Below, piece after piece: positions 1-64,000 of a stretch of 64,000 bases of DNA. The translations under genes were made by a program, and so were the position numbers. The DNA lies in assembly GCA_958419945.1 (NCBI GenBank), contig CATZIC010000001.1, forward strand, positions 9,482 to 73,481, read 5' to 3'. Under the pieces are notes generated by a model. It was not told where the DNA came from. It was given only the letters and a program-made list of their open reading frames with translations, and searched no databases. The number at the start of each line of letters is the position of its first letter. Position 1 is the stretch's first letter. This stretch comes from an uncultured Clostridia bacterium. GTDB lineage: Bacteria > Bacillota > Clostridia > Christensenellales > Borkfalkiaceae.

Positions 1-527
1 CCTACGAGATTACAGAAGAATACGTTGAGGCGTACGGTATCATTTCCGCATTGCATTACAACATTTTTGTGGAAAACATGCTTTCAGCAGATATTATGCC
101 GGCGGATCGCCCGTTGTTCTACTACTTCGCTTACGGTAATGACATGAAGTTTGACCAGGCACAAATGCAAGCCGATATAGAAAAGTATGGGCTGTACACA
201 TATGAAGATTTTGCAGACTACCTAACGTATGAGCAGTTTGTAGCATTCAACGTACAGTATATGAAGATTTCTGTTGGTCGTGGCGATTATACCTATCAAG
301 GAATACTTGACTTGATTGAATATTATCTTGCAGGTGCGTCAAATAGCGATAACTCATCAGATACCGGACAAAACACAAGCACAGACACGTCAAGTGAAAA
401 TTCGGGCGAGGTACCTATCCCGCCCGACGGAGCTTGCGATAATGCCCTGCCCCCTACTAACACGGCAACGGGTTCCACCGACGAGGATTCTTCCGACGAT
501 AAGAACGGCACGGGCGGCACTAAATAG
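1..527 (+). CDS. 3' end of a gene entering from the left edge. Hypothetical protein with a Ser/Thr/Asp-rich low-complexity tail. A possible relation to regions that follow Hint/intein-like domains is unverified.
   Basis: Frame 3 is open from nt 3 to the TAG at 525-527, so the listed TTG at 51 is internal. A strong terminator follows. Confidence 0.55.
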   Translation, partial: YEITEEYVEAYGIISALHYNIFVENMLSADIMPADRPLFYYFAYGNDMKFDQAQMQADIEKYGLYTYEDFADYLTYEQFVAFNVQYMKISVGRGDYTYQGILDLIEYYLAGASNSDNSSDTGQNTSTDTSSENSGEVPIPPDGACDNALPPTNTATGSTDEDSSDDKNGTGGTK

Positions 528-551
528 CCTGCAACAAAGATAGACGCAAAA

Positions 552-593
552 GGGCTGACGAAAATTTTTAACTTTCGTCAGCCCAATTTTTTT
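552..593 (+). terminator. Rho-independent terminator
   Basis: 12-bp stem GGGCTGACGAAA / TTTCGTCAGCCC followed by a T-run at 587-593. Confidence 0.75.
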
Positions 594-595
594 AT

Positions 596-700
596 GAAGC
601 GCTACCGAGAGCGCCTTCGGCGCAATGAAGTCGCTTACGCTAATGAAAAATGAAGTCGCTGCGCTAATGAAGCACGCCATTCGGCGCATGAGCACAAGGA
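596..700 (+). repeat. Repeat module M4: tandem units of a short GC hairpin plus AATGAAG. A second copy lies at 51521-51595.
   Basis: GCGCCTTCGGCGC-AATGAAG, TCGCTTACGC-TAATGAA, AATGAAG-TCGCTGCGC-TAATGAAG, CGCCATTCGGCG-CATGAG. About 60 nt are nearly identical to 51533-51590. Confidence 0.8.
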
Positions 701-721
701 TTAGTAATTATTTAAAAAATG

Positions 722-816
722 TCGTTAACAGGCTTATAGCGGGATTTTAAGCTTTTTCACTCGTCCTTGCCTTGGCTTCTGGATTGCCACGGCACTCGCG
801 CGCCTCGCAATGACGG
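722..816 (+). repeat. Composite repeat: module M1 (..AACAGGCTTATAGC..) followed by module M2 (CTGGATTGCCAC-hairpin-TCGCAATGACGG)
   Basis: Same M1-spacer-M2 layout as 10747-10828, 51612-51699, 58438-58526, 60763-60845 and 60950-61034. Confidence 0.85.
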
Positions 817-992
817 TGGGGGTGCAACAAGTTTGTAGTGTGGAGTGTGGAGTTGAGGAATTTGGAGTTATTATATAAAACGTCACCGTTGGTAGTTTAT
901 GGGGCGGGCGGGAAGCGAAAGGTCGAGAAATTTGTGAGTTTGTGAGGGCTGTGGAAGTATAGGGGGTGGCGTTCTTTGTAATGCTCACGTTT

Positions 993-1030
993 CCTGGATT
1001 GCCGCGGCGCTACGCGCCTCGCAATAACGA
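993..1030 (+). repeat. Repeat module M2, solo copy
   Basis: CCTGGATTGCCGC-GGCGC-TAC-GCGCC-TCGCAATAACGA. Confidence 0.85.
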
Positions 1031-1056
1031 TAGCGGGTACAAAAGTATTATTAGAA

Positions 1057-1098
1057 ATATCCCCGCTCTTTTGCCAAACAGCAAAAGAGCGGGGATAT
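1057..1098. other. Perfect 18-bp stem with a 6-nt loop
   Basis: ATATCCCCGCTCTTTTGC-CAAACA-GCAAAAGAGCGGGGATAT. There is no clean T-run on either side. Confidence 0.8.
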
Positions 1099-1148
1099 AA
1101 AGGCTTTACAAAAAAACGTATCCCCCGCCGAAGAATTCGGAAGAGGAT

Positions 1149-1220
1149 ACAATCCCTCAGGCACATTCGTGCCAGCTCCCTTTACACAAAGGAGCCGAAT
1201 GCGGATTTAAAGATATTATA
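1149..1220 (+). repeat. Repeat module M3 (two hairpins, ends in GGATTTAAA)
   Basis: ..CCTCAGGCAC-ATTC-GTGCCAGCTCCCTTTACACAAAGGAGCC..GGATTTAAA. Homologous to 29790-29866 and 60698-60750. It abuts the rseP stop codon. Confidence 0.85.
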
Positions 1221-1225
1221 GTTAC

Positions 1226-2803
1226 TTAAAACAGTTTCAGGACGTCGACGAGGATTGCGAAAAGTAAAAGTGCAATTAGGCCTACGAAGTGGATCATGCC
1301 TTCCACGTTGCGGTTTATGGGTTTTTTGCGAATCCATTCGATAAGCACGAAAACCGCTCTTGCGCCGTCGAGGGCGGGGATAGGAAGAAGGTTGAAAATT
1401 GCAATCGACAGTCCTATCATGGAAGCGATATTTAAAACGTACTTAAAGCCGAGTGAAACGTACTGTGTGGTCAAGCTTATGGTTCCGACCGGGCCGCTTA
1501 CCGAAGTAATGGCCAATCTGCCGGTTAAAAGGTACCAAAAGGATTTAAGCGTGATACCGACGGTTTTAAAGGAGTACACGACGGCTTTGCCGATGCCTTC
1601 GAAGAATCCGAAGCGCACGTTTTCGCTGGAAATTTGGTAGGATAAAGCTTCTTCGTCTTTAATACCGAAAGCGGCAAGCACGGCCTTTTTGTCCGTCTTA
1701 TCCACAGCGTCGAAGCCGAGCGGTGCGGTAAGGGTTACCAAGTCGTTGTTCTCGTCCTCGTCCTCGCCGTCGGGAACGATTAAAGTAACGGTTTCCCCTG
1801 CTTTAAGGGTTTTTAGGCCGTTATACAGGTCGTCAAGGGTGTAAATCCTCGTGCAGTCTGCGTTATTTTCGCTGTCCTTAAAGCGGAAAACGTAGTTGCC
1901 GTTTTTTAAAGGACAGTTTTCTTCGGTGGAAAGTTTTAATACGGATGCAACGCCCAAGCCTTTCAATGCGGGGTAAACGTCAGACATGTTCTCGATAGTT
2001 ACGTCGGCGCGGAGTGCCACGGTTTTGGTTTCACGGCTGCCGTCCTCGTGTTGGACGGTTACGCTTACCAAATCCCCTTTCTTTTTGCCGTTTAAGGCAT
2101 CGGCAAGGTCGGTGGTAAAGTACAGGAATTTGCCGTCGATTTCCAAAATTATATCCTTATCCTTCAGGGACATTTCCGCCTCGGTAAGGGTATCGGTTTT
2201 AGCGACTTCGTACGCCATGAATCCGAAATGGCCGTATGCCGTGAAGTACACCATTACTATAAGGACTGCTACGACAAAGTTGAAGGTTGCGCCCGCTAAA
2301 AGGACCAGAATCCTTTGCCACGGCTTTTTATTGTTAAATGCGTCCTTGGAAAGGGTTTTTGTCGGAGTTTTCGATGTATCTTCTTGCGATTTGTCGGGGT
2401 CGGGGTTTTCGGTGGATTCCGAATTGTAATCGGTAAAAACTTCGGGATTATCGGTTTCCGTTTGGGGTTGCACGTCGGAAGCTTCCGCCCCGTTTAATGC
2501 TTTTTTCGCATCTTTTTCCTGCTTTTTCCGAATTGTTTCGTCGTCCTCGTCTTCCCCCTCGAAGGCGCAGAAACCGCCCAAAGGAAAGATCCTTATGGAG
2601 AAAACCTCTCCGTCCTTTTTTGTCTTTTTGAATATCGCAGGGCCCATGCCGATTGCGAATTCTTTTATTTTGAATTTTAACAGTTTTCCGACGATGTAAT
2701 GCCCGAACTCGTGCACCGTAATCGTTGCAAGCAGAATGAGTAGCGCAACGATTACGGACAGCACCGTTTTAAGCACCGCCGGTACCAATAAAGATTGTAA
2801 CAT
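1226..2803 (-). CDS. rseP: RIP (site-2) zinc metalloprotease RseP, M50 family, with a long acidic low-complexity insertion
   Basis: HEFGHY zinc motif in TM1, C-terminal NLLPIPALDG motif, a central PDZ-like region, and the conserved position after dxr. Confidence 0.9.
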   Translation of the reverse strand: MLQSLLVPAVLKTVLSVIVALLILLATITVHEFGHYIVGKLLKFKIKEFAIGMGPAIFKKTKKDGEVFSIRIFPLGGFCAFEGEDEDDETIRKKQEKDAKKALNGAEASDVQPQTETDNPEVFTDYNSESTENPDPDKSQEDTSKTPTKTLSKDAFNNKKPWQRILVLLAGATFNFVVAVLIVMVYFTAYGHFGFMAYEVAKTDTLTEAEMSLKDKDIILEIDGKFLYFTTDLADALNGKKKGDLVSVTVQHEDGSRETKTVALRADVTIENMSDVYPALKGLGVASVLKLSTEENCPLKNGNYVFRFKDSENNADCTRIYTLDDLYNGLKTLKAGETVTLIVPDGEDEDENNDLVTLTAPLGFDAVDKTDKKAVLAAFGIKDEEALSYQISSENVRFGFFEGIGKAVVYSFKTVGITLKSFWYLLTGRLAITSVSGPVGTISLTTQYVSLGFKYVLNIASMIGLSIAIFNLLPIPALDGARAVFVLIEWIRKKPINRNVEGMIHFVGLIALLLFAILVDVLKLF

Positions 2804-2828
2804 GTAACACCTTAAGTGATGATTTTTA

Positions 2829-3971
2829 TTATAAAAGTGCCGATAAGCGGCTTATAGCCCGACTTCTTGCCATTCGGTCGGTTTCCACAACCGAATTATA
2901 GTCGACGGTTTTTTCTATAGTAGAATCTAAAGCATCCGCCAAAAAACTGTAGATATCGGTAAACTTTATTTTGCCTTGCAAGAAGGCGTTTACAGCGATT
3001 TCGTTTGCGGCGGAAATGGCGCAGGGATAGTTGTTGCCTTTTATTATCGCCTGCTTTACAAGGGAAAAACAGGGGTATCTTTTATCGTCTATTTTCTCGA
3101 AAGTCAAGGACTTACCGCATAAATCCAAACGGTCAAGGCCTAAATTCAGCCTTTCGGGATAATTTAGCGCAAGGGCTATGGGGATTTTCATATCGGGAAC
3201 AGCCATTTGGGAAATTACGGAGCCGTCCTGAAATTCAACCATGGAATGTATTATGCTTTGGCGGTGCAAAAGCACGTCTATCTTGCTAACGTCGCAGTTA
3301 AAAAGCCATTTTGCTTCGGCGACTTCGAAACCCTTATTTACCATAGTGGCACAGTCAACCGTGATTTTTGCACCCATTTGCCAATTTGGATGGTTTAGCG
3401 CTTCTTTTGCGGTTACCTTATCGAGATTTTCCAAAGGAAGGTCCCGAAAAGCGCCGCCTGATGCGGTGATTATGAGTTTTTCAAAGGGCTTTTTTCTGTC
3501 AAGCCCGAGGGCCTGCCATATTGCGGAATGTTCGCTGTCGACGGGGATAAGGTTTACACCCTGCTTTTCGGCAAGAGCGGTAACAACCTCTCCACCCGCG
3601 ACCAAAGCCTCCTTGTTGGCGATTGCGACGTCGGTTTTGTTTTGGATTGCGGCAACCACCGCAGAAAAGCCCGCAAAGCCCATTACCGCTACAAACACCA
3701 AATCCGCATCACAAACTGCGGCGTGCATAATGGCGTTTTCACCGTAATAAAAGGATGTATTTTCCGGAACGGTTGTGACTTTCCTTGCGTATTCCGCATC
3801 GGATAAAACGGCGATATCGGGCTTATAGCGCCACATTTGCGCTTCGATCCCCTTATAATCACGGTTTGCCGCTATAGCCGTTATTTTAAATTTTTCGGGA
3901 AAGCGGTCTACGATTTCAAGCACTTGCTTGCCGATAGAACCGGTGCTTCCGATAAGCGCAATTTTCTTCAT
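2829..3971 (-). CDS. dxr: 1-deoxy-D-xylulose 5-phosphate reductoisomerase
   Basis: N-terminal GSTGSIG NADPH motif, typical length of 380 aa, and synteny cdsA-dxr-rseP. Confidence 0.93.
   Translation of the reverse strand: MKKIALIGSTGSIGKQVLEIVDRFPEKFKITAIAANRDYKGIEAQMWRYKPDIAVLSDAEYARKVTTVPENTSFYYGENAIMHAAVCDADLVFVAVMGFAGFSAVVAAIQNKTDVAIANKEALVAGGEVVTALAEKQGVNLIPVDSEHSAIWQALGLDRKKPFEKLIITASGGAFRDLPLENLDKVTAKEALNHPNWQMGAKITVDCATMVNKGFEVAEAKWLFNCDVSKIDVLLHRQSIIHSMVEFQDGSVISQMAVPDMKIPIALALNYPERLNLGLDRLDLCGKSLTFEKIDDKRYPCFSLVKQAIIKGNNYPCAISAANEIAVNAFLQGKIKFTDIYSFLADALDSTIEKTVDYNSVVETDRMARSRAISRLSALL
2839..2868 (+). repeat. Repeat module M1 copy lying inside the 3' end of dxr
   Basis: GCCGATAAGCGGCTTATAGCCCGACTTCTT. 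On the minus strand it encodes the last residues ..SRAISRLSALL of Dxr. Confidence 0.75.
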
Positions 3972-4032
3972 AATTATAATCTATTTTAATTTGCGGCGGA
4001 ATATGTAAATACTTATCCTAATACGTAAATAT

Positions 4033-4863
4033 CTATCCTATAAACGAGAACACAAGGTATATAAACGACGCACAAATCATATTGCCGTCGATTCGGTCAA
4101 GCATTCCGCCGTGGCCGGGTAAAAGTTTGCCCATGTCTTTAATTTCAAGTTTGCGTTTTATCGCGCCTTCCACTAAATCACCGAGCTCTGTAAACAGTGC
4201 ACCGAAAAGACCTATCAATAAAAACAGAACGATTTCCGCACCGACGTTTTCGGTTACACTGCCTTTTGCGTGCACGAGCCAAAAAAGTATTGACACTGCC
4301 ATTCCGCCCAAAAGTCCGCCTATAGCACCGCTAATGCGCTTTTTTGGGCTTACCTTTTCGCAAAGTTTGGGACCTTTGAAAAGGGAGCCGACGATGTACG
4401 CCAAGGCGTCCGCCACCGGGGAAATTATGAATATAAGCATAAGTGCCACGAAGGAATTACTTTCAAGCGTGTTGCAAAGAAGCATTGGAATTAGTAGCCC
4501 CGTGGGGTAAAAGAGTGCGAAAAAGGCGCAAGAAATTTTTTCGATAGTAACCTTTTCGAACTCGAAAACCATTGCGAGAAGCAGCAGTATGCATGCGCAC
4601 ATACATACGACGGCAACCGCTTGCACGCCGAAAAACACGTATACCGGGGTTACGGTCAAAGAAAACGCAAATATTACGCATTTTTGAAAATTTGTAATCC
4701 TGTCCTTGAGCGCCCTTATCATTTCATACGAGCCGACGACGGCAAATGCATAAAACAAGATATTCATTAGCCGTATATCTACTAACTCTCTTAGCAGAAA
4801 CGAGCCGACTACGACCGCTATGATAAAAACGCTGGTACCAAGTCTTATCAAGAAATTTTTCAT
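4033..4863 (-). CDS. cdsA: Phosphatidate cytidylyltransferase
   Basis: C-terminal signature GDLVEGAIKRKLEIKDMGKLLPGHGGMLDRIDG and multiple TM segments. I prefer the ATG at 4863 with AGGTGA upstream over the TTG at 4878. Confidence 0.9.
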   Translation of the reverse strand: MKNFLIRLGTSVFIIAVVVGSFLLRELVDIRLMNILFYAFAVVGSYEMIRALKDRITNFQKCVIFAFSLTVTPVYVFFGVQAVAVVCMCACILLLLAMVFEFEKVTIEKISCAFFALFYPTGLLIPMLLCNTLESNSFVALMLIFIISPVADALAYIVGSLFKGPKLCEKVSPKKRISGAIGGLLGGMAVSILFWLVHAKGSVTENVGAEIVLFLLIGLFGALFTELGDLVEGAIKRKLEIKDMGKLLPGHGGMLDRIDGNMICASFIYLVFSFIG

Positions 4864-4892
4864 TTTTTCACCTTGCAAACGGAAGATCTTCG

Positions 4893-5576
4893 TTAGTTTG
4901 CTATTCCGCCGTATCGACGGTTTCTTCCTTCAAACCACCGGATTGCTTCGTCTAAGTCGCTTGGCTTGAAATCCGGCCATAATACGTCGGTAAAATACAG
5001 TTCGGTATAAGCGGTCTGCCAAAGCATAAAATTGCTTAGGCGCTTTTCGCCTCCCGTCCTTATTACCATATCCACGGGCGGAAGGGTTTTGGTGTAAAGT
5101 TCCGCCTCTAAGTCTTTTTCTGTGGGACTTAGTATCCCCTTATCTACAAGGCCACGAAAGGCGTGCAGAATATCGGCTTTTCCGCCGTAATTAAATAATA
5201 TGTTTACCGTTTTACCGTTATCTTTGGTTTTTTCTATAGCGTCTAAAATAACCTTTCTGCGTTTTTCCGAAAGCGGGGACAGATCTCCCGAAACCATAAG
5301 CCTTATATCGTTCTTCATAAGATATGGCAGATTCCTTTTTAAAAGAACCATAAGAAGGGAAAGTATGCCGCTTACCTCGGCCTTGGGCCTCGACCAATTT
5401 TCCGTAGAAAAAGCATAAAAGGACAGAACGGTCGCACCTTTTTGAAAAGCGTAAGGAACTATTTTTTCCATTGCAGTTGCCCCCGCTTTATGCCCGTTTA
5501 AGCGAGGCTGTCCTTTCGCCGTCGCCCAGCGCCCGTTTCCGTCCATGATAAACGCTACGTGTTTTAAACCGCCCAT
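4893..5576 (-). CDS. uppS: Isoprenyl transferase / undecaprenyl diphosphate synthase
   Basis: FIMDGNGRWA and ENWSRP motifs; synteny frr-uppS-cdsA. Confidence 0.93.
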   Translation of the reverse strand: MGGLKHVAFIMDGNGRWATAKGQPRLNGHKAGATAMEKIVPYAFQKGATVLSFYAFSTENWSRPKAEVSGILSLLMVLLKRNLPYLMKNDIRLMVSGDLSPLSEKRRKVILDAIEKTKDNGKTVNILFNYGGKADILHAFRGLVDKGILSPTEKDLEAELYTKTLPPVDMVIRTGGEKRLSNFMLWQTAYTELYFTDVLWPDFKPSDLDEAIRWFEGRNRRYGGIAN

Positions 5577-6151
5577 TAAACGGTCATCACGTCCTTTTCT
5601 TTTTCGGTCTGTAATTTGTCGATACGCTCAACCGCATCGTTTACGGTATCGTTTACTTCCTTTTCAAACGAAGTGTATTCGTCTTCAGATATCTCTTTGG
5701 AAGTTTTCATCTTTTTAAGGGTATCCAAAACGTCTCTACGGATGTTTCTTACGGCGACTTTAGCGTCTTCACCCATTTTTCTTACCTGTTTACTGATTTC
5801 TTTACGTCTTTCTTCGGTAAGGTCGGGGAATACGAGTCTTATTACGGTACCGTCGTTAGTGGGCGTGATGCCGACGTTGGAGCCTAAAATGGCCTTTTCC
5901 ACGTTTTTGAGCATGCTTTTATCCCACGGCGCTATAACGAGGCATTTACCTTCCTGCACGGAAATATTGCTCATTTGCGCAACGGGGGTGGGCTGTCCAT
6001 AAAAGTCTACCATAACTTTGTCAAGCACGTGGGGATTTGCCCTGCCGAGCCTAATTTGTATATATGATTCCTTTAATACGCTGATGGTTTTGCTTGTTTT
6101 ATCTTCGCATTCAAGTAAAATCATCTCGATTTGTTCCATATCAGCTGCCAT
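5576..6151 (-). CDS. frr: Ribosome recycling factor
   Basis: IRLGRANPHVLD..V.FYG motif, about 185 aa, GAGAGGA RBS, synteny. Confidence 0.93.
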   Translation of the reverse strand: MAADMEQIEMILLECEDKTSKTISVLKESYIQIRLGRANPHVLDKVMVDFYGQPTPVAQMSNISVQEGKCLVIAPWDKSMLKNVEKAILGSNVGITPTNDGTVIRLVFPDLTEERRKEISKQVRKMGEDAKVAVRNIRRDVLDTLKKMKTSKEISEDEYTSFEKEVNDTVNDAVERIDKLQTEKEKDVMTV

Positions 6152-6246
6152 AATATATTCCTCTCTTTCTCATAATTTTTAACAATTTGTCTTTATTTTA
6201 ACCGCTTATTAAGCCGACAAAAAGTGGCTTTTACAACACTCGGCGG

Positions 6247-6945
6247 TTATTTTATCCAAGTGCCGAGTTTTTCACCCGAAACCGCACGGACGATTGAGTC
6301 TTCCTCTAATAAAAAGCATAGAACGGGTATGGAGTTTTCCATACACATGGTTATTGCGGTCATATCCATTGCCTTTAAGCCTTTTTGGATAAATTCCATA
6401 TAGGAAATTTCGTCGTACTTTACTGCCGTGGGGTCAAGCTTCGGATCGCCGGAATACACGCCGTCCACGTTTTTGGCAAGTAAAATTACGTCCGCACCTA
6501 TTTCCGCCGCACGAAGGGCTGCCGCCGTATCGGTGGAAAAATAAGGACTACCCGTTCCGCCCGCGAAAATTACGATATAACCTTTTTCAAGGTAGTGAAG
6601 GGCACGGGGCTTGGTGTAGAGTTCTGCAATTTTGTTCATTTCAACGGAAGTTAACACCACCGCTTTTGCGCCTTTTTGGCTTAGTGCATCCGCTAAGCAC
6701 AGGGAGTTTATAACCGTTGCAAGCATGCCCATTTGGTCTGCAACGGTCCTATCCATATCGGCGCCTTGCCTTCCGCGCCAAATGTTACCGGCACCGATAA
6801 CCAAAGACACCTGAACGCCGGATTTTTGAAGGGTAATAAGTTCATCCGAAACCTTACCCAAAAAATCCCTGTCGTAGCCGAAGCCCTTGTCTTTTGCGAG
6901 AGCTTCTCCGCTTAATTTTAACAAAATTTTATTAAACTTGGCCAT
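6247..6945 (-). CDS. pyrH: UMP kinase
   Basis: ILLKLSGEAL N-terminus, amino-acid kinase fold motifs, synteny tsf-pyrH-frr. Confidence 0.93.
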   Translation of the reverse strand: MAKFNKILLKLSGEALAKDKGFGYDRDFLGKVSDELITLQKSGVQVSLVIGAGNIWRGRQGADMDRTVADQMGMLATVINSLCLADALSQKGAKAVVLTSVEMNKIAELYTKPRALHYLEKGYIVIFAGGTGSPYFSTDTAAALRAAEIGADVILLAKNVDGVYSGDPKLDPTAVKYDEISYMEFIQKGLKAMDMTAITMCMENSIPVLCFLLEEDSIVRAVSGEKLGTWIK

Positions 6946-7010
6946 ATTTATCCTTATAAGTTACTATATCAGTGGGTTCGCCAAACGCCGAATTTTGTAG
7001 GCAAATTTAG

Positions 7011-7038
7011 CGATAACGGGCTTATAGCCCGACTTTTT
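7011..7038 (+). repeat. Repeat module M1
   Basis: CGATAACGGGCTTATAGCCCGACTTTTT. Confidence 0.85.
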
Positions 7039-7076
7039 AAAAAAGAGGAAACAGATATTGTGTTTCCTCTTTTTTG
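7039..7076 (-). terminator. Bidirectional rho-independent terminator downstream of tsf
   Basis: Stem AGAGGAAACA / TGTTTCCTCT flanked by an A-run and a T-run. Confidence 0.8.
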
Positions 7077-7082
7077 CGAAAA

Positions 7083-7742
7083 TTATTTCTTCATTGCTTC
7101 GACTTGGGCTGCTACTTCGTCGGCAAGGTTATCACTCTTTTTCTGTAAACCTTCACCCATTTCGTAACGGACAAATCTTCTTATCGCAATCTTTTCGCCT
7201 ATCGTAGCGGTTGCTTCGATAACGAGTTGTTCGATTGTCTTAGAAGGATCTTTAACGAACTTCTGGTTTAAAAGACAGTTGTCGTCATAGAAACTTTTAA
7301 TTCTGCCTTCTACCATCTTTTCAACGATAGCGGCGGGTTTGCCTTCTTCAAGTGCCTGAGCCTTTAAGACTGCTTTTTCTCTTTCCAAAACGTCCGTGGG
7401 AACGTCATCTTTGGTAAGATAGGAAGGGTTAGCTGCTGCAATGTGTAAGCAGATGTCGTGAGACAAGTTTTTGAACTGATCGCCACGAGCAACGAAGTCG
7501 GTTTCGCAGTTGAGCTCTAATAAAACGCCGATCTTTCCGCCCATGTGAATATAACTGTCAACGATACCTTCGGCTGCAATACGGCCTGCTTTTTTAGCCG
7601 CTTTTGCCATGCCTTTTTCTCTTAAGTAGTCTATAGCCTTTTCCATGTCGCCGTTGGTTTCTGTAAGAGCGTTCTTACAATCCATCATACCGCAACCGGT
7701 TCTTTCTCTCAATGCTTTAACGTCTTGTGCTGTAAAACTCAT
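7083..7742 (-). CDS. tsf: Translation elongation factor Ts
   Basis: N-terminal UBA-like [19 protein letters not shown]. The ATG at 7742 is preceded by AAGGAG. The ORF-track start at 7775 is probably too long. Confidence 0.92.
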
Positions 7743-7778
7743 AATAATCTCCTTATATAAAGTGTTGAGCGCCAAAGA

Positions 7779-8609
7779 TTATTCGGCAGTAGTTTCTGTC
7801 TGAGCGGTTTCGGTAGCTTCCGCATTTTCAGAAGTAGCTTCGGTTTCAGAAGCTTCTGCTGTAGCAGTGGTTTCGGACTGTGCACGAAGTTTTGCCGCCT
7901 GTTCTCTCATAGCGATAACGGCGTCTTCACCCTGTTTGCCTTCGATAACTGCGTCTGCAATTACGGAAGTGATTAACTTAACTGCCTTAATTGCGTCGTC
8001 ATTTGCGGAAATAACGTAATCGATAAGGTCGGGATCGCAGTTGGTATCGGTGATAGCAACAACGGGAATGTTAAGTTTATTTGCTTCTTTTACAGCAATA
8101 TCCTCGCAAGAAGGGTCAACGACGAACATGATGTCGGGGAGTTGACGCATTTCTCTTATACCGCCGAGGTTTTGGTTAAGTTTTTCACGTTCCTGTTTTA
8201 AAGCGAGAACTTCTTTCTTGGGAAGAAGATCGAATTCGCCCATTTTTTCCATTTGGTCGAGCTTGTTTAATCTTTCGATTCTGGAACGAATGGTTTTGAA
8301 GTTGGTAAGCGTACCGCCAAGCCAACGATAATTTACGTAAAACATACCGCAACGTTCAGCTTCCTGCTGAATGGCTTCCTGAGCCTGACGTTTGGTACCT
8401 ACGAACAATACGGTTTTGTTTTCCTTAACCGCGTCGGCAACGAATCTGTAAGCATCTTCGATAAGTTTTAAAGTGATCTGCAAATCGATAATATGAATAC
8501 CGTTTCTGCTGCCGTAGATGTACTTCTTCATCTTGGGGTTCCATCTTCTCGTCTGGTGTCCGAAATGAACGCCGGCTTCGAGAAGTTGCTTCATAGTTGT
8601 AACTTCCAT
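7779..8609 (-). CDS. rpsB: 30S ribosomal protein S2 with a Glu/Thr/Ala-rich C-terminal tail
   Basis: [19 protein letters not shown] motif; GGAGGT RBS. Confidence 0.95.
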
Positions 8610-8737
8610 AAAAATATACCTCCGTTAATCCTCCCCGAAGTCCTTTTTAATAGCGGCGTGATGGGCTTTTTAGATAAAGTTTTTTTTAAAGCCACGGTGT
8701 GCCGCAAACTTACGGGTGTGAATTTTTTTGCTTTGCT

Positions 8738-8766
8738 ATTATAACATAGATTTTATATATTAGCAA
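8738..8766 (-). promoter_or_regulatory. Sigma-A type promoter of the rpsB operon
   Basis: Minus strand reads TTGCTA (8766-8761), a 17-nt spacer, then TGT-TATAAT (8743-8738). This leaves a leader of about 125 nt. Confidence 0.65.
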
Positions 8767-8883
8767 TCGTTTTTTAATCAAATTTCAAATTTTTGGCATT
8801 TAGTGTTGAGTGTGGATTGTAGTAGATTTGGTTTAACTGCCGTCACTAAGAACAAAGTGAGTAGATGATTTCCTGCCTTTGTG

Positions 8884-8968
8884 TCTGGATTGCCACGTCG
8901 CTTTGCGACTCGCAATGACGAAGTGAATGCACAAAATGTGCAAATAACGGGCTTATAGCCCTACTTTT
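8884..8968 (+). repeat. Repeat modules M2 (8884-8920) and M1 (8942-8968)
   Basis: TCTGGATTGCCAC-GTCGC-TTT-GCGAC-TCGCAATGACG, then AAATAACGGGCTTATAGCCCTACTTTT. M1 ends on the stop codon of the CE4 gene. Confidence 0.85.
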
Positions 8969-9800
8969 AGATACATTCCACCGTTTCGCCCGCAGGGGCT
9001 TTAAAGAGCTTTTTCTCCTTTTCAAACCAAACGGTAATGGCGCTTGGGTTGTAAACTTTTGTGGCGTCGACGGAAAATTCAAGGTTGTTAAATGCCGTTA
9101 CGTAGCGGTAGATTTCGCCGTTGGTGGCATAGTATACCTCCTTATTGTTGGCTACTTTTTTCACAAATTTTTCGATAAGAGACCAATTATCGTTTTCGTC
9201 GAACTCGTAACTATGCCCCCAAACGTAGAAAAGATAGGGTTCCCTTTCCTTTACAAAATCGTGTGGGAAGGTGTTTATAAACTTATCCGCCAAATCGAAA
9301 AGATCGGGGTCGGTGTGGTGGCAGGAGGGATTGAGTTCCAAAAAATCCTTAGGAATTTCAAAGCCGTGTGTCGAGACGGTGGTCCTTGCGTACTTTACGT
9401 TTATTAAAGAAAGATAGTCTTTGATGGTTTGTGAAAATGCGCCGTAAGGATAGGCAAAACCGCAGATTACTCTGTTAAAAATAGTTTCGAGTTCCCTTTT
9501 ATCACGCAAAACCTCGTCTAATCCACGCATAGCGTCGACCTTTGTCAAAAACAAATGTTTACTGCCGTGGGATGCGATTTCGTGATTACAATTACCGAAT
9601 AGTTCTATGGTGTCCTGCCTGTTCATTCTGCCGTGAGCGTTGTTTCCGAAAACGCCGGTATTTAGGTTGAAGGTGCATTTTAAACCGTTATCGTCAAACA
9701 GCTTCATGAGCCGTCTGTCGGCGGTAACACCGTCGTCGTAACTAAAGGTCAAAGCCTTTTCAAGCCCGTTTTCAAAACGCATAAAAACTTCGTTTTCCAT
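8967..9800 (-). CDS. Polysaccharide deacetylase (NodB homology, CE4 family)
   Basis: TFSYDDGVTADRRL and HEIASHGSKH motifs typical of CE4; no signal peptide. Confidence 0.8.
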   Translation of the reverse strand: MENEVFMRFENGLEKALTFSYDDGVTADRRLMKLFDDNGLKCTFNLNTGVFGNNAHGRMNRQDTIELFGNCNHEIASHGSKHLFLTKVDAMRGLDEVLRDKRELETIFNRVICGFAYPYGAFSQTIKDYLSLINVKYARTTVSTHGFEIPKDFLELNPSCHHTDPDLFDLADKFINTFPHDFVKEREPYLFYVWGHSYEFDENDNWSLIEKFVKKVANNKEVYYATNGEIYRYVTAFNNLEFSVDATKVYNPSAITVWFEKEKKLFKAPAGETVECI

Positions 9801-9952
9801 AAATTTAAAACCTCTTTATTAGTCAAATAAATTATATAACTTATGAGATTTATTGTAAAGCAAACTAAGGAATTATAAAGATTTTAAGCGGTATTAAGAG
9901 AAAAATAAGGCAATATCGTCGGTTTTTTGAATAACATTTTTAAAAAAGAATA

Positions 9953-9981
9953 TTGACAGATGTTTTTTTGTATGATATTAT
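9953..9981 (+). promoter_or_regulatory. Promoter of the AraC-family gene
   Basis: TTGACA (9953-9958), 17-nt spacer, TATTAT (9976-9981). Confidence 0.6.
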
Positions 9982-9998
9982 TTCTTTGAGGATCTATT

Positions 9999-10748
9999 AT
10001 GAACGATATTACATACGTAGGTAAACATCTTAGAACTTACAACGTATTAAAGCACAGCCACGACAGTTGGGAACTTATTTATTGTACCGACGGTTCGGGC
10101 AGGTTTTCATTCGAGGACGGAAGCTATCTTGACTATAAAAAGGGAGATCTTGTGTTGATTCCGCCTGAAATCGTGCATGAAAACACGAGTGAAACAGGAT
10201 TTACCAATATCCACCTTAACGTAGCAAACGGCACTTTCGCCTACACTACGCCTGCACTCGTAACAGATGATAGCGAAAAGCACGTTTTGGCGACCTTTGA
10301 GGACGTGTTTTACTTTTATCATAGCAATCTTAACAAAAGGCAGCTTATACTTTCGGCGCTTGGCAACCTTATCGCTAACTACGTAATCGCCTTCCGTTCA
10401 AACAAGCCGCTATCTAAACTTGTGGAAGAAATCAAGTCGGACATAGTTAAAAACTTCCCCGACCCCGAATACAGCCTTGAAGACTTTATGCACTCATTCC
10501 CGTTTAGCTACGATTATTTAAGAAAGCTTTTTAAGAGCGAGCTTGGAATGACGCCGCATAGTTACCTAATAGAAATGCGCATGCAGACTGCGGAAAAACT
10601 TTTAGTGGATATGAAACACAACGAATACAATATAAGCATGATAGCCGAGATGTGCGGCTACGTTGAGCCGTTATACTTTTCGAGGGTGTTTAAAAAGCAT
10701 TTCGGGTGTTCGCCGAGCGTTTATCTGGAAAGGAAAAATCCGCAATAA
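9999..10748 (+). CDS. AraC-family transcriptional regulator with an N-terminal cupin sensor domain
   Basis: C-terminal dual HTH (..HSYLIEMRMQTAEKLL.. and ..MCGYVEPLYFSRVFKKHFGCSPSVY). Divergent from the CE4 gene and adjacent to the pectinolytic genes. Confidence 0.88.
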   Translation: MNDITYVGKHLRTYNVLKHSHDSWELIYCTDGSGRFSFEDGSYLDYKKGDLVLIPPEIVHENTSETGFTNIHLNVANGTFAYTTPALVTDDSEKHVLATFEDVFYFYHSNLNKRQLILSALGNLIANYVIAFRSNKPLSKLVEEIKSDIVKNFPDPEYSLEDFMHSFPFSYDYLRKLFKSELGMTPHSYLIEMRMQTAEKLLVDMKHNEYNISMIAEMCGYVEPLYFSRVFKKHFGCSPSVYLERKNPQ

Positions 10749-10828
10749 CAGAACTATAGCCCCACTTTTGAGAATTATCTCGCTTGAGTGTCCGGATTGC
10801 CACAGCAATAAGATTTCTCGCAATGACG
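10747..10828 (+). repeat. Composite repeat M1 (10747-10779) + M2 (10791-10828; central hairpin degenerate)
   Basis: AACAGAACTATAGCCCCACTTTTGAGAATTATC..TCCGGATTGCCAC..TCGCAATGACG. Confidence 0.85.
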
Positions 10829-10844
10829 AAAATAAATAGTTAAA

Positions 10845-10868
10845 AACCGACCTATAGGCCGGTTTTTT
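10845..10868 (+). terminator. Terminator of the AraC gene
   Basis: AACCGACC-TATA-GGCCGGTT followed by TTTTTT. Confidence 0.65.
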
Positions 10869-10873
10869 GTTGT

Positions 10874-10903
10874 AAAAAATTGCCGTGAAAGAATTCACGG
10901 CAA
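10874..10903 (-). terminator. Terminator of the PL9-like gene (bidirectional)
   Basis: 11-bp stem ATTGCCGTGAA / TTCACGGCAAT flanked by an A-run and a T-run. Confidence 0.8.
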
Positions 10904-10922
10904 TTTTTATATTTTGGGTTAA

Positions 10923-13900
10923 TTAGCCCTGCGCGGAACAAGTGCAAGCACTTGCTTTAAGTTTTAGGTATGGTGCAACGAGTCTGTCGGTGGAGCCTTC
11001 TTTATAGCAAAGTTCCCAAACCTCGGTATCGAATTCCATAGTGGAAGTTATAATGCTCTTACCGAACTGTCCCTGGAACATGCTTTCGGAGTAAGCGGTT
11101 ACACCGAAGTCAGTGTTGTATTCTTCTATAATGGAACCGCACTTGGAGACGGTTGCGCCGGTTGCGGCAAAGTTACCTATAATACCGGAAATGTTCTTTT
11201 GCGCTACGTCAACCTTCATATTGGCAAAGTATGCAGTGCTTCTTGAGAAGCAGCCGGTAACGTTCAGTTTGCCACCGCCCTTATGGTAACCTAACATACC
11301 GCCCATTCTCGAGCTTGAACCTGTACCGACTAAAACAGAAGTGGTGTAGCAGTTTCTGATTTCGAGTTCGAAGTTAAGGTCGGTAGTAGCGCCCTTGGAA
11401 TCGTCGTATTCTGCAACGATACCGCCTACGCTGTAGCTGGTTGCCCAGGTATAAACGTTTGTGAAGCAGTTAGATACCCTTACTATAACGTCGGTTTCGG
11501 GTGCGGAAGAGGGCTGAATGAAGCCGATAAGACTACTTGCCCTTGTGCCGTTTGCTTTAACGTAGTAACCGTTCGTTTCGTCAATTAGTCTTCCGTTTTC
11601 GCCTATTTCGGGCATATCGTTAACAACGTTTACTTTAGAAACGATAGTAGGAACGCTGCTTTCGAAGATCTGACCGATGAAGGCGCCTGTACGCTGACCG
11701 CCGGTAACACGTACGTTATGAACGTTAATGTTTTCCAAAGTTCCGCCGTAAACGGTGGAAATGATACCGTTCTTTTGACCGCTGCCGTTATCGATTACGA
11801 TATTTTCAAAGTTGATGTCGGCAATCGTGCCGCCTTCAACCTTATTAAACAATCCTGCGCCCTTTACGGTTACGTTTTTAACGGTGTGGCCGTTACCGAC
11901 AAGGTAACCGTCGAAGGATTCGGAGCCTACCTGCCAGGTAATATCTGTGAAATCAAGGCATTTTGTTAAGCTATAAATGGTCTTGGAAACCGTTTCTTCG
12001 CCTATCTTTTGGCCTGCTGCAACCTTCATGAAGGCTTCTTCCGTATCAACGTCCATCATAGCGATTTCGTCGTGGTAAATTTCGGAAGTAATCTCTCCAC
12101 GCATATTTGCGAGTGCGTAATATACGTTGTAGCCGCTTTCGTTGCTGTTTGAGAACTGGAAGTTTATAGCGTCGCTTGTAAAGGAGTAAACTTCGACGTT
12201 TTCTAAAGTCTTAATGTTTTCTTTGGTAACTTCCAAAGCGTCCTTAGAAGATACTGCGTAGATATAGCCCGTTACGTTGGAAAGGTTGCCGGCTATCATA
12301 TAACCTTCACGATTTACTGTAACCTCGGCAGGTTCGGTAAAGTCAACCTTTGCAATCGTGCTTGCTACGTAAATGTAGTAGTCGTAGGTTTTAACTTCCT
12401 TGCTGGAATTAAGGGTTACCTTGTGGGTAATATGCCATACACCTGCGTTGTTCGGAGTGAACTCTCTTACTTCAACGAAGTTAGATAGCTTGGAAGTTGC
12501 GTATTCGTAAGTCACTTCATCGGTAAACTGACTGCCTTTAACGAATTGAGATCCGCTGTAGTTTGCGCCGTTTACAACCTGAATTTCAGGCTCGGTTGCG
12601 ATTGCGTAATGGTTTACGATAAAGCTGTCGCCGGAATAGATATTTTTGCCTTTTACTTTAACGAAGATATCGCCGATTCTCGGTTCATCCATTTTAACGG
12701 TTAAGTCAAACTTTTTGGTTACGGACTTGCCGTTTGCGGTTATCCTTGCGGAAAGTGTTGCGGTTTTGTCTTCGTTTACGTCGCGTTTAACGGTTACGTA
12801 ACTGAATTTTGTTCCGGAAGCACTGTAAAGTTCCTTTTCCTTTTCGTTAACTTCCATAACGGAAGTATCGGATGACGTCCATTCAATAGTAACGTCTTTC
12901 ATGTTTGCGGGAACCCAAAAATCTTGATATACGGCAGCTTGGTTGCAAGCAATGGTAAGAATGTCGCTTGCGGCCTTTAAGATTGCGTCCGTTTCGGTTT
13001 CGCATGCCGCATAATTGTGGTCAAGCGCTAAATGAGGATATTCTTCGTAACTTGCTTTGTTTAAAGTAGCACCGATGGTCAAGCCGTCGATGGGCTGAGT
13101 TTTAACAGCAAGTATGTTGCCAAGGTTGATAGAACCGTCGGCATTACGATATTTTAAGTGAATCCTTTCTGCCCCTTTCGCGAAATCCTTAACACCCGTC
13201 ATATTGTAGGTGGAAGTCTTATGGTCAATGGGAAGAAGAAGGAAAGCCTCTTCGTTAAGTGCTTTTACCTTTTTGCCGTTTATACCGGACTTTGTGTCTG
13301 CGTCGAGTGCGCCAACGATTTCATAAGAGTCGGAACCCATTCTCAAAACGCTGTTTTGAACGGAAGCACGGTATGCGTCGTTTGTAACGGAAGTTGCAGA
13401 CGAGGACTTAACAGACAAAACTTTGTCAATATTGTTGTAACTGTAGGTCTGACGGGCTAAGTCAATGTTTGCGCCGCCGAGGTCGCTGCTTTCCTTTACA
13501 ATATTGCCGCTTGCATCGATTGCTCTGTTATTATCGTAGGAAGTAACGTTTGTCAAGGAAATAACGCCGGGGTTGGAGTTATCGGTTACACCGTGATATT
13601 TGTTGCCAAATGCAAGGCAGTTATTTAAAACTACGTCGCCTTCCATAACCGAACCGCCGAGTTTGAAGCCGTTGCCGTCGCCGTCACGGGTGTTGAAGGA
13701 AGCGGTATTTGCTTCGTCGTAATCCTTATTATAGGTGGGGAATTTTGCGTTGCATTCCGCTTGAGAATATTCAAGGAAACCGTTTTCAAAAGCAACGCTG
13801 TTGTAAATGATTACGCTGCCGATATTGCCGGAATCTACTTTTGCATATAAATCCCAACCGTCGTCGGAGTTTCTATACGCCATGCAGCCGTCGAATACGT

Positions 13901-14585
13901 TGCCGTAGCCTACGGTTAGTTTTGCGGCAAAGCCGTCTGCGTTTTCACCGTAAGTTTCGTTGTCGTAGTTGTTGTGAGAGGTGCAGTTTTTAATCAGGTT
14001 ATAGCTGGGCCAATCTTCGATGGAAGTAAGTTCGCCGTTGCTTCTGCCGAGCTGTAGACCGGAGTCTCTGTTGTCGTAGAATTCGCAGTTTTCAACGATA
14101 TTGTAACTTCCGCCGATATAAAGGCCGTTATCGCCTGCGCCGCAAACGTCTATATCGTTCCAATGAATGTAGTTACCTTCAATGGAAACGCCACGGTTTG
14201 TGGAACTGAAAATCTGTTTATAAAAACTTAAAGTTGCCTGTTCGGTATCACTGTCGTTTTCGATAGTGATGTAGGAATTGTAACTGCCGCTGACCTTTAA
14301 AATAATACGAGTGCCGATGTCATAAACGCCGGGTAAAACCTTTACGGTGTCACCCGCTTTTAATTCACCGTTGTTTAATAACGTAATAATGTCATAAGGC
14401 ATATTGCGGTTGCCGACTTCACCCTTTTGCCCGTAAGTTGCATCGGGGGAAACGTAATAAACGTTGGCTTCTTGGGCGTTTGCCGCCGTAGGAGCGGCAA
14501 GCATTGCTACGCCAAAAAGTGCGGTTACGGCAAGGGCAAAAACTACAATCAAGGATAAAATCTTGTTTTTGAACATTTTTTTCAT
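10923..14585 (-). CDS. Secreted multidomain pectate lyase-like protein. It has a right-handed beta-helix (PL9-like), Ig-like spacer domains and a C-terminal GLUG-motif region.
   Basis: Signal peptide. Motifs ..GENADGFAAKL.. and ..CMAYRNSDDGWDLY.. are typical of PL9/pectate-lyase beta-helices. C-terminal segments ..GLFNKVEGGTI.., ..VGGIVAEY.. and ..MGGMLGYHKGG.. look GLUG-like. Confidence 0.7.
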   Translation of the reverse strand: MKKMFKNKILSLIVVFALAVTALFGVAMLAAPTAANAQEANVYYVSPDATYGQKGEVGNRNMPYDIITLLNNGELKAGDTVKVLPGVYDIGTRIILKVSGSYNSYITIENDSDTEQATLSFYKQIFSSTNRGVSIEGNYIHWNDIDVCGAGDNGLYIGGSYNIVENCEFYDNRDSGLQLGRSNGELTSIEDWPSYNLIKNCTSHNNYDNETYGENADGFAAKLTVGYGNVFDGCMAYRNSDDGWDLYAKVDSGNIGSVIIYNSVAFENGFLEYSQAECNAKFPTYNKDYDEANTASFNTRDGDGNGFKLGGSVMEGDVVLNNCLAFGNKYHGVTDNSNPGVISLTNVTSYDNNRAIDASGNIVKESSDLGGANIDLARQTYSYNNIDKVLSVKSSSATSVTNDAYRASVQNSVLRMGSDSYEIVGALDADTKSGINGKKVKALNEEAFLLLPIDHKTSTYNMTGVKDFAKGAERIHLKYRNADGSINLGNILAVKTQPIDGLTIGATLNKASYEEYPHLALDHNYAACETETDAILKAASDILTIACNQAAVYQDFWVPANMKDVTIEWTSSDTSVMEVNEKEKELYSASGTKFSYVTVKRDVNEDKTATLSARITANGKSVTKKFDLTVKMDEPRIGDIFVKVKGKNIYSGDSFIVNHYAIATEPEIQVVNGANYSGSQFVKGSQFTDEVTYEYATSKLSNFVEVREFTPNNAGVWHITHKVTLNSSKEVKTYDYYIYVASTIAKVDFTEPAEVTVNREGYMIAGNLSNVTGYIYAVSSKDALEVTKENIKTLENVEVYSFTSDAINFQFSNSNESGYNVYYALANMRGEITSEIYHDEIAMMDVDTEEAFMKVAAGQKIGEETVSKTIYSLTKCLDFTDITWQVGSESFDGYLVGNGHTVKNVTVKGAGLFNKVEGGTIADINFENIVIDNGSGQKNGIISTVYGGTLENINVHNVRVTGGQRTGAFIGQIFESSVPTIVSKVNVVNDMPEIGENGRLIDETNGYYVKANGTRASSLIGFIQPSSAPETDVIVRVSNCFTNVYTWATSYSVGGIVAEYDDSKGATTDLNFELEIRNCYTTSVLVGTGSSSRMGGMLGYHKGGGKLNVTGCFSRSTAYFANMKVDVAQKNISGIIGNFAATGATVSKCGSIIEEYNTDFGVTAYSESMFQGQFGKSIITSTMEFDTEVWELCYKEGSTDRLVAPYLKLKASACTCSAQG

Positions 14586-14600
14586 ATCTCTATCCCCCTA

Positions 14601-17078
14601 TTAGTGATTGTCCGTCATGGAGATTGCGTTGACACGCATACCCCTTCCGGTTACGCCTGTCATAGAGCAAATTGTGTATGTGCCGGGCTGGGTGATTTCG
14701 AAGGATACCGTAACGAAAGTGGTACCCTGTACTTCGTAAGCGCCTGCTTCGGCATCGGTTACCGCGGCCGCAGTAGTTTCTTTTGCAACTAACATTGCGC
14801 CTGTGCTGTCCTTAACTGCGAGCCTTGAGTTGTTGCTTCCGCCTGTGGAAGCAAATGCTACCGTCAAAGTACCCGTGCCCTGGAAGGTTACGGATAACGT
14901 ACCTTTCTTAAGTTCGAAGCATCCGCCGGAAGAAGTTCTGTATTGGTCGCTGCCACCGAGGCTGCCGCCGAGTGTTAAGAATGCGTTTGCGCCGGTGAAG
15001 TAATCTGCTTTAAGTGCAGTTTTATCTGTGGGTGTTGCGCCAAGGGCTGCGGTCATAGAATCAACAAGTTCTTGCATACTGAAGTTGAAGGTGTCAACTG
15101 TTGCCTGCACCGGTGAATCTATCATAGAGATTGCGTTAATGCGCATGCCTCTACCGGTTACGCCTGTCTTAGAGCAAATGGTATATGTGCCGGGAGTTGT
15201 GATTTCGAAGGTTACCGGTACGAAAGTGGTACCCTGTACTTCGTAAGAACCGTCTTCAACGCCGTCTGCTACTAAAGTTGCCGTGGTTTCTTTAGCGGGA
15301 ACGATTGCGCCTGTTCCGTCTAAAAGTGCAAGTCTTGACTTGTTGCTTCCGCCTGTGGAGGCAAACGCTACCGTCAAAGTACCGGTGTTTTGGAAGGTTA
15401 CGGATAACGTACCTTTCTTAAGTTCGAAGCATCCGCCGGAAGAAGTTCTGTATTGGTCGCTGCCACCGAGGCTACCACCGAGTGTTAAAAATGCGTTTGC
15501 GCCTGTAAAGTAACCTGCAGTGAGTGCAGTCTTATCAGCAGGGGCTGCGCCGAGGGCTGCCGTCATAGTGTCAACAAGTTCTTGCATACTGAATGTGTTT
15601 TCGATAACACTTGCTTGAGCCGGAGCGTCGGTCATAGAGATTGCGTTGATACGCATGCCTCTGCCGGTTACGCCCGTCATGGAGCAGATTGTGTATGTGC
15701 CGGGAGCGGTAATTTCGAAGGTTACGGGAACGAAAGAGGTACCCTGTACTTCGTAAGAACCGTCTTCAACGCCGTCTGCTACTAAAGTTGCCGTGGTTTC
15801 TTTAGCGGGAACGATTGCGCCTGTTCCGTCTAAAAGTGCAAGTCTTGACTTGTTGCTTCCGCCTGTGGAGGCAAACGCTACCGTCAAAGTACCGGTGTTT
15901 TGGAAGGTTACGGATAACGTACCTTTCTTAAGTTCGAAGCATCCGCCGGAAGAAGTTCTATACTGGTCGCTGCCACCGAGGCTTCCGCCGAGGGTTAAGA
16001 ATGCGTTTGCGCCTGTGAAGTATTCCGCTTTAAGTGCAGTTTTGTCTGCGGGAGCTGCGCCAAGGGCTGCGGTCATAGCTTCGATAAGTTCTGGCATGCT
16101 GAAGTTATTAACGATAGGTTCGGTAGAAGGAGCCTGTTTTTCGGTTACAGTGTAAGTAACTGTGGCTTCGGAAGTGGTTGCGGATTCCGATTTAGCATTC
16201 TTTTCCGTATAAGTGGCGGAAGCGGTAAGGTTTTCGCCTGCTACGGAAGTGTCCGGCTTAACGGTAAAGTCTACGTCCTTAGCGGAAACGGTTTTGGTCT
16301 TGCCGCTTTCGTAGGTTACCGTAAACTGCCAGGTTTCGGAAATTTCGTCGGAACCTTCTTCTTGAGTGGTCAAAGTGCCTTCTGCGGTTTCATCGAAGGT
16401 AAGGGTTAATACGTCGTCGAGAACGTAAACGGTTACGAAGGCTTTAAGTGTGTAGAAGGGTTGTACCGTAGAGGGTTTTTCCACCCAAATCTGGTATGCG
16501 CCGCCTTCGGTTATGGTTGCCTTGCCGCCCTCTAAGGCTACTTCTTCTTTACCTTTATAAAGGGAGGTGGTATAGCCGGTTGCAACGTCGTCTAAAAGGT
16601 TACCAAACTGGTCGGTCTGTTTTACCACTATAGCCGCCGTGTCGATTTCAACAGGGCTTGTTAAGTGATAAGTATCCTCTACGCCGTCCTTAAGCTGTAC
16701 TGAAATACCGTCGTATTCTCTTGAACCTACGGTTACGTCATAGGTTGCGGTTTTGGTTTCGCCGTCATAGGTATAGGATACCTTGATTGTGTATTTGCCG
16801 GGTTGGAATTTGTTGTAACTGTCCGAATTGACTTCGTATTCGGATGCGGAAAGGGTTTTTATAGTTGGCGTATTGGAGTTAGCCATTTTGATTTCCGCGG
16901 TTACTTTAATTCCGTCGGCGGTAAATTCTTCACCTGTGAAAAATTCCGTTTTGGCATTTTCCACGTCGACAGAAACCGATTGCAACTTCGAAACAGTGGT
17001 CGAAATACCGCATGCGCTTAACATCATCGTCATGGCAAATACGGCAAGGACCGCTATTATTACTGATTGCTTTCTCAT
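14601..17078 (-). CDS. Surface lipoprotein with N-terminal Ig-like domains and three tandem 170-aa repeats. A carbohydrate-binding role is putative.
   Basis: Lipobox MTMMLSAC|G and AAGGAG RBS. Lies 15 nt upstream of the PL9-like gene. The unit ..FSM.EL..MTAALGA.P.DKTAL.A.YFTGANAFLTLGG..SGGCFELKKGTLSVTF.. occurs three times. Confidence 0.8.
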   Translation of the reverse strand: MRKQSVIIAVLAVFAMTMMLSACGISTTVSKLQSVSVDVENAKTEFFTGEEFTADGIKVTAEIKMANSNTPTIKTLSASEYEVNSDSYNKFQPGKYTIKVSYTYDGETKTATYDVTVGSREYDGISVQLKDGVEDTYHLTSPVEIDTAAIVVKQTDQFGNLLDDVATGYTTSLYKGKEEVALEGGKATITEGGAYQIWVEKPSTVQPFYTLKAFVTVYVLDDVLTLTFDETAEGTLTTQEEGSDEISETWQFTVTYESGKTKTVSAKDVDFTVKPDTSVAGENLTASATYTEKNAKSESATTSEATVTYTVTEKQAPSTEPIVNNFSMPELIEAMTAALGAAPADKTALKAEYFTGANAFLTLGGSLGGSDQYRTSSGGCFELKKGTLSVTFQNTGTLTVAFASTGGSNKSRLALLDGTGAIVPAKETTATLVADGVEDGSYEVQGTSFVPVTFEITAPGTYTICSMTGVTGRGMRINAISMTDAPAQASVIENTFSMQELVDTMTAALGAAPADKTALTAGYFTGANAFLTLGGSLGGSDQYRTSSGGCFELKKGTLSVTFQNTGTLTVAFASTGGSNKSRLALLDGTGAIVPAKETTATLVADGVEDGSYEVQGTTFVPVTFEITTPGTYTICSKTGVTGRGMRINAISMIDSPVQATVDTFNFSMQELVDSMTAALGATPTDKTALKADYFTGANAFLTLGGSLGGSDQYRTSSGGCFELKKGTLSVTFQGTGTLTVAFASTGGSNNSRLAVKDSTGAMLVAKETTAAAVTDAEAGAYEVQGTTFVTVSFEITQPGTYTICSMTGVTGRGMRVNAISMTDNH
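14604..16110 (-). repeat. Three direct tandem repeats of 510 bp inside the lipoprotein gene
   Basis: Units 1 and 2 are near-identical; 15228-15449 equals 15738-15959 by eye. Unit 3 is more diverged. Plus-strand shadow ORFs 15283.. and 15793.. translate identically. Confidence 0.9.
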
Positions 17079-17179
17079 TTTCTTCTCCTTTACAATATTT
17101 TTTTAATTGTTATAATCTTTCCGATTGCTTTTTGCCGTTTAAGGCATTTTAAACTTTCGGTAATTACCTTAAAACGTAT

Positions 17180-17206
17180 GATAACGGGCTTATAGCCCTA
17201 CTTTTG
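17180..17206 (+). repeat. Repeat module M1
   Basis: GATAACGGGCTTATAGCCCTACTTTTG followed by a GT-rich M5-like tail. Confidence 0.85.
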
Positions 17207-17227
17207 TGAGGTTTTGAGTTTTAAATA

Positions 17228-18352
17228 CTATTTAGCAAACTTCCTAAGTTCGGCATAGCACATAACCAAGGGGGCTACGCCTTTTGCGTCGTTTTTGACG
17301 ACGGGTTCGGAAATATAGTATTCGTAAGTGCCGTCGCGCCGTAAATTGTCTTCGGGACCTAAGCCTGCAACGAGGCAGATTCCGCCGAGTTCTATATCGC
17401 CGCTATCTGTAACCTTTAAGTACCTATCGACAACCGATTCGTAAATCTTTTTGCCGATATTGCCGTATTCTTCGGGAACAACGCCAAGCCTTGCGCCCTT
17501 CATTAAAGCATAAGAAACCATTAAACTGCCGCTTGTTTCGGGGTAGTTGCCTTCCTTTTCAGGCTTGTCCACCACCTGATACAGCATGCCTGTTTTTTTG
17601 TCCACATATCCGCTTACGCCGACAAGCGCTTCTTTTAAGATTTTGCTGAGTTTTAAAACGGTTTGTCCGTCGTGGCAGAATTCGCATAAATCCGCCAAAG
17701 CAACCAAAAACCACCCGATAGAACGCAGCCAAAAACTTTTAGAAAGACCTTTCTCGTCCGCCCAAAAAGCGGTTTTGGAGCAGTCAACGCCGTGGTAATA
17801 CAACTTTTTATCTTCGTCGTACATAATGGCACGCACGTTTTCTATCTGGGTTAAAACGTCCTTATAATCGCAACCGCCGAAAGCAGTTAAATATCTGCAA
17901 TAAAAGGGTTGCGCCATGTAAATGCCGTCAAGCCAAATTTGATTTGGGTAAATCTTTTTGTGCCAGAAATTGCCTGTGTTTGTGCGGGGCTGATCTTTTA
18001 ATTGGTCGTAAAGATTGAAAATCGCCTTTTTATACTTTTCGTCGCCGGTGGCTCCGTAAAGGTCGAAAAGCACCCTGCCTTCGTTGATATCGTCGAGATT
18101 GAACTTTTGCTTGTCGTAGGTTTTTATACTTCCGTCATCTTCTACGTAGTAGTCTACGTAATTTTTGACGAAATTAAAGTACTTATTTTCGCCCGTAATG
18201 ATATAAAGCTCGTAAAGGGCGGACATCATGCAACCGTCAATGTAATTCCAGGACGGCTTTTTGCCCTTATTTATACTTTCAATGTTCCATAAAGGTCTTT
18301 CGGGCGTAGAATCGCTTATAAGTTTATCGATATAAGTTTGTATTCCGTACAT
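17228..18352 (-). CDS. Unsaturated rhamnogalacturonyl hydrolase (GH105, YteR/YesR-like)
   Basis: ..GNFWHKKIYPNQIWLDGIYMAQPF.. is characteristic of GH105/GH88; about 370 aa, cytoplasmic. Confidence 0.85.
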   Translation of the reverse strand: MYGIQTYIDKLISDSTPERPLWNIESINKGKKPSWNYIDGCMMSALYELYIITGENKYFNFVKNYVDYYVEDDGSIKTYDKQKFNLDDINEGRVLFDLYGATGDEKYKKAIFNLYDQLKDQPRTNTGNFWHKKIYPNQIWLDGIYMAQPFYCRYLTAFGGCDYKDVLTQIENVRAIMYDEDKKLYYHGVDCSKTAFWADEKGLSKSFWLRSIGWFLVALADLCEFCHDGQTVLKLSKILKEALVGVSGYVDKKTGMLYQVVDKPEKEGNYPETSGSLMVSYALMKGARLGVVPEEYGNIGKKIYESVVDRYLKVTDSGDIELGGICLVAGLGPEDNLRRDGTYEYYISEPVVKNDAKGVAPLVMCYAELRKFAK

Positions 18353-18355
18353 ACT

Positions 18356-19900
18356 CTACCCCCTTCTTATCTTTCCGATGTTTTCGGTTATAATTTCCTG
18401 TCCGCTGACGCCTTTAAAACTTAAATTTTTAAGGTTTAAGGCTTGTACGTTATTAAAATACATTCCTTTTTTGGAACACTTTTTAACGCCCGTCGCCATG
18501 GACGGCACACCGGATTTAGCGTCTTCTTTAAAGGTAAAACTTACGTTTTCCACTGTGATTTCGGAAATCGGCTGTTCGGGCAGCCCGTCGCAATATGCGG
18601 CGCAGACGTGACAGTTTTCGCAGACCATGTTTTTGAAACAGAATTTGCCAAGATAGGGCGTTCCGTCGTCTACGGGCAATTTTTCCCTTGACCAAACGTA
18701 TTCGCTGTACCTGTCGGGATCGCAGCAGTAGTAGTACATATTGATAACTATAGGCGTTAAAACGTCCTGCATTTTAATGTTTTCAAACACTACGCCGTCG
18801 ATAACCGCATACTTTCCTCTGCCACGGCGGGTTTTTATTCTTAGCCCGCGGTCGGTTGCCGAAAACAGACATTTATTGACGGTAAGATTTGTAACCCCTG
18901 CGGACATTTCACTGCCGAGAGTTATTGCTCCGTGTCCGTTTTCCATAAGGCAGTTACGGATTACGTGGCGGTTTGCCGGGCGTTTATATTTTTTTGCAAT
19001 ATAGCTTTTTCCCGATTTTATAGCGATACAGTCGTCACCTACGCTGAAATGACAGCCGATAATGTTTACCATATCGCAGGATTCGGGATCCAAACCGTCG
19101 GTGTTGGGGCTTATAGCCGGTGCCTTTACGGTTATACCGTAAAAGGATATATTACTGCTGAAATATGGGTGGAACTGCCACGAAGCTGCGTTTTGCCCCG
19201 TTACACCGTGGAAGGTAACGTTTTTACAATCGTTCAAAAACACCAAACGGGGTCTGCCGATTTTTCTTGCACGCACGTTTTCCCACCAGGTGGAATTTTG
19301 AGCGTTTCCGTCGATTATGCCCTCGCCTACTATCGCGACGTTACTAACACGGGCGCCGAAAATAAGCGCCTGGTGCATACATTTAGGAATACCTTCCCAG
19401 GAGCCGCACTGTAAATATCTATCCGAATACTCGTCTTTTATTTCGCCGGGGATTACGGGATAACGGGTTTCGTCCGTTACGCCTAAAAGAACGGCGCCCT
19501 CACATAATTCCAAAGTAATATCGCTTTTTAAAGTTATCGGCGCAGTAAGGTAAACGCCTTTTTTAAGTTGAAGCCTTCCGCCTTTCGGGAGGCAGTTTAT
19601 AGCCGTCTGAAGGGCAGTCGTGTCGTCGGCTTTTCCGTCCCCTTTTGCGCCGAAAGCCTGTGCCGTAACGCAAACGGTCTCTTTTTCTGTGCGGAAAGGA
19701 AGGGTAAAATCATACCCTTCTATACCCAAAAGGTATTCCGTATCGGGGGTTAGGCCGAAAAGGGAAAACACGTTGGTGTTTGCGGTTTTTACGGCGGCCC
19801 CGTTAAGGGTTACCGTAAAGCTTTTATCACAGTAATAACTTAGGTCGTTATCCCACTCGAAACAAGCGGAACAACTTGAAGTGTATAGTAGTTTTATCAT
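18356..19900 (-). CDS. GH28 polygalacturonase / exo-poly-alpha-galacturonosidase
   Basis: NTDGLDP, GDDCIAIKSG, GHGAITLGSE and RGLRIKT motifs. I prefer the ATG at 19900, 1 nt after the upstream stop, over the TTG at 19939. Confidence 0.88.
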   Translation of the reverse strand: MIKLLYTSSCSACFEWDNDLSYYCDKSFTVTLNGAAVKTANTNVFSLFGLTPDTEYLLGIEGYDFTLPFRTEKETVCVTAQAFGAKGDGKADDTTALQTAINCLPKGGRLQLKKGVYLTAPITLKSDITLELCEGAVLLGVTDETRYPVIPGEIKDEYSDRYLQCGSWEGIPKCMHQALIFGARVSNVAIVGEGIIDGNAQNSTWWENVRARKIGRPRLVFLNDCKNVTFHGVTGQNAASWQFHPYFSSNISFYGITVKAPAISPNTDGLDPESCDMVNIIGCHFSVGDDCIAIKSGKSYIAKKYKRPANRHVIRNCLMENGHGAITLGSEMSAGVTNLTVNKCLFSATDRGLRIKTRRGRGKYAVIDGVVFENIKMQDVLTPIVINMYYYCCDPDRYSEYVWSREKLPVDDGTPYLGKFCFKNMVCENCHVCAAYCDGLPEQPISEITVENVSFTFKEDAKSGVPSMATGVKKCSKKGMYFNNVQALNLKNLSFKGVSGQEIITENIGKIRRG

Positions 19901-19901
19901 T

Positions 19902-20528
19902 TTATTTACCGTAATTAGTTTTTTTGCGGCGGACGGCAAAAACTATCAGATCCTTAATTCCTATAAATACAAGGTCGTAAATAAGATAGAAAAGTCCGAA
20001 AAGGAAGGGTTCTACGCCTAAAACCACGGTTTCGGGAGGTAGGCCCCTTGCCGTAATTATCCACAAATTTATATAGTGATAGGTGTAAACCACCAAAACA
20101 ACCACTAAAAGAGCATAAGGAATGTTTACGAAAAAAGTCCAAAGCTTCTTTTTCGGAAGTAACATCCACTTGTCGTACTCACGATCGCTTGACTGGATAA
20201 ACCTAAATAGATTGTTGGTAAGTAGGTCGGTTGCCATGCCGATTGCGATACCGAGTATTAAAATTATTGCGAATGTGTCCTCGACAAACATGCCGAGTCC
20301 CCAATAAAAGAAGAAACAGCATGCGCCTGCAAACCAATATTTTATGAAAAGCGCCTTTAAAAAACTCGGAACTTTAGATAAAAAGCCCTGTTTTACAAGG
20401 GATTTTTCCTCTTCCGGAATTTCCCCTGCATCTTTGTCGGCGTTAACAAGTCTATTTACGGCGTCGGTATTTAATTGATAGTAATTTTGAATTTCTTCTT
20501 TAGCGTCGTCCTTAGTTTTCTTTGCCAT
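19902..20528 (-). CDS. Small polytopic membrane protein, unknown family
   Basis: Acidic/K-rich N-terminus followed by about 4-5 hydrophobic segments; tightly packed in the ABC/GH operon. Confidence 0.6.
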   Translation of the reverse strand: MAKKTKDDAKEEIQNYYQLNTDAVNRLVNADKDAGEIPEEEKSLVKQGFLSKVPSFLKALFIKYWFAGACCFFFYWGLGMFVEDTFAIILILGIAIGMATDLLTNNLFRFIQSSDREYDKWMLLPKKKLWTFFVNIPYALLVVVLVVYTYHYINLWIITARGLPPETVVLGVEPFLFGLFYLIYDLVFIGIKDLIVFAVRRKKTNYGK

Positions 20529-20592
20529 TTTTATTGGGATTTATATTCGTGAAAATGACTGTAACGCTAAATGCGGCGTTACAGTCAAAATA

Positions 20593-21279
20593 TTATTCGT
20601 CTTCTCTTTCAATAGCGCCCATCTCGGTGTTATACTCAACGTTAACCGAAGTATTGATTTTAGCGAGCAGTTTGCCGATAAACGGTGCTAAGCCAAACGC
20701 CAAACTTGCAATACCGATAAGAATAACGTGCGCTATCAGCATGCCTTTAACGGTAAAAAGATATTTGTACTTTTCCTGGAATGAAGATGTGAAATATTTG
20801 TCGGCATTGTTGATATATATGCCGTCAATAAGTTGCGAACGGTATACAAAGTCGCAAGCGATAACCGCAATCATCATTACGAAGAATATTGCAAGCATTA
20901 CGTAGTTGGGTTTGTGGCGGCGTGGATAAACGTTTATCATGCACACGAACCCCAAAATGGAAAATAGTACCGCAACAAATTGGCATATTCCCATATTTTC
21001 TTTGTTTATGTATGCGGTGGAGTTTGATACCGCCGTTAAATTAAGGGTATACACCAAAAGCGCAACTACGTATATAACCATAGCAATGTTATGGGGACGG
21101 CGTTTAAGTCCTACCATAAATTTGCGGAAAAATTCCTTAATCCAAGCGACAAAGGCGTTAGGTTTCTTTTTTGTATCGTCTTTTGCCGTTATTTCGCTAT
21201 TTTGTTGCTCTTTTACGGTTTCTTCGGTTTCTAAAGAGACGGTTTCCGCCATTTCTGTTTTTTCTAATGATTCGTTCAC
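20593..21279 (-). CDS. Small polytopic membrane protein, unknown family
   Basis: GTG start with an AGGAGGGAG RBS embedded in the last codons of the ATPase gene. Charged N-terminus, then about 4 TM segments. Confidence 0.65.
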   Translation of the reverse strand: MNESLEKTEMAETVSLETEETVKEQQNSEITAKDDTKKKPNAFVAWIKEFFRKFMVGLKRRPHNIAMVIYVVALLVYTLNLTAVSNSTAYINKENMGICQFVAVLFSILGFVCMINVYPRRHKPNYVMLAIFFVMMIAVIACDFVYRSQLIDGIYINNADKYFTSSFQEKYKYLFTVKGMLIAHVILIGIASLAFGLAPFIGKLLAKINTSVNVEYNTEMGAIEREDE

Positions 21280-21289
21280 GGTCTCCCTC

Positions 21290-22348
21290 CTATCTTATTG
21301 CGTTTGTGGTTTCTTTATCGAAGAAGTGCATACGGTCAAACCCGACTTTTACTACGTCGCCGAGTTTGTAATTTGCCCAGTAATGCAGTTTTGCAACCGC
21401 TTTTTTACTGCCTATATGTCCGTGCACCAAGGTGTTTTGTCCTAAATTTTCATTATTTGTAACGTTTAAAGTGATTTCACCGTTTTCAACGATGTTTTCG
21501 GGGCGAACGCCGAGGACTATTTCTTTACCCTCGTAATTAGCTAAAAGGCTACGCTGATTATCGTCCAAAGTTACGCTAAAGCCGTCCCCTAAAAGGGCGC
21601 CTTTTCCCACCTTTACGTCGAAAAAGTTCATTGGAGGAAGTCCTATAAAGCTTGCAACGAAAAGGTTGTTAGGGGTATCGTAAAGTTCTAACGGAGTTCC
21701 GATCTGCTGTACGTGCCCCATAGACATACAAACGATTCTGTCAGCCAAAGTAAGAGCTTCGGTCTGATCGTGAGTTACGTACAAAATAGTGGCCTTTAAA
21801 CGTTTATGTAAAAGCAAAATTTCACGGCGCATTGCACCACGAAGTTTTGCGTCGAGGTTTGAAAGCGGTTCGTCAAACAAAAATACTTTGGGGTTACGGA
21901 CGATTGCCCTGCCCATTGCAACCCTTTGGCGCTGTCCGCCGGAAAGTTGCTTAGGCTTTTTATTTAGCTGAGAAGTAAGCCCTAAAATTTCCGCCGCCGC
22001 CATAACCTTTTCGTGAATAACGTTTTTGTTTTCCTTTCTTAAAATAAGGGAAAACGCCATGTTTTCATAGACCGTCATGTGCCCGTAGAGAGCGTAGTTT
22101 TGGAAAACCATTGCCTCGTCCCTATCTTTTGGGGGCATTCTCGTAACGTCCACTCCGTCGATTATAAGGGTGCCGGAAGTTATATCTTCAAGACCTGCAA
22201 CCATACGAAGGGTGGTGGACTTTCCACAGCCTGAAGGACCGACTAAAACGATAAATTCTCCATCATTTACGTCTAAGTTAAAGTCGTACACCGCTTGTAC
22301 GTTGTTATCGTAAATTTTATCTAAATGTTGTAATTTAAGTTCTGCCAT
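21290..22348 (-). CDS. Sugar ABC importer ATP-binding protein (MsmK/MsmX/MalK-like)
   Basis: Walker A GPSGCGKST, signature LSGGQRQRVA, Walker B FLFDEPLSNLD, C-terminal MalK-type regulatory domain. Confidence 0.92.
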   Translation of the reverse strand: MAELKLQHLDKIYDNNVQAVYDFNLDVNDGEFIVLVGPSGCGKSTTLRMVAGLEDITSGTLIIDGVDVTRMPPKDRDEAMVFQNYALYGHMTVYENMAFSLILRKENKNVIHEKVMAAAEILGLTSQLNKKPKQLSGGQRQRVAMGRAIVRNPKVFLFDEPLSNLDAKLRGAMRREILLLHKRLKATILYVTHDQTEALTLADRIVCMSMGHVQQIGTPLELYDTPNNLFVASFIGLPPMNFFDVKVGKGALLGDGFSVTLDDNQRSLLANYEGKEIVLGVRPENIVENGEITLNVTNNENLGQNTLVHGHIGSKKAVAKLHYWANYKLGDVVKVGFDRMHFFDKETTNAIR

Positions 22349-22364
22349 AATTTTCCTCGATTAC

Positions 22365-22877
22365 TTAGCTCGGTTGTTCTTCGCCGATTGTTTTACGATA
22401 ATCAGCCAAAATCTTGCTTCTTATAACGCCGATTATGCCGGCTGTTATAAGGATTACGCCCGAAGATATAAGATAGATTATAACACGGATAAACTGTGCG
22501 GTTTCCATAACCATTTGTTGGCTTTCAGCGGTAACCGGTGTTGCGTGCGCTTTTAAGGGATAATAAACTATCCTTAAAAGTTGAAGTGCACCGACAACTA
22601 TTAAAGCTATGCCGTATGCGGGTTTATAGTTTTTAATGCCTTCCGAACATAAAAAGCAAGCTAGCATAAATATAAGATTATATATTACCGACATAAACAT
22701 TGGAAACGAGTAATAATATCTTACGTTAGATTTATATATACTGACGAAATAGAAAACGTTTAATAAAATTGCCAAAATTGCAAGGCTTGAGGGCAATTTG
22801 TTTTTTGAAAAACGCATCCTGTCCTTTTTTATAGTAGCTGCGTCCATAATAACGTCCGTATTGTTTACGTTTTTCAT
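22365..22877 (-). CDS. Small polytopic membrane protein, unknown family
   Basis: ATG at 22877 overlaps the upstream stop (ATGA) and has a GGGGAGG RBS; about 4 TM segments. Confidence 0.65.
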   Translation of the reverse strand: MKNVNNTDVIMDAATIKKDRMRFSKNKLPSSLAILAILLNVFYFVSIYKSNVRYYYSFPMFMSVIYNLIFMLACFLCSEGIKNYKPAYGIALIVVGALQLLRIVYYPLKAHATPVTAESQQMVMETAQFIRVIIYLISSGVILITAGIIGVIRSKILADYRKTIGEEQPS

Positions 22878-23482
22878 AAAGCCGCCTCCCCGTTTAACAG
22901 TTCGTTTTCCTTTTTCATCAAAAGTTTTTTCCAAATTACGTTGAATATAAGAAGTCCCGCAACTATTATAAGTAGCGCCGATATAACGTAGCCTATATCA
23001 AAGCAAAAAGTGGAATCGCTATAAATTGTATTGTTCTTTTCACTGAATGCTTTTAACTCCTCGAAATCCACCAATAAATATTGCGCACGATAAATGCTAA
23101 GATTTATAATAGTAAATATCGCTGCGGCAATATTCGCCACGCTTATTAAGCCGGCGGATATGTAGTTACCTATGTAATATTTTCTTCTTGACTTGCTGCA
23201 CGTTATGAAAAAGGTGAGCGAAATCAGGATTACGCCGACAGCAACGAACAAAAGTTGCGTATTAAAATCCTGCATATTGTAGAATATTTTTGCGCCTTTT
23301 ACGTATTCAGCCGTTTCTTCGAAACCTGCTTCAACTAACTCTTCTTTTTCGAGATCGTATGCTTCATACAAAGTAACGTATATATTCGTCATTATAGACA
23401 GTGCGTAAATAAAATAGACAACGAATACCCCAATAAGAAGGAATGATAGTATCTTTTGAAATTTTAGTTGTGCCTTGAACAT
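22874..23482 (-). CDS. Small polytopic membrane protein, unknown family
   Basis: ATG at 23482 is preceded by AAGGAG; about 4 TM segments. Confidence 0.65.
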   Translation of the reverse strand: MFKAQLKFQKILSFLLIGVFVVYFIYALSIMTNIYVTLYEAYDLEKEELVEAGFEETAEYVKGAKIFYNMQDFNTQLLFVAVGVILISLTFFITCSKSRRKYYIGNYISAGLISVANIAAAIFTIINLSIYRAQYLLVDFEELKAFSEKNNTIYSDSTFCFDIGYVISALLIIVAGLLIFNVIWKKLLMKKENELLNGEAAL

Positions 23483-23571
23483 AGGTTCTCCTTTAATTTC
23501 CGTGAAGGTTAAAGGGCTTATCCCCTTCATATATTTTATAATTAGTAAAATTTAGGATTTTGCCGCTTTTT

Positions 23572-23595
23572 GTGGGGGAAGATTTCTTCCCCCAC
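23572..23595 (-). other. Intercistronic 10-bp GC-rich stem-loop after the binding-protein gene, with no T-run
   Basis: GTGGGGGAAG-ATTT-CTTCCCCCAC. Confidence 0.7.
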
Positions 23596-23617
23596 GTGCG
23601 GTAAGAACAAATATTAA

Positions 23618-25723
23618 TTATTTGTTGATTTTGTTGTAATAAAGTTTAAGTCTTTCCCAAGCGCTGTTCTTGATTTCAAGATATCTTTCTGCGCCCCATT
23701 CGCCCTTAGTTACGGAAAGTGCGGTTGCACGGCTGGTAACTTCGGGGGTATTGGACATGCTGTAACCATTTGCAACGATGTCTAAAAGCATGTTGTACTG
23801 TTTCTTTTCCTGGCTGAATTTACCGCTGCTTGAAAGCTGAGTAAACGTGCTTATTGTGGTGTTTTCAGTGTTGGTGTGCGGTAAAACGGTAGGAACGGAA
23901 GTGTACCAAGCGTTTTCGGCGAGAGCGAGTTCGGGATGCTTAATGGTGCCGAGAGCGATAGCTGCGGAGAGTTTTGCAGCGCCTTCTTTACCTACTTCGT
24001 GAGTGCACTGATATTCGAAAGCCTGAGACTTAACGAAACTTAAAGTGGAGCCTAAATACCAACGAGCATAGTTGGTGTAGCTGCCGCTTCCCTTGGACCA
24101 AAGTTCTTCATAAGTTTTGTCGGAAATAACAGGCATCTGTTTGCCGTTGAAGTTGAAGGTTACATAGCTTCCGTCTGCATTGGTCTTAATGAAAGCGTCG
24201 GGACCGTAGGACATAAGGATCTGACCTTCTTCACTATACGCATAATCGATAAGTGCGAGTGCTGCGTTTAATTTGTCGGGGTTATCTTTAACGCCTTCTG
24301 CGGAGATTGCCCAACCATCAGTCTTAACGGAACGCCAAGATTCGGTGAATCTCATGTATTTTTCTTCTCCGTCATTCCATTTTGCAACGGGAACCATAGC
24401 AGCGCAGTATTTTTCGCCTTCCTGAAGTTTGGTCTGGTTGTAAACGGTCTGAGTCTGGCTGTAGTCGTAAGACATAAGACCAGCGTCTTTTTCAAGATAG
24501 GTATCGGATTTACCGGTACCGGTCATGATAATAAGACCTTCTTTGTACATTTGGTTCATCTTTTCCATAGCAACGTAGGTAGATTCGTCCTGACGAGCGT
24601 CATGAAGTTTACCATCGGTACCAACGTAAAGATAATCCTGTCTGGATTCTAAACCACGAACACCGAACAAAGTGCCTGCAAAGCGGAATAAGTCAACCTG
24701 ACGTTGGTTGCTGCTGGTTTCACGAGAATAAAGACCGGAAATGGGGTTGCCGTCAACGTCGTTCTTGTTTGCAACTGCGCAGCGGAGGAGAGCTACCATT
24801 TCGTCAGCATCCCAGCAAGCGTTGTAGCCGAGGAAGAGGTCTGAACGTTTGGTTCCATAATATCCGTCATAAGTTTTGTCGATATAATCACGGAACATTG
24901 CAACAGCTTCTACACCGGTGATGGTGCCTGCTTCGTTCATCTTTTTGATGATGTTGAAGCCATCGTCGTCATAATTCTTGGTGATGGTGGTGGTTGCGGT
25001 GCCGTCAGCGTTTAAGGATTCTACTGCTACTTTGCCTTCTGTAGGCATGTAAGGAGTGTAAGCTGCGGTTGCTAAATTTCTTGTGTTAGCGTTTGTGTAA
25101 GCTTCTTCGCCGTCCAAAAGTTCCATAACCCAGTCAGCACGCATTAAGGGCATACGTTCGATATCGTTAACGCCGTCAAAGTAAGGCGAGAAGTAAATAG
25201 CGCCGTCAGCTACGTTACCGGTTACGGACAAACGAACGATGGGGTTAGCTTCGAGATATGCTTTGAAGTTAGGCATTTTGTCAAGATACTGAGCGATATT
25301 GACAACTTTGCCCGCAGGACCTGCTGCGTTCAATAAGTTAGCGGTACCGGATACCATATCTACGTCGCCGAGTTTTGCTTCCCAATAAGCCCATTCTTCA
25401 CTTGCTTTTTTACCCTGATACTTGTCTTCGAATTCAACTTTGAGTTTCTTTTCGAGTTCTGCCCAAGTAGGTTTAAGGTCGCCGGTGTGATAGGTTTGAC
25501 CGTCTGCCAAAGTAACGCCTTCGCCTGCTTTTGCAGCGCTGAAAGCAATACCTGTGTCTGCACTGTTGTAACCGGTTGCCATACGAAGAACGGTTCCGTC
25601 TGCATATTCGAGCTTAGGTGTGTTATCAGAACCGCTGCTACCCTGATCGGGGGGAGTACATGCTACGATAGAACAAGCTAATACTAAAGCGAGTACAATC
25701 GTAAGAAGTTTGAATTTTTTCAT
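23618..25723 (-). CDS. Extracellular solute-binding lipoprotein, LplA-like but enlarged to about 700 aa
   Basis: Lipobox LVLAC|S after MKKFKLL; GGAGGT RBS; family-1-like SBP downstream of two permease genes. Confidence 0.85.
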   Translation of the reverse strand: MKKFKLLTIVLALVLACSIVACTPPDQGSSGSDNTPKLEYADGTVLRMATGYNSADTGIAFSAAKAGEGVTLADGQTYHTGDLKPTWAELEKKLKVEFEDKYQGKKASEEWAYWEAKLGDVDMVSGTANLLNAAGPAGKVVNIAQYLDKMPNFKAYLEANPIVRLSVTGNVADGAIYFSPYFDGVNDIERMPLMRADWVMELLDGEEAYTNANTRNLATAAYTPYMPTEGKVAVESLNADGTATTTITKNYDDDGFNIIKKMNEAGTITGVEAVAMFRDYIDKTYDGYYGTKRSDLFLGYNACWDADEMVALLRCAVANKNDVDGNPISGLYSRETSSNQRQVDLFRFAGTLFGVRGLESRQDYLYVGTDGKLHDARQDESTYVAMEKMNQMYKEGLIIMTGTGKSDTYLEKDAGLMSYDYSQTQTVYNQTKLQEGEKYCAAMVPVAKWNDGEEKYMRFTESWRSVKTDGWAISAEGVKDNPDKLNAALALIDYAYSEEGQILMSYGPDAFIKTNADGSYVTFNFNGKQMPVISDKTYEELWSKGSGSYTNYARWYLGSTLSFVKSQAFEYQCTHEVGKEGAAKLSAAIALGTIKHPELALAENAWYTSVPTVLPHTNTENTTISTFTQLSSSGKFSQEKKQYNMLLDIVANGYSMSNTPEVTSRATALSVTKGEWGAERYLEIKNSAWERLKLYYNKINK

Positions 25724-25830
25724 TTTTACCTCCATATATTTGCTATATTTTTCCGTTTTCACGGTTTAAGCCTTGATTGATTTTTAAGAGAATAGTGAAA
25801 TAACTATCGCCAAATAAATTAGTTTGGGCG

Positions 25831-25868
25831 TCTGGATTACCACGGAGCTTTAGCTCCTTTGAGTGACG
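25831..25868 (+). repeat. Repeat module M2 (diverged) between the permease and SBP genes
   Basis: TCTGGATTACCAC-GGAGCT-TT-AGCTCC-TTTGAGTGACG. Confidence 0.75.
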
Positions 25869-25876
25869 ATATAAAA

Positions 25877-26767
25877 TTACTCTTTGACGCCGCCCATATT
25901 TACGCCCTTTGCAAAGTATTTTTGAATAAAGGGGTATATGACTAAAATGGGGATTACCGCACATACGACGAGGGCGTAGATTGCGGAGTTTGGTGCGTAG
26001 TTTTTGCTCCACCCCGCCAAATACTCTGAGTCGGTTAGTTCGGTTAGCGTGTCGTGAATGAATACCTGCAGAGGAACTTCGTTACGGTTACTAATCATTT
26101 GGTTTGCCCAGTAGTAACCATTCCAACGGGAGATCGCAAAGAACAGTGCGACCGTTGCGATGGTGGATTTACTCATCGGTATGTAGACTTTAAATAAAAC
26201 CTGCATTTCGGTTGCGCCGTCCACCCTTGCGGCCTCTTCGATTTCGGAAGGTACGCCTTCGAAAGCGTTACGAAGAAGTATAATGTTCATAGCAGCCATA
26301 CCCATTGCGATAACTATGAGCCACTTATCGTCGGTAATACCTACGCCTTCAAAAACCTTTTGAGTTGCAAGGTAGTTTAAATACTGCGGTACGATACCTG
26401 CCGAAAACCACATAGTAAATACCAAGAAGAAGTTGAAGCCTTTTCTAAATAGCAATCTCTTTTTTGAAAGCGCATAACCGCCAAGGATTGCTACGCCAAG
26501 CGCCCAAATGGTACCGTAAAGGGTTAAAAACAGTGTGTTTGTGTAAGCGTTCCAGAACATGTTGTTACCAAACATGCTTGCAAAAGCTTCAAACTGTATG
26601 TCTTTTGGGAAAAGGATGACTTCGTTATACTCTACAGCATGTCTTCCGGATATTGCAGCCGAGATGGCGTACAAGAAGGGATACAGACAACAAATAGCGA
26701 ATATCGTAAGGAAAACGTAACTTATAATTTTAAAAATCAGTTCGGATACTTCCAGTTTTCTTTTCAT
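25877..26767 (-). CDS. Carbohydrate ABC transporter permease (LplC-like)
   Basis: EAA loop EAARVDGATEMQVLFKVYIPM; 6 TM segments. Confidence 0.9.
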   Translation of the reverse strand: MKRKLEVSELIFKIISYVFLTIFAICCLYPFLYAISAAISGRHAVEYNEVILFPKDIQFEAFASMFGNNMFWNAYTNTLFLTLYGTIWALGVAILGGYALSKKRLLFRKGFNFFLVFTMWFSAGIVPQYLNYLATQKVFEGVGITDDKWLIVIAMGMAAMNIILLRNAFEGVPSEIEEAARVDGATEMQVLFKVYIPMSKSTIATVALFFAISRWNGYYWANQMISNRNEVPLQVFIHDTLTELTDSEYLAGWSKNYAPNSAIYALVVCAVIPILVIYPFIQKYFAKGVNMGGVKE

Positions 26768-26779
26768 AATTCTCCTCCC

Positions 26780-27829
26780 TTAGTAAAGCGATACGTCTGA
26801 CGCTTTTCTTGCTATTGTGTTTGCGCCTATAACGAGTAACATACCTACGACGTTATTAAGCATTTCCGCCGCAGATGCGATTCCCTGATCAGCGTTTTCA
26901 ACACCTTTCCTTGCGGCAAAGGTGGAAACAACGTCTGCGGTTTCGTAGATTTCTACGTCATATAAAAGGATAACCTTTTCGTAGCCGATGCTAAGTAGGT
27001 GGCCGATACGGGTAATAAGCATTATTACTATCGTAGACAAAATGCAGGGAAGGACTACGTACCTCATTTGTGCCATTTTGCCTGCGCCGTCGATCTGTGC
27101 CGCCTCATAACTTGTCGGGCTTACGGCGATTATTGCGGCAAAGAATACTATGCTGTCATAACCTGCGGTTTCCCATATACCGCTTATTTGGTATATTGCC
27201 CTGAAATATTTCGGATCGTTTAAAAGGCCCGCTTTTGCCGCCTCATCCGAAATAATGCCTAATTTTGACAAAAATCTTGAAATAATACCCATGCCGGAAA
27301 CGATATCGCTTTCTTTTACAAGCATTATTACAAGCGTGGTCATTATAACGGTGGACATAAATTTGGGAAGATAGGTCAAAACCTGATACACGCTACGCAT
27401 AATGTTGGACTTAATTTCATTAAAGAAAAGCGCCAAAATTATGGGCATGGGGAAACCAAAGCAAAGCCCGTAGAAACTTAATAAGAAAGTGTTTCTGAAA
27501 GCACGCCAAAACTCCGGCGCCTCGGCACCGGTGAACATCAGTCTTAGGAAGTTACCAAGTCCGACGAAGTATTGATCGGCTACGTCTTTGCCGACTTCGG
27601 TCAACTTAAAGCAGCCCAAAAGCTCGTACATCGGGAAGTAACGCCAAAATAGGAACACCAAAAGCATGGGAACGAGCATTAGATAAAGTCGCCAATCTTT
27701 TAATATTGTCTTGAAAGTGTTCTTCCAATGGTGCTTTTCTACGTCGTCCCTTACGGCTTGTTCGGGGTCCATTACGTACTTTTGTGTTTTTTCATCGTAA
27801 ATTATGTAGTTATCTATTGCTTTCGACAT
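26780..27829 (-). CDS. Carbohydrate ABC transporter permease (LplB-like)
   Basis: EAA loop EAAQIDGAGKMAQMRYVVLP; GGAGGA RBS. Confidence 0.9.
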   Translation of the reverse strand: MSKAIDNYIIYDEKTQKYVMDPEQAVRDDVEKHHWKNTFKTILKDWRLYLMLVPMLLVFLFWRYFPMYELLGCFKLTEVGKDVADQYFVGLGNFLRLMFTGAEAPEFWRAFRNTFLLSFYGLCFGFPMPIILALFFNEIKSNIMRSVYQVLTYLPKFMSTVIMTTLVIMLVKESDIVSGMGIISRFLSKLGIISDEAAKAGLLNDPKYFRAIYQISGIWETAGYDSIVFFAAIIAVSPTSYEAAQIDGAGKMAQMRYVVLPCILSTIVIMLITRIGHLLSIGYEKVILLYDVEIYETADVVSTFAARKGVENADQGIASAAEMLNNVVGMLLVIGANTIARKASDVSLY

Positions 27830-27940
27830 CAGATTCCTCCGCTACTACTTAATTTATAGTTGTATTTTTCTTATCTATATTTTTTATATTTTTTTCGTGT
27901 TATGATTTTGTAAGGCTGCAAATTTTTCGCATTTTTTTTA

Positions 27941-27968
27941 AAAAGTGAGCCTATAGGTCGGTTATTGA
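27941..27968 (-). repeat. Repeat module M1, inverted orientation, stem variant CGACC-TATA-GGTCG
   Basis: The reverse complement reads TCAATAACCGACCTATAGGCTCACTTTTT. Confidence 0.7.
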
Positions 27969-27974
27969 GACTTT

Positions 27975-28586
27975 TTAATAATCTTCGCTATCGTAATTCG
28001 TGTTTTGGACGGCACGGCTTCTTTCCTTTTGGGTTCTAAGTAGATACCCTTTTTGATCTTCGAAAAGCCCGTCCTGCTTTCTTGAAATAAGTACTATTAT
28101 CAAAGTGATAACTAAACTTAATAAATCCGAACTTAACGTCGCTATAAAAAGCTGCCAAAGGTTTACGCCTTTTAATATCGAGAGCAAAACCGACCTTCCG
28201 ATACAAACCGTCAGATATATTATTATCACGAAGATTCCGGAAAGGGTGAAACTGTCTCTTACCTTCTTCTTACCTAAAAAGTGGGTATATAAAAGGGATA
28301 AAAGTGCAAAGCAGTTACCGACCGAAAACCCGACGTACTGCAAAATATCGCCGTGAGAGGCAAGGCAGAAAACTATTCCGCCGAGCGCTAAATGTATCGC
28401 TGCTACAGCCCCCCAACGCATTATTACGAGCGCTGCCACCGTATACAGAAGGGAAACCGCAAAGTTTACGTTTATTAATTTATTTGATAAGGTTACCAAA
28501 ACGCCTTCAAGCACCGTGAAAATTACCGCAAACACGATTAAATCCATCGCCTTATACTGCTTGAAAGAGAGATTTTTTTGTGCCAT
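27975..28586 (-). CDS. Polytopic membrane protein, possibly an ECF-type substrate-capture (S) component
   Basis: About 6 hydrophobic segments and an about 200-aa size class; monocistronic with a structured leader. The family assignment is weak. Confidence 0.45.
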   Translation of the reverse strand: MAQKNLSFKQYKAMDLIVFAVIFTVLEGVLVTLSNKLINVNFAVSLLYTVAALVIMRWGAVAAIHLALGGIVFCLASHGDILQYVGFSVGNCFALLSLLYTHFLGKKKVRDSFTLSGIFVIIIYLTVCIGRSVLLSILKGVNLWQLFIATLSSDLLSLVITLIIVLISRKQDGLFEDQKGYLLRTQKERSRAVQNTNYDSEDY

Positions 28587-28613
28587 GAGAATATATCCCG
28601 TATAAGGTTTATT

Positions 28614-28653
28614 GCGGTTTTAGCATAAAACCGCAGATTGCCCCGGGGCAATC
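28614..28653 (-). promoter_or_regulatory. Two abutting hairpins in the leader of the 27975-28586 gene, one of them a perfect 18-bp palindrome
   Basis: GCGGTTTTA-GCA-TAAAACCGC (28614-28634) and GATTGCCCCGGGGCAATC (28636-28653). Confidence 0.6.
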
Positions 28654-28709
28654 TTAATTAAGTTGTTGACATTTTTGAGTGGTTTTCGAAAATTATCAAG
28701 CCGTACGGT

Positions 28710-28738
28710 TTGTAAATCACCTGTTTTTATGCTATAAT
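28710..28738 (+). promoter_or_regulatory. Promoter of the pectinesterase gene
   Basis: TTGTAA, 17-nt spacer, TGC-TATAAT (extended -10). Confidence 0.65.
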
Positions 28739-28789
28739 CTTCCAAAAAGCGGTCTTAGTTCGCTTTAAATTTTAACCGAGAGGCTTTTT

Positions 28790-29698
28790 ATGAAAACCAT
28801 TTATTGTACGCCGAATGATAATCTTCAGAAAGTTTTTGACGAGTTACAGCCGCACACCACCGTTTATCTTGGTAGCGGTAGATATTACGGAAAGTCTGTT
28901 CTTAAAGTCCCTTTCGTTACCATAATCGGTAGCGGTGATACGGTAATAACCTTTGACGATTACGCGCGTAGAACGGATGAAAACGGTGTCGAGATAGGAA
29001 CGTTTCAAAGTTTTACCCTGTGCGTGACGTCTAGTAACGTTACTTTGAAAAACCTTACCGTGGAAAACACTGCGAGAAGTCCCGAAAAGTTAGGCCAAGA
29101 GGTTGCGCTTTCCGTTTACGGCAACAGATTTACCGCGGAAAACTGCAAGTTTTCTTCCACGCAGGACACCCTGTTTTTAGGGCCGCTGCCCGACGACCTT
29201 GTGGTAAGATACGACGGATTTTTGCCGGACTATTTAAGGTACTACGAGGGGCAAACCTATCAGAAGTTTATATCCTGTGAAATATCAGGCACGGTGGACT
29301 TCATTTTCGGCTGCGGCAACGCTTTGTTTTCTAAATGCGATATAATTTCCGTAAACGATAACCGTGATATAGGTTACGTTGCTGCGCCCGCACATCACCT
29401 AGCCTGCGACGTGGGATTCGTGTTTAACGAATGCCGACTAATCTCTCGTGATGCGCCGACCGTGTATCTTGCAAGGCCTTGGCGGGACTTTGGTAAAGCC
29501 GTTTATATAAACTGTAGTTACCAAGATCATATTGCAGATCAAGGATTTATAAATTGGAACGATACCTATCGTGAAAAAACCGCAAGGTTTTATGAATTCA
29601 CGCCCGAAAAACTTTCCCGTCCCAAGTGGACACACACGCTTACAAAGAAGCAATCCGTGGAATTTTTAAATGCCGTCAAAAAGCATTTCGAGTTTTAA
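28790..29698 (+). CDS. Pectinesterase (CE8), cytoplasmic form
   Basis: STQDTLF, GTVDFIFG and YLARPW motifs of CE8; no signal peptide. Confidence 0.9.
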   Translation: MKTIYCTPNDNLQKVFDELQPHTTVYLGSGRYYGKSVLKVPFVTIIGSGDTVITFDDYARRTDENGVEIGTFQSFTLCVTSSNVTLKNLTVENTARSPEKLGQEVALSVYGNRFTAENCKFSSTQDTLFLGPLPDDLVVRYDGFLPDYLRYYEGQTYQKFISCEISGTVDFIFGCGNALFSKCDIISVNDNRDIGYVAAPAHHLACDVGFVFNECRLISRDAPTVYLARPWRDFGKAVYINCSYQDHIADQGFINWNDTYREKTARFYEFTPEKLSRPKWTHTLTKKQSVEFLNAVKKHFEF

Positions 29699-29714
29699 CT
29701 TAACAAATTGTCTT

Positions 29715-29738
29715 AAGCGGAATTCTTTCCGCTTTTTT
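29715..29738 (+). terminator. Terminator of the pectinesterase gene
   Basis: AAGCGG..CCGCTT stem followed by TTTTTT. Confidence 0.65.
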
Positions 29739-29765
29739 ATTTTGCGAAAAATAATGATTAAACGA

Positions 29766-29946
29766 ATTATTGAAGTTCGCAAGCGAACGACAAACCTTCA
29801 GGCTCTACGAGCCAGCTCCCTTTACACAAAGGAGCCAAACAAGGATTTAAAATAATTATTATAATTTCCTGGATTGCCGCGGAGCTAACGCTCCTCGCAA
29901 TGACGGGGAAAATATAGCGATAACGGGCTTATAGGCGGACTTGTTT
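29766..29946 (+). repeat. Composite repeat M3 (29766-29866) + M2 (29868-29906) + M1 (29917-29946)
   Basis: GTTCGC-AA-GCGAAC; GGCTC-TAC-GAGCC; AGCTCCCTTTACACAAAGGAGCC; CCTGGATTGCCGC-GGAGC-TAAC-GCTCC-TCGCAATGACGG; GCGATAACGGGCTTATAGGCGGAC. It ends at the uxaC stop codon. Confidence 0.88.
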
Positions 29947-31341
29947 CTATTTTGTAAAATATTTTACTGCGTTGTTGTAGCAAATATCTTCCACTATTTT
30001 ACCGACGAATTCCACATTATTCGGGTACTCACCGTTTTCGATAAGGGTACCTAATTTGTTACACAAAATTCTTCTGAAATACTCGTGGCGGGTGTAGGAA
30101 AGAAAACTTCTGCTATCCGTCAGCATACCGACAAATTTACTGATTAAACCCACCTGCATCAAGGATTCCATCTGCCTTGACATACCATCCTTTTGATCGT
30201 TGAACCACCAAGCGGAACCGAACTGAATTTTTCCGGTAATACCACCTTGCTGGAAACAGTTCATCATGGTTGCGATAACCTCGTTATCACGTGGGTTAAG
30301 GCAATAAAGTATGGTTTTGGGTAGTTGGTCGTTTATATCTAAATTATCAAGTATTTTGCCGAGTTTTTTTGCAAAAGGCTGATCCTCTATAGAGTCGAAA
30401 CCGCAGTCGGGGCCGAGAGTCTTCATATAGCGTGTGGAGTTGTTCCTTAATGCGCCGATATGATACTGCTGTACCCATTTGTGTGCGTGGTACTGTTTGC
30501 CGAGGAATATAAGGACGTATCCTTTATATTTTTCAACTTCGGTTCGGGAAAGCCTTTCGCCCGAAAGCGCCTTTTTAAGAATTTGGTCAACTTCGGCTTC
30601 GGTTGCGTCTTCGTACATAACTACGTCAAGCGCATGGTCGGAGCAAACACAACCTACGCTGTCGAAGTAATCGATTCTATTTTTTAAAGCCTCGCACAAA
30701 GTCTTTATGCCGTCAATCTTTACGCCCGCAGCCTCTCCGAGACTTTCTATATAAGACCTAAACCAATCAAGTTCGATATTGATGGCTTTGTCGGGTCTGA
30801 ATGCGGTCATGACCTCCGTTTTAAAGGTGGAATCTTCCTTTAAAAGTTTGTGCCATTTAAGGTCGTCGATAGGATCTTCGGTAGTGAAAATCTTTTTGAC
30901 GTTACTCATTTCGATAAGTTTACGTGCGGTAAGTGTTTTTAACTTTTCGTTTGCTTTCACGTAAATCTTATCCGCCGTTTCCGGTGATAGAATATCATAG
31001 ATACCGAAAAATCTTCTTAATTCGAGATGAGTCCAATGATATATGGGATTGCCGATGGTGTAAGGAATTACTTCGGCATACTTACGGAATTTTTCGACGT
31101 CGCTTTTGTCGCCCGTAATATAACTTTCGTCCACGCCGATTTCACGCATAAGGCGCCATTTGTAATGGTCTCCGCCAAGCCAAACTTCGGTTATGGAGCG
31201 GAATTTTTTATCTTCGTAAATTTCACGGCAACTTAAGTGACAGTGAAAGTCGAAAATGGGCATTTTTTCCGCATAATCGTGGTAAAGTGTCTTTGCGGTA
31301 TCGTTATCGAGAATAAAATCTTTGTCTAAAAATTCCTTCAT
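29947..31341 (-). CDS. uxaC: Glucuronate/galacturonate isomerase
   Basis: N-terminus ..LYHDYAEKMPIFDFHCHL.. closely resembles UxaC; about 465 aa. Confidence 0.92.
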   Translation of the reverse strand: MKEFLDKDFILDNDTAKTLYHDYAEKMPIFDFHCHLSCREIYEDKKFRSITEVWLGGDHYKWRLMREIGVDESYITGDKSDVEKFRKYAEVIPYTIGNPIYHWTHLELRRFFGIYDILSPETADKIYVKANEKLKTLTARKLIEMSNVKKIFTTEDPIDDLKWHKLLKEDSTFKTEVMTAFRPDKAINIELDWFRSYIESLGEAAGVKIDGIKTLCEALKNRIDYFDSVGCVCSDHALDVVMYEDATEAEVDQILKKALSGERLSRTEVEKYKGYVLIFLGKQYHAHKWVQQYHIGALRNNSTRYMKTLGPDCGFDSIEDQPFAKKLGKILDNLDINDQLPKTILYCLNPRDNEVIATMMNCFQQGGITGKIQFGSAWWFNDQKDGMSRQMESLMQVGLISKFVGMLTDSRSFLSYTRHEYFRRILCNKLGTLIENGEYPNNVEFVGKIVEDICYNNAVKYFTK

Positions 31342-31351
31342 ACTCCCTTCT

Positions 31352-32836
31352 TTACAGGGTTACGCCCGTCTTAAACAGGGCTATTTCCCTAGTGTTGTTT
31401 ATTTCGTTTCTTGTTTTTTCACCGCTTGCAACCAAGCAAACGTAACTAATAAGCTCGTTTAATTTGTCCGTAAATTCCACACCTTCGGCAATGTCGCCAG
31501 CGTTAAAGTCAATCCAATTCTTCTTATTTTTGTAAAGTTCTGAATTGGTGGAAATTTTAACGGTTGGAACCATTCCGCCGAAAGGGGTTCCTCTACCCGT
31601 CGTGAACAGCACCATATGGCAGCCTGCGGCGGCTAAATTTGTAACCGCAACCATGTCGTTGCCCGGGCCGTTTAAAAGGTTAAGACCTCTTTCCAGAACA
31701 CTTCCGCCGTCGAAAACAACCCCGTTAACGGTACTATAGCCCGACTTTTGGGTGCAGCCCAAGGATTTATCTTCTAAGGTTGTGATGCCGCCGGCTTTGT
31801 TTCCGGGCGACGGGTTTTCGTAACACGGTTGGTTGTTCGATGCGTAGTAATGCTTAAAGTTATTTATAAGTTTTACTATATCCGAAAAGGTGTCTTCGTC
31901 CTTTGCCCTTGCCATAAGCAGGGTTTCCGCACCGAACATTTCGGGGACTTCGGTTAAAACCGTAGTGCCGTTTATGGAAGCCATATAATCGGAAAATCTA
32001 CCTAAAAGCGGGTTTGCGGTTATTCCGGACAAGCCGTCGGAACCTCCGCATTTCAGACCTATTTTAAGTTCATTTAGGCTCACCTTTTCACGCTTATCTT
32101 CTTTTGCAACAGCGTAAAGTTTTTCAAGGCGAATTACGCCTTCTTCTATTTCGTCCGAAACCTCTTGAGCGACTAAAAATGATACACGACTCTTATCAAA
32201 GTCCCCCAAAGTTTCTATAAATTGGTCCATGCGGTTGTTTTCGCAGCCCAGCCCGAGCACTAAAACGCCGCCTGCGTTCGGGTGTTTGACCATTTGTTGA
32301 AGCAGTCTTTTTGTTCTTTCGTGATCCTCGCCCACCTGCGAACAGCCGTAGGGGTGAGTAAATGCAAAAGCTCCGTCAATGCCTTCTAAATCGCCGTGAA
32401 TTTTGTTGAAACGGTTTACGATTTCCTTTGCCTGTGCGTTTACGCAACCGACGGTAGGAATAACCCAAAGTTCGTTTCTTATGCCCACCTGCCCGTTTTT
32501 ACGCCTGTAAGCGTTTACAAAAGGCGGGTTTTCTACGTGGCTTATGATGGGATTCGTAGGATTATATGAATATGAAAGTTCGCCGTCTAAATTTGTTTTA
32601 AGGTTGTGAAGGTGTACGTGCGCGCCGACCGTAATATCCTCGGTTGCGTGCCCGATTACTTCACCGTACTTTATAACCTTTTCACCTGCTTTTATAGGCT
32701 TTGTGGCAAACTTGTGTCCTCTTTTAATATCTTCCGAAAGGGTTACGCCCTCTATGGTTTCACCTTTTTTTAGGTCGCAAAGGGCAACCGAGACGTTATC
32801 GCTTTCGGCAATGTGTATGGATTTACGGGTAATCAT
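31352..32836 (-). CDS. uxaA: Altronate dehydratase
   Basis: N-terminal SAF domain plus the large UxaA/GarD dehydratase domain; about 495 aa; ATGA overlap with uxaB. Confidence 0.88.
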   Translation of the reverse strand: MITRKSIHIAESDNVSVALCDLKKGETIEGVTLSEDIKRGHKFATKPIKAGEKVIKYGEVIGHATEDITVGAHVHLHNLKTNLDGELSYSYNPTNPIISHVENPPFVNAYRRKNGQVGIRNELWVIPTVGCVNAQAKEIVNRFNKIHGDLEGIDGAFAFTHPYGCSQVGEDHERTKRLLQQMVKHPNAGGVLVLGLGCENNRMDQFIETLGDFDKSRVSFLVAQEVSDEIEEGVIRLEKLYAVAKEDKREKVSLNELKIGLKCGGSDGLSGITANPLLGRFSDYMASINGTTVLTEVPEMFGAETLLMARAKDEDTFSDIVKLINNFKHYYASNNQPCYENPSPGNKAGGITTLEDKSLGCTQKSGYSTVNGVVFDGGSVLERGLNLLNGPGNDMVAVTNLAAAGCHMVLFTTGRGTPFGGMVPTVKISTNSELYKNKKNWIDFNAGDIAEGVEFTDKLNELISYVCLVASGEKTRNEINNTREIALFKTGVTL

Positions 32837-34278
32837 GCTATACTTCCGTCAAGAAAATGCTTTAAAGCCGTCCTCATTCCGTTTACGCACATATCTTCTA
32901 TGTAGCGTGCAACGAGTTTGACGTTTTCCTCTCCGTCAAGTTTGATTTGCCAGATATCTTCACGAGAAAGAGCGGCTTTTGCAATCGACGTATAGTCGGT
33001 GTTTTGCCAAACCTGTTTCCAAAATTCCAAAAATTCCGGATTGTCGCTAAGCTTAATATCTTCTTCACCGCGTTTTCCTTTGTAGAAAACGGTCATTGCA
33101 GAAAAAGAAAACAGTATGGTTTCGGGAACTTTGTTAAACTTTTCGATGTAATCGGCATAAGTGCCCAAAAGACGGGTTCTGAACTTCGTAGTGGAATTTA
33201 ATGCGATAGACATGAGTTCATGTCTTATATACGGGTTTTCAAACCTTTCAAGCACGCTGCCACCGAACTTTTTACTTTCCGCTTCCGGAAGTTTGACGGT
33301 AGGTGCGATGGTTTCAAACATAAGTTTTTGGACGAACCTTTTTACGTCGGGATCGGTTACGCTTTCTCTTACGGTGTCGATACCGCACATATACGCAACC
33401 GGAACCATGCCCGTGTGTGCGCCGTTTAAAAGTTTAACCTTTCTTTCTTTATAAGGCTTGATATCGGGTACGAAAAGTACGTTAAGCCCCGTTTTGTCCG
33501 CAGGAAGAACCTTTTGAATCGTTGGCTCCTCTTTTAAAACCCATAAGTGGAAGGCTTCGGCCTTTACAACGTTGTTGTCGATAAAGCCCGTTTCTTCGTA
33601 GATTTCCGAAACAGTGTCTTTCGGGAAGCCCGGAACGATTCTGTCAACCAAAGTATCGGTATAATGGTTTGCGGATGTTAGCCATTCGTCAAATTTTTTG
33701 TCGTTATATACAGTAGCCGAAAGTTTTAATAAAATCTTTTTAAGTTCCGTACCGTTGTTATCGATAAGTTCGCACGGGATTATGCAAAGTCCTTTTTCAA
33801 AATCTCCGTTAAAGTGAAGGTATCTTGCATGAAGTAAGGAAAGAAGTTTTCCGGGGAAAGATTTCGGACAGACGGTAAAGTCTGTGTCTGTTTCGTCAAA
33901 GGCAATACCCGCCTCCGTCGTGTTGGAAATTATAACCTGTAAATCCTCGCTTTCGGCGTACTTTAAATACTCTTCATATTGGGTGAAAGGATTGATAAAG
34001 TCGCCCAATAGGTCGATTATTTGCCTTGTTTTTACTTTTTCGCCATCAATAAGACCTTCAAGACAAATGGTGTAAAGTCCGTCCTGTTTGCGAAGTTCTT
34101 CAACCCTACCGAAAGGCATGGGCTGCACGACTACGACGTTTGAATTTATTGCGCCTTTATCGTTAAGGTCCTGCAAAATCCATTCCACGAAAGCCCTTAA
34201 AAAGTTGCCTTCGCCGAACTGCATTATTTTAATTGGTCTTTTTGTCGTTTTGTAATTTTCAGCGTTTAATTGCAACAT
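32833..34278 (-). CDS. uxaB: Tagaturonate reductase (altronate oxidoreductase)
   Basis: ..IMQFGEGNFLRAFVEWILQDLN.. is typical of UxaB/mannitol dehydrogenase family proteins; operon context. Confidence 0.85.
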   Translation of the reverse strand: MLQLNAENYKTTKRPIKIMQFGEGNFLRAFVEWILQDLNDKGAINSNVVVVQPMPFGRVEELRKQDGLYTICLEGLIDGEKVKTRQIIDLLGDFINPFTQYEEYLKYAESEDLQVIISNTTEAGIAFDETDTDFTVCPKSFPGKLLSLLHARYLHFNGDFEKGLCIIPCELIDNNGTELKKILLKLSATVYNDKKFDEWLTSANHYTDTLVDRIVPGFPKDTVSEIYEETGFIDNNVVKAEAFHLWVLKEEPTIQKVLPADKTGLNVLFVPDIKPYKERKVKLLNGAHTGMVPVAYMCGIDTVRESVTDPDVKRFVQKLMFETIAPTVKLPEAESKKFGGSVLERFENPYIRHELMSIALNSTTKFRTRLLGTYADYIEKFNKVPETILFSFSAMTVFYKGKRGEEDIKLSDNPEFLEFWKQVWQNTDYTSIAKAALSREDIWQIKLDGEENVKLVARYIEDMCVNGMRTALKHFLDGSIA

Positions 34279-34322
34279 AATTACTCCTGCAAATTCGTAC
34301 CGTAAAGTCTAAAATTTGAAAA

Positions 34323-35423
34323 CTATTGATTGATGGTTTCGATTACTTCTTCGGTTTCCTTGTCGAACACGTATACGTTTTTATAGGGAATTGCGAAAGT
34401 AAAGGAAGAATCAATTTTCGGCGTGTCGTGCGGGTCAACTTTTAATATGGATTTAATGCCGTTTATATCGGCGTATACATTGGTGTTGTCCCCTAAAAGT
34501 TCGGTAAGTTCCACGGTGGAATTTAATACGTATGCATCAGTTTCCTCGCCGTTGGATAGTTTAATGGATTCCGGACGGAAGCCGAAAATCATTTCTTTGT
34601 CCTGATATTTTTGTAAAGTTTCTTTTGATAAAACTTTCGAAATGTCAAGTTCGTTGCCGTTAAAAGTGAATTTTTCGTTTTTAACCGTGCCGGTTATAAA
34701 GTTCATCGGGGGCTCCCCAATAAAGCCTGCGACGAAAACGTTTACCGGTTTAAAATACAGTTCGTAAGGGGTGCCGACCTGCTGAATATAGCCGTCTTTC
34801 ATAACGACTATTCTGTCCGCCATTGTCATAGCCTCGGTTTGGTCGTGGGTTACGTAAATGGTGGTAGCGCCGGTTGCGCGGTGAATCTGAGTTATCTCGG
34901 AACGCATGGTAACACGCTGTTTTGCGTCGAGGTTTGATAAAGGTTCGTCCATTAAAAAGACGCCGACCTTTCTTATTATTGCACGGCCGACCGCAACCCT
35001 TTGGCGTTGACCGCCGGAGAGTGCACGGGGTTTTCTGTCAAGATAATCGGTAAGACCGAGAATTTCCGCCGTAGCTTTAACCCTTTCTTCGATAACGTCC
35101 TCGTCAATGCCTTGTAAGGTAAGACTAAACGCCAGGTTATCGTATACCGACATATGCGGATATAAGGCGTAACTTTGGAAAACCATTGCTATTCCCCTTT
35201 CCCTGGGTCCCTTGTCGTTGCAATATTCGCCGTCTATGTAAAAATCGCCTTTACTGATTTGCTCTAAACCTGCGATCATACGAAGGGTGGTGGACTTTCC
35301 GCAACCGGAAGGCCCTACGAAAACGATAAACTCACCTTTTTCGATTTCAAGGTTGAAGTTATGTACGGCGTGGAAACCGTTGGGGTATATTTTGTTTATG
35401 TCTTTCAAAGCAAGATATGACAT
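34323..35423 (-). CDS. Second sugar ABC importer ATP-binding protein (MsmX/MalK-like), with no permease partner in its operon
   Basis: Walker A GPSGCGKST, LSGGQRQRVA, MalK-type C-terminal domain. Confidence 0.9.
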   Translation of the reverse strand: MSYLALKDINKIYPNGFHAVHNFNLEIEKGEFIVFVGPSGCGKSTTLRMIAGLEQISKGDFYIDGEYCNDKGPRERGIAMVFQSYALYPHMSVYDNLAFSLTLQGIDEDVIEERVKATAEILGLTDYLDRKPRALSGGQRQRVAVGRAIIRKVGVFLMDEPLSNLDAKQRVTMRSEITQIHRATGATTIYVTHDQTEAMTMADRIVVMKDGYIQQVGTPYELYFKPVNVFVAGFIGEPPMNFITGTVKNEKFTFNGNELDISKVLSKETLQKYQDKEMIFGFRPESIKLSNGEETDAYVLNSTVELTELLGDNTNVYADINGIKSILKVDPHDTPKIDSSFTFAIPYKNVYVFDKETEEVIETINQ

Positions 35424-35480
35424 GATTTTCTCTCTCTCGGTTTATTTTATTGTTATAGTATAAAACGATTGGGTCTTAAA

Positions 35481-36317
35481 TTATTTGAGTTCGGAATTTT
35501 TTATTCCGTCCATATCGGTAAAGGTCTGGTTTTCACCGCACATGCCCCAAATAAAGGTGTATCCTCTTGTGCCGACGCCGCTATGAATGGACCAACTCGG
35601 CGAAATAACCGCCTGTTCGTTGTGCATCATAATGTGTCTCGTTTCTTCTTTCGTGCCCATAAGGTGAACGACGAAATCTTCGGGACCTAAGCCAAAGTAA
35701 AGATATACTTCCATACGTCTTTCGTGGGTGTGGCAAGGCATTGTGTTCCAAACGCTTGTGGGGTCGAGTTCGGTCATACCCATAACGAGTTGACAGGATT
35801 TGCATACTGCCGGATGAACGTATTGGTTTATTACCCTTTTGTTTACGTTTTCAGCCTCTCCGCAAGCAACGTGATTTGCCTTTTCCTTGGTTATGATAAC
35901 CGTTTCGTATTTGTGGTGAGCAGGGGCGGAATTTATATAAAATTTAGCGGGATTAGATTTGTCCAAAGAAGTGAACAAAACCTCTTTCGTGCCCATGCCT
36001 ACGTATAAACCGTCTGTTTTATCTAACGTGTAAGCCTTTCCGTCAAGGATAACTTCCCCTTTGCCGCCGATATTTATTATACCCATTTCCCTTCTTTCGA
36101 GGAAATAGTCGGAACCTAATTCCTTTGTAGCCTCAAGTGCGAGTTTTTCATCGACCGGCATTGCGCCGCCTGCGATTATTCTGTCCTGATGGGAATAGGT
36201 CAATAAAATCTGATCTTTATCGAAAACCTTTTCTATAAGATATTTACTGCGTAACTCTTCCGTGTCGTAATGCTTACTGTCGTCGGGATGATTAGCATAT
36301 CTGATATCTAATTTCAT
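35481..36317 (-). CDS. kduI: 5-dehydro-4-deoxy-D-glucuronate isomerase
   Basis: About 278 aa; N-terminal ..RYANHPDDSKHYDTEELRSKYLIEKVF.. parallels KduI; cupin. Confidence 0.88.
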   Translation of the reverse strand: MKLDIRYANHPDDSKHYDTEELRSKYLIEKVFDKDQILLTYSHQDRIIAGGAMPVDEKLALEATKELGSDYFLERREMGIINIGGKGEVILDGKAYTLDKTDGLYVGMGTKEVLFTSLDKSNPAKFYINSAPAHHKYETVIITKEKANHVACGEAENVNKRVINQYVHPAVCKSCQLVMGMTELDPTSVWNTMPCHTHERRMEVYLYFGLGPEDFVVHLMGTKEETRHIMMHNEQAVISPSWSIHSGVGTRGYTFIWGMCGENQTFTDMDGIKNSELK

Positions 36318-36332
36318 ATTTAATTATAAACC

Positions 36333-37172
36333 TCACAAACTACTTAACTTTTTATAAATGAAATCTACCGCAAACGGAATATCTTCGCCTGTCGTTCCTT
36401 CCAAAACGAGTTTTGCGGAAGGATTATATGACGCGATAAAGCCTAAAATTTTGTCGTAGTCGAAAATTCCCTTTCCGACCCCGCATTGACGAAGTTTTCC
36501 GTCTTCTATAACGCAGTCTTTAATGTGGAAAACACGGATTTTGTTGCCAAAGGTTTTTAAGCCGTGTTTTAGAATTTCATACCTATCGTCAATATTCGAT
36601 ATATCCAAATAATTATATAAGTCGAAAATAATGCCGATATTGTCCGCACCGATTTTTTCGGTTGCAAATTTCAGTCTGTCAACGTCGTATAAAACGTGAC
36701 CGTAGGCGCCTTCCATGCCGATATACGCACCGTAGCTTTGGGCTGTTTTTGAAAGCCTTGTAAAAACTTCCGTAACCCTATTAAGCGCTCTTTCCGTGCG
36801 ATTTTCGGGATTATAGGTCCACTTATCGTCGTTATAAGAGCCGGATTCCGACCCCACGATATCGCAACCTAAATACTTAGTTAGCCTAAGATAATCTTCA
36901 AAAACGGCAATACCGTTTTCCACCTTTTCGGGATTGGAATGAACGGGGTTAAAGTAGGCGCCGATGAGTGCTACCTTTTTATTTTCACGCTTAAAAACGT
37001 CGGAAAATTTTTCGGCACGCTCCTTTGTTATAGAGCCCGGTTGATACTTTACGTCTTCTAAACACTTGTATGCGACGAGTTGTACGCCGGAAAGCTTGTA
37101 GGCGTTAAGGCTTTTAACGATATTCTCTTCGCCGAAAACCTTTAAATCGTGCGCCCTTATGTATAATTCCAT
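36333..37172 (-). CDS. Sugar phosphate isomerase/epimerase (xylose-isomerase-like TIM barrel), function unknown
   Basis: Size and general pattern of the AP-endonuclease-2/xylose isomerase-like TIM family. Embedded between kduI and kdgK. Confidence 0.6.
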   Translation of the reverse strand: MELYIRAHDLKVFGEENIVKSLNAYKLSGVQLVAYKCLEDVKYQPGSITKERAEKFSDVFKRENKKVALIGAYFNPVHSNPEKVENGIAVFEDYLRLTKYLGCDIVGSESGSYNDDKWTYNPENRTERALNRVTEVFTRLSKTAQSYGAYIGMEGAYGHVLYDVDRLKFATEKIGADNIGIIFDLYNYLDISNIDDRYEILKHGLKTFGNKIRVFHIKDCVIEDGKLRQCGVGKGIFDYDKILGFIASYNPSAKLVLEGTTGEDIPFAVDFIYKKLSSL

Positions 37173-37185
37173 GTTTTAACTTTTA

Positions 37186-38208
37186 CTATCTTTGAACACG
37201 ACCGGAAGCGTCGCCGTTCATTAAGGTTTCGACTTCCTTTTCGGAAACCAAATTGAAGTCGCCGGGGATAGTGTGTTTAAGCGCACTTGCAGCAACCGCA
37301 AATTCAAGCGCTTTTTTGAAGTCGCCGTACTTTAACATTCCGTGGATAAAACCGCCGGAGAAGCTGTCGCCGCCGCCTACACGGTCAACGATACGGACTT
37401 CGTATTTTTTGGAACGGTAGAATTCCTTGCCGTCGTAAGCTAAAGCGCTCCAACCGTTGTCGCTTGCCGAATAAGATTCACGAAGGCTTGTAGCGATATA
37501 TTTAAAGCCGAAAGTCTCCTTCATTTTTTCGAAAATGTCTTTATAGCCTTGAAGTTCGAGGTCGCCGCTTAAAACGTCGGTCTTGCCCGGTTTAAAGCCG
37601 AGGCACTTTTCGGCGTCTTCTTCGTTACCGATACAAACGTCCACGTACTGCATAAGTTTTGTCATGCAAGCTTTAGCCTCGTCGGGCGTCCAAAGTTTTT
37701 TGCGGTAATTTAAGTCGCATGAAACGGTTACGCCGTGTTTTTTAGCGGCAATAAGGGCGGCTTCGGTAAGTTTTTGAGCTTCCTTTCCGAGTGCCGGTGT
37801 AATACCCGTGAAGTGGAACCAGGTAGCCCCTTCGAAGATTTTATCAAAGTCGAATTCTTCGGCTTTTGCTTCGGCTATTGCGCTGTTCGCTCTGTCGTAT
37901 ATAACCTTGGAAGGACGCATGGAAGCGCCGGTTTCCAAGAAGTAAATGCCAACTCTATTTCCGCCGCGAACTATGTAGTCGGTGTTTACGCCCATTTGAC
38001 GCAAACTGTTTACCGCACATTGTCCTATTTCGTGCGTAGGAAGTTTGGTTACAAAGTATGACTGCTCGCCATAGTTAGCGAGTGAGACGGCTACGTTAGC
38101 CTCTCCGCCGCCGTAAACCACGTCGAAGTTGTCGCTTTGTACAAATCTTTTATATCCGTTTGTGGAAAGACGAAGCATGATTTCGCCCATTGTAACTATC
38201 TTTGCCAT
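37186..38208 (-). CDS. kdgK: 2-dehydro-3-deoxygluconokinase (PfkB family)
   Basis: PfkB signature ..DRVGGGDSFSGGFIHG..; about 340 aa; operon context. Confidence 0.85.
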   Translation of the reverse strand: MAKIVTMGEIMLRLSTNGYKRFVQSDNFDVVYGGGEANVAVSLANYGEQSYFVTKLPTHEIGQCAVNSLRQMGVNTDYIVRGGNRVGIYFLETGASMRPSKVIYDRANSAIAEAKAEEFDFDKIFEGATWFHFTGITPALGKEAQKLTEAALIAAKKHGVTVSCDLNYRKKLWTPDEAKACMTKLMQYVDVCIGNEEDAEKCLGFKPGKTDVLSGDLELQGYKDIFEKMKETFGFKYIATSLRESYSASDNGWSALAYDGKEFYRSKKYEVRIVDRVGGGDSFSGGFIHGMLKYGDFKKALEFAVAASALKHTIPGDFNLVSEKEVETLMNGDASGRVQR

Positions 38209-38307
38209 AATTTGTCCCCTTTTACTTTAATTAGGTAATTTCATATAGGAAAGTTTTAAAATTTGTTTTAAAACCGAACGTTCTTTTTGCCTTGTAACTG
38301 CCTTCGA

Positions 38308-39276
38308 TTATTTGCTTTGGACGAGGTGAACGGCAAAACCGCCGAACTCGTCTTTAAGATATGCTAAGGTTAATCTTTCGCCGTCATATTTAAAGGAAGT
38401 CTCGTCGACGGCGAAGCCTTTGAGGCCGAGTTGGTAAACCGCACGCTTTACGTTTGGTGTGGAAATTGCGATATGACCGTACTTTCCGCGACCGTTCTTC
38501 TTCATAACTTCAACCAAAGTACCCGCAAACACGCTGCTGTTGCCCTCTTTTTTTGTAAAGCCGAAAGCGGTTTCGAAAAGTTCTGCAACCTTGATAGCTT
38601 CTTCCGCACACTCGGCGTTGATACCGATATGCGCAAGTTTGAAGTCAAGCATTTTGGTTACTGCGGATTTACATAAAGCAGTGATTTCTTCCCAAGCGCC
38701 TGCCTTTACAAGCTTATCGGGAACTATCCAACTTCCGCCGCAGCAAAGAATCTTGGGATTAAGTAGGTATGCGTTTAAGTTGTTTTCGTTTATACCGCCC
38801 GTAGGCATAAATACCATTTGAGAATAAGGTGCGGAAACGGCTTTTATATAAGCAAGGCCGCCTGCTTGTTCGGCAGGGAAAAACTTTACGAAATTAAGGC
38901 CGAGTTCCATTGCCTGTTCTATCTGACTGCCGTTTGCTACCCCGGGTACGAAGGGTACGCCGAGATCTAAACAGTGTTTTACGACCTTGGGGTTAAGCCC
39001 CGGAGCCACACAGAATTTAGCGCCTGCTTTTACGGCTTTATCTACCTGTTCTATGGTAAGCACGGTTCCTGCGCCGACGAGCATGTCGGGATAGGCGTTT
39101 ACCATTGCGGCAATTACCTTGTCGGCACCTTCGGCACGGAAGGTTACTTCCGCACAGCGTATGCCGCCGTCGTATAAAGCCTTTGCCAAGTTTACGGCGT
39201 CGTCTGTATTTTCAAGTTTTATTACGGGGACTATACCCGTGCATTCGAATAAACTTAACACCTCTTTCTGAGTCAT
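38308..39276 (-). CDS. eda: KDPG/KHG aldolase fused to a C-terminal extension of about 110 aa that looks glyoxalase/VOC-like
   Basis: The N-terminal 210 aa carry aldolase motifs (GAGTVL, KFFPAE, PTGGI). The C-terminal FKLAHIGINAE..GHIAISTPN..FAVHLVQ resembles a VOC half-domain. Confidence 0.8.
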   Translation of the reverse strand: MTQKEVLSLFECTGIVPVIKLENTDDAVNLAKALYDGGIRCAEVTFRAEGADKVIAAMVNAYPDMLVGAGTVLTIEQVDKAVKAGAKFCVAPGLNPKVVKHCLDLGVPFVPGVANGSQIEQAMELGLNFVKFFPAEQAGGLAYIKAVSAPYSQMVFMPTGGINENNLNAYLLNPKILCCGGSWIVPDKLVKAGAWEEITALCKSAVTKMLDFKLAHIGINAECAEEAIKVAELFETAFGFTKKEGNSSVFAGTLVEVMKKNGRGKYGHIAISTPNVKRAVYQLGLKGFAVDETSFKYDGERLTLAYLKDEFGGFAVHLVQSK

Positions 39277-39376
39277 AATTTCACCTGTCTTTTATAGTTA
39301 TCGGCAATACTTTCAGGCACGCAATGCGCCTTAACACAATATGCCTTAATATATAATAATTTTAGTGTCCATTCCG

Positions 39377-39385
39377 ATTATAACA
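39377..39385 (-). promoter_or_regulatory. Candidate extended -10 (TGT-TATAAT) for the eda-to-uxaC operon
   Basis: Minus strand reads TGTTATAAT about 100 nt upstream of the eda start; the -35 is weak. Confidence 0.4.
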
Positions 39386-39661
39386 TTACAGGCGCTTTAA
39401 AGTACATATCAAATAACGGCTTAAATATGCACAAAAAGGATATTTTTGTAAATTTTCACGACCGCGTTCGCCATTTTTCGCAGCCTTTTATTTTTGAATT
39501 TTAACCATACTTTTTTGTCTGATTTTGTCATAATTACCTAAAAGGTCGACTTTTGGGGGTTATGTGCGTTTTTGACCGATTATCGCAAAAAAAGTGCGGA
39601 ATTTTGGCTTTTACTTTAATAAAATCGTCCGAAACGGTTTTTTCGAAAGGTTTTCGGCATC

Positions 39662-39694
39662 AAAAAAACGGCAGCCGATTTGGTGCCGTTTTTT
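39662..39694 (-). terminator. Bidirectional terminator downstream of kduD
   Basis: AACGGCA..TGCCGTT stem flanked by an A-run and a T-run. Confidence 0.75.
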
Positions 39695-39764
39695 ACTAAC
39701 ATTATCGAGTTTGCTATGCAAATTTTTGCTTTTAACAGCCGTTTAATCTGCCCAAAAAAGCCGA

Positions 39765-40520
39765 TTATCTGCCGAGCCAACCGCCGTCAACCGCAATGGT
39801 AAAGCCGTTTACGTAGTCGCTTGCGGACGACGCCAAAAATACAGCGGCACCCATGATGTCGTCGGGCGTGCCCCAACGGCCTGCGGGGATTCTTTCCAAA
39901 ATGGCTTCGCTTCTGTCGGCGTCCTGACGGAGGGCTTTGGTGTTGTTGGTTGCCATATAGCCCGGTGCGATTGCGTTTACGTTAATGCCGTATTTAGCCC
40001 ATTCGTTAGCCATGGACATGGTAATACCCTTAACCGCGGACTTGGAAGCTGTGTAGCTGGGAACCCTTATGCCGCCTTGATATGAAAGCATACTTGCAAC
40101 GGAAATAATCTTGCCGCCGCTTTGCTGTTTAACAAATTGTTTTGCAACTGCCTGAGAGAAGAAAAATACGGTTTTTGCGTTTACTGCCATTACACTGTCC
40201 CAACTTGCTTCGCTGAAGTCGATACAGTCCTCTCTTTTGATGATGCCGGCATTGTTTACCAAAATATCAACGTGGCCGAAGTCTTCAATCGTCTTTTGAA
40301 TAATGCGGTCGATAGGCTCTAAGGTCATCAAATTTTCCGTCATAAAATGGAAATTTTCTTCGCCGAGCATTTCCTGCGTTGCGGTGCTTGGTACTACGGA
40401 TACGCCCATAACTTTTGCGCCGGCTTCTACGAAAGCTTTGCAAAAACCTTGACCGAGACCGGTGTCGCTACCCGTTACGATTGCTACTTTACCACTGAGA
40501 CTGAATTTGTCTAAAATCAT
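39765..40520 (-). CDS. kduD: 2-dehydro-3-deoxy-D-gluconate 5-dehydrogenase (SDR)
   Basis: N-terminus MILDKFSLSGKVAIVTGSDTGLGQG nearly matches canonical KduD; 251 aa. Confidence 0.9.
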   Translation of the reverse strand: MILDKFSLSGKVAIVTGSDTGLGQGFCKAFVEAGAKVMGVSVVPSTATQEMLGEENFHFMTENLMTLEPIDRIIQKTIEDFGHVDILVNNAGIIKREDCIDFSEASWDSVMAVNAKTVFFFSQAVAKQFVKQQSGGKIISVASMLSYQGGIRVPSYTASKSAVKGITMSMANEWAKYGINVNAIAPGYMATNNTKALRQDADRSEAILERIPAGRWGTPDDIMGAAVFLASSASDYVNGFTIAVDGGWLGR

Positions 40521-40687
40521 TATTTTCTCCTTCTTGTTGATAATTTTCTACTATAATGATAGCCCGAAATCAAAAAACAAGCAATATAAAATACGATGAG
40601 ATTTATGCACAAAACGGATATTCGGGTTTGAATTTTACGTCGGGTTTCGACAAAGAATTATTAAAAAAACTTTTCGTCCGGATTGCT

Positions 40688-41683
40688 TTAAAAAATTCCT
40701 ATAGATCGGAAAATTACGATAGTGATAAACAGTGTAACCGACGAAAGCAGCGTGGTCCATACGACAAGTTGGCCGGCTAGATCGCCGTCGCAATTCATTT
40801 CCCGTGCCATGATTGCGCTCGATACCGCAACGGGGGTTCCGAAAAGGGCTATGTACGCCGCAAACGAGCCTCCGCCAAGGTTCGGAAGGATCAAAAGCGC
40901 TAAGCCGAGCGCTATCAAAGGGACGATTACCGTACGCATTACGGTGCCGAAAATTATCGGCTTTTTAAGGCGTGAGATTGCGGAAAATTCAAACTGTCCG
41001 CCCAAAACGATGAGCGCAAACGGGGTTGCCGCCGAACCTATATAGTTAAGCGCCGTAAACAAAAATTTGAAATTGCTTAGTCTGAACGAAAGGCCAATGG
41101 AATCAAAAAGACTGCGGATTGCAAGACACCAAAGTCCCGCAAGCACACCGATTATAAGCGGGTTTTTAACAATGCCAAGTAGAACTTTTTTTACGTCGGC
41201 CTTGCCGCTTTCGCCTTTAGGTGAGCCGTTAAAGACAGACAAAATAATTACCGCAAGAATGTTGAAAACGGGAATCGAAAAGGCAGACAACACGCTTGCC
41301 GAGGCGGCGCCTTCCACACCGAAAAGTTGGGTGGCAAGGGGTATGCCGATTATTGCATAGTTGGAACGGAAAACCGCCTGGATAAGAACACCCCTTTGAG
41401 CGTTGTCCTTTGTAAACGCCATACACACCGGTACCGCAAGCAAAAAAAGTAAAACAACCATCGCTACGCCGTACAATACGAAAGTCCAATTTATTTCGGA
41501 AAAATTTTGTATTGCGTAAACGTTGTTGAATAGTAGCACCGGCAAAAGCAATTTAAAGGTAAGTTTATTGCCGACGCTTAAAAAATTTTCGTTTACGAGT
41601 TTTATTTTTTTAAGCGCCCAGCCGATAAATACCATAAGTATTATCGGCAGTACTGCGTTTGCGGAAAACAATAAGTCGTTCAT
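40688..41683 (-). CDS. AEC (auxin efflux carrier) family permease
   Basis: About 10 TM segments and 331 aa; typical AEC N-terminal pattern ..VLPIILMVFIGW.. Confidence 0.75.
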   Translation of the reverse strand: MNDLLFSANAVLPIILMVFIGWALKKIKLVNENFLSVGNKLTFKLLLPVLLFNNVYAIQNFSEINWTFVLYGVAMVVLLFLLAVPVCMAFTKDNAQRGVLIQAVFRSNYAIIGIPLATQLFGVEGAASASVLSAFSIPVFNILAVIILSVFNGSPKGESGKADVKKVLLGIVKNPLIIGVLAGLWCLAIRSLFDSIGLSFRLSNFKFLFTALNYIGSAATPFALIVLGGQFEFSAISRLKKPIIFGTVMRTVIVPLIALGLALLILPNLGGGSFAAYIALFGTPVAVSSAIMAREMNCDGDLAGQLVVWTTLLSSVTLFITIVIFRSIGIF

Positions 41684-41700
41684 ATATAAAAAACACTCCG

Positions 41701-41872
41701 TTAACGGGCATATAGGCCCACTTTTTATTGAGATAAAAGAGAATAGAGAAAAGTGAAAAAAGTGGATTTAGGGTAATTATAGTAGTTTGCAAAGCGACAA
41801 ATCCACTCTTCGACACTCAAAACTCAAAAGGCGCCGTTTTTAGCCGATAACGGGCTTATAGCCTAACTTTTT
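41701..41872 (+). repeat. Composite repeat: M1 variant (41701-41727), inverted M5 pair (AGTGGATTT..AAATCCACT), M1 (41843-41872)
   Basis: TAACGGGCATATAGGCCCACTTTTT; GAGAATAGAGAAAAGTG..; GCCGATAACGGGCTTATAGCCTAACTTTTT. Confidence 0.8.
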
Positions 41873-41876
41873 ACAA

Positions 41877-43295
41877 TCAGCGGGAAGTTTCGAAGTCGCT
41901 GAGGCGTTTTTCAAAATCCTTGCCGCCAAAATAAGGGGCAAGGTATTTTTCGGTGTTTCGGCACATTTTAACGAAAAGGGTTTTTGCTTCCTCCGTAGTA
42001 AGAGTACCTAATAGCGGCTGATTTATAAATGCAAGAAAGATTTTTTCGAGATTTCTTTCCTTTATTCCTTCGTAGGTTAAATCTATATTAAGACAGTTTC
42101 TGTACACAAGGTTTAGTACCGCGGTCGGCAGCGGCTTTGCGGTTATCGGGCGTATTGAATCGTTTGAAAATACGCAGTTTGTTTCCACGATAGAGCCGAG
42201 CGGAAGCTGTGGCATTTGTCCGAGGTTCGGCATATTTACGTTCGTTACGACGGTGTTAAACCCAAGCAGTGCTTTGATAAGCGCAACCCCTTCTTCGTCC
42301 GAACTTTTAAGTTCGAACTTCTTTTTGCCTTCCGCCATTAAAATCGTTTCTTCGATTTGCTCTTTTTGGCGTGCTTCTCTAAAGTCCACCGTAGTCAAAC
42401 CGTACTTCCAATCGGTAACGGTTTTAGGTTCCTTTAAATACCAGGTGTTAGGCATGAATTCCACCAAATGCCGATCTCCCGCCGCCCCCAAAGCGCCGTA
42501 CTTACGGTATAGGTCCATTTTAACCTTGTTGCCGTACGCAAAAGTGTCATATTTAAATTGGAAGCGGTCGCCACGTTCGAAATAACCTTCCTCGTAATAC
42601 TTTTCCATAAATGCGGGAATAAGGCTTAAAAGGTCGATGTTTTGGTAGCGGGCTTCGGTTATCCAGGTAAAATGGTTGATGCCGGAAGCGTCGGTAAAAA
42701 TATCCTTTCTTGAAACGGAAATTCCTTTTACCTCTCTTAAAACAAGGGTTAAAAATTCCTGTGCATGGAAAACCTCATGACAGCAACCGAAGGCTTTAAT
42801 TTCCGGAAAAACGTCGTAAAGGGCTTTGGTGCAGATGCTCATGGGGTTGGTGTAGTTTATAACCCAGGCGTTTGGACAGATTTTCTTTATCTTCTTCGCA
42901 AATTCCTCATAGATAGGAACGGTTCGCATTGCCCTTAAAACTCCGCCCGGGCCTACGGTATCGCCTACCGATTGATATACGCCGTAGTTTTCGGGTTCGT
43001 GCACGTCGCTGCGCATTTCTTCGAAGTTGCCTGGAAGAATCGAGATTATTACAAAGTCCGCACCGGAAAGTGCGGTTTCCAAATTTTCGCTTACCGTGTA
43101 ATCAAAATGAGACACGCACGCCTTATCCGCATTTATATATGCGCCGATTTTTGCGTTTCTTTCCGCAGCCTCTCGGTCGATATCGTATAAGGCAATTTCA
43201 CCCGTCAAGCCGCTTGTAAGCGCCAAGTCGGACATAAATACCCTTGCCCAATTTTTGGAACCGCCGCCGATATAACAAATTTTTATTTTTTTCAT
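41877..43295 (-). CDS. GH4 family glycosidase (LplD-like alpha-galacturonidase)
   Basis: N-terminal Rossmann MKKIKICYIGGGSKNW; about 470 aa; GH4 pattern ..GCCHE..; pectin context. Confidence 0.78.
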   Translation of the reverse strand: MKKIKICYIGGGSKNWARVFMSDLALTSGLTGEIALYDIDREAAERNAKIGAYINADKACVSHFDYTVSENLETALSGADFVIISILPGNFEEMRSDVHEPENYGVYQSVGDTVGPGGVLRAMRTVPIYEEFAKKIKKICPNAWVINYTNPMSICTKALYDVFPEIKAFGCCHEVFHAQEFLTLVLREVKGISVSRKDIFTDASGINHFTWITEARYQNIDLLSLIPAFMEKYYEEGYFERGDRFQFKYDTFAYGNKVKMDLYRKYGALGAAGDRHLVEFMPNTWYLKEPKTVTDWKYGLTTVDFREARQKEQIEETILMAEGKKKFELKSSDEEGVALIKALLGFNTVVTNVNMPNLGQMPQLPLGSIVETNCVFSNDSIRPITAKPLPTAVLNLVYRNCLNIDLTYEGIKERNLEKIFLAFINQPLLGTLTTEEAKTLFVKMCRNTEKYLAPYFGGKDFEKRLSDFETSR

Positions 43296-43345
43296 GCGAA
43301 CCTCTACTATATTATGCTTTTTATTTTGAAATGATTTTTTTGAGT

Positions 43346-45604
43346 TTAATTAGGGTTTTCGGGAATGTTATCACCGTTGCCGCCGTCGCCTGCGGTTTCT
43401 TCCGTAACGCTATCGTTTTCGTCGGCGGGTGTTTCGTCTTCGATGCTGTCTTCGGTTGTTTCGTTCTCGGAATCGACGCCTTGCATCCAATAATTTTCGC
43501 CGTACAGTGCGGTGTATTCGGAATTATCGTCCTCGTCTTCTTTTTTTGCTTCTTGACGGCCTTTTTTAACGATTACGAAAATTACAACGGCAACGGCTAC
43601 TATTGCCAAAACCACTATCCCGATTATAGCGGCAAGCCATTTCGTGGTGCCGAAAAGGTATTCCTTAAAAGTAGGCGTGCGTGGATTTACTACACCCGCA
43701 AAAATCACGTCGCCGTCCCCGAAAGCCACGAAAACCGCGGTCATTTGATCGAATTGCGGCAAAAACGCGCGGCTGTAGCTTGCCGTACTTTCGCTGTTGT
43801 AGGTTACGGGGTTGCCGTAAACGGCGCCGCTTTCAAGGTCGTTTAAAGTTACCTTTTTCTTTAAAACGTATCTGCCGTTTTTGTATTTTGTAAAGTCTTC
43901 CGCCCCGCAGGCGTAAATTGTAACCTGCCCTTCTCTTTTGCCGCCACGCCAATTTACGACCGAGGTTTTGCCGTCAAAGTATTTTGAGATTTCCGCCGCT
44001 TTTTCGGCTGTAGCGTCGGCGTCGTCAAAACTAAGGTTAAAAGAATATGAGCCGTCATTTGTCAAAGTTATATCCGTAATTACGATACCGCTGTTTGTGC
44101 CGTCGCTATAATAAAGCGAGGTCAAAAGTTGCCCGTTTGGGCCGATAACCGTCTTATAGGCCGACTTATCGGGATTGCCGATTGTTGAGTTATCAACTGA
44201 TTCGTTATGCGTATCGTGCTTTATTTTGCCGCTTCCGTTTAAAATTGCGTAGGAAGATTTTTCCTTTTCAGAGTACAATTTTTCGTCGCCGAGACGGTAT
44301 ATGAAAACCTCGTTATCGCCGTACATATTGCCGTAATTTACGGTGGAAGGGCCAAGGTCCGCTCCGATATAGCCGTTTTTTTCGTTTACCCTGTAAACGA
44401 CTATGCCCGATGAAGAAAGTCCGCCGTCTGCCAAACTGCTATCTTTAGAGCGGGCCTCTATCATAAAATATTCGCCTGTTTTATAGTAATCGTTTAAAAC
44501 GAGTTTTACCGCCTTAACCTTGCTATCCGAAGTTACGGGATATAAAGTGTAGGCGCCGCTTTTTTCGGCAGGGATAATAGCGCCGTCATTCAGCCAACCG
44601 AGACGATATCGTGTGTAAGTAAGGGGCATAGACGGTAAAATGCTTATTCCGCCCATAATGTCGAGTTCGCCGACGGGTTCGTCTTCTCCCGCATAGGGGT
44701 AATAGTCTGCAATGCCGGTATCGTGCATGAGTTCGTGGCATATTGCGCCGCAGGAAAACAGTTTTTCGTCGTTTTCGTCCGTTATACTGTGTTCCGTGAT
44801 TTTCGATGATCTGAAAACAGTGTAATTATCAGCCGCCTTTGCGTTTATATAACACGGAAGAAAATCAAGTGCGGATAGCTCGTAATCCCCGGGTATATAG
44901 TAATCGTTTTTAAGTTTTTGCTCGTTATAAACTGTCAGGTTGCTTCTGTGTTCCCATAATATTTCATCCCAACCGCCGCTACTTTGAGTGTCGCCAAAGA
45001 TTATTACAAGTCCGTCAACAAGTCCGTTATTATCGCCGTCGAGGTTTAGGGTTGTTTCGGAAAGCCCTTTTATAACGCTTCTTATTAATGACTGTTCACG
45101 CAAAAGTCGGTCTATATGCCGTTTAACGCCACTTTTTTCCGACGGACAAGGATTATTTTCCAGGTCGAAATATCTGTTGTCGTAACCGTTTTCATTTGCT
45201 TCTTTATAGCCATTGACGGTGGTTATATATTTTGGCATATAGTAACTTTGCGGTTCGTCTAAAACTATAGGCGTGTCGGTAAGAAGGGTAAAATCGGTAA
45301 GATATTTTCCGTTTGATGCCTCTAAAAAATAGTTTTTAACGCTTTGCGGAGAGAATTTTAAAGTCTTCATAAGAAGGTCGTTAAAATCTTCAGAAAAAGC
45401 ATCTTCAGTTTGGTCGGAAAATTTTACGGTTATAACGCCGTATTGTTTTGCGGCAGTTTCGGTGTCCGCATCCGCCTCGGCATATAACGGCTTTTCGGAG
45501 CGCCCCGATTTAGCCATCGCAAAAGCGGGAGCTATCGAAAGCGAACCCGCAAAAATTACCAAAAACAGAGAAAATATTGTAAAAAAACTTAAAAACTTTT
45601 TCAT
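43346..45604 (-). CDS. Secreted, membrane-anchored M6-like (immune inhibitor A-like) zinc metalloprotease
   Basis: Signal peptide, HELMH zinc motif, C-terminal TM helix followed by an acidic tail. Confidence 0.65.
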   Translation of the reverse strand: MKKFLSFFTIFSLFLVIFAGSLSIAPAFAMAKSGRSEKPLYAEADADTETAAKQYGVITVKFSDQTEDAFSEDFNDLLMKTLKFSPQSVKNYFLEASNGKYLTDFTLLTDTPIVLDEPQSYYMPKYITTVNGYKEANENGYDNRYFDLENNPCPSEKSGVKRHIDRLLREQSLIRSVIKGLSETTLNLDGDNNGLVDGLVIIFGDTQSSGGWDEILWEHRSNLTVYNEQKLKNDYYIPGDYELSALDFLPCYINAKAADNYTVFRSSKITEHSITDENDEKLFSCGAICHELMHDTGIADYYPYAGEDEPVGELDIMGGISILPSMPLTYTRYRLGWLNDGAIIPAEKSGAYTLYPVTSDSKVKAVKLVLNDYYKTGEYFMIEARSKDSSLADGGLSSSGIVVYRVNEKNGYIGADLGPSTVNYGNMYGDNEVFIYRLGDEKLYSEKEKSSYAILNGSGKIKHDTHNESVDNSTIGNPDKSAYKTVIGPNGQLLTSLYYSDGTNSGIVITDITLTNDGSYSFNLSFDDADATAEKAAEISKYFDGKTSVVNWRGGKREGQVTIYACGAEDFTKYKNGRYVLKKKVTLNDLESGAVYGNPVTYNSESTASYSRAFLPQFDQMTAVFVAFGDGDVIFAGVVNPRTPTFKEYLFGTTKWLAAIIGIVVLAIVAVAVVIFVIVKKGRQEAKKEDEDDNSEYTALYGENYWMQGVDSENETTEDSIEDETPADENDSVTEETAGDGGNGDNIPENPN

Positions 45605-45732
45605 AATCACATTATACACTACCTTTGGAATTTAAGCAATAGATTTGAATTTTAAATTTTTGTCATTATGCGACATTTATAAGCAATATTATATCTTTTA
45701 CCTCTTCTAATTTGTGGTAACGTATAATTACT

Positions 45733-47985
45733 ATGAAAAACAATTTATTTAAAAACTTTATTGCCTATCCGATTTATTTTTTAATCTTTTGCGCGCTTAA
45801 CTCGGTTTATGGTGGAGCGCCATTTTCCTGCGGGGCTTTTATCGGGCTTTTGTTTACGGGGGCGCCGCTTGCGCTTACGGCAGTTACCTTTCTTCTGTCA
45901 TTTTTGGTGTACAAAAGTTGGTTTTATATAATCTTCGGGGCGGTTTTCGGCGGGTTTCTCACGCTCGTATTTTTCTTATATAGGCGTAAACGAAAACAAA
46001 TCGGAGCTGAAATAATACTGTACGTATTTTTGGGACTTGTGCCTTACATACTTACGAACTTTCCCGAAAAAGCGGTAGAAAAGTTAGTCTATATGTCGAT
46101 TATCGCCGTATTTTCGATTGTGTCGCAGGTTGCGTTAAACGCAGTTTTGCGTAAAAAATTAAGCCGAAACGTTACCGCATACGATGGACTTTCGGTAATT
46201 GCATTTTTCGTTTTTACCTCGGTTGGGCTTATAAATCTTTTTTCGGTAGAAGTATACAGACCGCTTGCGGTGGCAGTTTTCGTACTACTATCGAGATATT
46301 ACAAAAATAACACTTCCTTAATAGTCGGGGCTTCCTGCGCGCTGCCGCTTGTTATAACCACGGGTAGCTACGAGTATCTTGCGGGCTTCTTGCTTTTTTG
46401 CGGGGTTTACGCTCTTTTAAGAAATTCCCCTTCGATTGCGATTTCCATAGGGCTTTGCCTTGCGGAACTTATTTGCGGGCTGTATCTTAAATTTTACGGC
46501 GAATACGGCTATATAAACGCCGTGCCGGTGCTTGCGGTGCTGTTTTTGACTTCCTTAATATCAAAAAGCAGAATGGAAAGCATCTCTCAAAAATACAATT
46601 TCGATCCAAACAGTGCCCTAATACGCTCGGTAATAAACCGAAACAGGCTGGATACTTCGGCAAGGCTTTACGATATTTCCAATGTATTTTTTCAGATGCA
46701 GGACGCATTTTCAAACCTTAAAAAATGCACGGAAAGCACCGACGTTTTGGTGGAAAAAATGGTGGACGAGGTGCTTTACAATATGTGTTCTAACTGCCAA
46801 CTCGAACAAAGGTGCATAAAAAGAAATGCGCCGAAATACGATTTGATTGAAAAAATAATCCGAATAGGCATCGCAAAAGGACGGGTTACAATCGTGGATC
46901 TACCACGGGATTTTACCGACGTTTGCGGGTACCCGAACAGTGCGATTTTTGAAGTTAACAGGCTTATAGGCTCATATTGTGAATATATTAAGAACGCGGA
47001 AAGCGGAGATAAGTCAAAGGAAATTTTAAGCCTGCAGTCCTCCGGCGTTGCCGGGGTTTTGAAGGGTCTTGCCTTTTCCCTTTCGAAAACTTCCCAAGAA
47101 AACAAGGCGGAAGAAAAACGAATTTTAAAAGCGCTTTCCAAAAAAGGGGTAAAGTGCGACGGGGCGCTTTGCTTCGGCGAGGGAAAGGACACTGAAATCG
47201 AAGTGATATTTCCATCCGAATACTTTGCGGAATCGGACGTCGGCGGAATTTTGTCCGAGGCCTTTAATACGAGGCTGGCGGTTACTCGGGCGGAAGCGGT
47301 TGCAAACGGCGTAACCGCAGTTACCCTTAAATTTGCGCCCGCACTCGATGCGGTTTTCGGAATCGGCAAGGTTACGAAAACCAACTCCCCTGCGTCCGGC
47401 GACTGCCATTCCCTTGTAAAAATAGACGAAAGCAATTTTTTGGTTGCCCTATCCGACGGCATGGGCAGCGGAGAAGTTGCCCAAAAGACTTCGGAAACGG
47501 CGCTAAACCTTATAGAATCGCTGTATAAGGCGGGGCTTGACTCGGAATTTATTCTTACGCTTGTAAACAAACTGCTTGCAATTTCCATTGACGACAATTT
47601 TTCGGCAATAGACATTGCCCTTGTCAATTTAAGAGAGGGAAACACCGCGTTTATAAAGATCGGTTCCCCTTACGGCTTTATCCTTTCCGATTCCGGAATA
47701 AGGTTCATCGAAGGCTCTTCCCTTCCCCTTGGAATACTTGACGAACTTCACCCAACTACCGCTTCCGCCCCCCTTGTGGCGGGAGACGTTATAATGATGG
47801 TTTCCGACGGGGTTACGGACGCATTTTCCTCTTCGGGGGATTTGGTGGACTTTTTAAAATCCGCGCCGCTACATAACCCGCAGGAACTTGCGGACCTGGT
47901 GGTTAATAAAGCCCTTGAACTATCTAACGGCAACGCCGCGGACGATATGACTGCGGTTTGCGTAAGACTTGTTGACGCCGCATAG
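45733..47985 (+). CDS. spoIIE: Stage II sporulation protein E (membrane PP2C phosphatase)
   Basis: About 10 N-terminal TM segments, a central domain, and a C-terminal PP2C (..ALSDGMGSGEVA.., ..VSDGVTD..); 750 aa. Confidence 0.88.
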   Translation: MKNNLFKNFIAYPIYFLIFCALNSVYGGAPFSCGAFIGLLFTGAPLALTAVTFLLSFLVYKSWFYIIFGAVFGGFLTLVFFLYRRKRKQIGAEIILYVFLGLVPYILTNFPEKAVEKLVYMSIIAVFSIVSQVALNAVLRKKLSRNVTAYDGLSVIAFFVFTSVGLINLFSVEVYRPLAVAVFVLLSRYYKNNTSLIVGASCALPLVITTGSYEYLAGFLLFCGVYALLRNSPSIAISIGLCLAELICGLYLKFYGEYGYINAVPVLAVLFLTSLISKSRMESISQKYNFDPNSALIRSVINRNRLDTSARLYDISNVFFQMQDAFSNLKKCTESTDVLVEKMVDEVLYNMCSNCQLEQRCIKRNAPKYDLIEKIIRIGIAKGRVTIVDLPRDFTDVCGYPNSAIFEVNRLIGSYCEYIKNAESGDKSKEILSLQSSGVAGVLKGLAFSLSKTSQENKAEEKRILKALSKKGVKCDGALCFGEGKDTEIEVIFPSEYFAESDVGGILSEAFNTRLAVTRAEAVANGVTAVTLKFAPALDAVFGIGKVTKTNSPASGDCHSLVKIDESNFLVALSDGMGSGEVAQKTSETALNLIESLYKAGLDSEFILTLVNKLLAISIDDNFSAIDIALVNLREGNTAFIKIGSPYGFILSDSGIRFIEGSSLPLGILDELHPTTASAPLVAGDVIMMVSDGVTDAFSSSGDLVDFLKSAPLHNPQELADLVVNKALELSNGNAADDMTAVCVRLVDAA

Positions 47986-48026
47986 AAATATAAGAATTTT
48001 AAAAACATAAATAGTTTTGCAAAAAA

Positions 48027-48050
48027 GCCGCCGAACTTGGGCGGTTTTTT
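48027..48050 (+). terminator. Terminator of spoIIE
   Basis: GCCGCC..GGCGG stem followed by TTTTTT. Confidence 0.7.
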
Positions 48051-48053
48051 AAA

Positions 48054-48080
48054 AAAATGGGGCTATAGGTCGATTAATGA
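48054..48080 (-). repeat. Repeat module M1, inverted orientation
   Basis: The reverse complement reads ATTAATCGACCTATAGCCCCATTTTT. Confidence 0.7.
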
Positions 48081-48253
48081 CTGTTTTTGAGTTTTGCATG
48101 CGCTGCATATTTCGCTTTTTTGAAAAATTTTTCCCTCATTTTAATTCTTAATTCACCGCGCGCACACTTTTATTACACATTGTTTTGTTAAACCACACAC
48201 TTATTTTTTAATATACTATTAGGAAAGCTTTTTGTAAAAGGAGGTGCTACGTT

Positions 48254-48955
48254 TTGAGTTTTATTTCTTTCGAAAACGCGGAAAAGACCTATAAGACGGG
48301 TGAAGTAAGCGTTACAGCCTTAAAAGACGCGACTTTTTCAATCGACAAGGGTGAAATATGTGTTATCGTCGGCGAATCCGGTGCAGGCAAAACAACCCTT
48401 TTAAACATGCTTGGCGGAATGGATTCGGTTTCAAGCGGTAAAATTACGGTAGACGGAAAAGAAGTTTCTTCATTTAACCAAAAACAGCTTACGGAATTCA
48501 GAAGATCGGACGTTGGTTTTGTGTTTCAGTTTTATAACCTTATCCCCAACCTTACGGCGCTTGAAAACGTAGAGATTTCCGCAAAGCTTACCGCAGCCGC
48601 ATCAGACCCAAAGGAAACACTTGAAAAGGTCGGACTTAGCGACAGACTAAATAACTTTCCCGCTCAGCTTTCGGGCGGAGAACAGCAACGGGTTGCCATT
48701 GCAAGGGCGCTTTGTAAAAACCCAAAACTTTTACTCTGCGACGAGCCTACCGGCGCACTCGACTACGTAACGGGTAAAGCCATATTAAAGCTTATAGAGG
48801 ACACCGCACACGAAAAAAACATGACGGCGGTAATAATTACGCACAACAAAGCCCTTTGCGCCATGGCGGACAGAGTGATTACCGTAAAAAGCGGAAGAAT
48901 ACAGTCCGTCGTTTTAAACGAAAAGGTTACGCCCATAGAAGACATAGAGTGGTAA
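48254..48955 (+). CDS. ABC transporter ATP-binding protein (MacB/LolD-type)
   Basis: TTG start after AAGGAGGTG; Walker [10 protein letters not shown]; [10 protein letters not shown]. Confidence 0.9.
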
Positions 48956-48959
48956 AGTT

Positions 48960-51509
48960 ATGAACCGATTGATTTTGAAAACCTTTTTCCGTTCGGTAAA
49001 GAAGTCCTTCGGGCGGTATCTTTCTATTTTGATGATCGCGGCGCTTGGCGTGGGATTTTTTACGGGGCTTAAAAATGCAGAACCTTCCATGCAGAAAACC
49101 GCAAACCTATACTTTTCAGAGCAAAACATGTACGACTTTCAGGCGGTAAGCACGCTTGGTTTAAGCGACGACGCCGTAAGATCCTTTTCAGACTACGGTA
49201 TAACCGCCGAAGGGGTTTATAACACCGACATTGCATATGAAATTTCCGGTAGCGGTGGAGTTTTGACAGCCTTTTCCCTTCCCGAAATAAACGCTATTCC
49301 GAAAATTTCGGAAGGCAGGCTTCCCGAAAAAGAAACCGAATGTCTTGCGGACGATCTTTTGTTTAGTAAAGATGATATCGGTAAGACTATAAAAATTACG
49401 GAAAGCACCGTAGTCCCCCTTAAATACACGGAATATACCATTGTGGGGCTTTGTCAGTCTCCGAGATATATAAGTTTCGAAAGAGGCTCTACCACCCTTA
49501 ACGGCGGCAACCTTGACGGATTTATTTACATTGACAAGGCTTGTTTTACCTCGCCCGTTTATCACGAAGTTACCTTGCGCATAAATACCGACGCTGAAAA
49601 TGAGAAAGGCGCGGACCTGTTTTCCGACGAATATAAAGACACCATGGAAGAGCTTAAACCGAAACTTGAAAGCTTGCTTGCCGAGGTTGCTATATCGGAT
49701 TACGAAAATATAATTACGGAAGGAACCGCCAAATTAGACGACGCAAGAAAACAACTTGACGGCGGTTGGGCGCTTTATAACGGTATGATAGAAAGCGGAG
49801 TGTCGGCGGAAAGGCTTACCGCAGTTTACAACGCTTTGACGGACGGCGAGGCGCAGTATCTTGACGGGCAAAAGAAGCTATCGGAAATAAAAAAGCCGAC
49901 GACCTATCTTCTAGACTTACGCACTAACCGAAGCTTTTACAACTTTGAAAACGACACGGTGATAGTAAGCGGCATTGCAAACGCTTTTCCGATTTTCTTT
50001 TTACTTATCGCAGTGCTTGTATGCACCAACACGATGTCGAGAATGATACGTGAGGAAAGAACGCAGACAGGCACTTTAAAGGCGCTTGGACTAAGCAACG
50101 GGAAAATAGTGGAAAAATACGTTTTATATGCGGTTTCCGCCTCCCTTTTCGGTTGCATTATAGGTTTTTTCTTCGGAACGGGCCTTATTCCGCTTGCCAT
50201 ATGGGCGGTTTACGGCGGAACCTATGAGATTGCTCCCCTTTCCTACTATTTTTCACCAATAATGTACGTAGCCTGTCTTGCGATCACTCTCCTTTTATCC
50301 CTCGGCGTTACGCTGTTTACTTTAAGAAATGAACTGAAAGAAAAGCCCGCAGAACTTATTCGACCAAAGGCACCGACGAGCGGGAAAAGAATATTTTTGG
50401 AAAAAATCAAACCCCTTTGGAACAGGCTTTCCTTTTTGAACAAAGTTTCGGTAAGAAACGCTTTCAGATATAAAAGCAGGACCTTTATGATGATTATCGG
50501 CATTGCGGGATGCACGGCGCTGGTCGTTACGGGGTTTGGGATAAGCGACACGATATCGGGCGTTTTGGATAGTCAGTACGGCAACGTAATACGTTATGAC
50601 GGCTACGCAATTATAGAATCGGAGGAAGCGGAAGATTACAAGGCCGTTTTGGACGGTGCCGAATACCAAGTCTGTTTCAGAGATGAGCTTGCGGTAAAAT
50701 CTTCCGACGGTGAAAAGCAAGCGACCGTGATTTCAGCGTCTGCCCAAAATATAGACAAATACTTCGGGCTTGTTTCGGATGGCAATATAATAGAACCGCC
50801 CAAAGACGGATACGCAGTCGTTACCAAAAAGTTTGCCGAGGATTTAAAACTTAAAAACGGAAGCAAAATTTCAATCAATATTTCGGGAACGGATTATGAA
50901 TTTACGGTTAGCGGGATTTCGGATAGTTATATAGGACACTACGTTTTTTTGCCCGAAAACCTTCTTGACAATATAGAGGCAAACACGGTATTTTTTAACT
51001 CCGAAAACCTTTCGGAAACGGCGACAGGGCTTAGAGCCTTGGATAGCGTAGGTTACGTTTCCCTTGCAGGCGAGGAAAAAGCGAGCATAGAAACCTCGCT
51101 AAGCAGCCTTGGTTACATTGTGCTTTTGGTAATACTGTGTGCCGCGTTTTTGACCTTTACGGTTTTGTTTAACCTTACCAATATAAACATTATGGAAAGG
51201 ATTAAGGAAATAGCAACCCTTAAAGTGTTGGGTTTCAGAACCAAAGAAACCTCTTCTTATATCCTTAGGGAAAACCTTATACTAACCGTTATAGGCGCAC
51301 TTATGGGGCTTATTTTCGGGGTGTTTTTACACGCTTACATAATGAAACAGGTAAAAACCGATATGATCTACTTTACGGCTAAAATTTTCTTCCAAAGTTA
51401 TATTTTCGCTTTTTTAATAGTACTCGCGTTTGCTATTATCGCCTGCCTTATTATGCAAATTAAACTTAAAAAGGTAAATATGGCGGAATCATTAAAAGCG
51501 GTGGAGTAG
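48960..51509 (+). CDS. FtsX-family ABC permease with two FtsX modules and large extracytoplasmic domains
   Basis: 849 aa. A 4-TM FtsX-like block occurs twice, at about aa 330-460 and 720-849. Adjacent to the MacB-type ATPase. Confidence 0.85.
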   Translation: MNRLILKTFFRSVKKSFGRYLSILMIAALGVGFFTGLKNAEPSMQKTANLYFSEQNMYDFQAVSTLGLSDDAVRSFSDYGITAEGVYNTDIAYEISGSGGVLTAFSLPEINAIPKISEGRLPEKETECLADDLLFSKDDIGKTIKITESTVVPLKYTEYTIVGLCQSPRYISFERGSTTLNGGNLDGFIYIDKACFTSPVYHEVTLRINTDAENEKGADLFSDEYKDTMEELKPKLESLLAEVAISDYENIITEGTAKLDDARKQLDGGWALYNGMIESGVSAERLTAVYNALTDGEAQYLDGQKKLSEIKKPTTYLLDLRTNRSFYNFENDTVIVSGIANAFPIFFLLIAVLVCTNTMSRMIREERTQTGTLKALGLSNGKIVEKYVLYAVSASLFGCIIGFFFGTGLIPLAIWAVYGGTYEIAPLSYYFSPIMYVACLAITLLLSLGVTLFTLRNELKEKPAELIRPKAPTSGKRIFLEKIKPLWNRLSFLNKVSVRNAFRYKSRTFMMIIGIAGCTALVVTGFGISDTISGVLDSQYGNVIRYDGYAIIESEEAEDYKAVLDGAEYQVCFRDELAVKSSDGEKQATVISASAQNIDKYFGLVSDGNIIEPPKDGYAVVTKKFAEDLKLKNGSKISINISGTDYEFTVSGISDSYIGHYVFLPENLLDNIEANTVFFNSENLSETATGLRALDSVGYVSLAGEEKASIETSLSSLGYIVLLVILCAAFLTFTVLFNLTNINIMERIKEIATLKVLGFRTKETSSYILRENLILTVIGALMGLIFGVFLHAYIMKQVKTDMIYFTAKIFFQSYIFAFLIVLAFAIIACLIMQIKLKKVNMAESLKAVE

Positions 51510-51520
51510 CCTTAAGAAAT

Positions 51521-51723
51521 AAATACGCTAACGCTAATGAAGAAATGAAGTCGCTAACGCTAATGAAGTACGCCTCACTAGCGCATTGTGGATTTAGATT
51601 ATTATAAAAATGACGATAACGGGCTTATAGCCCCACTTTTGACAATTATCCTGCTTGGGCTTCTGGATTGCCACGTCGCTTTGCGACTCGCAATGACGGA
51701 GTGGCTTGACACTCTCCAAACTC
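51521..51723 (+). repeat. Composite repeat M4 (51521-51595) + M1 (51612-51650) + M2 (51661-51699) + inverted M5
   Basis: Co-linear with 596-870. M2 reads TTCTGGATTGCCAC-GTCGC-TTT-GCGAC-TCGCAATGACGG. Confidence 0.9.
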
Positions 51724-51762
51724 AAAAAAAAGTGCAGTCCCTCAAAAGGACTGCACTTTTTT
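51724..51762 (-). terminator. Bidirectional terminator between the FtsX permease and malG-like genes
   Basis: AGTGCAGTCC..GGACTGCACT stem flanked by an A-run and a T-run. Confidence 0.8.
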
Positions 51763-51773
51763 GATATAACGAC

Positions 51774-52616
51774 TTACGCTTTTACGGCGCCTGCGGACAA
51801 GCCGCTAATTAAGAACTTTGAAAGTGCAAAGTAGAAAATTACGATTGGCACGGCTATAAACACCGAGCCTGCCGCAAAACGGGCGAATTCCGTATTATCA
51901 AGGGACATAAGTCCTACCGCCACGGTGTAAAGTTCTTTGTTTTTCAAAAGAAGCTTTGGAAGGATAAAGTCCGACCACGGCCATACGAAGGAGGAAAGCA
52001 AGGTGTACACTATCATGGGGGCTGCAAGCGGAAGGGTAATTTGAACGAAGATTCTGAAACTCGACGCTCCGTCAATGCGGGCAGCCTCGTCAATAGAGGT
52101 GGAAATGGTGTCAAAAAAGCCTTTCTGCGTAAGATACCCCATAGGCGCACCCGCCGAATAAATAAGGATAAGCCCCCACTGACGGTTTACAAGATTGAAT
52201 TGCGTGCAAAGTAGGTACACCGCAGTCATCGTCATAAAGGACGGAAACATACCGAGAAGAAGGGTGGTTTTCATCATTGCCTTTCTCGACTTAAAGCGGA
52301 AACGGGACATACAGTAAGCGGTCAGAATGGTTAAGAAAGTGCCGATAAGAGAACTCATTACGGATATGTAAAGGGTGTTTAAAAACCACCTTGGATAGTT
52401 GTACATATCGGTGTCCGAAAACAGTTTTATAAAGGTATCGAAACTGTATTCGGTCGGGAAAAATCCTTTAAACGAATATAGCGAACCTGATTTCGAAAAG
52501 GACGCCAAAACAAGCCAAAGTACCGGAAACAGGAAAATAAACGCCACGATTATTAAAACGATATAAGTAATTGCGACGGTGAACAATTTTTTTGGACTTA
52601 CAACAACCTTTTTCAT
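51774..52616 (-). CDS. Maltodextrin-type ABC permease (MalG-like)
   Basis: EAA loop EAARIDGASSFRIFVQITLPL; 6 TM segments; overlaps the upstream permease stop. Confidence 0.88.
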   Translation of the reverse strand: MKKVVVSPKKLFTVAITYIVLIIVAFIFLFPVLWLVLASFSKSGSLYSFKGFFPTEYSFDTFIKLFSDTDMYNYPRWFLNTLYISVMSSLIGTFLTILTAYCMSRFRFKSRKAMMKTTLLLGMFPSFMTMTAVYLLCTQFNLVNRQWGLILIYSAGAPMGYLTQKGFFDTISTSIDEAARIDGASSFRIFVQITLPLAAPMIVYTLLSSFVWPWSDFILPKLLLKNKELYTVAVGLMSLDNTEFARFAAGSVFIAVPIVIFYFALSKFLISGLSAGAVKA

Positions 52617-54034
52617 TGATAGGTATCCTCCTGTTTATAAGACGGTGAAAGAATGTAAACGGTTAGAGATATTATGGAAGTTATAATGAAAATTACTATA
52701 CTTATTGCCGCGCCTATCGAATAGTAGTTGTTGTCTATCGACATATTGTACAGCCAATTTATCAAAAGGTCGGTATCGCTTGCAAGGAAATATCCGTCTA
52801 AATAAAGTCCGCCACGCAGGAAATAGAATATTCCGAAGTTATTGAAATTGCTTATAAACTGCGTGATAAGTACCGGAGTCGTTGCAAACAAAACGTACGG
52901 AAGAGTTATTTTGATAAATTGTTTCCACGGGCTAGCGCCGTCCACCCTTGCCGCCTCGTATAAATCGTTACTTAGGTTAGACAAAATGCCCGTTGCGAGC
53001 AGCATTCCGCTCGGAATACACAGCCAGGCGTTTACCAAAAGCCCGATAAGTCTTGCCGACCATTTTGCGTCGATATCCAAAAAGCCTACCGCCGGCTTGC
53101 CACCCTGGGTTATGTAGTAGTTTATGGGGCCGCCGTAAGAAAACATAAACTTGAAGCCTATAAGGGTGATAAAACCCGGCACGGCGTATGCAAGTATCGG
53201 AAACAGCCTCCAAAATGTTTTGCCTTTTACGCACTTTCCGTTTAACAAAAGTGCAAGCCCAAGCCCCGCAAAATAATTTATGAAGGTTGAAAGCACCGCC
53301 CAGATAACGTTCCAACCGAAAATTTTGAAAAATGTCGGCGCAAAGTCGGAAAGGGAAAGTATTTTTACGAAATTGTCAAGCCCCACCCAACTAACGAGCT
53401 TTGGCGGTACTATCGTGCCGCCGTAGTCGGTAAAGGCTATAAGTATCATAAAGATGATCGGAAGTATGCAAAATACGCATACCCCTATTACGGGAAGAGC
53501 TAGTGCGGTTTTATAAAAGTTTTTATCGAGCAGCGAGCCTACTTGTTTTTTGAAAGATGCGGGTTTTAGTCCGTTTTCTATTGCGCACTGCGTTCTGTAA
53601 ACGTCCTTGACGTTACCGATATATAAAACGATGTAGAACACAAGCGCAATAACCGAAAGTATGCCGACAAGCATCATTATTACGGAATTGTCGCCCTCTA
53701 TGCCGTACCAGGCGTTTCCTTCGACGGTGCCGAGGGTAACAAGCCCCACGATACCGTTTGCGCCCATAAAGGCAAAAAACAGAATAAATGCAATTTCCGT
53801 CAAAAGGTATAAAATACCTTTCGCCCACTGCTTGTAAATAAGTTGCCCAAGCCCCATCAAAAAGCAGGAAGCCATTACTTTGCCGTTGCCACGGGTTAAA
53901 ATTTCCTTTGCACCCGAAAACCTTTTTTTTGTTCTTGCGGGAAGAAGAACAAACCAATTTTTTATCGATTTACCCATGCGTGGAAAAAAATTTTTAAAAG
54001 AGCCTTTTTGCTTACGATTTTTATCCTTAACCAT
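52613..54034 (-). CDS. Maltodextrin-type ABC permease (MalF-like)
   Basis: EAA loop EAARVDGASPWKQFIKITLPY. ATG at 54034 is preceded by AAGGGGGAG. Confidence 0.88.
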   Translation of the reverse strand: MVKDKNRKQKGSFKNFFPRMGKSIKNWFVLLPARTKKRFSGAKEILTRGNGKVMASCFLMGLGQLIYKQWAKGILYLLTEIAFILFFAFMGANGIVGLVTLGTVEGNAWYGIEGDNSVIMMLVGILSVIALVFYIVLYIGNVKDVYRTQCAIENGLKPASFKKQVGSLLDKNFYKTALALPVIGVCVFCILPIIFMILIAFTDYGGTIVPPKLVSWVGLDNFVKILSLSDFAPTFFKIFGWNVIWAVLSTFINYFAGLGLALLLNGKCVKGKTFWRLFPILAYAVPGFITLIGFKFMFSYGGPINYYITQGGKPAVGFLDIDAKWSARLIGLLVNAWLCIPSGMLLATGILSNLSNDLYEAARVDGASPWKQFIKITLPYVLFATTPVLITQFISNFNNFGIFYFLRGGLYLDGYFLASDTDLLINWLYNMSIDNNYYSIGAAISIVIFIITSIISLTVYILSPSYKQEDTYQ

Positions 54035-54044
54035 ATTCTCCCCC

Positions 54045-55483
54045 TTATGCCAAAGTGAATATCGCACTGTAAATCTGCCGATCTACTTCGATAAGTTTTT
54101 GCTTTATCTTTTCCGGCGTATCGTACTTATAGCCATCCTCTCTGAACGGGTCTTTTGCCAAATCCTGAAACAGCGTCTGAAGGGGCGTCCAAATCTGCGC
54201 CACTTCACTTATGGAAGGCATTACCACGATATTGCCCTCGGCAAGATTTTCGTTTATGATTTCAGAAAGACCGCCAACCTCTTCGGCAACGTCCTCTCGC
54301 GCGGGAACTATGCCCAAAAGCCCGTTTCTGCGGCTTATCATTTGGTAACTTGTGGCAAAGTTTACGAAAGCAAGTGCGGCGTTCGGATATTTCGTGTACG
54401 AACTTATAGCGTATCCCTGGATACCGCCCATCATTCTGCTTTCCAAAAATCCGCCGCTTTCGTCCTCCAAATTACCGCTTTTGGGCAGTAGCGGTATGTC
54501 CGCAGTTATTAAATTTTCCGCAATATAGTCTTCGGAAAACCCTTGCGCTTTCATTTCGTCGACGAACATCGTATATACGTCAGGCGTGGTTATAGTGGCA
54601 AAATACTCACCTTTTGCAGCGCCGAATAAGCGGTTACGGTTACCGAGTCGTCTATACATCTTTCGTCCATAACGGAAGCAAGTTGGCGCAAAACCATGCC
54701 CCCTTGCTCGGCATTTCCTTTGCTGTGGCCTATATCGGAAGGGTCGGTGTTATCGCTTCCGAAAGTATAGCCGCCGTAGCTATAAAGATAGCCGACCGAA
54801 AAATAGGGTTCCATAAAGGAGCGCATATATCCGTAGGCTTTTGTGGTGCCGTCCGCTGCGTAATAATTGCCCTCTTTAAGCATTTTGGAATACCGATATA
54901 AATCCGTCCAATACTGTACTATATCGCAAACACCGTCCTTGTCGTCATCCCACTCGGTTTCCCAATTTTCGGGAAGCCTGTCTTTACGGTAATATAGGAG
55001 CGGGCCTTGTACGTTTACGGGAACGCCGAAGGAGAATTTTTCTCCGCCAATAGTGCGAGTATAGGCTTGCCAGGACTTTTCGCCTATAACTTCATAGCAA
55101 TCCAAGTCCTCCACGGGAAGTGGCATAATATGCTTATTGTCAACGTATTTCATTAAAGCGTCGTTCGCCTGATAAAGTACGTCGGGACCGTAGCCGAAAG
55201 GGCCGTCGTTAGCGAGGTCCGTGTACTGGTCCATATTTGCGTCCACCGCCGTTATGCCGTATTCCGAATACTTTTGGTTAAAAGCGGAAATAAGTTCGGC
55301 AAGATATCCCTGCTTTATAGCCGTATCGTTTTCGAGAATACGAAGCGTACAGCCATTTTCGAGTTCGCCCGTAAATTTATCGGAGCCCTCTGCTTCGGTC
55401 ATAGCGCCCGTAAGCCCGACGGTTACTATAAGCGTAAGTATAAGAGCAAGATGAACGGCTATTGCCGCAATAATTTTTTTCAT
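54045..55483 (-). pseudogene. MalE-like solute-binding protein gene split by a frameshift into a 297-aa ORF and a 204-aa ORF
   Basis: ORFs 54590-55483 and 54045-54659 are the N- and C-terminal halves of one SBP. They overlap in different frames at 54590-54659. Confidence 0.75.
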
Positions 55484-55518
55484 TCGGTACCCCCTTTTTC
55501 GTTTTTTTGTTTTGCGTA

Positions 55519-55737
55519 GGCGAAACTGTCGTTATCACTGATTTTTTTAAAGACTGCTAACCTAAACGAAAAAGGTAACTTAAATCTTTAAAAATGCGAA
55601 GCAATTTTAACGGATAAAACGCAAAGAGAAAGGCGGAAAATCGACCGCAATCGTACTCGCCGTACTATAAGGGAGAGTTTGCGACTTTATCAAAGCGTTT
55701 TGCCGTTAAAATAGTCAGTGGTGGCAACAGTTTCGCC
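55519..55737 (+). other. 219-nt element bounded by 23-nt inverted repeats, with a nested second inverted repeat
   Basis: Outer pair: GGCGAAACTGTCGTTATCACTGA (55519-55541) with TCAGTGGTGGCAACAGTTTCGCC (55715-55737). Inner pair: TTTTAACGGATAAAACGC (55605-55622) with GCGTTTTGCCGTTAAAA (55695-55711). Confidence 0.7.
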
Positions 55738-55809
55738 TATCCGTCTTCACCCCGCATATAGGGGTGAAAACGGGCGGAAATTTAATCCGCAAAATAGGAG
55801 AAAAATTGT

Positions 55810-57474
55810 TTATAGCTCTTCCACGACAAAGCCGGTTTTTAAGACTTCGCCATAAAGATTGTGCTGTAGAAGAAGTTTTCCTTCCGCCTTATAAGCTTTT
55901 TCACGATTTGTAGCGTTTACGGTAAGTCTTATCGTGTCGTTACTTCTGCGCTCCATAATAAACAATTCGTTTTTATATGAAAAGGAAACCGAGCTGTTCC
56001 CTTTTTTGCGTAAATCGGCAAGATTTTTAAGTATTTCGTTAAGTGCGCCTTTTTTATCCCACTCCATGGTTCTTCGGCAGTCGGGGTCGTATCCGCCCTC
56101 CAGTGGGATTTCCGTGCCGTAAAAAATGCAGGGTGCGCCGGGGTGAAGATATATAATTGCCAATCCGCAGATAAGCTTATCTATATTTTTGCCGCAAAGA
56201 GTGTAAAAGCGGTGGGTATCGTGGCTGTCTAAAAGATTAAGCATTTGCGAATTTACTATATCGGTATTGCGCATATATAGTTCGCTTAGTTTTTCGGAAA
56301 ATGTTTTAGCAGTAAATATTCCGTTCACCAAATAGTCGAGTATGGCTTTTGTCAGGGCGTAATTCATAATGCCGTCAAACTGTCCGCCGTTTAAAAACGG
56401 ATAGGAATCATGCCAATTTTCGCCAAGTATCAAACATTCGGGGTTTTCCGCCTTTATACTTTCCCTGAAGTGCCGCCAAAAGTCGTGTGATACCTCGTCC
56501 GCAACGTCAAGACGCCAACCGTCTATTTTGAATTCCCTAATCCAATATAGGCCTACGCTTATGAGATATTCCCGTACTTTTTTGTTAGACGTGTTCCACT
56601 TTGGCATATAGTCGCATACGCCGAAGTGCTCGAAATTACCCCTTTCCACACGATTGCCACGGATTATAAACCAATCAAAATACGGCGATTTATCCCCGTT
56701 TTTGATAACGTCTTGAAACTGAGGGGTGTTCTCGCTGCAATGGTTGAAAACGGCGTCCAAAACCACGCGGATTCCGAAGGAGTGGGCCTTTTCAACGAAC
56801 TCTTTAAAGGCCGATTTTCCGCCGAATTGCTCATCCACGTCAAAATAATCGTAAACGTCGTATTTATGGTTTGAAACCGACTTAAAAATAGGGGTAAGAT
56901 ATACGGCGTTTATGCCCAAGTCTTTTAAATATTCAAGCTTTTGTGTTATTCCGTATATGTCGCCGCCCGCAAAACTTTTGGGATCGGGCACACCGCCCCA
57001 TTTCATGTTTACATAGTTTGCCGTTTCCACGCTTCCCCTTAAAAATCTGTCCACGAAAATCTCGTAAAAGACGCTGTTTTTCATCCACTCCACCGGTTTT
57101 TGAAGATCCACGGCGTTTACGTACGGCAACTGAAAGGAATTATAGTAAGCAAGCGAATAGTCGTAAGTTTTTGTAAGACCGTCCGCCGAATAATAATATA
57201 TATTTCCGTTAAAGGCAAGTTCGAATACGTAAACCAATCTGACGTCGGAAAGAGATAATTTTACGGTATACCAATTATAACATGCGTCCGTGTAATTTTT
57301 TCTGAGTTCCGCCCTGTTTTGTTTAAGATAATAATCGTATTTACTGCCGTAAACCACCGCCACGCTATCGAATAAATCGTCCTTATCCGTGCGAAGCCTG
57401 AGTTCTACTGTTTTTTCGTCAAGAGCGTAACAGAATTGACTGTCCTGAATATGTAAAATAGCCTTATAATTCAC
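55810..57474 (-). CDS. Intracellular GH13 alpha-amylase family enzyme (neopullulanase/cyclomaltodextrinase-like)
   Basis: GH13 regions DAVFNHCS, DGWRLDVADEV, ILGENWHD and LLDSHDTHR; N-terminal E-set-like domain; no signal peptide. Confidence 0.88.
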   Translation of the reverse strand: MNYKAILHIQDSQFCYALDEKTVELRLRTDKDDLFDSVAVVYGSKYDYYLKQNRAELRKNYTDACYNWYTVKLSLSDVRLVYVFELAFNGNIYYYSADGLTKTYDYSLAYYNSFQLPYVNAVDLQKPVEWMKNSVFYEIFVDRFLRGSVETANYVNMKWGGVPDPKSFAGGDIYGITQKLEYLKDLGINAVYLTPIFKSVSNHKYDVYDYFDVDEQFGGKSAFKEFVEKAHSFGIRVVLDAVFNHCSENTPQFQDVIKNGDKSPYFDWFIIRGNRVERGNFEHFGVCDYMPKWNTSNKKVREYLISVGLYWIREFKIDGWRLDVADEVSHDFWRHFRESIKAENPECLILGENWHDSYPFLNGGQFDGIMNYALTKAILDYLVNGIFTAKTFSEKLSELYMRNTDIVNSQMLNLLDSHDTHRFYTLCGKNIDKLICGLAIIYLHPGAPCIFYGTEIPLEGGYDPDCRRTMEWDKKGALNEILKNLADLRKKGNSSVSFSYKNELFIMERRSNDTIRLTVNATNREKAYKAEGKLLLQHNLYGEVLKTGFVVEEL

Positions 57475-57491
57475 TCTTGCCTCCTTTTGTG

Positions 57492-57520
57492 TTGACTTTG
57501 ATACATTTATTTGTTATATT
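57492..57520 (+). promoter_or_regulatory. Promoter of the LacI-family gene, positioned for a leaderless transcript
   Basis: TTGACT, 17-nt spacer, TATATT. The ATG at 57527 lies 7 nt after the -10 and has no RBS. Confidence 0.55.
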
Positions 57521-57526
57521 TTATTT

Positions 57527-58354
57527 ATGAATAGCGATAACCCTAAAAACAACTCCAAAAAAGCGACTAACCGCGACGTTGCAAAACTTGCGGGGGTTTC
57601 GGTTGCAACCGTTTCATACGTTATAAACGGCAGAGAGGACCAACGTATTTCCGAGGCGACCAAAAAGAAAGTGTATCAAGCAATGAACTTTCTTAACTAT
57701 TCGCCCAATCTCTACGCCGTAGGTCTTAACACTCCGCAGCCGCAGACCATAGTCGTCAGGTCTTCGATAAACGCCACCTATCTTACGGAAATGGAAATTC
57801 TCCATTTTATGCGGGATTTCAATACGCTGTGCGAAAAACAGCATATACAACTTACCTACTCTTTGGATAAACGCGCCGCAAAAATAGCGGCGACCGCCTG
57901 TATTTGCTTCGATTTGCCGAATGACGAATTTCATAGTTTTGCGGAAGAAAACTTTATCCCCGTTATCGCTATCGAAAGTTTGGTTGGCGACCCGGTATTT
58001 TATCAGATAACGACTGACTTCGAACGGGTTTTCAAGGCAGCCGAAGATTATTTTAAAGAGGATTTTACCTTAGTTTACATAGAACCTAATAACAAAGAAA
58101 CCAAAGAAAAAATACTTTCGGTGTTTAAAGAGGTTATCTTTTTGTCGTCGCTTACGGATATCGGCAAGATAGCGCCGAAAAATATTGCGCTTTGTCAACC
58201 TGCACTGTTTCCGCTGTTTGAAAATTCAGAAAACTTTAAGGTGTTTAAGTACGCGTTGGATCCTTCCATGCTTTCTGAAACCGTTATGGATTGCATAGAG
58301 AAGGCATTAAACCGTCTGAATACACCCGATCAAGACCATTTTATCAAAATTTAG
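57527..58354 (+). CDS. LacI-family transcriptional regulator, short form (275 aa)
   Basis: HTH ..ATNRDVAKLAGVSVATVSYVINGRE..; divergent from the GH13 gene. Confidence 0.8.
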   Translation: MNSDNPKNNSKKATNRDVAKLAGVSVATVSYVINGREDQRISEATKKKVYQAMNFLNYSPNLYAVGLNTPQPQTIVVRSSINATYLTEMEILHFMRDFNTLCEKQHIQLTYSLDKRAAKIAATACICFDLPNDEFHSFAEENFIPVIAIESLVGDPVFYQITTDFERVFKAAEDYFKEDFTLVYIEPNNKETKEKILSVFKEVIFLSSLTDIGKIAPKNIALCQPALFPLFENSENFKVFKYALDPSMLSETVMDCIEKALNRLNTPDQDHFIKI

Positions 58355-58368
58355 TTAAAATTTAGTCA

Positions 58369-58405
58369 AATCACCGCCGCTCGATTGAACGGCGGTGATT
58401 TTTTT
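58369..58405 (+). terminator. Terminator of the LacI-family gene
   Basis: AATCACCGCC..GGCGGTGATT stem followed by TTTTTTT. Confidence 0.8.
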
Positions 58406-58407
58406 GA

Positions 58408-58630
58408 AGTCAAGTGAAGAGTGAATAGAGAAAAGTGGCAATAACAGGCTTATAGCCCCACTTTCGAGAGCTTTTCCCACTTGGACTTCTGGATTGCCAC
58501 GTCGCTAAAGCGACTCGCAATGACGGAAGAAATAGACTGCCTTGCGATGACGATACAGAAGGTTTTTGTACAACCTTAATGACGGATCGCGAAGGGATAA
58601 ATCCACTCTCAACTATCCAAACTCCGCACT
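58408..58630 (+). repeat. Composite repeat: M5 end, M1 (58438-58466), M2 (58487-58526), two further hairpin+ATGACG units, inverted M5 end
   Basis: ..GTGAAGAGTGAATAGAGAAAAGTGGCAATAACAGGCTTATAGCCCCAC..CTGGATTGCCAC-GTCGC-TAAA-GCGAC-TCGCAATGACGG..GCGATGACGA..GGTT-TTTGTAC-AACC-TTAATGACGG..AAATCCACTCTCAAC. Confidence 0.88.
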
Positions 58631-58633
58631 ATA

Positions 58634-60472
58634 TTAAGCGTTTACTTTGTAGAAATCTACTTTTCCGCTTTCGATGTCGTAAACGATTTTGTAAGTGCCT
58701 GCAGTGCTGCATTTGAAATTAGATCCGCTTGCGGGGGTGAATAATGCGTTTGTGTCGCCGCTAGTTCCGATTACGGAAGCGCCGAGATAATCGCCGTAGC
58801 CGGTCGTTTCGCCCTTGGGATGTCTTTCCATTCCGAATTCAACCGCCGTATCAGCAGTAACCGTTAAAGTGTATTCATAGGTTTTTCCGTCTTCGGAAAT
58901 ACCGAATTTCCACTGAGCGTCGAAATTATGTGCCCAAGAGTTTATGCCGGAACCTTTGATATAGATATCCAAAGTATCCGCGGAATCGGTATGTTCGGTT
59001 ATGGTTATAATCTTGGAATAGCTGTCGAAAGAAATATCGTAAACGCCTGCGGTCAACACTTTAATATTGTTGTTAGTAGCGCTTGCCGCCGAGAAAGCAG
59101 GGTTCTTTCTAAGATAATTGTACTGATAATCGGTGCGTGTAGCCGTCCAATTCGGGGTTTCGCCCTTATTAAAGCCACGAAGTAAAAGTTCTGCGCCTTC
59201 ATTTAAGGTAACGCTTTCAATAATATAAATGCCGGAGCCTTCTTGGGTTTCGGTAAGAATGAAGTTTGCGGGCGTATTTATAAAGTCGCCGTAGTTACCG
59301 CCGTTAAAGTTGCCGTCGATATAGTAGTCGTTTGCCGCCATTTCGGCACTTTCGTACGTAACGGTAAGTTTTTGCGTATCTTTATTATAGGTAAATGTGT
59401 AGTTTCCGCTTGCTTTTGCGGTCATATTGCCTGCTTCGCCACCAACGAAAGCTTTACTTGCTTCGTCAAGGTTGCCTGCCTTTACGTAAATGCTTCCTAC
59501 GGAAGTAGTGGATTCGCCGTTTTCAATTACGGTGTTAGTAGAGGTGAACAGGAATTCTTCCCCTTCTTTAAGATAGACGGAAAGGGTGTAGTTTGAGCCG
59601 CTTTGCGCCATCTTGGTTGCGTTATTGTACATATCCGCCCAACCGGTAATGCCTGCGCCTTTAATGTAAAGGTCGGTTACGGTAACGGAATCGTTTAATA
59701 CGTCGCCGTTACGTACCCAGGTGATACTGTCGTAGGTACCCATGTTGTAGGTTTCCTTGTTTTCTTCTGTGTAAGTAGGCGCTTCGGTGTTGTAATAATC
59801 CTCGTTGGGATAGGTCTTTAAAGTAAAGGTGTAATTGCCGGCGTGTTCAACTTTGATATTTGCGGTCTTTGCTGCGTCGGTATAAGGACTTGCGTTACTT
59901 GTAAATACTTCGGTTCCGTCCGCAAGTTTGGTTTCGAGAAGATATCCGAATCCCCTTTGATTCTGCCAACTGCTGTTGATAGCGAATTGGAATTCGTCGT
60001 CCTTTTTAAGGTCCATGGTTATGGTATATTCGTTTTTATCGGCAGCTTTTTTTAGTTTGAAGCTGTCGTTTATAACCTTACCCCAGTCGGACGAGAATAA
60101 AAGTTCGCTGGTGCCGGAACCCACAACGTAATAGCTACGGACGTCCTCGGTATATAGTGTAAATCCTGCGTAAACGGACGTGTCTTCTTTTATTTTGGTT
60201 GTAAAATCGAAACGGTGGTTTTTGGAAGGAACGGCAAACCAATCTACGAATTCGTAGCCGCCGTCTTTTGTCGGGGTATAGCTTGTAAGGGTTTCACCCT
60301 CTTTTACCTTTTCGGTTTTTAAAACCGTCATCTCGGAAACTTTAGAGGTCCCCGTTGCATCATACCACGTAACCGTGTATTCCTTTTCAAGCTGAGGCGG
60401 AGTACACGCAAACGCACCAAAGCATAACACCATTACGGCGCATACTAAGAAAGCCGTTAAAATTTTCTTCAT
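58634..60472 (-). CDS. Surface lipoprotein with about four internal beta-sandwich (CBM/X25-like) repeats; putative starch/maltodextrin binding
   Basis: MKKILTAFLVCAVMVLCFGAFAC|T lipobox at the ATG at 60472, with its own promoter at 60561-60589. Recurrent blocks ..Y(Y/I)(V/K/D)G.. ..W.. ..Y(T/E)(I/L/F)T... The context is a maltodextrin locus. Confidence 0.7.
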   Translation of the reverse strand: MKKILTAFLVCAVMVLCFGAFACTPPQLEKEYTVTWYDATGTSKVSEMTVLKTEKVKEGETLTSYTPTKDGGYEFVDWFAVPSKNHRFDFTTKIKEDTSVYAGFTLYTEDVRSYYVVGSGTSELLFSSDWGKVINDSFKLKKAADKNEYTITMDLKKDDEFQFAINSSWQNQRGFGYLLETKLADGTEVFTSNASPYTDAAKTANIKVEHAGNYTFTLKTYPNEDYYNTEAPTYTEENKETYNMGTYDSITWVRNGDVLNDSVTVTDLYIKGAGITGWADMYNNATKMAQSGSNYTLSVYLKEGEEFLFTSTNTVIENGESTTSVGSIYVKAGNLDEASKAFVGGEAGNMTAKASGNYTFTYNKDTQKLTVTYESAEMAANDYYIDGNFNGGNYGDFINTPANFILTETQEGSGIYIIESVTLNEGAELLLRGFNKGETPNWTATRTDYQYNYLRKNPAFSAASATNNNIKVLTAGVYDISFDSYSKIITITEHTDSADTLDIYIKGSGINSWAHNFDAQWKFGISEDGKTYEYTLTVTADTAVEFGMERHPKGETTGYGDYLGASVIGTSGDTNALFTPASGSNFKCSTAGTYKIVYDIESGKVDFYKVNA

Positions 60473-60560
60473 GCTTAATTTTTCCTCCCGGAATTTTTTT
60501 GTTTTTTCGTAAGGCGGCTTGTTGGTACCTAACTTTGCCGCCGACTTACTTAACAAGTTA

Positions 60561-60589
60561 AGCATAACACAGCAAACCGCCTTTGTCAA
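60561..60589 (-). promoter_or_regulatory. Promoter of the lipoprotein gene
   Basis: Minus strand reads TTGACA, a 17-nt spacer, then TATGCT. Confidence 0.6.
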
Positions 60590-60624
60590 TACCCTTTTAA
60601 AAAATTTTTCAAAGAAATTTTTTG

Positions 60625-61206
60625 TGAAGTTTGGAGAGTGGAGCGTTGAGAGTGAAGTTGTGGATTTAAAGTAATTATTGAAGTTCCCTTCGTGAACGGA
60701 CAATCCTTCAGGCTCTTTCGTTTCAGCTCCATTTGCTACATATGGAGCCGATGAAAAAGTGGCAATAATCGACTTATACGCCCACTTTTGAGAATTATTC
60801 CGCTTTTGTTTCTGGATTGCCACGTCGCCCGACTCGCAATGACGGTTAAAATCGGCACATAACAGTAGCTTATGGGATGGATGGGAAAGGAAAAGTTTGG
60901 CGCATGTTTGCTTGTTGGGGCTAAAGATATTTAGCCGCCGTTTTTGTGTGATAATCGGCTTATAGCCACACTTTTGAGAATTATCACGCTTGGGTTTCTG
61001 GATTGCCACGGAGCTTACGCTCCTCGCAATGACGAAAGGGATAAATTACCTCGCAACGACAATTTGGACAGGTTTTTAAGCAAGCTTAATGACGAAATAA
61101 TAATTTAAATCCGTTTCTTTTCACTTTTCAATCTTCACTTTTCCCTTCTCCGGCGAAACATTTACCCGCCATATGTGTCGATAACGGGCTTATAGCCCCA
61201 CTTTTT
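60625..61206 (+). repeat. Largest repeat array: M5 end, M3, M1, M2, about 100 nt of unique sequence, M1, M2, two hairpin+ATGACG units, inverted M5 end, then a solo M1 (61179-61206)
   Basis: M2 copies at 60811-60845 and 60997-61034; M1 copies at 60763-60800, 60950-60986 and 61179-61206. The ends ..GAGAGTGAAGTTGTGGATTTAAAG and TTTAAATCCGTTTCTTTTCACTTTTC.. are inverted relative to each other. Confidence 0.88.
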
Positions 61207-61317
61207 GGTGTTTTTGCGTCTTTTTGGAACCTTTTGGATAATACTTTCCAGGACTTGGAAGTTTTTATTGTTTGTACAGCACTTTTTAAAAATTTTGCCG
61301 AATTCGGCGGTTTTGCG

Positions 61318-61346
61318 TTGACAATCGGATTTTTAAGGTTTATACT
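61318..61346 (+). promoter_or_regulatory. Promoter of the hybrid sensor kinase gene
   Basis: TTGACA, 17-nt spacer, TATACT. Confidence 0.6.
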
Positions 61347-61402
61347 TTGTTATACGGATTATTTATTTAAATAGTATATTTAATGGAGTATCTGAAGATA
61401 TT

Positions 61403-64000
61403 ATGGAACATGATATCAGCATAAAGGAAAGAAAAAAATCGATAATAAGATGGGTTTCGGTAATTGCCGTGAACGTGATTATTGCCGCAACGGTAATTTT
61501 TATGTCGGTGAGCTATTCATTAAGCCAAAACGAAACCAGATATAAGGCAAGGGAGAGAAACTTTTCTTCTACCCTCGATACGATGGGACAGGTTGCGTAT
61601 GGATTTTTACATAACGAACAGGTCTTTTGCGACAACTGGGCTAACTATCTTAACACCTCTAAAATCACGAATACAGAAACCTGCGTACAATTTGTGGGTA
61701 ACATCAACACCGATACCAAAAGGGTTACGGCGCATTTTATTCGCTACGACACCTATACGGGCGTAGCACCGGAAAAAACTCAAGACGGCGTTAAGGCGGT
61801 GCCCGTAGATTATACCGGCATTCAGGAGCGTGTCAGAGAGGCTTTTTAGAAAACCCAGGTATGCACGGAAGGTGAATCGCACCTACATATTACGGAACCC
61901 TTTATAAATCCGCTTGACGGAGTTACCTGTATAGGTTTTTGCCACAACGTAAATATCTATGATGCAGAGCAGAAAGAAATTGTAGACAAGGTAGCTCTTG
62001 TAAGGATTATTCCGGTTGAGGAATTCGAAGGTCAATGGACCTTCCCTACCGCTTATAAGAATGCAAAACTCGGACTTATATCGAGCGACGGCGACTTTGT
62101 CGTTCACTTTGACTCCGCTAACGCCAACGTGGAATCACAGGAAGGCAGAAACTTCTTCAGTTATCTTGATACGGCAAGCGATATAGGCGACGACGAATTG
62201 CAGCAACTTATACAGTACTTTGACAGTTCCCGTGTTGAATTAGACGGTGATAGCCACGGCGAAATAAGATGCAGTTTTACGGATACAAATAAAGAGGCTT
62301 ACTTTTCATACCATCGTCTGGAAAAGGACAAAGAATGGATACTTATCGGCTACACGTTAAGAGAGGACTTGGGCGTTACGACCCTTGATACCACTCTGGC
62401 TGTAATAATCATAGTAGGTTTCTGCTTCCTGGTACTTTTTGACGGTGCTTACTTCTTCATTATGAACAAGGCCCTTAAAAACAGCATTGAAGAAATTAAG
62501 AACGCCAACCAGGCAAAGACAAGATTTTTGTCCACTATGTCCCACGACATAAGAACGCCTATGAACGCTATTATCGGTATGACGGCGATAGCGGCTAAGC
62601 GTATAGACGACAAAAAACAGGTTTCGGAGTGCTTACAGCAGATAACGCGTGCTTCTAACCACCTTTTAACCCTTATAAACGACGTTCTGGACATTTCCAA
62701 AGTGGAAAGCGGAAAGTTCACGATGAACCCAACAGTCTTCTCTCTTGCGGACTTAATGGCAAATATCGTAAGTATTTCGCAGCCGCACATTAAGGAAAAG
62801 GACATGGATTTCGAAATCCATGCAAGAAAAGTTAAACACGAATACATTTTCGCAGACGAACTGAGAATCAACCAGATACTAATCAACCTTATCTCTAACG
62901 CCATAAAATACACGCCGGAAAAAGGCAGAGTTTTACTGAGCGTTGAAGAAAGAGCCTCCGAAAGAGGTCATAATATGGTTCAGCTCGTGTTTACGATTAC
63001 GGATACCGGTATAGGTATGTCGGAAGAGTTTATGGAAACTATGTACGACACATTCGTCAGAAACATTGACAGCCGTATCAACACAATTCAGGGCACGGGT
63101 CTCGGGCTTGCGATAACAAAACAGATGGTCGACCTTATGGAAGGCACTATAGAGGCGGAAAGCAAACTCGGTCAAGGCACCACGTTTACGGTTAAACTCG
63201 ACCTTCCTATCGCCGAAAAGGTTACCGACGATTTAGTACTTCCTCCCCTTAAGATGCTCGTTGTCGACGACGACAAGATATTCCTTGAAAGCGCGGAAGA
63301 CACGCTTATGTCTCTCGGCCTTTTGACGGACACTGCAAACAGCGGTGAAGAAGCCGTTATCAAGGTCGTGGATAAGCACGATAAAGGCGACGATTATCAA
63401 TGCGTTATCGTTGACTGGAAGATGCCGGACATGAGCGGTATCGAAACGGTAAGAACCATAAGAGAAAAGGTCGGCGAAGCGGTTTCCATCGTAATTATAA
63501 GCGCTTACGACTGGACTGATATCGAAGAGGAAGCCATAAAGGCAGGCGCAAACGGATTTATATCCAAGCCATTGTTCCGTTCCAACGTATACAGCACGCT
63601 TAACGAGCTTTTGAACCTCGACCACGGAAGTAAAACTTCGAACGAGGACGACACAAGCGACCTTGAAGGTATGCACCTTTTGATTGCGGAAGATAACGAC
63701 ATTAACTGGGAAATCATTCAGGTAATGTTGGAATTCCACAATATCACGTCCGAAAGGGCGGAAAACGGACAGATTTGCTACGACATGATAACTTCTGCCG
63801 AGCCGGGTACCTTCAACGCTATCCTTATGGATATTCAGATGCCTATTATGAACGGCAACGAGGCAGCAAGGGCTATACGTGCTTCGAATAACGAGTACGC
63901 TAAAAATATTCCTATAATCGCTATGACGGCGGACGCTTTTGCGGAAGATATCGCTGCTTGCAAGGAAGCCGGTATGAACGGCCACGTTGCTAAGCCTATC
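61403..64000 (+). pseudogene. Hybrid sensor histidine kinase (TM, Cache-like sensor, TM, HisKA, HATPase, REC, REC). One in-frame TAG at 61847-61849 interrupts it, and the 3' end lies beyond the window.
   Basis: My own translation shows a single frame open from 61403 to 64000 except for that TAG. H-box STMSHDIRTPMNAIIGM; NLISNAIKYT; DTGIGM; GTGLGLAI; two receiver domains (..VDWKMPDMSG.., ..MDIQMPIMNG..). The ORF track lists only the first 148 aa. Confidence 0.8.

Follow-up and report, generated by a model that had tools for sequence, protein, structure and literature searches.

Modular repeats of more than one family, including a two-tier hairpin and a conserved 36-nt motif, in the intergenic spacers of a Clostridia bacterium

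The 64-kb stretch of DNA analyzed here (the window) carries, around genes such as dxr, cdsA, tsf, pyrH and spoIIE, a set of short repeat modules designated M1 to M6, and the presence of M1-M5 repeats was confirmed. A search with an nhmmer profile of the window copies recovered all 16 M1 sites listed in the original prediction (E 1e-7 to 1e-13), 14 on the plus and two on the minus strand, and the M1 core GGGCTTATAGCCC gave ten matches in the window with at most one mismatch, against 0.06 expected. Similarly, the pattern GGATTRCCRC-N9-17-TYKSARTRACG retrieved the ten listed M2 copies, all on the plus strand, with none expected by chance. The intergenic location described for the modules held for the listed copies but not as a restriction to spacers, as seven further M1-like matches were detected within coding sequence. 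Five copies at 60.7-61.0 kb overlap the mechanically called ORF 58634-61009; however, the positions of a promoter (60588) and of a ribosome-binding site (near 60490) indicate that the gene really starts near 60470, and the region is thus a spacer. The proposal that the repeats fill much of the non-coding DNA was overstated: a BLAST-detectable repeat partner was found for 1209 of 6072 intergenic nt (20%), and among the 28 spacers with a length of 40 nt or more, 14 are touched by repeats. As described, no transposase was found among the 42 window ORFs covered by a Pfam/NCBIfam scan or by precomputed Pfam calls (all but a few short ones), ten of the scanned ORFs having no family match. An Rfam query with the repeat modules gave no match, and no paper containing these repeat sequences was found in the literature. 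The copy numbers for this clade come from the one 64-kb window and short relatives rather than from whole genomes.

Profile searches placed M1 on the plus strand at 712-752 (intergenic), at 2829-2873, where it overlaps the 3' end of dxr (the final 15 codons plus the stop codon, encoding ARSRAISRLSALL; also seen by ortholog comparison), and at 7000-7042 in the tsf-pyrH spacer, a copy kept in the relatives L165, L166, L168 and L169. Two more copies lie at 8931-8974, which adjoins a stop codon, and at 10732-10778, whose TAA serves as stop codon to an AraC-type gene. Further plus-strand copies lie at 17168-17212 (intergenic; also covered by fold and terminator scans), 29907-29953, 41689-41730 (5 nt upstream of a start codon), 41840-41878 (adjoining a stop codon), 51603-51649 (the best consensus match), 58429-58474, 60752-60798, 60948-60984 and 61168-61213. 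Two copies are inverted, at 48048-48090 and at 27937-27978, the latter a variant with the core CCGACCTATAGGCTC.

M2 units, which resemble dRS3 and REP elements, were identified by both pattern and profile, all on the plus strand, at 766-829, 988-1039, 8872-8934, 10779-10840, 25820-25881 (outer stem diverged), 29861-29916, 51650-51711 (also by RNA fold), 58476-58538 (RNA fold z = -3.2), 60800-60857 (inner loop deleted) and 60986-61047. The contigs L001 and L002 both terminate within the copy at 51650-51711, at position 51682.

The remaining modules are fewer. M3, a double hairpin, was found by repeat-family search on the plus strand at 1149-1215 (fold z = -2.9 on the plus and -3.0 on the minus strand) and 29790-29856, and a diverged plus-strand copy at 60698-60750 by reading of the sequence. 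M4 consists of tandem short-hairpin plus AATGAAG units (repeat family D18), present on the plus strand at 596-700, where the copy number of the 25-nt unit differs between strains, and at 51518-51595; the units look like truncated right halves of M2. The purine-rich M5 ends occur in both orientations. At three places, imperfect M5/M6 ends (70-92% complementary), the only terminal inverted repeats seen, surround a composite. The first, at 58403-58625, contains an M5/M6 end, M1, M2, small hairpins and an inverted M6/M5 end (arms 58413-58426 and 58601-58614, 79% complementary). A longer one at 60624-61160, upstream of a promoter in a divergent spacer, comprises an M5/M6 end, M3, M1, M2, M1, M2 and an inverted M6/M5 end (ends 60624/61122, 82%). 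The shortest, at 41735-41826, consists of M5/M6 ends only (GTGGATTT...AAATCCAC; arms 41758/41799, 92% complementary), with an M1 copy on each side.

M2 proved to be a two-tier hairpin of 36-40 nt, in which the foot and the outer stem (CTGG|ATTGC-CAC...TC-GCAAT|GACGG) are conserved and the inner stem covaries freely: eight cells were changed on both sides, and none of 500 shuffles reached the observed score. At least 147 copies in at least 118 loci were collected, against about ten chance matches expected for the scan by our own arithmetic, and these displayed 105 distinct inner sequences. The inner part stabilizes the fold (mean -10.2 kcal/mol vs. -7.7 when shuffled; p = 3.5e-13). Of 110 copies, 98 have one strand that folds better than the other, an asymmetry pointing toward a single-stranded form. 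The listed hosts span more than ten bacterial phyla and include Alpha-, Beta- and Gammaproteobacteria, Elusimicrobia, Treponema, Fibrobacter, Bacteroidota, Dehalococcoidia, Saccharibacteria, Melainabacteria, Omnitrophota and Oscillospiraceae; phage contigs also carry M2, with copies between structural genes. Convergent spacers harbor M2 more often than divergent ones (22 vs. 8), and in Proteobacteria the hairpins are paired in inverted orientation, with about 20 nt between them.

Differences seen on comparing strains or species are concentrated at M2, and the repeat modules vary in both comparisons. Strain L164, which differs by 0.33% in coding sequence, lacks one 214-nt unit of a module plus M2 (ending at the copy 988-1039) and one 25-nt M4 unit, has a different but compensated inner stem in the M2 copy at 766-829, and concentrates 34 differences in 1004-1148. 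In L165 (Dxr 91% identical), M4-like units replace M2, or M1 plus M2, at two spots with conserved flanks, corresponding to the M2 copies at 8872-8934 and 10779-10840.

M1 is of a different nature. Its 36 nt are conserved as sequence, with the consensus AAAA-N5-CGATAACGGGCTTATAGCCC-N-ACTTTT, and the mini-hairpin originally assigned to it did not hold, since no pair covaries and variants break the stem; its fold energy stays near that of shuffles (z -0.8 to -1.9). The motif is limited to this Clostridia clade, in members down to 63% Dxr identity, and in about 33 unrelated metagenome contigs it lies within 30 nt of stop codons or beside terminators, in both orientations.

Within genes, M1-like sequences coincide with codons under synonymous constraint. 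Seven coding segments, chosen on the window alone, were ranked by third-codon-position identity: six were within the uppermost 3% of windows, and of these, five reached the top 1% and three came first. The site in dxr, codons 44-57 (QMWRYKPDIAVL; 3802-3838, plus strand, antisense to the gene), was the top-ranked third-position window across six genomes. That in cdsA (KKRISGAIGGLLGG; 4307-4347, minus strand, sense to the gene) ranked 1-3 of 309 windows, its DNA being near-identical in six genomes from the GTT/ATT codon onward with two third-position exceptions. In the M6-type protease gene, the segment at 45099-45139 (minus strand) ranked first of 769 windows, between two proteins that are only 37% identical, while one at 44139-44167 (plus strand) was weakly conserved (82nd of 769). 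Two segments in spoIIE, at 46079-46116 (minus strand) and 46948-46974 (plus strand), ranked fifth and seventh of 738, and a further M1-like sequence in the altronate dehydratase gene (31716-31753, plus strand) was matched by profile and repeat family. This conservation in sequence, and inside genes at the most synonymously conserved codons, suggests that M1 is a DNA site recognized by something rather than a mobile element. The constraint could alternatively reflect repeated gene conversion by spacer copies, and not function. The presence of M1-like sequence inside conserved genes under synonymous-site constraint is also unlike MITE behavior.

Taken together, a modular, shuffled layout of intergenic repeats, some of them hairpin-forming, was upheld, while a single homologous family was not: M2 occurs without M1 in more than ten phyla, and M1 without M2 in other metagenome contigs. 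The original interpretation was thus only partly right, because the modules represent more than one family. Nor is the hairpin wholly unfamiliar, since the flanks and arm ends of M2 (CTGG|ATT...AAT|GACGG) are those of the dRS3 units printed in PMC7593972, dRS3 being the hairpin that, together with RS elements, makes up the NIME mosaics of Neisseria (PMC1797815, PMC3898611). Like dRS3, M2 has these single-stranded flanks around a variable center and flanks other short repeat modules in spacer arrays, which are syntenic but whose units differ in number and kind from strain to strain and from species to species; in four loci of other phyla, dRS3-type units even accompany M2. However, the M2 arms read ATTGCC/(C)GCAAT instead of ATTCCC/GGGAAT, the center is 13-19 nt with its own stem instead of 8 nt, the window has no match to the canonical dRS3 pattern, and no phage or IS110-type integrase is linked to M2 here. 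Further, NIMEs were described in 2007 as Neisseria-specific, whereas M2 resides in a Clostridia host and many phyla.

A general resemblance to REP, BIME and BOX mosaics is also fair. As with REPs, BIMEs and REPINs, M2 is an extragenic imperfect palindrome of similar size and high copy number at gene 3' ends, forms inverted pairs in other phyla and builds mosaics with other motifs. M1 beside M2 recalls the protein-binding (IHF) site between the REPs of BIME-1 (RIP). On the other hand, M2 does not have the GT[AG]G foot seen in canonical REPs (PMC6006769, PMC2817692), a RAYT gene for it is not known, and REP families are species- or genus-specific, whereas the M2 foot is near-identical across phyla.

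Other readings were weighed against this evidence. The repeats might form a single non-autonomous transposon (MITE) family, with M5/M6 as terminal inverted repeats, M1-M3 internal or nested, and a transposase encoded elsewhere moving the composites. The inverted ends of the three composites, the recurrence of an M1-linker-M2 unit of about 77-96 nt with its linker conserved (families D7 and D10), the 214-nt unit missing in one strain and the lack of a nearby transposase, as expected of MITEs, all fit this reading, and the composites with their modular layout recall Correia MITEs and, in layout, the BOX elements of Streptococcus pneumoniae. Yet either of M1 and M2 can be found without the other, their order varies, and they differ in the organisms that carry them, the modules being distributed independently across the phylogeny; the weak M5/M6 ends are missing from most M1 and M2 copies; copies are 60-89% alike, without a recent burst; no target-site duplication was seen; and M1 positions are kept across a deep clade and in constrained coding sequence. 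We regard this reading as unlikely. A role of the modules as RNA, namely as 3'-UTR hairpins that end transcription or shield mRNA 3' ends from exonucleases, as REPs do in E. coli, and that owe their conservation to this role, would agree with their position at gene ends and in convergent spacers, with the strand-biased, covarying M2 stem and its position between phage structural genes, with the better folding of M2 and M3 than of shuffles (z -2 to -3.2), and with three M1 copies that appear terminator-like in a simple scan. It seems quite improbable, however, as M2 lacks a U-tract, the M1 hairpin shows neither covariation nor unusual energy, and M1 in the window mostly faces against adjacent genes, with its T-run on the non-transcribed strand. 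Canonical terminators often adjoin the modules anyway, and the identical foot across phyla and the antisense M1 within genes would be left unexplained.

For M1 only, a DNA uptake signal comparable to the DUS of Neisseria or the USS of Pasteurellaceae, spread by biased uptake and recombination, was considered. We know of no uptake specificity in Bacillota. M1 is over-represented in coding sequence and spacers alike, is kept at orthologous sites across the clade under synonymous constraint, with codon choice writing it into coding sequence, is found at terminators and stop codons whichever way it points, does not occur in viral contigs, and has a consensus that is long and asymmetric, its A- and T-tracts being separated by about three helical turns; known comparators behave likewise (PMC3898611). 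However, M1 is longer, more degenerate (five exact 18-mers among about 23 sites) and, at about one per 3 kb, less dense than DUS or USS. Its 20 vs. 4 strand bias in the window is likewise not a DUS/USS trait, and this explanation is, in our judgment, very doubtful.

We give about an even chance to a NIME/BIME-type mosaic of at least three unrelated components, with M2 as organizer, M1 as a DNA site and M3-M6 as filler. Against such a mosaic, M2 in the window forms no inverted pairs and all ten copies point in the same direction, which the model leaves unexplained, and the conservation of a unit of about 90 nt made of M1, linker and M2 (family D7) indicates that some modules are copied together. 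No enzyme for M2 was found among the window ORFs scanned, and among 198 loci there is no protein family that recurs beside M2. In the mosaic model, M2 would be the organizing element, recognized in single-stranded hairpin form by a site-specific recombinase or transposase that acts in trans from a gene elsewhere, modeled on the dRS3 and Nf/MDA phage integrase pair of Neisseria, or else by an HUH enzyme acting as on REPs. M2 copies would then be hot spots for insertion, deletion and swapping of adjacent modules, with M3-M6 as "RS-like" filler between hairpins and M5/M6 bounding a composite at three places as imperfect terminal inverted repeats. M1, in turn, would be a non-mobile motif that selection maintains in spacers and genes, whichever way it points relative to the gene, and may be recognized as double-stranded DNA, either by an architectural or DNA-bending protein or as a site of the uptake-signal type.

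The intergenic repeats of the window were recovered largely as the original prediction had described them. All 16 predicted sites of M1, a 36-nt motif conserved in sequence, were found by a profile made from its copies in the window, and its core (at most one mismatch) gave 10 matches against 0.06 expected. The pattern of M2, a two-tier hairpin of 36–40 nt, matched ten times, on every occasion on the + strand and with none expected, while M3 (a double hairpin), M4 (arrays of a short hairpin followed by AATGAAG) and M5 (purine-rich ends) were also found as described. The repeats had been said to fill much of the non-coding DNA; they are indeed present there, but they account for approximately 20% of the intergenic DNA and, of the 28 spacers that are 40 nt or longer, occur in 14. 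When linked modules were counted once, 16 repeat loci faced the + strand and two the − strand (two-sided binomial p ~0.001). The intergenic siting stood for the predicted copies, including those at 60.7–61.0 kb, but not for M1-like sequence, which is also embedded in coding regions. At 60.7–61.0 kb, the mechanically called ORF 58634–61009 reaches ~540 nt too far upstream, into the repeats. The real gene start is placed near 60470 by two signals within 60588–60480, a promoter (TTGACA-17-TATGCT) at 60588 and a ribosome-binding site (GGAGG) near 60490, so that the repeat copies are intergenic.

Alignment of the ten M2 copies gave CTGG-ATTGC-CAC-(5-bp stem, 3–4 nt loop)-TC-GCAAT-GACGG, with an outer stem that is almost invariant among them and an inner stem that alternates between GTCGC/GCGAC, GGAGC/GCTCC and GGCGC/GCGCC. 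Inner-stem covariation, with eight cells altered on both sides, was reached by none of 500 shuffles. When each species was represented by a single genome, the M2 pattern was detected in at least 118 loci from more than 10 phyla, chance matches being put at ~10 by arithmetic estimate, and it was also present in 81 viral-contig loci, where it is placed between structural genes. The inner sequences comprised 105 distinct forms and contributed real fold stability; beyond the fixed pattern, conservation was limited to one or two flanking bases. One strand was the better folder in 98 of 110 copies, an asymmetry that points to a putative single-stranded active form. Among the matches listed, proteobacterial units were mostly inverted pairs spaced by ~20 nt, and spacers between convergent genes were preferred over divergent ones (22 vs. 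8), with no preference in orientation relative to transcription. Pairs were also located on replicons of Novosphingobium, Methylosinus, Methylocystis, Methylobacterium and Halomonas; on the annotated plasmids and replicons, no feature is annotated at these pairs. In a contig of a Limnohabitans MAG (L079), positions 6–305 form a regular 67-bp array in which an M2-type hairpin alternates with an inverted variant. The outer stem of this variant had covaried from ATTGC/GCAAT to ATCGC/GCGAT, which indicates that the outer stem of M2 is structural too.

As in the original prediction, which had assigned the repeats to no known family, no Rfam family matched the window at the gathering threshold, and relaxing E up to 10 over 58.3–61.45 kb returned nothing relevant. 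In 18 M2-bearing loci, a tRNA was the sole Rfam match, and the literature, searched for M2 by sequence string and by pseudo-peptide, gave no match.

The presence, absence and content of modules differed between strains, as revealed by comparison with a close strain (L164) and with a relative whose Dxr is 91% identical (L165). Two independent short-read contigs from other samples were 99.8–99.9% identical to the window, with zero spacer differences. Both of them, L001 (window 35733–51682) and L002 (45261–51682), stop at one base, 51682, inside the M2 copy at 51665, as is expected when a multi-copy repeat breaks assembly; this shared stop points indirectly to M2 being multi-copy throughout the genome. 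The coding sequence of L164 differs from that of the window by 0.33%. This strain lacks a 214-nt unit, composed of a module plus M2, which in the window lies between the M2 copies at 781 and 996, as well as one 25-nt M4 unit, and the inner stem of its M2 copy at 781 differs and is fully compensated. Further, its 145-nt spacer stretch at 1004–1148, between M2 and M3, shows 34 differences, with compensating changes in both arms of a terminator hairpin (1057–1098) among them; the stretch looks like a swapped module. In L165, which has the same gene order, M4-like hairpin-plus-AATGAAG units stand in place of M2 upstream of rpsB and in place of M1 and M2 after an AraC-type gene, between flanks otherwise 85–97% identical to the window. 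Turnover is concentrated at the modules, and the swapping between conserved flanks in L165 is the behaviour reported for the arrays of NIMEs (neisserial intergenic mosaic elements).

The analogy with BOX, REP and MITE elements in the original prediction was fair in general, but the modules need to be separated. M1 differs in kind from M2: the inner stem of M2 covaries, but the mini-hairpin of M1 has no covarying pairs. M3 is a stable double hairpin (z ~−3), and the M4 units resemble the right half of M2 in truncated form. A MITE-type reading stays alive for part of the system, because an M1–linker–M2 unit recurs with its linker conserved and some modules are therefore copied together. M5, with a motif that we named M6 (GGATTTAAAGTAATTAT), makes imperfect inverted ends, 70–92% complementary, around three composites only. 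Examination of the orthologous sites in L165 for the empty sites of a MITE revealed that they were occupied by other modules, not empty, and no target-site duplication was visible at the end of the L164 deletion, next to M2.

A literature search on the sister motif of M2 led to dRS3, the hairpin of NIMEs. Upstream of pilE in N. gonorrhoeae, dRS3 units read CGTC-ATTCCCGCGAAAGCGGGAAT-CTAG and CCTGG-ATTCCCACTTTCGTGGGAAT-GACGGG (PMC7593972), and their flanks and arm ends are those of M2. In the meningococcus, dRS3 (ATTCCC-N8-GGGAAT) occurs in ~700 copies per genome and borders more than 100 families of RS modules of 30–160 bp, together forming the NIMEs; the filamentous phage Nf/MDA integrates at dRS3, which has been proposed as the recombinase site behind array turnover and, in a 2007 report, had not been seen outside Neisseria (PMC1797815, PMC3898611). 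Like dRS3, M2 combines conserved short terminal inverted arms with a variable centre and Neisseria-like flanks (CTGG...GACGG), and, as in NIMEs, its hairpins border varied repeat modules in strain-variable intergenic arrays. Units of the dRS3 type and of the M2 type were found together in four loci of other phyla. However, M2 differs from dRS3 in reading ATTGCC-N13-19-(C)GCAAT, and the window has no match to the canonical 20-bp dRS3 even when one mismatch is allowed. Similarly to REP sequences, M2 is an extragenic imperfect palindrome within 21–65 nt and multi-copy (10 in 64 kb). REP is defined by a GT[AG]G tetranucleotide 5′ at the hairpin foot (PMC6006769), whereas M2 has no such foot, its two strands reading CTGG and CGTC there; canonical REP/RAYT identity was rejected on this mismatch, and the M2 sequence was absent from the supplement of that study (PMC6006769). 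In contrast to BIMEs and REPINs, the window copies of M2 are unpaired, ten of ten on the + strand, while inverted pairs are common in proteobacterial loci. M2 thus behaves like dRS3 and REP elements but strictly belongs to neither family.

An enzyme encoded beside M2 was sought by clustering the ORFs within 600–1500 bp of M2 in 198 loci, 118 from genomes (the matches listed) and 80 viral. The recurrent neighbours were generic methyltransferases, ABC ATPases and phage structural genes only, and none of these loci had an integrase gene of the phage or IS110 (Piv-like) type near M2. Since only generic families recur beside M2 in these loci, a cis-encoded enzyme was rejected, including a GIY-YIG enzyme as a candidate partner. 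The predicted lack of a transposase gene was upheld for RAYT/TnpA(REP), no such gene being present among the scanned window ORFs.

M1 presented a different picture. Its architecture is conserved as AAAA-N5-CGATAACGGGCTTATAGCCC-N-ACTTTT, and it is kept, in the tsf-pyrH spacer among other places, by relatives whose Dxr identity is as low as 63%. Its 18-nt core was present in 43 metagenome loci, ~33 of them with full flanks in common, lying ~30 nt or less from stop codons or beside canonical terminators and in both orientations. None of these loci resembles the window elsewhere or carries M2, the contigs bearing them had too few orthologs in common with the window for a comparison by shared proteins, and M1 was absent from viral contigs. 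In the M1-rich metagenome ERZ870021, we also observed a spaced or tandem 28-nt unit, TTCACGCGACCAGCGGGAGCAATTCACG (contigs L141, 9–155, and L143, 4901–5051), which may belong to a CRISPR-like array or to some other family of repeats. A structured hairpin or intrinsic terminator was considered for M1, which has a T-run and of which three copies were flagged as terminator-like. Over 28 copies, no pair covaried in the mini-hairpin or in the A/T-flanked outer stem, and variants broke the pairing; the core had zero pairs altered on both sides, with covariation measures equal to those of shuffles, and fold energies were near those of shuffles, with weak z-scores. This reading was ruled out by the absence of covariation. 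Neither did M1 fit a promoter or a cre, Spo0A or DnaA box on inspection.

M1-like sequence lies within the coding regions of dxr (two segments), cdsA (one), spoIIE (two), an M6-type protease gene (two) and an altronate dehydratase gene (one). The segments were picked from the window alone and, when identity at third codon positions was ranked among relatives, proved to be the best conserved stretches of their genes. The N-terminal segment of dxr (3802–3838) ranked first of 371 windows and its C-terminal segment approximately ninth of 371. The cdsA segment (4307–4347), in which the motif DNA is almost identical in six genomes, ranked between first and third of 309, and those of spoIIE (46079–46116 and 46948–46974) fifth and seventh of 738. 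In the protease gene, 45099–45139 ranked first of 769 windows between two proteins just 37% identical, and 44139–44167 ranked 82nd of 769. This conservation spans relatives down to 37–63% protein identity, and the combined ranks gave a rough Fisher p of ~5e-5, overlapping windows allowed for. An in-frame, RPE-like insertion of M1 into genes was ruled out: in dxr and cdsA, the segments code for protein motifs that are gap-free and conserved throughout the clade, and that we take to be ancestral in view of Dxr and CdsA of E. coli, so these segments are not insertions. Some embedded copies run with the gene and others against it. Being conserved regardless of orientation and accepted within coding sequence, M1 fits a double-stranded DNA recognition site, but neither a mobile hairpin nor an RNA element. 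To our knowledge, two categories behave like this, uptake signals and architectural-protein sites; over-representation in genes and spacers and retention at orthologous sites, as in uptake signals, were both found for M1.

The window encodes SpoIIE, the rpsB-tsf-pyrH-frr-uppS-cdsA-dxr-rseP cluster and many pectin/uronate utilisation genes, and its host is a sporulating Clostridia lineage. Exact protein matches came from metagenome-type assemblies only, and the closest named relatives were "Clostridia bacterium" MAGs. The − strand ORF at 14601–17078 (825 aa) contains a 510-nt unit three times in tandem, 82–85% identical, giving 170-aa protein repeats; the product is secreted-looking and neighbours a 1220-aa PelX-like pectate lyase. 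The genes at 21290–22348 and 34323–35423, which encode MalK-type ABC ATPases and share 70–75% DNA identity over ~270 nt, are paralogs in two sugar-uptake operons. From ~61.85 kb, a single + strand ORF (61850–64000; 717 aa or more) runs past the window end, which marks this stretch as coding; its product is apparently a sensor kinase/receiver hybrid, and the − strand ORFs at 62449–62913 and 63233–63985 are probably spurious. About three quarters of the ORFs taken as genes lie on the − strand. Despite this, the + strand was G-rich at 4-fold degenerate sites for genes of both strands (+0.07 and +0.31), which is unusual for a Bacillota genome, and assignment of the leading strand from this skew was discarded as being at odds with the gene-strand bias.

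Taken together, the best-supported reading is that the spacers are a mosaic like NIMEs or BIMEs, in which a dRS3-like hairpin is the organising element and M1 a separate conserved DNA signal among the modules. A bolder proposal, which we regard as doubtful when both of its halves are required, is that the dRS3-type hairpin (CTGG|ATT...AAT|GACGG) is a pan-bacterial, phage-borne recombination or insertion signal and that M1 is a selection-maintained uptake-type or architectural-protein signal of this Clostridia clade, fixing synonymous codons in essential genes. If true, the former would imply a widely shared enzyme, and the latter would be the first signal of its kind in Bacillota. Were the kinship of M2 and dRS3 real, a supposed peculiarity of Neisseria would become a repeat class spread across many phyla and phages, whose hairpins would mark sites of recombination and of DNA gain and loss and could lead to the enzyme. 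In practice, M2 breaks short-read assemblies, two related contigs ending inside one copy, and yields spurious ORFs. As for M1, part of what appears to be a junk repeat is a conserved DNA signal that overrides codon choice in dxr, cdsA, spoIIE and the protease gene, and it offers a testable handle on the chromosome biology of a never-cultured gut or rumen Clostridia lineage.

Follow-up and report, generated by a model that had tools for sequence, protein, structure and literature searches.

Compensatory changes in the inner stem of a dispersed CGTC-tagged repeat from an uncultured Clostridia bacterium, and its relation to the hairpin targets of Ssn nucleases

Background

The CGTC-tagged REPs were described by Di Nocera, De Gregorio and Rocco (2013, BMC Genomics 14:522; PMC3733652) as a class of repeats that includes the Neisseria dRS3/NTS elements. 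They have an unpaired CGTC (or TGTC/CCTC) head, A-T pairs at stem positions one and two, an 8-9 bp stem closed by a loop of 4-5 nt, and a tail that fits CCA (PMC3733652). Heads-out (HH) dimers predominate and families of single units are permitted; the repeats are found mainly in intergenic regions, between convergent genes or genes of the same direction, and were reported from five phyla in 2013 (PMC3733652).

The NTS/SRM hairpins are bound and cut by the Ssn GIY-YIG nucleases, as ssDNA only and on one strand (Chenal et al. 2025, Nat Commun 16:2388; PMC11893778). Recognition by Ssn depends on the sequence of the palindrome and on that of the head and tail, which are both critical; the loop can be dispensed with, and an additional paired stem may stand in its place (PMC11893778). 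A GTC 5' of the palindrome is needed for cutting and a C 3' of it for binding, and the SsnA protein of Neisseria meningitidis binds neither RNA nor dsDNA (PMC11893778). The association of such repeats with GIY-YIG genes, with an SRM on each side of an ssn gene of the cd10448 type, has thus already been described (Chenal et al. 2025; PMC11893778).

The DNA studied here, referred to as the window, is a 64-kb stretch from an uncultured Clostridia bacterium (GCA_958419945.1 CATZIC010000001.1:9482-73481) with three dispersed hairpin repeats, M1, M2 and M3. Our analysis establishes the anatomy of M2, the covariation of its stem, its membership of the CGTC-tagged REPs and the association of M2-type repeats with Ssn-like genes elsewhere. 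New are the arrangement of M2 as singletons on one strand and its fixed composite with M1.

Anatomy and setting of the M2 repeat

M2 occurs in ten copies in the window, all intergenic and all on the minus strand:

779..815, minus strand, M2 copy; inner stem GGCAC/GCGCC with one mismatch, canonical fold not adopted
994..1029, minus strand, M2 copy; inner stem GGCGC/GCGCC, head variant CGTT
8885..8920, minus strand, M2 copy; inner stem GTCGC/GCGAC, beginning 47 nt past the stop codon of gene 8967..9800, also on the minus strand
10792..10828, minus strand, M2 copy; inner stem lost, tail CCGG
25832..25868, minus strand, degenerate M2 copy; outer stem lost, inner stem GGAGC/GCTCC retained, 9 nt past the stop of gene 25877..26767
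29869..29905, minus strand, M2 copy; inner stem GGAGC/GCTCC, convergent intergenic region between a pectinesterase gene and uxaC
51663..51698, minus strand, M2 copy; inner stem GTCGC/GCGAC, convergent intergenic region
58489..58525, minus strand, M2 copy; inner stem GTCGC/GCGAC with loop TAAA, convergent intergenic region
60812..60844, minus strand, M2 copy; inner stem truncated, 945-nt divergent intergenic region
60998..61034, minus strand, M2 copy; inner stem GGAGC/GCTCC, same 945-nt divergent intergenic region as the 60812 copy

A scan of the window for the exact pattern ATTGCCRC-N8-24-TCGCAAT returned nine of these copies, and none in shuffles; the tenth, at 25831, is degenerate. Read on the minus strand, M2 has the form CGTC-ATTGCGAG...GCAAT-CCAG, and in its fold an outer stem of 5 bp is separated by a 3x2 internal loop from an inner stem, also of 5 bp, which is capped by a loop of 3-4 nt. 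Nine of the ten heads are an unpaired CGTC, the exception being CGTT at 994; GTC stands just 5' of the palindrome in 9/10 copies and C just 3' of it in all ten. Nine copies have the tail CCAG (one has CCGG), and nine have the AT-first outer stem ATTGC/GCAAT. The stem types (GTCGC, GGAGC and GGCGC) and the damage (the mismatch at 779, the shortened stem at 60811 and the missing stem at 10791) agree with those listed in the preliminary description of this DNA.

Six copies lie between convergent genes, two between tandem and two between divergent genes. They are singletons throughout, the window containing no inverted M2 doublets. REPs are targets of insertion sequences (PMC1525189), and dRS3 is a known target of a phage recombinase (PMC11893778); in the same manner, M2 could be a passive landing site for mobile DNA (IS110-family elements, phage recombinases), retained without any function of its own. 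We consider this very improbable, since none of the ten window copies is interrupted by an insertion sequence or a phage gene, and since both the conserved asymmetric flanks and the covariation described below would be left unexplained.

Relation to the CGTC-tagged REPs

M2 is a member of the described and very widespread family of CGTC-tagged REPs, which corresponds to the Ssn-related motifs. It shares with this family the CGTC head, the A-T pairs that start the stem, the CCA-type tail, the repetition in intergenic DNA between convergent or same-direction genes, and the presence of subfamilies with alternative complementary stem residues. Exact M2 flanks were found by a cross-genome scan, which gives a lower bound, at more than 118 loci in many phyla, a range much wider than the five phyla reported for the CGTC REPs in 2013. 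Heads-out dimers of the M2 type also occur elsewhere: among the matches listed, 50 of the 80 neighbouring M2-type pairs are heads-out inverted doublets. M2 differs from the family in its two-part stem (5 bp, 3x2 internal loop, 5 bp), where that of the CGTC-tagged REPs is a plain helix of 8-9 bp capped by 4-5 nt, and in its own genome it is found as singletons on one strand, usually fused to M1 at a fixed distance.

The Neisseria dRS3 and the Rickettsia RPE-4/RPE-6 repeats belong to the same CGTC super-family according to Di Nocera et al. (PMC3733652) and are dispersed hairpin repeats like M2, but their stem sequences differ. Moreover, the copies in Neisseria form clusters within mosaic arrays, and those in Rickettsia often lie within genes, unlike the copies of M2. 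The cyanobacterial HIP1/SDR elements were considered as well and rejected, the window being without any GCGATCGC. A full-text literature search with repeat DNA strings and with the peptides of spurious ORFs yielded nothing relevant.

The GTAG REPs and REPINs, which are mobilised by an IS200-like HUH tyrosine transposase (RAYT), have a similar design: the hairpin carries a head of four unpaired nucleotides and is recognised as ssDNA by a small nuclease, and copies of the repeat flank the gene of that nuclease. The inverted doublets of the M2 type resemble REPINs, and in both systems the doublets look like gene-less derivatives. It is nevertheless hardly credible that M2 is a REP mobilised by a RAYT. 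The head of M2 is CGTC and not GTAG, and no RAYT with flanking CGTC repeats was found by Di Nocera et al. (PMC3733652). The recurrent proteins within 3 kb of 118 loci comprise only common families such as ABC ATPases and spurious repeat-encoded ORFs, with no transposase among them; the gene that is flanked by M2-type repeats encodes a GIY-YIG nuclease, a protein of another fold than the HUH transposase.

Covariation of the inner stem

The proposal that the inner stem of M2 keeps its pairing by compensatory change holds in the window and in more than 100 other genomes. In the alignment of the ten window copies 93.3% of the cells are paired, against 82.3% after shuffling, a level that was reached in 0 of 500 shuffles, and two-sided changes occur at three inner-stem pairs. 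The preliminary description had foreseen the objection that the stem variants are just a few clonal subfamilies copied intact, in which case the pairing would have been inherited from palindromic founders in the absence of any selection. This applies to the window itself, where the ten copies fall into only three stem subfamilies and four of them are structurally damaged, but it does not extend across genomes. The 126 distinct interiors collected from more than 100 genomes include dozens of stem sequences that are still paired, with 3.75 of the five inner-stem positions paired against 2.68 +/- 0.08 with shuffled partners (z ~14). In a set of 40 equal-length M2-type copies, 27 two-sided cell changes were observed where 11.7 +/- 2.3 were expected; four pairs change on both sides, none of 500 shuffles matches the observed cell count, and in slid-register controls the paired fraction falls to 25-46%. 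Purely clonal inheritance is thus quite improbable, and the selection on M2 acts on the fold rather than the variants being a mere decay of copies.

Since only three clonal subfamilies were found and 4/10 copies are damaged, selection in the window probably acts on which source copies propagate, and not on every copy. In view of the same damage, some or all of the window copies may be relics. When folded as ssDNA, five of the nine copies analysed gave the expected two-helix hairpin; the copies at 779, 10791 and 60811 do not stand out from shuffled sequences, and those at 8884 and 25831 fold well but into a different shape.

A combination of conserved flanks and a variable but paired centre is also found in the integron attC sites, of which the folded ssDNA of one strand is recognised. 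The attC sites differ from M2 in their unrelated sequence, in the use of a tyrosine recombinase and in their location in cassette arrays.

RNA or single-stranded DNA

Two substrates had been suggested for the selection on the fold, RNA and ssDNA, and for M2 the latter is the better supported. As RNA, M2 would act from the 3' UTR, where its hairpin would stabilise or terminate the transcripts of the upstream minus-strand genes. Indeed, eight of the ten copies lie in sense orientation downstream of the stop of a minus-strand gene, at 9-110 nt or just past a terminator, and TTCG-type loops are frequent in M2-type copies from other genomes. In addition, Di Nocera et al. argue for the transcription of many REPs on the grounds of G-T pairs and of the siting between convergent or same-direction genes (PMC3733652). 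The M2 hairpin is, however, followed by GACGG or GACGA and not by a T-tract, two copies lie in a divergent region, and the copies at 779, 993 and 10792 sit past terminator-like hairpins. In positions 1-18000 M1 copies were found among the terminator-like sites, and M2 copies were not. Elsewhere the family occurs mainly as inverted doublets, and the orientation of its singletons is independent of the direction of transcription (12 vs 10). The whole window gave no Rfam match at gathering scores, and chance-level matches only at an E-value limit of 10; likewise, no tRNA or tmRNA genes were found in the window. Together with the lack of RNA binding by SsnA of Neisseria meningitidis (PMC11893778), this makes a role of M2 as RNA unlikely.

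M2-type repeats and Ssn-like genes

M2 shares with the NTS/SRM hairpins the GTC 5' and the C 3' of the palindrome and the directionality of the hairpin, and repeats with the M2 stem flank ssn-like genes in a repeat-ssn-repeat arrangement in 80 metagenomic loci. At these loci the density of repeats falls from 6.8 per kb in the 100 nt nearest to the gene ends to 0.1-0.2 per kb at distances above 500 nt. In most of the loci 1-40 nt separate the end of the upstream repeat from the ATG; on the other side of the gene, the repeat overlaps with the stop codon. The M2 stem type ATTGCGAG is found in 85 of the 103 flanking repeats. An asymmetry of long upstream and short downstream repeats is weak (22 vs 11). 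The encoded protein matches the GIY-YIG family of Pfam and is 45% identical to the product of an NTS-flanked GIY-YIG gene of Neisseria gonorrhoeae, presumably the SsnA orthologue. The same arrangement was found in N. aromaticivorans, S. meliloti, A. lipoferum and Shinella; at the insertion boundaries of the block in Azospirillum the flanks have diverged, with no definable target duplication.

M2 differs from the NTS/SRM type in its stem, ATTGCGAG as opposed to ATTCCCGC, and in the lack of a nearby ssn gene, as neither the 64-kb window nor contig L001, which overlaps it, contains a GIY-YIG gene. The published SRM search motif, HGTCWYN(0-2)YYVSBRHN(0-5)WNVSBRGN(0-2)RNCYNB (PMC11893778), matches none of the ten M2 copies and nothing elsewhere in the window. 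It also matches 0/103 of the repeats that flank ssn-like genes, and therefore does not cover the ATTGCGAG stem type.

As a CGTC-tagged REP, M2 probably corresponds to an Ssn-related motif with a ATTGCGAG stem and serves as an ssDNA hairpin for an Ssn nuclease. The minus strand, once single-stranded, would fold into 5'-C-GTC / ATTGC-GAG-(5-bp inner stem, loop, inner stem)-GYG-GCAAT / CC-AG-3'. A nuclease of the Ssn family with a GIY-YIG domain (~95 aa), encoded elsewhere in the genome, would bind this minus-strand hairpin only, in analogy to the characterised systems of Neisseria and Wolbachia. It would recognise by their sequence the outer palindrome, the GTC head in front of it and the C that directly follows, and would nick a few nt 5' of the M2 head. 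The inner stem takes the position of the loop, where its sequence would go unread and its pairing would stabilise the hairpin; only paired variants would be kept or propagated, giving rise to compensatory changes. The combination of a conserved outer stem with a freely co-varying inner stem would then be explained by the fact that Ssn ignores the loop, so that any paired stem is accepted there. We thus expect the host genome to encode a cognate Ssn outside the window, and M2 to be cleaved by it. The cell might gain a means of restricting incoming ssDNA, as in Neisseria, or of mobilising the repeats.

The M1 and M3 repeats

The M1 hairpin GGGCT-TAT-AGCCC, with the core consensus GATAACGGGCTTATAGCCC, is present in about 17 copies in the window, most M2 copies having one at a short distance:

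724..742, plus strand, M1 core, 55 nt upstream of M2 at 779
8943..8961, plus strand, M1 core, starts 23 nt past the end of M2 8885-8920
10744..10762, plus strand, M1 core, composite unit, 48 nt upstream of M2
29919..29937, plus strand, M1 core, starts 14 nt past the end of M2 29869-29905
51615..51633, plus strand, M1 core, composite unit, 48 nt upstream of M2
58440..58458, plus strand, M1 core, composite unit, 49 nt upstream of M2
60764..60782, plus strand, M1 core, composite unit, 48 nt upstream of M2
60950..60968, plus strand, M1 core, composite unit, 48 nt upstream of M2
2842..2860, plus strand, solitary M1 core at the dxr/rseP junction
7012, 17180, 41700, 41846 and 61180, further solitary M1 cores
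31724 and 44144, M1 cores inside long ORFs
near 27939 and 48051, minus strand, M1 copies

Beyond the window, M1 was found only on the overlapping contig L001 of the same organism. M1 had been thought to alternate between GGGCT-TAT-AGCCC and CGACC-TATA-GGTCG. The first form is real, but the second is absent from the window, where the nearest match is CGACCTATAGGCCG at 10848; CGACC and GGTCG are one arm read on opposite strands. The variants of M1 break pairs without compensation, 69.5% of the cells being paired against 67.8% after shuffling, with only one two-sided cell. A function of M1 as a promoter (of the Bacteroidota type, TTTG / TAnnTTTG, or sigma-70) was rejected, as the flanks have no consistent motif or spacing; as a normal terminator it was rejected because in most tandem regions the T-tract is antisense to the genes on either side.

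M3 is present in two copies, each with two adjacent hairpins:

1160..1197, plus strand, M3 copy 1, hairpins GGCAC-ATTC-GTGCC and GCTCC(C)TTT-ACAC-AAAGGAGC
29801..29837, plus strand, M3 copy 2, GGCTC-TAC-GAGCC and a second hairpin as in copy 1, immediately upstream of M2 at 29869

Both hairpins are as previously described and both copies fold well (z -5.0 at 1160 and -4.1 at 29800), but the covariation claimed for M3 amounts to one compensatory pair in two copies, which makes statistics impossible. The wider claim that covariation implies selection on the fold is accordingly upheld for M2 and abandoned for M1.

On the minus strand M1 reads GTNG followed by a 5-bp hairpin. It is conceivable, if doubtful, that the M1+M2 composite of ~110 nt spreads as one-orientation singletons by a replication-coupled movement of ssDNA with Ssn as the transposase, in which M1 could be a GTAG-like second partner. 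With respect to strand, 85% of the coding bases in the window are on the minus strand and the third-position GC skew is about +0.11 on the plus strand; as cues to the direction of replication, gene orientation and third-position GC skew point opposite ways.

Implications

The ATTGCGAG stem type, which is highly abundant and found in many phyla, is missed by the published SRM motif, yet it lies as close around ssn-like genes as the repeats of the Neisseria type. With M2 as a probable Ssn substrate, its inner-stem covariation would be the evolutionary counterpart of the in-vitro replacement of the loop by a paired extension. M2 would then be a worked example of how RNA-like covariation can be the mark of a protein that reads a DNA hairpin in part by sequence and for the rest by shape. 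If the composite does move as proposed, Ssn and its repeats would constitute a new class of ssDNA transposon, beyond a restriction-like system. The one-strand, M1-fused singletons could be used genome-wide to test whether Ssn repeats spread on ssDNA during replication.

The M2 repeat and its genomic context

The window is ordinary chromosome with a G+C content of about 43%; its genes include rseP, dxr, uxaC, one for a pectinesterase and those for ABC and FtsX transporters. In the M2 hairpin unit, two 5-nt arms and the loop between them stand between CTGGATTGCC(A/G)C and TCGCAATGACG. A search with the pattern ATTGCCRC-N8-24-TCGCAAT yielded nine matches, all on the plus strand, versus none in shuffled sequence, and a tenth, degenerate copy was found at 25831. 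All ten copies are intergenic.

Placement of the plus-strand M2 copies relative to the flanking genes (window coordinates)
644/1226, 10748/10923, 29698/29947, 51509/51774, 58354/58634: five convergent regions, six copies
8885, 25832: between same-direction minus-strand genes, two copies
Region of 945 nt: divergent, two copies

The two-sided binomial P for all ten copies lying on the same strand is 0.002. Since 85% of the coding bases of the window lie on the minus strand, an orientation that is sense to the upstream minus-strand gene and one that is fixed relative to replication are inseparable in the window. Judged by the GC skew at third codon positions, the plus strand has a replication bias of about +0.11, which contradicts the gene orientation about the leading strand.

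A copy of the second repeat family, M1, is found within 60 nt of eight of the ten M2 copies, and exactly 48-49 nt upstream in five of these, so that the M2 unit in this genome is often an M1-M2 composite of about 110 nt. About 12 extra nucleotides past the M2 tail, the unpaired 3' flank of the hairpin as read on the minus strand, are conserved as well (YGCYTKGGYTT before CTGG; 769-781, 8874-8886, 51652-51664 and 60988-61000), and the repeated unit is therefore longer than the hairpin. The ORF 58634..61009 (791 aa) is too long at its N-terminus, where the first ~184 residues are M1/M2 repeats in translation (e.g. NRHCESGDVAIQ); the true start lies near 60457, at the lipoprotein signal peptide MKKILTAFLVCAVMVLCFGAFAC.

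Two-way terminator-like hairpins of the classical kind, with both an A-tract and a T-tract (e.g. AAAAACCGACCTATAGGCCGGTTTTTT), adjoin M1/M2 copies at 10842-10908 and 7040-7075 and are distinct from both repeats. Elsewhere, three tandem copies of ~510 nt (14610-16057, 82-85% identical) inside the 825-aa ORF 14601..17078 point to a repeated protein domain, and two ~290-nt stretches 13 kb apart within minus-strand genes (21828-22114 and 34903-35189, 70-75% identical) are probably paralogous gene segments.

Pairing in M2, M1 and M3

The preliminary description had taken compensatory changes in M2 as a sign of selection on the fold, and every M2 stem that it listed was found in the sequence. In the alignment of the ten copies, the outer ATTGC/GCAAT helix and the 5-bp inner helix are paired in 93.3% of cells versus 82.3% with shuffled partners, a level reached in none of 500 shuffles; slid-register controls gave 27-51%. 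Two-sided changes occur at three pairs of the inner stem, and only three stem types are present. As single-stranded DNA, five of the nine copies folded give the two-helix hairpin that was expected; 8884 and 25831 yield good folds of another kind, and the scores of copies 779, 10791 and 60811 are no better than those of shuffles. With damage in four of the ten copies and the others making up three subfamilies, selection probably chooses which copies propagate, rather than acting on each copy.

M1 (GATAACGGGCTTATAGCCC followed by ACTTTT) is present in ~17 plus-strand copies between 724 and 61198, with minus-strand copies near 27939 and 48051. Its supposed compensatory alternation between GGGCT-TAT-AGCCC and CGACC-TATA-GGTCG proved wrong. 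The second hairpin is absent from the window, the quoted arms being one arm read on opposite strands, and 69.5% of cells pair versus 67.8% after shuffling (equalled by 150 of 500 shuffles), which amounts to no covariation. M1 is strongly strand-biased and resembles a terminator on the strand that is antisense to the neighbouring genes. No locus fetched from another organism contained it, which makes it lineage-specific within that sample. The minus-strand sequence of M1 is AAAA-GT(G/C/A)G-GGCT-ATA-AGCC-CGTTATC, a GTNG head with a 5-bp hairpin that recalls the GTAG-tagged repetitive extragenic palindromes (REPs). In composite copies M1 is enclosed by an outer GATAAY/RTTATC pairing, with one compensatory variant at 60764 (AATAAT/ATTATT). 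In the third family, M3, one A-T pair is indeed exchanged for T-A in compensation and the folds predicted are strong, but its two copies are too few for any covariation test.

M2-type repeats in other genomes

A scan of one genome per species with the pattern GGATTGCC-N10-22-TCGCAATGACG returned at least 118 loci, with hosts that include Alpha- and Betaproteobacteria, Treponema, Fibrobacter, Chitinispirillales, Oscillospiraceae, Elusimicrobium, Opitutaceae, Armatimonadota, Cytophagales and Helicobacter canis. Some of the matches are coding false positives, as follows from a chance match inside a glycosyltransferase gene (L018, 5453-5482, peptide PVIATDVGGNPE). The 126 distinct interiors among the matches listed are very varied yet self-complementary: on average 3.75 of 5 positions pair, compared with 2.68 +/- 0.08 when partners are shuffled; three positions switch between G-C and C-G, and a TC/TC internal loop is conserved in one large subfamily. 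Among 40 copies of equal length, two-sided changes were counted in 27 cells, against 11.7 +/- 2.3 expected (0 of 500 shuffles). Pairing above that of shuffles, in the window and across genomes, thus bears out selection on the M2 fold.

Read on the other strand, M2 has the form CGTC-ATTGCGAG...GCAAT-CCAG (5'-..CGTCATTGCGAG, inner stem, GTGGCAATCCAGA..). CGTC-tagged REPs have an unpaired CGTC head, stems starting with A-T pairs and a CCA tail (PMC3733652, Di Nocera et al.), and judged by its sequence M2 fits the definition of this super-family. Its members are mostly heads-out dimers and lie between genes that converge or run in the same direction; subfamilies have already been reported in which the stem carries alternative, complementary residues, and the repeats "seem lacking a dedicated transposase" (PMC3733652). 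Of 80 pairs of adjacent M2-type copies, collected with a slightly relaxed pattern, 50 are inverted with their GGATTGC ends inward, and the spacers measure 14-40 nt. In some genomes, CGTC-type repeats also form head-to-tail tandem arrays with fixed periods of ~67, 140 and 31 nt (L088 6-437, L092 2882-3299 and L197 607-757).

The fold had been proposed to act either as RNA or as single-stranded DNA. Action of the hairpin as RNA is the weaker reading: M2 is without a T-tract, the family is found as inverted doublets elsewhere, singletons in other genomes are co-directional with the flanking genes in 12 cases and opposed in 10 (by rough ORF-based gene calls), and no Rfam family matches in the window. 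M2 is selected for its fold, with single-stranded DNA as the better reading.

Association with Ssn nucleases

In L085 and L018, two of the comparison loci, a GIY-YIG ORF of ~95 aa lies between CGTC-type repeats. A metagenome scan with both proteins returned 80 loci, in which repeats were detected as C/TGTCAT followed by a 6-nt stem with its reverse complement within 45 nt. At up to 100 nt from either end of the ssn-like gene their density is 6.8 per kb, and at more than 500 nt it is 0.1-0.2 per kb. The upstream repeat, present within 80 nt in 45 of 66 assessable loci, has its head toward the gene, and the distance from its end to the ATG is 1-40 nt in most loci. The downstream repeat (47 of 78 assessable loci) is inverted, with a two-base stop-codon overlap in 19 loci. 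The M2 stem ATTGCGAG was found in 85 of the 103 flanking repeats. A metagenomic ssn-like protein has a Pfam GIY-YIG match and shares 45% identity along its full length with the product of the NTS-flanked N. gonorrhoeae gene.

Homologues are likewise enclosed by the host's own CGTC-type repeat in N. gonorrhoeae, N. aromaticivorans pNL2, S. meliloti, Azospirillum lipoferum 4B and Shinella sp. PSBB067. In A. lipoferum 4B and, independently and with a different repeat type, in Shinella sp. PSBB067, the repeat-ssn-repeat block is located between sufB and sufC (L203 1355-1971; L207 344-848). The block is absent in A. ramasamyi, Azospirillum sp. B510 and A. brasilense (loci compared including L204, L205 and L206). 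Other small genes fill the sufB-sufC gap in Sphingomonas parapaucimobilis (DUF559) and Paracoccus.

The association of such repeats with GIY-YIG proteins is not new: it was published in 2025 by Chenal et al., who named the proteins Ssn (cd10448) and the repeats NTS/SRM (PMC11893778). The published degenerate SRM motif, as implemented here, matched none of the M2 copies and none of the 103 ssn-flanking repeats (L120-L199), and since it misses all of these gene-flanking repeats, it probably under-counts the common ATTGCGAG type. M2 is assigned to SRM by its anatomy and by the association of its sequence type with ssn-like genes in genomes other than this one, and not by the published motif; no Ssn gene was found in the 64-kb window or the overlapping contig.

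M2 is a member of a described family, whose enzyme and rules of recognition have been in the literature since 2025. SsnA acts on its own repeat only as single-stranded DNA and on one strand only, both in binding and in cutting, with the cut a few nucleotides 5' of the head; cutting depends on the three bases preceding the palindrome, and binding on the C that directly follows it (PMC11893778). The palindrome sequence matters, the identity of the loop does not, and unpaired or paired extensions can replace the loop; the NTS-ssnA-NTS architecture resembles an insertion sequence (PMC11893778). The head, outer helix and tail of M2, nearly invariant in the window and across phyla, would be the parts that Ssn reads by sequence, and the inner helix the position where it tolerates any sequence, an added stem included. 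Pairing of the inner helix would then matter solely via the stability of the hairpin in single-stranded DNA, and it is there that the compensatory changes are found.
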